Of a stretch of 17,178 nucleotides of DNA, positions 1 to 17,178 are shown one piece after another. Under the pieces are notes generated by a model. It was given only the letters and a program-made list of their open reading frames with translations. It was not told the DNA's origin and ran no database searches. The translations under genes and the position numbers were made by a program. Position 1 is the first letter of the stretch; the number at the start of each line of letters is the position of its first letter. Source of the stretch: Planctomycetota bacterium (GTDB lineage Bacteria > Planctomycetota > SZUA-567 > H5-PLA8); NCBI GenBank assembly GCA_045863855.1, contig BTVV01000131.1:1-17178 (forward strand). The letters run 5' to 3'.

Positions 1-34
1 CTTCGCGCATCGCCGAAATCGGTGGTCTTCGCGT

Positions 35-1189
35 TCAAGGCGGAATTCCGAAACGCTTGCGCTTTTCCTTGAGATAATAGACATAATCCTCCAGTCGAAC
101 ATCCGGTGGGCAGCGGTGATCCACGTGCGGAAGAAAGCCGCCTTGTTCGACCAGGGGCTGCAGACGGTCCAGTTCGGCGGCAATGGCTCTCTTTCCTTTG
201 AGTAGCTGCATTTTGTCCACACCTCCGCAAAGGAGAATATCTTTGCCGAATCGCTTTCTAAGCGCGACGGGGTCGCTTCCCGCGTGAACTTCCAAGGGAA
301 ACATCACATTCACGCCAACTTCAAGCCACATAGGCGCAAGCATGTTTATGTCGCCATCGCAATCCACCAGTACGACATCCACACCGTACTTGCGCAACAA
401 ACTCGTGATCCTCTGATAGCGCGGCACCATCATGCTCCTAAAGTCGGCGGGCGATATCATGGGACCGTCGTTGAAGCACATATCCTCCCAGAAGTGCGCG
501 AAATCGAATTCCAGCAAGGGGAGCACCTTTTCCATGACCGAGCACACGAGCACAGTGATATGCTCCATCATATCTTCGATCAGGCCGGGTTCGTCCTTCA
601 CGGCCATACAGGCATTCTCGAAACCCATCCAGTTTCTAATCCACCCGAATAGACTGCCCACGTTGACACCCAGCGCATAGTCGCGGCGCCTGAATCGGCG
701 CACGCATTCGTCCAGGCGATCGGGCATGCGAAAAGGGTCATGTGGATCGAGTCGCGTCTTGAAAGAGTTCCAGTCTTCCTGCGTTTCGACGGGAAACTTG
801 AGATAATGCGGAATCGTCGAGTGGCCGTCTTTGGGAATCTCGCAAAGTACGCCGCTGCCATCTAGGACGACTCTGGTCTTCTCGCGCTCTTCGATGACTT
901 GTGGCTGAAATCCCGGCCGCATGCCAACGTTTGCCGGAAAGCAGAGCCGTTGCTCAAGGCCGAAATACAATTCGCCTTTGGCAATGGAGTCCACCCAGCA
1001 AGGCAGTCCTTGATCCTGCCAGACGTCGAAATTCTCTTCCCACCAGCCGAATTCGTAATCGGGCAGATGATCCACCGGGGCGCCCTTCCAGAACCGGCGC
1101 CAGCGTTCCCGTGAGTCCAGGGTGCCTTTGCGAGGGATACCGTGGGGACCTTGCAACTCGATGGGTTTCGCGCACGCCGCAGTAGTCAT
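35..1189 (-). CDS. Uroporphyrinogen decarboxylase/MtaA-superfamily protein (putative corrinoid methyltransferase, MT-I type), 384 aa
   Basis: Family motifs SRERW.., KFPVETQEDW, GSLFGWIRNWMGFEN, FWEDMCFNDGPMISP, VDCDG, LCGGVDK and HVDHRCPPDV. Start moved from 1216 to ATG 1189, which has a GAGGAAAGGA RBS. Lacks the HemE MRQAGR motif. Confidence 0.85.
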   Translation of the reverse strand: MTTAACAKPIELQGPHGIPRKGTLDSRERWRRFWKGAPVDHLPDYEFGWWEENFDVWQDQGLPCWVDSIAKGELYFGLEQRLCFPANVGMRPGFQPQVIEEREKTRVVLDGSGVLCEIPKDGHSTIPHYLKFPVETQEDWNSFKTRLDPHDPFRMPDRLDECVRRFRRRDYALGVNVGSLFGWIRNWMGFENACMAVKDEPGLIEDMMEHITVLVCSVMEKVLPLLEFDFAHFWEDMCFNDGPMISPADFRSMMVPRYQRITSLLRKYGVDVVLVDCDGDINMLAPMWLEVGVNVMFPLEVHAGSDPVALRKRFGKDILLCGGVDKMQLLKGKRAIAAELDRLQPLVEQGGFLPHVDHRCPPDVRLEDYVYYLKEKRKRFGIPP

Positions 1190-1209
1190 GAGTGAATCCT
1201 TTCCTCTAA

Positions 1210-1227
1210 TCGGCACTTGTGTGCCGA
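1210..1227. other. Intergenic stem-loop (TCGGCAC-ttgt-GTGCCGA)
   Basis: Perfect 7-bp inverted repeat with a 4-nt loop, just upstream of the RBS of the 1189 gene. There is no U-tract after it on the minus strand, so its function is unknown. Confidence 0.45.
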
Positions 1228-1251
1228 AAACTCCGTCTTGAAGGCTATGAT

Positions 1252-2301
1252 CTAAGGACCGTCAGCTTCCAGGCTCCCAGAGGGTTCGTCTGCTCTATGT
1301 TCTCGGGCGTACCGTTGCATCGCTCGTAGGTTTTCGACCGGCGTATCCCGAGGCACTTCACATCCCGCGCTTACGATGTAACGGGATCCCGCTTTGCGGT
1401 GGCAAGCTTCGACGGCCCGTTCGATGCCCGCGGGATCTCCATGAAACAACGTACGTACGGGGTCAATGTTGCCGAGCAAGACCTGCCCGGGACCCATGGC
1501 CTTGCGAGCTTCGTTCATGGGTGACAGCGAATCCAGATCCACGACATCGCACCCCAGCGCTCCGAAACGCTTAAGCAGCGAACGTGTCGCGCCACAAACA
1601 TGCAGGCGCACCCGAGCGCCCATAGCCTTGATCGCGTCCACCATTCTTTTCTCGTAAGGCCAAACAAATTCAGCGTACGTGCGGAGGCCGACCAGAGAAG
1701 CCGCCGCGTCGCCGATACCGATCATTTCGGCGCCGGCAAGAATCTGTGCGCGCGCGAAACGAAGCTCTAGGTCCAGCACGAACTCGAACAAATCCGCGAT
1801 GAAGCCGAGATCGTCGTAAAAATCCAACATGATGGAGTTGAGTCCGCGCAGGTCGGCGGCCTGCGCGATGGGGCCTTCGATCCATCCTTCGATCAATTTC
1901 TCCCGCCCCACCTTGCTACGGTAGAGTTCCAAGGCCTGGAGCCGGTTGCGCATACGCGGGCCCTGGTCGGGTTCGGGAACGCGAAGACGGGACAGTTTGC
2001 CTTTGTCGGCCAATAGCGCGCACGACTCGTCCAGAGCCGGCGGCTGGTCGGGGAAGAAGCGGACCTGTGCGCCGCAGTCCGCCGCCTCGCCCGCGGGATC
2101 CGACATCGTGTTGACGTAGTCCACTTCGAAGGATTCGGCGAAGCGCAGTTGCCCATCCACCAGCGCGCGATAATCCGTCGCGTAGGACAGGTACGGAATT
2201 CCGGCCTGTTTGGCGGCGAATGTCATGGATATCGGCATGAAGGGCAGCCGGTCTACCGGTCTACCGTCCAAGGTCGCCAGAATGCGTTCTCGCCCGGTCA
2301 C
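1252..2301 (-). CDS. MtaA/CmuA-type methylcobamide methyltransferase (UroD superfamily) with Zn motif H-x-C...C, 349 aa
   Basis: Motifs TGRERILATLDGRPVDRLP, EAADCGAQVRF, EGPIAQAADLRG, IGIGDAAAS, LHVCG, LLGNIDP and SAGCEVP. GTG start at 2301 has an AAGGAGG RBS and a GTGA overlap with the upstream stop at 2298-2300. Confidence 0.85.
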   Translation of the reverse strand: MTGRERILATLDGRPVDRLPFMPISMTFAAKQAGIPYLSYATDYRALVDGQLRFAESFEVDYVNTMSDPAGEAADCGAQVRFFPDQPPALDESCALLADKGKLSRLRVPEPDQGPRMRNRLQALELYRSKVGREKLIEGWIEGPIAQAADLRGLNSIMLDFYDDLGFIADLFEFVLDLELRFARAQILAGAEMIGIGDAAASLVGLRTYAEFVWPYEKRMVDAIKAMGARVRLHVCGATRSLLKRFGALGCDVVDLDSLSPMNEARKAMGPGQVLLGNIDPVRTLFHGDPAGIERAVEACHRKAGSRYIVSAGCEVPRDTPVENLRAMQRYAREHRADEPSGSLEADGP

Positions 2302-3395
2302 GGTGACCCTCCTTGCGCCAAGCGAGTCGTCGTTGCGCGGCGGCGAGGCGGAGTCCCGTATTCCCGAACGGTGCGATAGAGCGCCAGTATATTGGCTGTG
2401 GGGGTATTGGGCTGAATGTTGTGGCAAGGAGCGCAAATATAGCCGCGGCCTGGAGAGAACAGCTCGATATTCTCAAGCACCTCTTGTCGCACGTCCTCTT
2501 CCGTTCCGAAGGGAAGCGTTTCCTGGTTGTCCACGGCGCCGTGGAACACGGCCCTTTCGCCGAAGTCGCGCGCCAACCCATCCCGCGCCATTCCTTTGCA
2601 CCGCCACTGGATGGGGTTGAGTACGTCCACGCCCAGATCTAGCAGTTCAGGCAACAAAGGACGAATGGCGCCGTCGTCGTGATGGAATACTTTCACGCCG
2701 TAACCGTGAACCAACTCGATCATCTTCGCCATGCGGGGCTTGATGAAGCGGCGAAATGCCGCGGGACTCATCAGGAGAGAATCCTGACTACCCAGATCTT
2801 CGGCGACGTAGATGAAATCAATAAGATCTCCGGCGGCGTCCAATGTGCGCCGTACAATGTCCTCGTGAATGTCGTAGATGATCTGCAAGGCGGTTTCGGC
2901 CAGTTCGGGATGGCTTACGAGATCCTCGAATGCCCGCTCCATTCCGCGCAGGCTGCAGTACAAGAGGAACGGCTCGTAGCTTCCCCCAATTCGCGGATGA
3001 TCGGGCCAGTCTTCGCACGCCTTGCGCACGCCACTGACATCCCACCAAGTCGGGTTAGGCCAAGGGTACGATCGGATCTCCTCCACGGTTCTGGCCTCTC
3101 CCAAGGGATGGGAGACACTTTCTTGGTAAACGCCGATTCCGCCGCCGTAGGCGATAGAAGTCTTTTGTATTCCCCAAACGGAGGTGTGGGCGCGGCCCGG
3201 GCGCGGATCGCGCAGCGCGGCTCCGGCATGTATGGATTTGTCCACCTCCAGCTTGGCCCAAAGCGACCTGGCGTCGGGGCAGTCTAGTTCTCGCAACAGC
3301 CGTTCGGTCACCTCACCTGTCGCCCAGTAGTCCGTGGGAACGCGATCAGGGCGCTCGCCGCTCAGGACCGCCAGCCAGCGTTCTCTCGACGTCAT
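2298..3395 (-). CDS. UroD/MtaA-superfamily protein (putative corrinoid methyltransferase), 365 aa
   Basis: N-terminus MTSRERWLAVLSGERPDRVP, then LRGMERAFEDL, VAEDLGSQDSLLMSP, HHDDG, LNPIQW, FHGAVDNQ and APCHNIQPNTP. ATG 3395 has a GGAGG RBS and an ATGA overlap with the upstream stop. Confidence 0.88.
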   Translation of the reverse strand: MTSRERWLAVLSGERPDRVPTDYWATGEVTERLLRELDCPDARSLWAKLEVDKSIHAGAALRDPRPGRAHTSVWGIQKTSIAYGGGIGVYQESVSHPLGEARTVEEIRSYPWPNPTWWDVSGVRKACEDWPDHPRIGGSYEPFLLYCSLRGMERAFEDLVSHPELAETALQIIYDIHEDIVRRTLDAAGDLIDFIYVAEDLGSQDSLLMSPAAFRRFIKPRMAKMIELVHGYGVKVFHHDDGAIRPLLPELLDLGVDVLNPIQWRCKGMARDGLARDFGERAVFHGAVDNQETLPFGTEEDVRQEVLENIELFSPGRGYICAPCHNIQPNTPTANILALYRTVREYGTPPRRRATTTRLAQGGSP

Positions 3396-4420
3396 GAGGC
3401 TTCCTCCACCGTGTGCTCGTCGGGCCGAACGCCCTCGTGTCTCCAGACGTCGAGCATCCGCTCGTATCGTTCGAGGCGCATGCCTGTGTAGATACAATTG
3501 CTCGTTGAGAAGACATATCCGGGCGAGCGAAGGCCGTGCCGAAGGGCGTACCGGACCGAGTCGAGGCATTCCTCTTCGGCTCCCGTGTCGAGCAGTCCGC
3601 AGTTGACGTTGCCGATCAGGCAGACCCGATCCGACGCCAAGCGGACCAATTCTGCCAAATCCACCCCCCCTTGGGGGTCTAGGGAATGCAGAGCATGCGG
3701 CCGGGCATCCAGAAGGTCGTCGAGGATAGGCATGATGTTGCCGTCGGTATGTTTGATCGTATAGAAGCCCAACTCGCGATACCCTGCCACAAGCTGTTTG
3801 AGATACGGGGTGATGAATTCGCCGAACATCTCGGGTCTGAGAAACGGTCCGGAGTTGAAGCAGTAATCGCTGCACAACCCGAATCCGTCCAGGCCCCCGT
3901 GGTCGCGCATCCGGGCAGCCCGCGCCAGCGCTTCATCCACGCGCTGCTGGGACTCGTCCTTGACCTTGTCGGGTTCCTCGTACAACCGGCAAGCGTATTC
4001 CGTCATGCGGTCGCCATGTGGGATGCTGCTGGTGGCATCGCCATGCATGAGCAGAAAGTACCGTTCGCCTCCGGCCGTTCGCAGTCCGTCCACAAGCCGG
4101 AAAACTTCTTCTTCACCGGACGGATTGGGATGGAGAAAGATCGCGTCGTGCTCGAACCGTTCGGCGACCTGCAGGTAGAGTTCGACCATCTCGCGGCGGT
4201 GCAGGCGGCGCTCCGTTTCGGTCATCTGCAGCCACTGGTCGTACCGCCGTTGCGAGAAATGCAGTTTACCGAACGCCTCCATCGTCAGGAAGAAAACCAA
4301 TTCGAAATGCGGAACTCGCCCGGGCAAACGGCGCCGTTCCAGCGCGGCGACGAAACGTTCGCGCGGCGTGTGCCGGGTTGCTTGCGGGGTGCGCATCCCC
4401 GGTCTTAGTGTTTCGGCCAT
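3392..4420 (-). CDS. UroD/MtaA-superfamily protein (putative corrinoid methyltransferase), about 342 aa
   Basis: Motifs TPRERFVAALERR..GRVP, LCSDYCFNSGPFLRP, KHTDGNIMPILDDLL, HSLDPQGGVD, LIGNVNC and STSNCIYTG. Start is uncertain (4420 or 4396). Confidence 0.85.
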   Translation of the reverse strand: MAETLRPGMRTPQATRHTPRERFVAALERRRLPGRVPHFELVFFLTMEAFGKLHFSQRRYDQWLQMTETERRLHRREMVELYLQVAERFEHDAIFLHPNPSGEEEVFRLVDGLRTAGGERYFLLMHGDATSSIPHGDRMTEYACRLYEEPDKVKDESQQRVDEALARAARMRDHGGLDGFGLCSDYCFNSGPFLRPEMFGEFITPYLKQLVAGYRELGFYTIKHTDGNIMPILDDLLDARPHALHSLDPQGGVDLAELVRLASDRVCLIGNVNCGLLDTGAEEECLDSVRYALRHGLRSPGYVFSTSNCIYTGMRLERYERMLDVWRHEGVRPDEHTVEEAS

Positions 4421-4645
4421 TTAGCCACCATTTCGATCAACTTGTCCGCTTCTTCCAACGAGCTGGCATGAAATTGAATCATGACACCTTTCCGGCGGGC
4501 GCGGGTTGCGGTGACCATGAGCGTTGGGCGGTCCAGGATTTCGCCCTCCCACCACGCCGCCATTCGCGCCACTGCCTGTTCGGCGTCAGGCTCCAGGTCT
4601 GACTGAGCCCAATGCGGCTGTTTCAACGCTCGTCACCACTCTCAT
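4405..4645 (-). pseudogene. Probable internally deleted remnant of a UroD-like/corrinoid-associated methyltransferase gene (73-aa ORF 4405..4626)
   Basis: The ORF reads PDAEQAVARMAAWWEGEILDRPTLMVTA, resembling an N-terminus I recall from roughly 350-aa UroD-like proteins. It joins directly to a C-terminus-like segment, RKGVMIQFHASSLEEADKLIEMV. The start codons nearest the AAAAGGA RBS (4645-4637) are in a different frame that stops after about 19 codons. Confidence 0.55.
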
Positions 4646-4654
4646 CCTTTTCGC

Positions 4655-5734
4655 TCATTCGTAACGGCCATACCTGTCCACGCAGAACAGCGCATGACGG
4701 TAGGTGGCCAGCGTGACGCCGGGCGGCACGGAGTGATCGGAGTGGTACACGTACCCTCCATGCTCCTTGGCTGCCGTAACCTTCTCGCGAATCTCGCGTT
4801 CCAGTCCCTCGCGATCGTTGGTCTGGAACAGCCGAGCGTCAATATTGCCCATGAAGGAAAGTCGTGAGCCATAGATGGCTTTCAACTCGCGCACGTCCAT
4901 CCCCGCTTTGACTTCCAAGGGCTGGAGGCAGTCGAAACCCGCGTCAAGCAACTCGGGAAGCAGGCCTTTCAGATTTCCGTCGCTGTGGAGAATCACTTCG
5001 CCGCCGGACGCATGGACCAAGCCGCACAGGCGTTTATGGAAAGGCTTCAGGCGCTCGGCGTACTGCTTCGGGGAGACCATGCTGGCGTTCTTGTAGGCGA
5101 TGTCGCCCCAGAACCACGCTCCGTCGAACTCAATGCCCGCCTCACGAAAAGCCGTCCAAGCGTCTTCGATCTGTCGGGTCTGAACGTCGTAGATATCCTG
5201 GATCCATTCTGGGGATTCGACGTAACCCATAAGATGAGCGGCTGGACCCAAAAGCGGCCAAGTGGCTTCAAAGGGCTCACGGCAGGACAGGACGATGTAA
5301 CGGCCTTCCGCGCGCCACTTCCGGTAAGCGCGCGCGCAGGCTTCCCAATGGACGCGGTTTCGATCGAACACGTAGCGCTCGCGAAAAGTCTGGCGCCAGA
5401 TGTCCGGATCTTTCACGGCAAAATCGAGGTGCTCTCCTGTGGTCTGGCTATTCTTGAGTTCGCGAATTGTGGCGCCGTTCGCATCTCGGTACACGATCGA
5501 GCACCCGTCCTCGCTGACTACGGTGCGCGGTAACCGCGCGGTCCAATCGAACGAAAGCACGCGGAGGTCGAAATCGAAGAGATCGTTAAGGTCCGCATCG
5601 GGCGGGGTGCCGGCCTGAGTGCGCAGGTCTCGTGCCGCGTCGCGCCAGAAGTGATCGAAGCGCGGGACGCGGTCTGGTTGGCGTCTGCGCAGCGTTCTCC
5701 GCACGCGCTCACGTGAATCCAGAACGGCGGTCAT
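4655..5734 (-). CDS. UroD/MtaA-superfamily protein (putative corrinoid methyltransferase), 359 aa
   Basis: Motifs SRERVRRTLRRRQPDRVP, FWGDIAYKNASMVSP, LHSDGNL, LQPLEVKAGMD, FMGNID and YHSDHSVPPG. ATG 5734 has an ATGA overlap with the DUF1638 stop and a GGAG RBS. Confidence 0.88.
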   Translation of the reverse strand: MTAVLDSRERVRRTLRRRQPDRVPRFDHFWRDAARDLRTQAGTPPDADLNDLFDFDLRVLSFDWTARLPRTVVSEDGCSIVYRDANGATIRELKNSQTTGEHLDFAVKDPDIWRQTFRERYVFDRNRVHWEACARAYRKWRAEGRYIVLSCREPFEATWPLLGPAAHLMGYVESPEWIQDIYDVQTRQIEDAWTAFREAGIEFDGAWFWGDIAYKNASMVSPKQYAERLKPFHKRLCGLVHASGGEVILHSDGNLKGLLPELLDAGFDCLQPLEVKAGMDVRELKAIYGSRLSFMGNIDARLFQTNDREGLEREIREKVTAAKEHGGYVYHSDHSVPPGVTLATYRHALFCVDRYGRYE

Positions 5735-6504
5735 GAGGATGCTCCATGATCGGGCGCCGCCGGCCGCGCCTCGACGACCCGTTCGTCGTAAGACGGCTGG
5801 AGTGTGCATCCCGGTGCAACGACCAAATACCGGTCGCCGGGCCATTCAGGACCGTCCACCAGACCTTGAAACAAGCTCAATTCGCCGGACCATTCCTCGA
5901 AACCGAGATCTCGCCGCTCCGCCTCCCGGCGCGTATGGGCACGCAGCGACTCGACATCGCCTAACCCTAAATTGATGAAGACTATGCGGCCGTACCGGTC
6001 CTTCCAATGCCCCATCGCTTCCATCAGATACTCGGCATTTTCCTCTCCAAAACGCTCGACGTAGTTCCGGTAATTGGCGTCGCTGGGATGTGCGCCTTTG
6101 ACGCGGGTCGGGAGCGTTTCGATCGAGCGTCGGGCGCGTTCGATCCAACCGCTCGTCAGGTAGTAGCTGCCTGGATGCTCGGCAAACACGCGGGCATAGC
6201 GTTCCTTGGAGCCTAGGAACATCGTTATGCAGTCGTGCGCGCGCGTCACGACCACGGGTGTTCGCCCCGCCCGTACGCCCGCGATGCCGTTATTGCACAA
6301 GCCATAGCCGAGCAGCAGCGCGTCGTAGCCCGCCTCGTCCACCGCGTCGAGACGGCTCTGCAGATCTTGAGCCATGGACGCCGCGCGTTTGTCGTGAAGC
6401 CCTTGCGGCACAAAGATCGCGTCCACCGTATTTGGCGTGCGGGCCAGTGCCGCGCAGAATTCGCGATGGAAGACCTCGCAGGCGATGAGACAGTGACGCG
6501 CCAC
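5731..6504 (-). CDS. DUF1638 domain-containing protein, 257 aa
   Basis: Motifs LIACEVF..E, QGLH, LLGYGLCNNG, HDCITMFLGS and YYLTSGW. GTG start with a GAGGG RBS. The family is typically found beside corrinoid methyltransferase genes. Confidence 0.8.
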   Translation of the reverse strand: MARHCLIACEVFHREFCAALARTPNTVDAIFVPQGLHDKRAASMAQDLQSRLDAVDEAGYDALLLGYGLCNNGIAGVRAGRTPVVVTRAHDCITMFLGSKERYARVFAEHPGSYYLTSGWIERARRSIETLPTRVKGAHPSDANYRNYVERFGEENAEYLMEAMGHWKDRYGRIVFINLGLGDVESLRAHTRREAERRDLGFEEWSGELSLFQGLVDGPEWPGDRYLVVAPGCTLQPSYDERVVEARPAAPDHGASS

Positions 6505-6523
6505 GACTCGTTCCCTCGGTTGT

Positions 6524-7807
6524 TCACGTCTCGCGATGGGCGGGCCGAAGGCCGTAGCCTTCCGCCTCCGGATCCGTCACGAGCCAAGGCATTCGCGCTG
6601 CCGCGACGCGACCGTCGCGTGCCACCCAGCGAATACGGTTCAGCGCGCTCACGTCGCGCTCCAGTGGGCCGTCCACGGCGATGAAATCCGCAGGACGGCC
6701 AGGCGTCAGCTTGCCGCAGGTCTCGCCCAACCCCAGTCCGCTCGCGGCCTGAGCAGTGCCCATGCGCAGCAGATCCGGAGGCTCGATCCCGGCTTCCTGC
6801 ATCAACCGGAGTTCCTGCCACAGCCCGCCGCCGTGACCTACTCCGGGACCGCCCGCATCCGATCCGGGCAGGATGTTCGCACCCAGTCCGTGCGCGAAGC
6901 GGAGCATGCGCGCATGCTCGTCCAGGATCTTTCGCAAGCGTTCGCGAACTTCTGCGCTCCAGCCGCAGCACTCGGCGCGGAGCCACTGTGCATGGACGGG
7001 CGCGAATGTGGGCGTCCACGCCAGCCGTCGCCGCGCCAATTCTTCCATCGTCTTCGCGCCGATGAAGTAGCCGTGTTCGATAAAATCCACTCCTGCTTCC
7101 ACTGCCCGACGCACGCCTTCTTCTCCGCTGGCGTGCGCCGCAATTCGCTTTCCAAGTTCGTGCGCCAACTCGACAGCGGCTTTTAAGTCGTCCGCTTCCC
7201 AGGGGGGAGCGGACGACACGCCGCCCTGTTTGAAGTTGATGATCCCGGTAGCCACCAGCTTGATCAAATGGACGCGCGGATCGGCGCATAGTGCGCGGAC
7301 GCGCCGCAAGAGTTCGGGGCGATCCCGGCACGGGCAGCCGATGAAACGGCCGTACCGGCCTTCCCGATATAGGCCAGGCCCTGAAGCGACCAGGCGAGGC
7401 AGGTCCGCCGCCTCCGAGGTCCACTCGAGTGCCGACAGACTGATGCCCAACGGATCGCCTAAGTCCCGCAGCACGCCGACGCCGGCGTGGAAGGCCTGCG
7501 TGAGACGCTCCCGCGCGCGGGCAAGATCCTCGGGTCCGGCGGCGGTCGCAGGCGATTCGCGCGCCTCCGGGTCCAACGGCCAGGGCTCGAAGTAGAGATG
7601 CACGTGGGCGTCCACTAGAGGAGGCAACACGCGTAATCCGCGCAAGTCGAAGCTTTCTTCCCGCTCTCTCGGGATTTCCTGAAGGGGCCCCACCGAAACG
7701 ATCATGCCCTCCCGAACCTCGATGCGCCGGGGCGCAAACGTGCCGGTTTCCGGATCAAGGACCCGATCGCTGAACACGACGTACGAATTCCGGAGCGGAG
7801 GAGTCAT
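6524..7807 (-). CDS. Metal-dependent amidohydrolase (Xaa-Pro dipeptidase/HutI-like subgroup), 427 aa
   Basis: Motifs FDLRGLRVLPPLVDAHVH (HxH), LRDLG, IKLVATG (candidate carboxy-Lys), AAHA, IEHG, GSDAG and GKLTPGRPADFI. ATG 7807 has an AGGAGG RBS and an ATGA overlap. Confidence 0.88.
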   Translation of the reverse strand: MTPPLRNSYVVFSDRVLDPETGTFAPRRIEVREGMIVSVGPLQEIPREREESFDLRGLRVLPPLVDAHVHLYFEPWPLDPEARESPATAAGPEDLARARERLTQAFHAGVGVLRDLGDPLGISLSALEWTSEAADLPRLVASGPGLYREGRYGRFIGCPCRDRPELLRRVRALCADPRVHLIKLVATGIINFKQGGVSSAPPWEADDLKAAVELAHELGKRIAAHASGEEGVRRAVEAGVDFIEHGYFIGAKTMEELARRRLAWTPTFAPVHAQWLRAECCGWSAEVRERLRKILDEHARMLRFAHGLGANILPGSDAGGPGVGHGGGLWQELRLMQEAGIEPPDLLRMGTAQAASGLGLGETCGKLTPGRPADFIAVDGPLERDVSALNRIRWVARDGRVAAARMPWLVTDPEAEGYGLRPAHRET

Positions 7808-8688
7808 GCGTTCGCTTTGACCTCCTGTGAAGCCGGCGCCGGTTCGCATTGGCGATAGTTGCGTATGAAGTTCGCGCAGTATTCATCACGTCCCGTGCAT
7901 GCATCTGCACCGAGAATCGCCCAGCGCAATTCGGGCAGAGTGGGATCCGTCAATGTGACGTTCATGCCAGAATCCACTGCAAGGACCAGGTACGCCGCAT
8001 TCAAATATTTTCGCATGGGCAGTCCGTAAGCTGCATTGCTGGCGCCCAGTACCACGTTGAGTCCGAGTTCCCGACGCATCCGCCGGCATGCCTCGAATGT
8101 CACTGCAGCCGCGGACGGATCGGTTCCGATGCCAAGGCAGACGGCATCGGCCAACAGGTCGGCCGCGCCAAGTCCGAAAGACTCCGCTCTCTTGAGCATC
8201 CGCTCCACGATCCGTACGCGCCCAGTCGCCTCGGGGGGGATGCCGTTCTCGTCGCAAGCCAGCACGATCACGGCTGCACCGTAGCGGGCCGCCAGTTCGA
8301 GAATCGGGTCGAGCTTACGGGCTTCGCCGTTCGCGGAATTGATCAGCGCACGGCCTGGAAGGAGTTTGAGCGCGGCTTCGAGCGCGGCAGGGGCACCGAA
8401 GTCGAGGGACAACGGCACATCCACCTCCGTGGCAATTCGCTCCACGGCTCGGGGCAGAAGATCCTCCTCGGGAATGGAAGTTCCCACCATATTGACATTG
8501 ACGGCATCCGCGCCGGCATCCACCTGAAGACGCGCGCGGCTCACGACCTCTTCCATGCGTCTTTCTTCCACGGCGCGTTTGACCGCCTTGTAGCCCAGCG
8601 CATTGCAGCGTTCCCCGATTACGCGGGTCGGTTCGTTCGGTCCGATCCGCAATTCCTGGCGCCGTCCCTTCAAAATCAAGGTGTTCAT
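7804..8688 (-). CDS. Pterin-binding (DHPS-fold) methyltetrahydrofolate:corrinoid methyltransferase, AcsE/MetH folate-domain-like (MT-II), 294 aa
   Basis: Motifs VIGERCN, QVDAGAD.VNVN, PLSLD, LINS.NGE, DENGIP and GASNAAYGLP.R..LN match the MetH/AcsE folate-binding domain. ATG 8688 follows GAGGAAAAGG. Confidence 0.85.
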   Translation of the reverse strand: MNTLILKGRRQELRIGPNEPTRVIGERCNALGYKAVKRAVEERRMEEVVSRARLQVDAGADAVNVNMVGTSIPEEDLLPRAVERIATEVDVPLSLDFGAPAALEAALKLLPGRALINSANGEARKLDPILELAARYGAAVIVLACDENGIPPEATGRVRIVERMLKRAESFGLGAADLLADAVCLGIGTDPSAAAVTFEACRRMRRELGLNVVLGASNAAYGLPMRKYLNAAYLVLAVDSGMNVTLTDPTLPELRWAILGADACTGRDEYCANFIRNYRQCEPAPASQEVKANA

Positions 8689-8704
8689 ACGCTTCGCCTT
8701 TTCC

Positions 8705-10093
8705 TCATCCCCGCGCGTACCGGCTCGCCGGGGACAACAGCCCTTGGCGAACCTGTTCCAGCACGCCGTGCATCCGCGACAATGGCATCCCAAAGTTCAT
8801 GATATGAAAGCCGTCAACTTTCCCAGCCAGCTCGTTCACGATCTCCAGCGCCCAAGCGCTTCCCTCGCCAGACACGTCCGAAGTCCGTTCGAAACGCTCG
8901 AACGCCCGTACCGGAAGACGGACACCGGGTAAGCCGCGAAGGATCTCCGCCCCCCGCACGCTGCCCACCACTGGCACCGAAGCCATGAGGAACAGCCGCT
9001 CGCGCAAGCCCGCCTTTTCGACCGCGCGCAGAAAGTCTCTAAAGACGTCCGTGTTGCACACGGCCTGTGTAAAGACGTAATCCACTCCACACTTCGCTTT
9101 TTGCTCCAAGCGCTTCACGACTGTGTCGAGGGGAATGGAGTTGGGATTGATTGCGCCGCCCACGAACAAACGGGGCGGGGCAGTGTTCGCGGGCAGGGAG
9201 CCGAAGGCGGCCTGCCCAAGCGTGCCCAAGCTGCGCGCTTCGCAGATCATCTGGGTCGCGTCCATCCTGAACGCCCGGCGCTGCGTTTCCTCGACGGAGA
9301 CCGGCTCACGTGATTCGCGGGCCGGCCAGTCGCCGGTGACGCAGAAGACGTCGTGCAAGCCGGCCCCCTTGATGTCCAGAAGACTCTGAACGAAGGAATT
9401 CGGGACTACGTCCCGCGCGCAAACGGTGGGAATGGCGCAGCCGTCCTGCCGCGAGATTTCACGAGACAGTTCCAGGGTGGAAAGGGCAGGCAAGCCGCCG
9501 TGATTGCTGGTCGTCGTCATGGCGTCCACCAGCGGGAGTAAGCTCTCGATCTCCTTGCGCGCTCGCGGAAGATCCCCGGCGGTTCGCGGGCAACGAAGCT
9601 CGGTGGTCACGACGGGCTGTCCGCTGCGCAGGAGGCGCTCGAAGCGGCTCTCCGTGCGAACCAAGGCCTTTCGGCGAGTGCGAAGCGCTTCCGGAAGAGC
9701 GCGTGGTAGACGCGAGGCTCGATCGGTACCCGCCAACAGGTTCCAATAGCTGGAGGTGTTGAACAGGTCGGCATCAAAGGGCGGGTGCAAATCACCCCCG
9801 TCGCGTGGCGCGTCCGAGGTCTTTTCGTGGATGCGCAGCCATACGCACGACCGGTCGGCGTACACTTCGCACCGCCCTTCGACGGTTCCGCCGCACGGAC
9901 CGTTCCGCAAGCCCTTGGGACAGTTCATCGGGCACACCATTCCGGTCTGACTAAGCAGGCATTGTCCGCATCTTTGGCAACCAAAAAGAGCGTGCTTGAA
10001 GGGCCACTCGATGGCGAGGAGGACCCGATCCGCGATCGACCTCGACGAGCGGCCCGCGGCGCTGGATGAACCCGTTCGCGTCACGGCGTGCAT
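8705..10093 (-). CDS. metF: Methylenetetrahydrofolate reductase: N-terminal 8-Cys MetV-type Fe-S domain fused to a divergent MetF domain, 462 aa
   Basis: The N-terminal GCQRCGQCLLSQTGMVCPMNCPKGLRNGPCGG...CEV....CVW segment matches the MTHFR_C/MetV signature. The C-terminal part has TTEL.CP, CARD, VTGD, GGAINP, K..CG.DY.FTQ and GFHIM, typical of the MetF TIM barrel. Confidence 0.8.
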   Translation of the reverse strand: MHAVTRTGSSSAAGRSSRSIADRVLLAIEWPFKHALFGCQRCGQCLLSQTGMVCPMNCPKGLRNGPCGGTVEGRCEVYADRSCVWLRIHEKTSDAPRDGGDLHPPFDADLFNTSSYWNLLAGTDRASRLPRALPEALRTRRKALVRTESRFERLLRSGQPVVTTELRCPRTAGDLPRARKEIESLLPLVDAMTTTSNHGGLPALSTLELSREISRQDGCAIPTVCARDVVPNSFVQSLLDIKGAGLHDVFCVTGDWPARESREPVSVEETQRRAFRMDATQMICEARSLGTLGQAAFGSLPANTAPPRLFVGGAINPNSIPLDTVVKRLEQKAKCGVDYVFTQAVCNTDVFRDFLRAVEKAGLRERLFLMASVPVVGSVRGAEILRGLPGVRLPVRAFERFERTSDVSGEGSAWALEIVNELAGKVDGFHIMNFGMPLSRMHGVLEQVRQGLLSPASRYARG

Positions 10094-10157
10094 GGTTCGC
10101 CCCGGTTCCCTTACGCCATGAAAGTGGCCGACTCTCGTGTACCTGCCCTGTGCTCGT

Positions 10158-10799
10158 TTATGCCGCGCGCAGCGAGGCCTTCAGCTTTTCCGCTCCTTCG
10201 GATGCGTCTCCTGCAAAGAGATCCGCTCCGATCTTCTCGGCGAACTCTTGAGTCACAGGGGCGCCGCCGATCATGATCCTGCCTTGGAATCCAGCCTTTC
10301 GAAGTTCCGCCACCACCTCTTTCATGTTCACCATGGTCGTGGTCAGCAGGGCGGACATGGCCACGGCGTCCGCTTGGCGCTCCAGCGCAGCACTGACGAA
10401 ACGAGAAGGCGAAACGTCAATGCCAAGATCAATCACCTCGAATCCGGCTCCCGTCAGCATGATCGCGACGAGGTTCTTGCCGATATCGTGGAGGTCGCCC
10501 GACACGGTTCCGATGATTACCCGTCCGACTTGGGTAGGCGGGTTCCGGGCCAGATCCTCGCGCAGCACCTCCATCGCCGTCTGCATGGCGCGGGCGGCGA
10601 CCAGAACTTCGGGTATGAAGTACTCTTCGCATCGCATCCGTCGGCCCACTTCTTCCATGCCTGCCAGCAGGCCCTGAGTCAGCAGATCCTTACCCGCCCA
10701 GCCTGCTTTCAGGCCGTCCTCGCACAGCTTGGCGGCGTCTTTGCGCTTTCCATTGAGCACCGCTTCACGAAGTTTTTCTAGGATCCCGGATTCAGTCAT
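10158..10799 (-). CDS. Stand-alone corrinoid (B12-binding) protein, MtaC/MtvC-like, 213 aa
   Basis: Cap domain GLLAGMEEVG..EYFIPEVL, the B12 motif GDLHDIGKNLV (DxHxxG), SALLTTTM and IMIGGAP. Start moved to ATG 10799, which directly follows the poly-G/GAG RBS. Confidence 0.93.
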   Translation of the reverse strand: MTESGILEKLREAVLNGKRKDAAKLCEDGLKAGWAGKDLLTQGLLAGMEEVGRRMRCEEYFIPEVLVAARAMQTAMEVLREDLARNPPTQVGRVIIGTVSGDLHDIGKNLVAIMLTGAGFEVIDLGIDVSPSRFVSAALERQADAVAMSALLTTTMVNMKEVVAELRKAGFQGRIMIGGAPVTQEFAEKIGADLFAGDASEGAEKLKASLRAA

Positions 10800-10807
10800 G
10801 ATGATCT

Positions 10808-10822
10808 CCCCCCCCCCCCCCC
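10808..10822 (-). repeat. G15 homopolymer tract (C15 on + strand) at the RBS of the corrinoid protein gene
   Basis: 15 consecutive C at 10808-10822. The minus strand reads gaat-G15-agatcatc-ATG. Confidence 0.9.
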
Positions 10823-10910
10823 ATTCGTGCATACGGTATTCAACCCTATAACGGAGCCAACTCAATAGGATATTTCGATGATAAAGTATGAAATAGTGAT
10901 CATGCATCAG
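10823..10910 (-). promoter_or_regulatory. AT-rich segment upstream of the corrinoid protein gene, possible internal promoter
   Basis: Markedly AT-rich (e.g. ggatatttcgatgataaagtatgaaatagt) compared with the flanking CDSs. No convincing -35/-10 pair was found. Confidence 0.35.
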
Positions 10911-10991
10911 GTGCCCTACGTGCAGACCCTCCCTGGATTAACTGAAATGGCGCGTGCAGGAGGCGGAACCGCTCAGTGGGCGCGCCAAGTC

Positions 10992-12851
10992 CTACTTGGG
11001 CTCGGGGAAGGCCATGGCGTCGGCGAATACTTCCATGAAGTTTGGTTGAGCAGACAACTCTACATAAGCGGTTCGGCGCGCCCATGATTCTACGCGAGCG
11101 CGCGCCTCAAGGTGCGAAAGGCAGAGTCTGGCGCCCACCCCGGCCGTATTGCCTACGGCTTCCAGTCTGCTCGTATCGAATGCCTCGGGAAACAGTCCGA
11201 TGGTCCGTGCCGATACCGGACGAATGAAGCTGCCAAATCCGCCCGCGATGAGTACGCTACGGACCTCATGAGATTGTACGCCACGTAATAGAAGCGCCAT
11301 GTCTACGGCCGCGCGAACCGCGCCCTTGGCCAGTTGGAGTTCCCGAATGTCGCGCTGGGTGAGGCACAGATCTTTCCGGCCTTCGTGAGTTCGCGCCGCC
11401 TCGACCAGAACGATTCGCCCGCCGTGCTGGTCGTATTGGATACGCCGGGCCAGCGGGTCCGCAAGGCGCGCTTGCGCTTCCTCGGGACGAACAATTCGCC
11501 CCGACGTATCTATTATGCCCGTTTCCAGGAACGCAGCCACACAGTCAATCAGTCCCGTTCCGCAAACTCCGCGCGGAGCCGCGTTGTCGAGAACATGAAA
11601 TTCCAGATCGGCCGAACCCACCGACCATGTCACGCGGTCTATGGCTCCGCTCATCGCCATCATGCCGCAGGAGATCCGAGCGCCTTCGAACGCCGGGCCC
11701 GCAGGTGCCGCGCAGGCCAGCCAACCGTCCCGATTGCCTAGCACGACCTCCCCGTTGGTCCCGACATCCACAAGAAGAGTCAACTCCTCGCGCTCGCAGA
11801 GCCCAGTGGCCAGGAGGCCGGCGGTAATGTCGCCGCCGACATACCCGGCCACGCATGGCAGCAGGTAGAGGCGCGCCTGCGGGTGAAAGGATAGTCCCAG
11901 TTCGGCCGCCTTGAAGGCTCGTGCGCCGGTCCAAGCGGGAGCGAAGGGAAAGACCGTGATGGGATGTGGGTTCACGCCCAGCAGCAGGTGCAGCATGATC
12001 GTGTTCCCGCTTACGACCGCATCGAAGCAGCGGGCTAACGAAACGCCGGCCTGCGCGGCACAGTCCTGGGCGATGGCCTGAAGGCATTGGACGATGAGCG
12101 TCCGCAGTTCGTTTTGGGACAACTCGCTTTTGCTGGCGTATTGCGCGCGCGTGATGACGTCCTGGCCCAGTGCAGCCTGAGGATTCGGGCGGCTGGCCAC
12201 GGCGAGGGTCCGTCCGTGCGAAAGTTCCACCAAGTAGCCAACCACTGTGGTCGTGCCAATGTCGAAGGCCATGCCGTAGGCCGTGCCACAGACGTCACCG
12301 GCCTCCACCGCAAGCAGGTCCGGACCGGCACAGGTGGCCGTAACCTCGAAACCTGATGACCGCAAGGTAATCGGAAGCGCCTGCAGCGTGGGAAGATCTG
12401 CCTGCAGACCTCTCCCTGCGGATCCCAAGCCGCGCTTGAGCCTCTCGAAATCGCCCAAACCGTTGTCTTTCGACGGCGGCTCGAGTCTGCAGTGGTATTG
12501 GCGCACCAGCGCCTGGCCCGATAGGGAAGACTGGGCGCGGCCATCCGTCAGGATGCGCTCCCCGTAGCGCCGCGCCGCCTGCGGAATTTCGACGACGGTA
12601 TTACGATCCAAACGCAGTGCGCAGGAATGCCGGTAGCCTTGTGCAAGCTCAGCGGCGGAAAGGTGTTTCCGGTCGAGCGCGGAAAGCGGAGCATCCCCCT
12701 CTAAGACTCGAACCACGCACTTGTTGCAGGCTCCGAGTCCCCCGCACGAAGACTGGATGTAAACGCCGGCGCCCCAACAGGCCTCGAAGACGGTCTGACC
12801 AGCAGACACGTCAAGCGTTCGCTCTTCGGGCCGAATGCACAATCGAGGCAT
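10992..12851 (-). CDS. ASKHA-domain [2Fe-2S] reductive activator of corrinoid proteins (RACo/AcsV/OdmC-like, DUF4445), 619 aa
   Basis: N-terminal ferredoxin CGGLGACNKC...SC, ASKHA ATPase motifs DIGTTT and DVGTNGE, plus AGPAFEG, GVCGTG, LTQRDIRELQLAKGA, AGGFGS and GNTA. A GGAGG RBS lies 8 nt upstream of ATG 12851. Confidence 0.93.
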   Translation of the reverse strand: MPRLCIRPEERTLDVSAGQTVFEACWGAGVYIQSSCGGLGACNKCVVRVLEGDAPLSALDRKHLSAAELAQGYRHSCALRLDRNTVVEIPQAARRYGERILTDGRAQSSLSGQALVRQYHCRLEPPSKDNGLGDFERLKRGLGSAGRGLQADLPTLQALPITLRSSGFEVTATCAGPDLLAVEAGDVCGTAYGMAFDIGTTTVVGYLVELSHGRTLAVASRPNPQAALGQDVITRAQYASKSELSQNELRTLIVQCLQAIAQDCAAQAGVSLARCFDAVVSGNTIMLHLLLGVNPHPITVFPFAPAWTGARAFKAAELGLSFHPQARLYLLPCVAGYVGGDITAGLLATGLCEREELTLLVDVGTNGEVVLGNRDGWLACAAPAGPAFEGARISCGMMAMSGAIDRVTWSVGSADLEFHVLDNAAPRGVCGTGLIDCVAAFLETGIIDTSGRIVRPEEAQARLADPLARRIQYDQHGGRIVLVEAARTHEGRKDLCLTQRDIRELQLAKGAVRAAVDMALLLRGVQSHEVRSVLIAGGFGSFIRPVSARTIGLFPEAFDTSRLEAVGNTAGVGARLCLSHLEARARVESWARRTAYVELSAQPNFMEVFADAMAFPEPK

Positions 12852-12864
12852 CTTTCATGCCTCC

Positions 12865-12911
12865 ATCGATTCCTGAGTGGAACGACGTCGCGTGAGGACG
12901 AAGGAATCGAT
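12865..12911 (-). promoter_or_regulatory. 5'-UTR stem-loop immediately upstream of the Shine-Dalgarno of the first operon gene
   Basis: Perfect 10-bp inverted repeat ATCGATTCCT (12865-12874) / AGGAATCGAT (12902-12911) with a 27-nt loop, abutting GGAGG (12860-12864, minus strand). Confidence 0.5.
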
Positions 12912-12936
12912 TTCCGTCCGACGCACATTTAAAACC

Positions 12937-12952
12937 TATATATCCATATATA
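12937..12952. promoter_or_regulatory. Palindromic operator candidate TATATAT-CC-ATATATA
   Basis: Perfect 7-bp arms with a 2-nt spacer, overlapping the predicted -10 box. Low complexity weakens the case. Confidence 0.4.
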
Positions 12953-12972
12953 TTCTATTAGGATTATGTCAA
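12945..12972 (-). promoter_or_regulatory. Putative sigma70 promoter of the methyltransferase operon (TTGACA-N16-TATATG)
   Basis: Consensus -35 TTGACA (complement of 12967-12972), a 16-nt spacer, and a 4/6 -10 match (complement of 12945-12950) in an AT-rich patch. Confidence 0.6.
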
Positions 12973-13151
12973 TGGTTTGAGGCCGCCATTCGGGCCATCC
13001 GGTCCCATTCCTTTAGGGGCAAAGCGATTAAAGGACTGGATTTGGGAATTGTCGCCCGTTGTGAGCCGGTGCCGCCAAGGATATTCATAATCAGAAGCAA
13101 GCCGCCTGGGACCGAGCAGATGTATTGCAAACGGCTCGAGAGGAAACCCCC

Positions 13152-14600
13152 ATGATCGGGAATCGCGTGAATGCCGCATGCGCCAGAGTCGGGCTTGTCT
13201 CGGTTGGACACCACACCTACTGGGGGCAGTTCGAAGGCCTCCAGGATGCGATGAGACGAAAGTCCGCGGCCTTGGCCGAGAAGCTGCGGCGCGAAGGCGT
13301 GGAGGTTTTGGATTTCGGGTTAGTGGACGAATCGGTAAGCGGTTGGCGCGCAGCGGAGAAGATCCGGTCAGCGGATGTGGATTTGCTGTTCGTCGGCATG
13401 GTGACGTATGCCACCAGCTCCACCTTTGCGCCGCTGGTGCGCAACCTCGATGTCCCGATCGTGCTGGCCGCGCTGCAGCCCCTCAAGGCCATGAACTACG
13501 ACAAGGCCACGACCTATACGCAGCTTTGTAACGACGACTTCTGCTCGGTGCCGGAGTTCTCGGGCGTTGCACTACGCATGGGCAAGCGCGTCCCCGAAGT
13601 CATCTTGGGAACCATCGATGACGATCCGATCGCAGATCGCGAACTCAAGCGGTGGTGCGCCATCGGTAAGGCGATGGGCGGGCTGCGGCGCGCCCGCCTC
13701 GGCCATTTAGGGCATGTGCTGGAAGCCATGTATGACATGCATACCGATCCTGCGGCCCTGACGGCCGCTTTCGGCTGCCATGTGGCTCAGTGCGAGCCTG
13801 ACGAAATCCTGCGGCATTACAGGAATCCGGATCCCGCCTGCCTCGCGGACAAAAAAAGGCAGATTCTGGACTTCTTCGCGACGCCGGATCCCGTCTCCGA
13901 TCCCGTGACTACCCGACTGACCGACGAAGATCTTCAAACTGCGGCGCGCGCCGCCGTTGCCTTGGAGCGATTTGTCGCCGAAAAAAGCCTGAACGGTCTA
14001 GCTTACTATTATGAGGCCGAACCCGGCAGCGAAATGCGGACGCTCATGACCAATCTCATCGTCGGCAATTCGCTGCTTACCGGTGCGGGCTTTCCCATGT
14101 GCGGCGAATTCGACATCAAGACGTGCGTTGCGATGTTTCTCATGGACCGCTTGGGCATGGGGGGAAGCTTCGCCGAGTTTCACCCGGTGGATTTCGAGCG
14201 GGACACCGTACTGGTAGGGCACGACGGACCGCACCATATTGGGATCGCACAAGGCAAGCCTGCGCTCCGTTCCTTAAAAAAGTACCATGGTAAGCCGGGA
14301 TCCGGAGCGTCCGTTGAGTTTAGCCTCAAGACCGGACCCATAACGATGCTTTCCATCGGCGTCGGCCCCGCGGGGCGTTTCCGCTTCGTGATCGCCGAAG
14401 GCGAAAGCGTGCCCGGCCCGATCCCTCCCACCGGAAACACCAACACACACGGGAAGTTCCGTCCGGACGTTCGAACCTTTCTGAAGCACTGGGCGGCCGC
14501 AGGCCCCACGCATCATTTCGCGCTGGGTATTGGGCACGAGGCAGAAACGCTCGCCGCCATCGCGCGATGGCTGAATCTGGATTGCGAGATCATCCGATGA
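13152..14600 (+). CDS. L-fucose/L-arabinose isomerase family protein, 482 aa (substrate unknown)
   Basis: N-terminus RVGLVSVGHHTYWGQFEGL, with metal/catalytic-type motifs PMCGEFD, FAEFH, GHDGP and GPTHHFALG. ATG 13152 has a GAGAGG RBS. Confidence 0.85.
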   Translation: MIGNRVNAACARVGLVSVGHHTYWGQFEGLQDAMRRKSAALAEKLRREGVEVLDFGLVDESVSGWRAAEKIRSADVDLLFVGMVTYATSSTFAPLVRNLDVPIVLAALQPLKAMNYDKATTYTQLCNDDFCSVPEFSGVALRMGKRVPEVILGTIDDDPIADRELKRWCAIGKAMGGLRRARLGHLGHVLEAMYDMHTDPAALTAAFGCHVAQCEPDEILRHYRNPDPACLADKKRQILDFFATPDPVSDPVTTRLTDEDLQTAARAAVALERFVAEKSLNGLAYYYEAEPGSEMRTLMTNLIVGNSLLTGAGFPMCGEFDIKTCVAMFLMDRLGMGGSFAEFHPVDFERDTVLVGHDGPHHIGIAQGKPALRSLKKYHGKPGSGASVEFSLKTGPITMLSIGVGPAGRFRFVIAEGESVPGPIPPTGNTNTHGKFRPDVRTFLKHWAAAGPTHHFALGIGHEAETLAAIARWLNLDCEIIR

Positions 14601-17178
14601 ACGTTCCATCCAACGCTTCCGATCCGACCGCCGCCGTCGCGCCCCTGCCGCCAGGCGGACCGCGCGAAGACATCGAGCCGCTTCATAACGTCACCCTGGA
14701 AATCAGCCCCAAGCCGTTCGTGCCCAACGACGATGCGAGTGTCGAACGGATCATGTGCGATTTGGCCCGGCAGTGGTGGCCTCTACTTCGGCATGCCCGC
14801 CGCGTCTCCGTGCTCTTCTGGCTGGGAGATGGAACGGACATCCTGGAGTACCGGGGCAGTCTGGGCGACCGAGTCGAATGGGCGAAATGGATGGGGTACG
14901 CTCACACGCCCTACAAGGTAAGCATCGAGGACGATCCCCTGCGCGAGTCCATCGTGACTAGAGGATACCTTTACCGGGAGGACGCTCCCGAGATCACGTA
15001 TGCCGACGTCAAACGCATGGTGGCGGCCATGAAGCGCGCGATCCGCACCGTCGTCGAAGTTCCCGTCGAGGTCGGCATTCCTTTCGATCCCGGAAGCGAG
15101 TTTTCGGTGGCTCCGTTCCGTTACGAGAAGCATCCCGAAATCCTGATCACTGGTGGAGGCGCGATGCGGATGATTGACTGCACCGCGCGCTTGGACCAAG
15201 ACCCTGACTCCTTCGCCGGCTTTCCCGACGGGATTCCCAACGGCTTGCCTTTCGGTACGTTCTTGGGACGCCAGACGCAATGCTACCTCTGCGACTTGGG
15301 GTTCGATTACGTTTGGTTCTCGAACTCGTTCGGATTCGGCCGAAGTCCCTATGCCTGGGGGGCGAAGGGGCAATTTTTCGACGGCGACCGATTTACGAGC
15401 TGCGGCAATCGGGAGCTGGCTGACGCGGTGGCGAGCTTTTGGAAGCTCTTTCGCCTCGAATGCCCCTCGGCCCGCGTCGAAAACCGAGGTACCGACTTCA
15501 GCGCCGGCATGAATCTGGTCAACCATGCCACCGATTACCAGGCCATTTACGCCGCAGCTGGCGACACCACGCCGCAGCCCAATACACCCTGGCCGGCTTT
15601 GACCGGGAATCATGGCATCGCGCTCGCCGGTTGGCTTAGTCAGGTGGCCGGATACGACGGCGAAAGCTTTCCGCTGCGGTTCTATTTATCGGATCCCTGG
15701 TGGTGCAATTCCCCTTGGGTGGATCGCTTCGATCGAAGCCCCCACGACATCTACCTGTCCATGGCCATGTGCCGCGTCGGAGCAGACGGACACGCGCGTC
15801 CCGTCAACGATGTGAAGATCCTGTCGGTGGATACGGCCTGGGGCGAAATTCCGGAGTCATTTCCCGTCGAGGTTTTACCTCATCTCCGGCGCGGCCTAGT
15901 CCGGCGTCCAGATCGAGCGCCGCCCCTGCTATGGGTGTACCCCTTCGAGCCCTATCATCGGTACACCTTCGAGCAAGACCGGCTCGAAGAGGTATTCTTT
16001 GGAGATCTATTCATCCAGGAGGCAGTGAATCGCGGCCTGCCCTTGGGCGGCGTGCTGAATAGCGAGGACTTCGTTCGGGGCATGTGCGGCGACAATCGCA
16101 AGTTTCTGTCTAGCGTGCTCCTATCGCCGGTGCCCGAAGCGGACAGCCTTTGGGAGCGCGCGCTGCTGGATCATATGAACGCCGGAGGCCATGTCCTGGC
16201 CTACGGCCCCTTGGTCCGGGCCTCCGAGCGATTTAAGAAGGCGGCGGGTTTGAAGATTGCGGAAGGCATCTCGGGGCAATTAGCCTTGGATGTTCAAGAC
16301 GAAGATGTCTATCTTCAGCCCGGTCGAAACCGCAGCCCCCATGTAGATCCTTCGGGGATAGACCACGCGTATAAAGCGAGCGAAGTCCAGAGAGTGGAAT
16401 CGACGTCCCACTTGGGACCGCCGCCCATCCTGATTCATGATCCGGTCTTGGCTGCCGGACCGGCATGCGAGGTGGCCGAAGACTCCTGCGAAGTGCTGGC
16501 TCGAATGCGGGACGCGGCCGGCGCGGAACGGGCGGCGGCCACGGTACGCGGGCAGTGGGGCGGCGGTCGACTAGCTTGGGTGCGCGGGTCGCCTTCCGCA
16601 TTGCCCGAAGCGCTGCAAGGCCGCAGCCTGCGCGCGAGGGATCCCAGTCTTGCCTACCCCGGAGAGCATCTGCTCCGGCTGGCGTTGGGACGTTTGGGCT
16701 GGTCCTTCCGTATTCGGCGCTTGCAAGTCGATCCTCGGGCCGCTCACGTGATCGTTTCGCGTCATCGGAACGGCTTTGTCTTCACGGGCCATTCGAACGA
16801 CTCGAACGTAGATATCGGATTGAGCGGTCCGCTCGGCATGCCCGTGACGACGGGCGGCGAGACGGAGTTGGCGAACGGCGCGGCCTGGTTCCGGTGCGAA
16901 CGCTGGTTTCACCGCGATTGCCGGGTTTTCGTCACGCAATGCGACGGGTTACTCTGGCTGAGTCCTACCAGTCCGAAACACTTCCGTTACCGCAACCGCT
17001 GGATGCTGACCGGGTTGAAGGATGCAACCGTGCGTTTCTTTCCTCTCTCCGGTCTGGAAGAGCATACAAACATACTGCTGAATCCGTGCGTCTACTACTA
17101 CACAAGAGGTGAAAGCTATGACGGATCTTGGGTGGAACATCCGCTGGGCCGATTCTGGGAAATGCGGAACGTCTCCGG
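14597..17178 (+). CDS. Large uncharacterised protein (at least 860 aa, 3' truncated by the window), possibly carbohydrate-active
   Basis: ATG 14597 overlaps the isomerase TGA (ATGA). I translated the frame by hand and found no stop to the window end: MNVPSNASDP...VTLEISPKPF...FWLGDGTDILEY...FDPGSEF...FPDGIP..LPFGTFLGRQ...GFDYVWFSNSFGFG...RFYLSDPWWCNSPWVDRFDRSPHDIY...WEMRNVS. Confidence 0.85.
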   Translation, partial: MNVPSNASDPTAAVAPLPPGGPREDIEPLHNVTLEISPKPFVPNDDASVERIMCDLARQWWPLLRHARRVSVLFWLGDGTDILEYRGSLGDRVEWAKWMGYAHTPYKVSIEDDPLRESIVTRGYLYREDAPEITYADVKRMVAAMKRAIRTVVEVPVEVGIPFDPGSEFSVAPFRYEKHPEILITGGGAMRMIDCTARLDQDPDSFAGFPDGIPNGLPFGTFLGRQTQCYLCDLGFDYVWFSNSFGFGRSPYAWGAKGQFFDGDRFTSCGNRELADAVASFWKLFRLECPSARVENRGTDFSAGMNLVNHATDYQAIYAAAGDTTPQPNTPWPALTGNHGIALAGWLSQVAGYDGESFPLRFYLSDPWWCNSPWVDRFDRSPHDIYLSMAMCRVGADGHARPVNDVKILSVDTAWGEIPESFPVEVLPHLRRGLVRRPDRAPPLLWVYPFEPYHRYTFEQDRLEEVFFGDLFIQEAVNRGLPLGGVLNSEDFVRGMCGDNRKFLSSVLLSPVPEADSLWERALLDHMNAGGHVLAYGPLVRASERFKKAAGLKIAEGISGQLALDVQDEDVYLQPGRNRSPHVDPSGIDHAYKASEVQRVESTSHLGPPPILIHDPVLAAGPACEVAEDSCEVLARMRDAAGAERAAATVRGQWGGGRLAWVRGSPSALPEALQGRSLRARDPSLAYPGEHLLRLALGRLGWSFRIRRLQVDPRAAHVIVSRHRNGFVFTGHSNDSNVDIGLSGPLGMPVTTGGETELANGAAWFRCERWFHRDCRVFVTQCDGLLWLSPTSPKHFRYRNRWMLTGLKDATVRFFPLSGLEEHTNILLNPCVYYYTRGESYDGSWVEHPLGRFWEMRNVS

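Follow-up and report, generated by a model that had tools for sequence, protein, structure and literature searches.

Anaerobes that live on methyl groups (acetogens, organohalide respirers and methanogens) demethylate phenyl methyl ethers with three-component corrinoid O-demethylases, among them OdmA-D of Acetobacterium dehalogenans, MtvABC of Moorella, the systems of Desulfitobacterium hafniense and MtoABCD of Methermicoccus. Kountz and Balskus (PMC10418091), who mention OdmB and VdmB, also describe "type 1 mlp" clusters, mostly from Firmicutes, which in the sections of that paper drawn on here contain no THF methyltransferase and have a proposed role in methyl-sulfur or methyl-selenide metabolism. 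Where the methyl ether sits on a sugar, the route reported in the portion of PMC6292453 used here is oxidative: marine Bacteroidota possess cytochrome P450 demethylases for 6-O-methyl-D-galactose.

The locus described here fills a whole contig of 17.2 kb (the window) from a Planctomycetota MAG, G000. Pfam and NCBIfam searches recovered every element named in an initial annotation of this DNA: a minus-strand methyl-transfer run, an aldose-ketose isomerase and a large protein, which we call Big. The run is tightly packed, with gaps of -46 to 64 bp and two exceptions of 192 and 234 bp, and contains a complete three-component corrinoid methyltransferase system together with its activator and an MTHFR. 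It lies head-to-head with the isomerase, the distance from the RACo start to the isomerase start being 297 bp (annotated as about 300 bp), and the isomerase is indeed coupled to Big, its stop codon and the Big start sharing the four bases ATGA. In the divergent region between RACo and the isomerase, no sigma-70-like site and no Rfam family were found, and the window holds no sugar transporter, kinase or esterase. The entire head-to-head layout is kept in the other two species of the genus, G001 and G002.

Features of the window; coordinates of the five URO-D (PF01208) paralogs are refined values.
Feature	Position	Strand	Evidence
UroD1, divergent UroD-fold methyltransferase paralog (predicted MT-I)	35..1189	-	PF01208 32.1 bits, cut-off 23.9
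UroD2, MtaA/CmuA-like paralog	1252..2307	-	PF01208 200.5 bits; TIGR01463 138.8 bits, under cut-off 235.4
UroD3, divergent UroD-fold paralog, H-x-D motif	2298..3395	-	PF01208 100.6 bits
UroD4, divergent UroD-fold paralog	3392..4420	-	PF01208 65 bits
UroD5, divergent UroD-fold paralog, H-x-D motif	4655..5737	-	PF01208 61.9 bits; alignment
DUF1638 protein	5731..6504	-	PF07796 121.2 bits
Amidohydrolase-superfamily metallohydrolase	6524..7849	-	PF01979 89.5 bits
Pterin-binding methyltransferase, predicted methyl-corrinoid:tetrahydrofolate methyltransferase (MT-II)	7804..8688	-	PF00809 74.2 bits; NF005719 209.6 bits, cut-off 259
Methylene-THF reductase (MTHFR) with N-terminal DUF5981	8705..10093	-	PF12225 84.9 bits; PF02219 39.8 bits
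MtaC/MtgC-type B12-binding corrinoid protein	10158..10799	-	PF02310 and PF02607; TIGR02370 182.4 bits, cut-off 215.3
RACo-type reductive activator of corrinoid proteins (2Fe-2S and ASKHA)	10992..12851	-	PF14574, PF17651, PF17650, PF00111
Divergent intergenic region, 297 bp	12852..13148	.	AT-rich block partly kept in sister species (alignment of G000, G002, G001)
AraA/FucI-superfamily aldose-ketose isomerase	13149..14600	+	PF11762 36 bits; Arabinose_Iso_C / Fucose_iso_C
Big, about 867 aa, predicted cytoplasmic glycoside-hydrolase-like protein	14597..17178	+	Contig end cuts about 7 residues before its C-terminus

The five UroD-fold paralogs share 15-25% identity with one another, and none exceeds the cut-off of a curated NCBIfam model, UroD1 having no NCBIfam match at all. 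UroD2 matches the MtaA structure 4ay7 with an E-value of 2.3e-18 and has the H-x-C motif and the later cysteine in register, i.e., a thiol-type zinc motif; where MtaA has H-x-C, UroD1 aligns D-C-D. UroD3, for which 4ay7 was the sole match in a PDB sequence search (E 1.3e-11), is shorter than the open reading frame first assigned to it (2298-3875): its likely start is the ATG at 3395, preceded by a GGAGGA box. An ortholog of UroD4, 68% identical, adjoins another UroD gene in contig C8 of genome G036. The corrinoid protein carries its DxHxxG motif at residues 102-107, and its top NCBIfam model, the glycine-betaine type MtgC, stays under the cut-off; that of the amidohydrolase is Xaa-Pro dipeptidase, at 140 bits versus a cut-off of 500. 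Because a methyl-corrinoid:THF-type methyltransferase and an MTHFR share the operon with the corrinoid protein and RACo, the earlier prediction that the methyl group goes to folate is supported. Genome-wide searches of G000 (94% complete) matched PF01208 in the five window genes only, PF02607 in the corrinoid protein of the window and a 1192-aa MetH-type frame, and RACo once; FTHFS and acetyl-CoA synthase (ACS) were not found.

The isomerase had been called divergent, but it belongs to a large family, 65-70% identical across phyla and matched at E ≤ 0.001 by 7226 of the 8000 scored candidates. Its match to AraA structures is distant (E 6.7e-08), with residues aligned to the Glu, Glu, His and His of AraA. 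Big has no match in sequence searches of Pfam, NCBIfam or the PDB, and has no signal peptide. Its fold comprises three domains in a GH42/GH35-like order, a TIM barrel, an alpha/beta domain and a beta-sandwich, and we predict a glycoside-hydrolase-like protein; its family is widespread and has no name. After barrel strand 4 it reads S-N-S and has no Asn-Glu pair, the motif of clan GH-A.

In G001 and G002 a divergent UroD-fold gene of 405-424 aa comes next 3' of Big on the same strand. The G000 copy (C84:19-1290, 99% identical) opens another contig, and the ends of the window contig and C84 map 129 bp apart on G002. By synteny, a sixth and very divergent UroD-fold gene is thus placed just beyond the contig end, 3' of Big, which puts the isomerase and Big inside the cluster, with UroD-fold genes to either side of them in each of the three species of this genus. 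The G001 form passes the Pfam URO-D model (31.9 bits, cut-off 23.9); the G000/G002 form has no Pfam match at E ≤ 1, and the best 25 Foldseek matches of a structure model, with a pLDDT of only 61, are all UroD or MtaA. The gene is without the zinc ligands of MtaA. Its orthologs in five related genomes never adjoin Big; in three of the five they sit in sugar-type runs, with ThuA and GFO/MocA, with ThuA and RhaT, or with AraC and an ABC sugar-type transporter.

Recurrent co-localisation, which the initial annotation looked to as the sign of a functional link, was found in part. Beyond the conserved layout within the genus and the UroD-fold gene that ends its sugar unit, members of one orthologous UroD subfamily adjoin Big in three genomes, which span two phyla and include two other PVC lineages, and also in additional metagenome contigs. 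A complete corrinoid cluster is not a recurrent neighbour of Big. Among 80 Big loci of other species, 48 have the isomerase within 10 kb, three a UroD match and one a corrinoid protein, and re-examination with two Big-linked UroD types added one weak match. Cultured Bacteroidota have PULs in which Big and the isomerase occur without a UroD gene; one example, from Dyadobacter fermentans, reads AraC-MFS-isomerase-SusC-SusD-Big-GDSL, with no oxygenase in view. In G036 the run is (GDSL-domain protein)-Big-isomerase-UroD, and the 54-55% identical orthologs of this UroD are the Big-adjacent UroD proteins of a Brocadiia MAG and a Lentisphaerae MAG, the remaining UroD paralogs being at most 38% identical to the subfamily in genomes that carry 35-85 UroD-family matches. 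A metagenome scan returned orthologs (≥40% identity) in 30 of 80 loci. Of these ortholog loci, 12 have 3 kb or more of DNA upstream; in 5 of them the gene immediately upstream, on the same strand, is Big, as it also is in one short contig. One locus so counted, L154, duplicates the Lentisphaerae locus. In another, L145, the order is AraC-Big-UroD-isomerase-GDSL with gaps of 10-23 bp.

At the zinc-ligand positions this Big-adjacent subfamily has an H-C-C-G motif and a later histidine; its N-terminal motif resembles that of MtaA. No corrinoid protein adjoins it in the loci examined; its genomes encode one to three corrinoid proteins elsewhere and, in two of the three searched, RACo, also elsewhere. 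Of the 50 remaining metagenome loci, 7 have a more distant relative of the subfamily (26-34% identical) next to a corrinoid protein. The subfamily was found in only 1 of 41 relatives, and it has no ortholog in G000 (no match at E ≤ 1e-20), the five window paralogs included. A control in the Lentisphaerae genome gave glycan-type neighbours at 12 of 19 UroD loci versus 11 of 19 control loci, so that mere proximity to glycan genes carries no meaning there.

Our tentative reading, plausible but unproven, is that the cluster serves the oxygen-free O-demethylation of a sugar or small glycoside, since every B12-type methyl-transfer gene found in the genome surrounds an isomerase and a predicted sugar-cutting enzyme; to our knowledge, no enzyme for oxygen-free methyl removal from sugars has been described so far. 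Big would cut an imported glycoside in the cytoplasm, and at least one UroD-fold enzyme, the candidates being the gene behind Big and some of UroD1, 3, 4 and 5, would bind the methylated sugar and polarise the ether oxygen at a metal site. The methyl group would then pass to the single corrinoid protein in its Co(I) state and, through the pterin-binding methyltransferase, to tetrahydrofolate; MTHFR would feed the C1 pool by oxidising methyl-THF to methylene-THF, RACo with ATP would re-reduce oxidised cobalt, and the isomerase would make a ketose from the freed aldose. Aldose-ketose isomerisation requires a free C2 hydroxyl. The methanol:corrinoid methyltransferase MtaB offers a precedent for the zinc-activated cleavage of an aliphatic C-O bond by Co(I); an alkoxide is a much poorer leaving group than a phenolate. 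With neither FTHFS nor ACS found in G000, an acetogen-like living on the methyl group is not expected, and the gain would therefore be the unblocked product.

That all five paralogs act on sugars, as annotated, is not supported. Several methyl donors, some of them non-sugar, probably feed the cluster as a hub, because UroD2 keeps the thiol-type zinc motif of MtaA and an MttB-family gene lies in the G001 cluster along with four or more additional UroD genes. It is possible, if doubtful, that the hub serves general methyl salvage alone, its donors being methoxylated aromatics, methylthiols and quaternary or other methylamines, not sugars. The isomerase and Big would then be its neighbours for reasons unrelated to the five paralogs, and at most the UroD-fold gene behind Big would borrow the corrinoid protein. 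The MttB-family gene, the MtgC-type corrinoid protein and the UroD2 motif agree with this, as does the combination of UroD-fold MT-I, corrinoid protein, pterin-binding MT-II and activator, an arrangement that anaerobes use to O-demethylate phenyl methyl ethers and that is also described in the sections of PMC10418091 drawn on here. So does habitat: the strain is present in bioreactor, wastewater and sludge samples, and passages of 10.64898/2026.01.06.697959 report that methoxylated micropollutants are O-demethylated anaerobically in marine sediments affected by wastewater. In contigs from RNA libraries (three runs, two studies), whose depth is a poor measure of expression, the stretch from UroD1 to the corrinoid protein forms one piece at a word depth of 55-105, far above RACo, the isomerase and Big, which come in short pieces at 2-16 with the break in the gap between RACo and the corrinoid protein; this hints at unequal expression of the methyl-transfer run and the isomerase/Big unit, and tight co-regulation is not apparent. 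The 77 of 80 Big loci elsewhere without a UroD match point the same way. Against it, UroD-fold genes enclose the isomerase and Big in all three species, an orthologous Big-UroD pair recurs in other lineages, and the cell's gain from demethylated aromatics is hard to see, as neither FTHFS/ACS nor, in view, aromatic-degradation genes were found.

Oxygen-free demethylation of a sugar also has to be weighed against the idea that the UroD-fold proteins travelling with Big do other chemistry, for instance metal-dependent or cofactor-free on a sugar acid, with the corrinoid hub nearby in this genus by chance. Cofactor-free decarboxylation is the founding activity of the UroD superfamily, the gene behind Big has neither the MtaA zinc ligands nor, in its G000/G002 form, a Pfam match, and the Big-adjacent subfamily adjoins no corrinoid protein in the loci examined. 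We nevertheless consider this unlikely, given the residues kept at the zinc-ligand positions of that subfamily and its MtaA-like N-terminal motif, the corrinoid proteins and RACo elsewhere in its genomes, the seven loci in which its distant relatives adjoin corrinoid proteins, and the gathering of all UroD-fold genes found in G000 at one locus with the only corrinoid protein besides MetH. Corrinoid methyl transfers are reversible, UroD2 resembles thiol-methylating MT2 enzymes and methyl-THF can come from MTHFR, so flow could run from methyl-THF through the corrinoid protein to an acceptor such as a sugar or thiol, as in MetH or MtaA; this is very improbable, since the partners are catabolic in type (an isomerase and a hydrolase-like protein, with esterases and sugar-type regulators in relatives) and known sugar O-methylation draws on SAM.

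In comparison with described proteins, Big has the architecture of GH42 beta-galactosidases/alpha-L-arabinopyranosidases, GH164 and GH35-like enzymes, but has no sequence match in Pfam, NCBIfam or the PDB, and its S-N-S stands where clan GH-A has the Asn-Glu pair; the isomerase aligns with L-arabinose isomerase but reaches only 42 bits where the AraA cut-off is 622. With the methanol:coenzyme M system MtaA/MtaB/MtaC of Methanosarcina the window shares a corrinoid protein of the MtaC type and, in UroD2, a full-length alignment to MtaA (4ay7) with the H-x-C...C zinc motif, yet UroD2 is under all MtaA/MtbA cut-offs, the window has no MtaB homolog, and the predicted acceptor is THF in place of coenzyme M. 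The window resembles the corrinoid O-demethylases of anaerobes in bringing together, in one cluster, UroD-superfamily substrate methyltransferases encoded by several paralogous MT-I genes, a corrinoid protein of the MtaC type that carries DxHxxG, a reductive activator that depends on ATP and a methyl-corrinoid:THF methyltransferase of the pterin-binding kind. What sets the window apart from them is a planctomycete host in which FTHFS/ACS were not found, the mutual divergence of its paralogs (15-25% identity, none over a curated NCBIfam cut-off), and a cluster that encloses an isomerase and a glycoside-hydrolase-like protein. Unlike the type 1 mlp clusters, as far as they are described in the sections of PMC10418091 drawn on here, it has a THF methyltransferase and an MTHFR. 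The P450 demethylases, whose proteins are unrelated to those of the window, have the proposed job in common, namely removing a methyl ether that blocks sugar breakdown, and are encoded in glycan-use loci; as presented in the portion of PMC6292453 used here, their route depends on oxygen and releases the methyl carbon oxidised, whereas the system in the window would be oxygen-independent and keep the methyl group on folate.

An isomerase gene and the gene of its large, glycoside-hydrolase-like partner, here called Big (about 867 aa), are enclosed in the genus by genes of the UroD fold, as synteny demonstrates. The window is the whole of contig C131 in a 6.93-Mb draft genome (287 contigs, 63.8% G+C, 94% complete), and its proteins have their nearest named relatives in MAGs labelled Planctomycetota. 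In two nearly closed genomes of other species of the genus, G002 and G001, with proteins approximately 90-98% and 66-82% identical to ours, respectively, Big is followed directly, on the same strand, by a gene for a protein of 405-424 aa, the two forms being 74% identical. The draft genome's own copy is the first gene of contig C84 and 99% identical to that of G002; on G002, the C131 end and the C84 start are separated by 129 bp, both contigs mapping in the same orientation. The G001 form matches Pfam URO-D with 31.9 bits (cut-off 23.9), and the G002 form has no Pfam match at E ≤ 1. A structure model built from seven orthologs is poor (pLDDT 61), and its first 25 Foldseek matches are all UroD or MtaA chains. 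With a UroD-fold gene after Big, such genes thus stand on either side of the isomerase-Big pair. Orthologs of this sixth gene, 60-66% identical, occur in five related genomes, none of them adjoining Big; the surrounding gene run is of the sugar type in three of these genomes (ThuA and GFO/MocA oxidoreductases; ThuA and a RhaT-type transporter; AraC and a sugar-type ABC transporter) and not in the other two. Just past it in G001 are IS66-type and rve-type transposase genes.

Coordinates of the features discussed, in the window unless a contig or locus is named
Feature	Position	Strand	Description
Minus-strand unit		-	eleven genes: five URO-D, DUF1638, amidohydrolase, pterin-binding methyltransferase, MTHFR with N-terminal DUF5981, MtaC/MtgC-type corrinoid protein, RACo-type activator
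UroD1	35-1189	-	UroD-fold paralog
UroD2	1252-2307	-	UroD-fold paralog
UroD3	2298-3395	-	UroD-fold paralog
Long ORF over UroD3	2298-3875	-	525 aa
UroD4	3392-4420	-	UroD-fold paralog
UroD5	4655-5737	-	UroD-fold paralog
AT-rich block	~12935-12990		middle of the divergent intergenic region
Isomerase	13149-14600	+	AraA/FucI C-terminal domains
Big	14597 to contig end	+	predicted glycoside-hydrolase-like protein
Gene behind Big, own copy	C84:19-1290		sixth, divergent UroD-fold gene
G002, downstream of the locus	L014:804-2441 and L014:3690-5526		cytochrome c fusion, Crp-type regulator, ScdA/hemerythrin gene
G001, additional methyltransferase-type genes	L017:1571-3007 and L017:9513-14999		MttB-superfamily gene and further UroD genes
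G001, past the gene behind Big	L016:4652-8627		transposase genes
G041 (Lentisphaerae MAG), fusion gene	L246:6886-9501 (contig C476)		MTHFR, DUF5981 and pterin-binding domains, 871 aa

The other side of the enclosure is the minus-strand unit, which by Pfam and NCBIfam scans comprises eleven genes, spaced -46 to 64 bp apart with refined starts, the exceptions being the UroD5-UroD4 interval (234 bp) and that separating the RACo and corrinoid protein genes (192 bp). The locus is unique in the genome: genome-wide, PF01208 retrieves only the window's five genes, RACo occurs once, and there is one corrinoid protein in addition to a MetH-sized frame, so that the UroD-fold genes found, the single corrinoid protein and the single activator all lie together. 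An Rfam scan of the window returned no family. The G001 cluster contains, in addition, a gene of the MttB superfamily (243.7 bits) and no fewer than four further UroD genes.

All parts of a three-component corrinoid methyltransferase or O-demethylase are present, namely a corrinoid protein, UroD-type MT-I candidates, a pterin-binding methyltransferase and a RACo/RamA-type activator. The corrinoid protein matches PF02310 and PF02607 (B12-binding and B12-binding_2; 97.8 and 68.6 bits) and carries DLHDIG at residues 102-107, which we take to be the DxHxxG motif of corrinoid proteins. The pterin-binding methyltransferase matches PF00809 with 74.2 bits, its best model being the methyltetrahydrofolate:corrinoid/iron-sulfur protein methyltransferase NF005719, at 209.6 bits and under the cut-off of 259; the activator matches PF14574 with 254.2 bits, and also PF17651, PF17650 and Fer2. 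For MT-I, five genes exceed the PF01208 cut-off with 32-200 bits, a membership that holds at the level of the fold only.

Identity among the five paralogs is only 15-25%. UroD2 aligns end to end with the MtaA structure 4ay7 and, alone among the five, keeps the H-x-C and the later cysteine that are the zinc ligands in MtaA; in the same place UroD3-5 have H-x-D and UroD1 has D-x-D, with histidine or asparagine at the third position. None of the five reaches the curated NCBIfam cut-offs for MtaA, MtbA or HemE: on TIGR01463 (MtaA/CmuA) UroD2 scores 138.8 bits against a cut-off of 235.4 and the other paralogs at most 49, and on TIGR01464 (HemE) the best paralog scores 67 bits against 302.95. UroD3 is delimited as in the table because, within the longer frame, the URO-D match starts at residue 292 and the ATG at 3395 is preceded by a GGAGGA box; the longer frame overlaps UroD4 by approximately 480 bases in another frame and is open in both sister genomes. 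Automatic annotation could give an over-long UroD3.

The methyl carrier of the UroD-fold enzymes is, by inference, the corrinoid protein of the cluster. The methyl group would then pass to THF and be oxidised to methylene-THF, as the operon's own genes predict; the proposal in the initial annotation that the methyl group goes to folate agrees with the operon's predicted THF-type methyltransferase and MTHFR (Pfam/NCBIfam). The benefit to the cell would be C1 units and the demethylated product. A search of the genome, at its 94% completeness, found no formyl-THF synthetase and no acetyl-CoA synthase, and an acetogen-type methylotrophic lifestyle is therefore unlikely. Downstream of the locus, G002 has genes for a fusion of a di-haem cytochrome c with an ethylbenzene-dehydrogenase-like domain, for a Crp-type regulator and for a ScdA/hemerythrin protein, and a strictly fermentative life is therefore improbable. 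The next G002 gene beyond the left end of the window (positions 1-19) encodes a DUF488-hemerythrin fusion.

On the plus strand, the isomerase matches Pfam Arabinose_Iso_C with 36 bits (cut-off 25), scores 42.1 bits on the AraA model NF002795 against a cut-off of 622, and matches AraA structures weakly (E 6.7e-08). Aligned to 4r1o, it has residues in register with the two catalytic Glu and the two metal-binding His of AraA. The label "divergent" it had been given does not hold, as 7226 of 8000 scored candidates match it at E ≤ 0.001; the best 120 homologs are 65-97% identical and come from Verrucomicrobiota, Lentisphaeria, Armatimonadota, Sumerlaeota, Acidobacteriota and one actinobacterium. 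Its stop codon shares four bases with the ATG of Big.

Big has the three-domain fold of the GH42 type, composed of a TIM barrel, a GATase-like domain and a beta-sandwich, without a Pfam match to Glyco_hydro_42 at E ≤ 0.01, and a profile of 28 Big homologs searched against PDB sequences gave no match at E ≤ 10. Seven acidic residues are invariant (E168, E181, D202, D366, D376, D384 and D412), and the Asn-Glu pair after strand 4 is absent. A language model scored relatedness to GH112 (Lact_bio_phlase) at 0.92 with 162 shared features, again without a Pfam match; a GH112 phosphorylase identity is a lead from that model and was not prominent among the fold matches listed. Judged by eye, homologs of Bacteroidota and some others in SusC/SusD PULs (L100, P0038, P0054, P0066 and P0117) have a signal-peptide-like N-terminus, and most PVC homologs, our own included, do not.

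The link that had been proposed between the corrinoid cluster, the isomerase and Big stands in part. The layout is kept in the genus, that is, among close kin, and an orthologous pair of Big and a UroD gene exists in other lineages; among the 80 loci from other species taken as the best of at least 542 Big loci, however, a match to a window UroD is found at only 3 and a corrinoid protein at 1, with a weak RACo-like match at 1, while the isomerase lies within 10 kb at 48. Re-searching the Big loci with both Big-linked UroD types added one weak match. The locus of Dyadobacter fermentans is a PUL of AraC, MFS, isomerase, SusC, SusD, Big and a GDSL esterase, and esterases (GDSL, BD-FAE) and AraC or IclR regulators recur at other Big loci; the combination of Big, isomerase and esterase is therefore a widespread module, usually independent of UroD.

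The orthologous pair was found in G036, a planctomycete of a different family in the same class, where the genes for a GDSL-domain protein, Big, the isomerase, a UroD protein and an SDR share one strand. The orthologs of this UroD, 54-55% identical, are exactly the Big-neighbouring UroD genes of G042 (Brocadiia) and G041 (Lentisphaerae), and the remaining UroD matches in these two genomes are at most 38% identical to it. The three genomes hold 52 (G036), 35 (G042) and 85 (G041) URO-D matches over the Pfam cut-off, so proximity of some UroD gene to Big would be expected by chance in approximately 1 case in 6, and it is therefore the orthology that counts. A metagenome scan with the three orthologs gave 80 loci, 30 of them at 40% identity or more and most of them short. 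Among the 12 ortholog loci with at least 3 kb of upstream DNA, Big lies directly upstream on the same strand in 5, and in that position one short contig has the 3' end of a Big gene; the isomerase is present in four of the metagenome ortholog loci. One locus, L154, repeats the Lentisphaerae locus with identical Pfam rows and is not independent. Another has the order AraC-Big-UroD-isomerase-GDSL with gaps of 10-23 bp. In L146 and L148, four or five GH123-like genes of about 900 aa form an array with the Big-adjacent UroD subfamily amid them. Weaker UroD relatives (26-34% identical) adjoin corrinoid proteins in 7 metagenome loci, and many of these relatives form UroD pairs in tandem.

The subfamily has no ortholog in the draft genome, and hhalign of the gene behind Big against it gave a probability of 4%, which lends no support to placing the two in one subfamily. 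Among 41 relatives the subfamily was found in G036 only, so that an argument from phylogenetic profiles is not possible. A general enrichment of glycan-type genes around UroD loci was likewise dropped as an argument: within three genes, such a neighbour was found at 12/19 UroD loci of G041 and at 11/19 control loci. The test set was the 20 best-scoring divergent UroD loci less one (L113) whose gene call showed no UroD, with 88 of the 101 prepared neighbour ORFs scanned (the omitted 13 were the gene for Big, a truncated ORF and 11 short ORFs, none above 112 aa); the control consisted of 20 sites on those contigs, all at a good distance from the scanned stretches, less one (L241) with another UroD gene, with 107 of 111 ORFs scanned. 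The list of glycan-type genes was fixed after viewing the UroD loci and before the control. G041 is rich in such genes, so general proximity is uninformative and the orthology-based result alone stands.

The window or near-identical DNA is present in samples of 13 studies, taken from bioreactors, wastewater, sludge, sediment, soil, aquaculture and groundwater. RNA data are assembled contigs from three libraries of two studies, from a strain approximately 4.5% different, in which starts, strands and levels are unreadable. One RNA contig covers position 19 to ~10,500-10,800, from UroD1 through the corrinoid protein, at a word depth of 55-105, and the contigs of this part, from three runs, extend about 3 kb past the left end with sequence absent from the window. 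RACo is a separate contig of depth 6-16, and the isomerase and Big appear as pieces of 250-1150 bases at depth 2-13; one run, X20, covers 9 of 30 bins at a depth below 2. Contig depth is a poor measure, and DNA carry-over in the libraries is possible. Even so, DNA can hardly account for a five- to twenty-fold step in depth within 17 kb, which hints that the main operon starts in the gap between RACo and the corrinoid protein and is not in step with the sugar unit. A sigma-70 scan of 10800-13300 found no site. The AT-rich block between the two units is partly conserved in G001, where its surroundings are not, and may be a shared operator or promoter element.

UroD genes are far more numerous in some other PVC genomes. 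The Verrucomicrobiota MAG G043 has 18 URO-D matches over the Pfam cut-off, and against their 18-85 matches G043, G042, G036 and G041 have just 1-3 genes for MtaC-type corrinoid proteins and 0-2 for RACo. It appears that one carrier serves many dispersed UroD-fold enzymes, and that the same parts are gathered at one locus in the present genus. A first look at candidate numbers points to similar expansions in several further relatives. G042 has two high-scoring MtaA-like genes that adjoin a corrinoid protein. The G041 fusion gene listed in the table has a xylose-isomerase-like TIM-barrel gene on one side and a LacI-family regulator on the other.

Removal of O-methyl groups from sugars or glycosides by the cluster is the reading we tentatively prefer, at somewhat less than even confidence, with a methylated sugar as the putative donor and a predicted order of steps. 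A methyl hub that acts on substrates other than sugars is a reading to which we give a real but minority chance; a preprint (10.64898/2026.01.06.697959), as far as its accessible part goes, concerns anaerobic O-demethylation of micropollutants in wastewater-impacted sediment and lends this hub some support. Other readings rank below it. Sugar demethylation could also be generalised: PVC bacteria of anoxic habitats might remove sugar methyl ethers independently of O2 and dependent on B12, through a radiation of UroD enzymes (18-85 per genome, six here) that each act on a different methylated sugar or glycoside and donate its methyl group, through a single common corrinoid protein, to folate, the whole machine being condensed in this genus around a hydrolase-like enzyme and an isomerase. 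This broader picture is speculative, and we would sooner doubt it than assume it.

O-methyl sugars occur in many plant, algal and microbial glycans, and the O2-dependent P450 is, to our knowledge, the sole described route for removal of the methyl group. If sugar demethylation by the cluster is true, candidate enzymes can be named for the anaerobic step, the large UroD-family expansions in Lentisphaerae, Planctomycetota and Verrucomicrobiota genomes could be explained, and glycan-bound methyl groups would have an added route into the folate pool in sediments, sludge and guts. The genus is a convenient test case, with the six UroD-fold genes found, one corrinoid protein and one activator at a single locus.

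A full-text search, covering literature outside subscription journals, found no description of a corrinoid-dependent sugar demethylase or demethylation. The P450 sugar demethylase (PMC6292453, in its accessible part) is among the nearest published work. The type 1 mlp clusters (PMC10418091), assigned in the accessible part of that report to methyl-sulfur or methyl-selenide metabolism, combine several Mlp (MtaA-like) genes, with members of the Mlp2 and Mlp3 clades among them, with a corrinoid protein and Ram/RACE, and are described there by Kountz and Balskus without a THF methyltransferase. The window resembles them in its several MtaA-like genes, corrinoid protein and Ram/RACE-type activator and, on the same partial account, differs from them in that its operon has a THF-type methyltransferase and an MTHFR.
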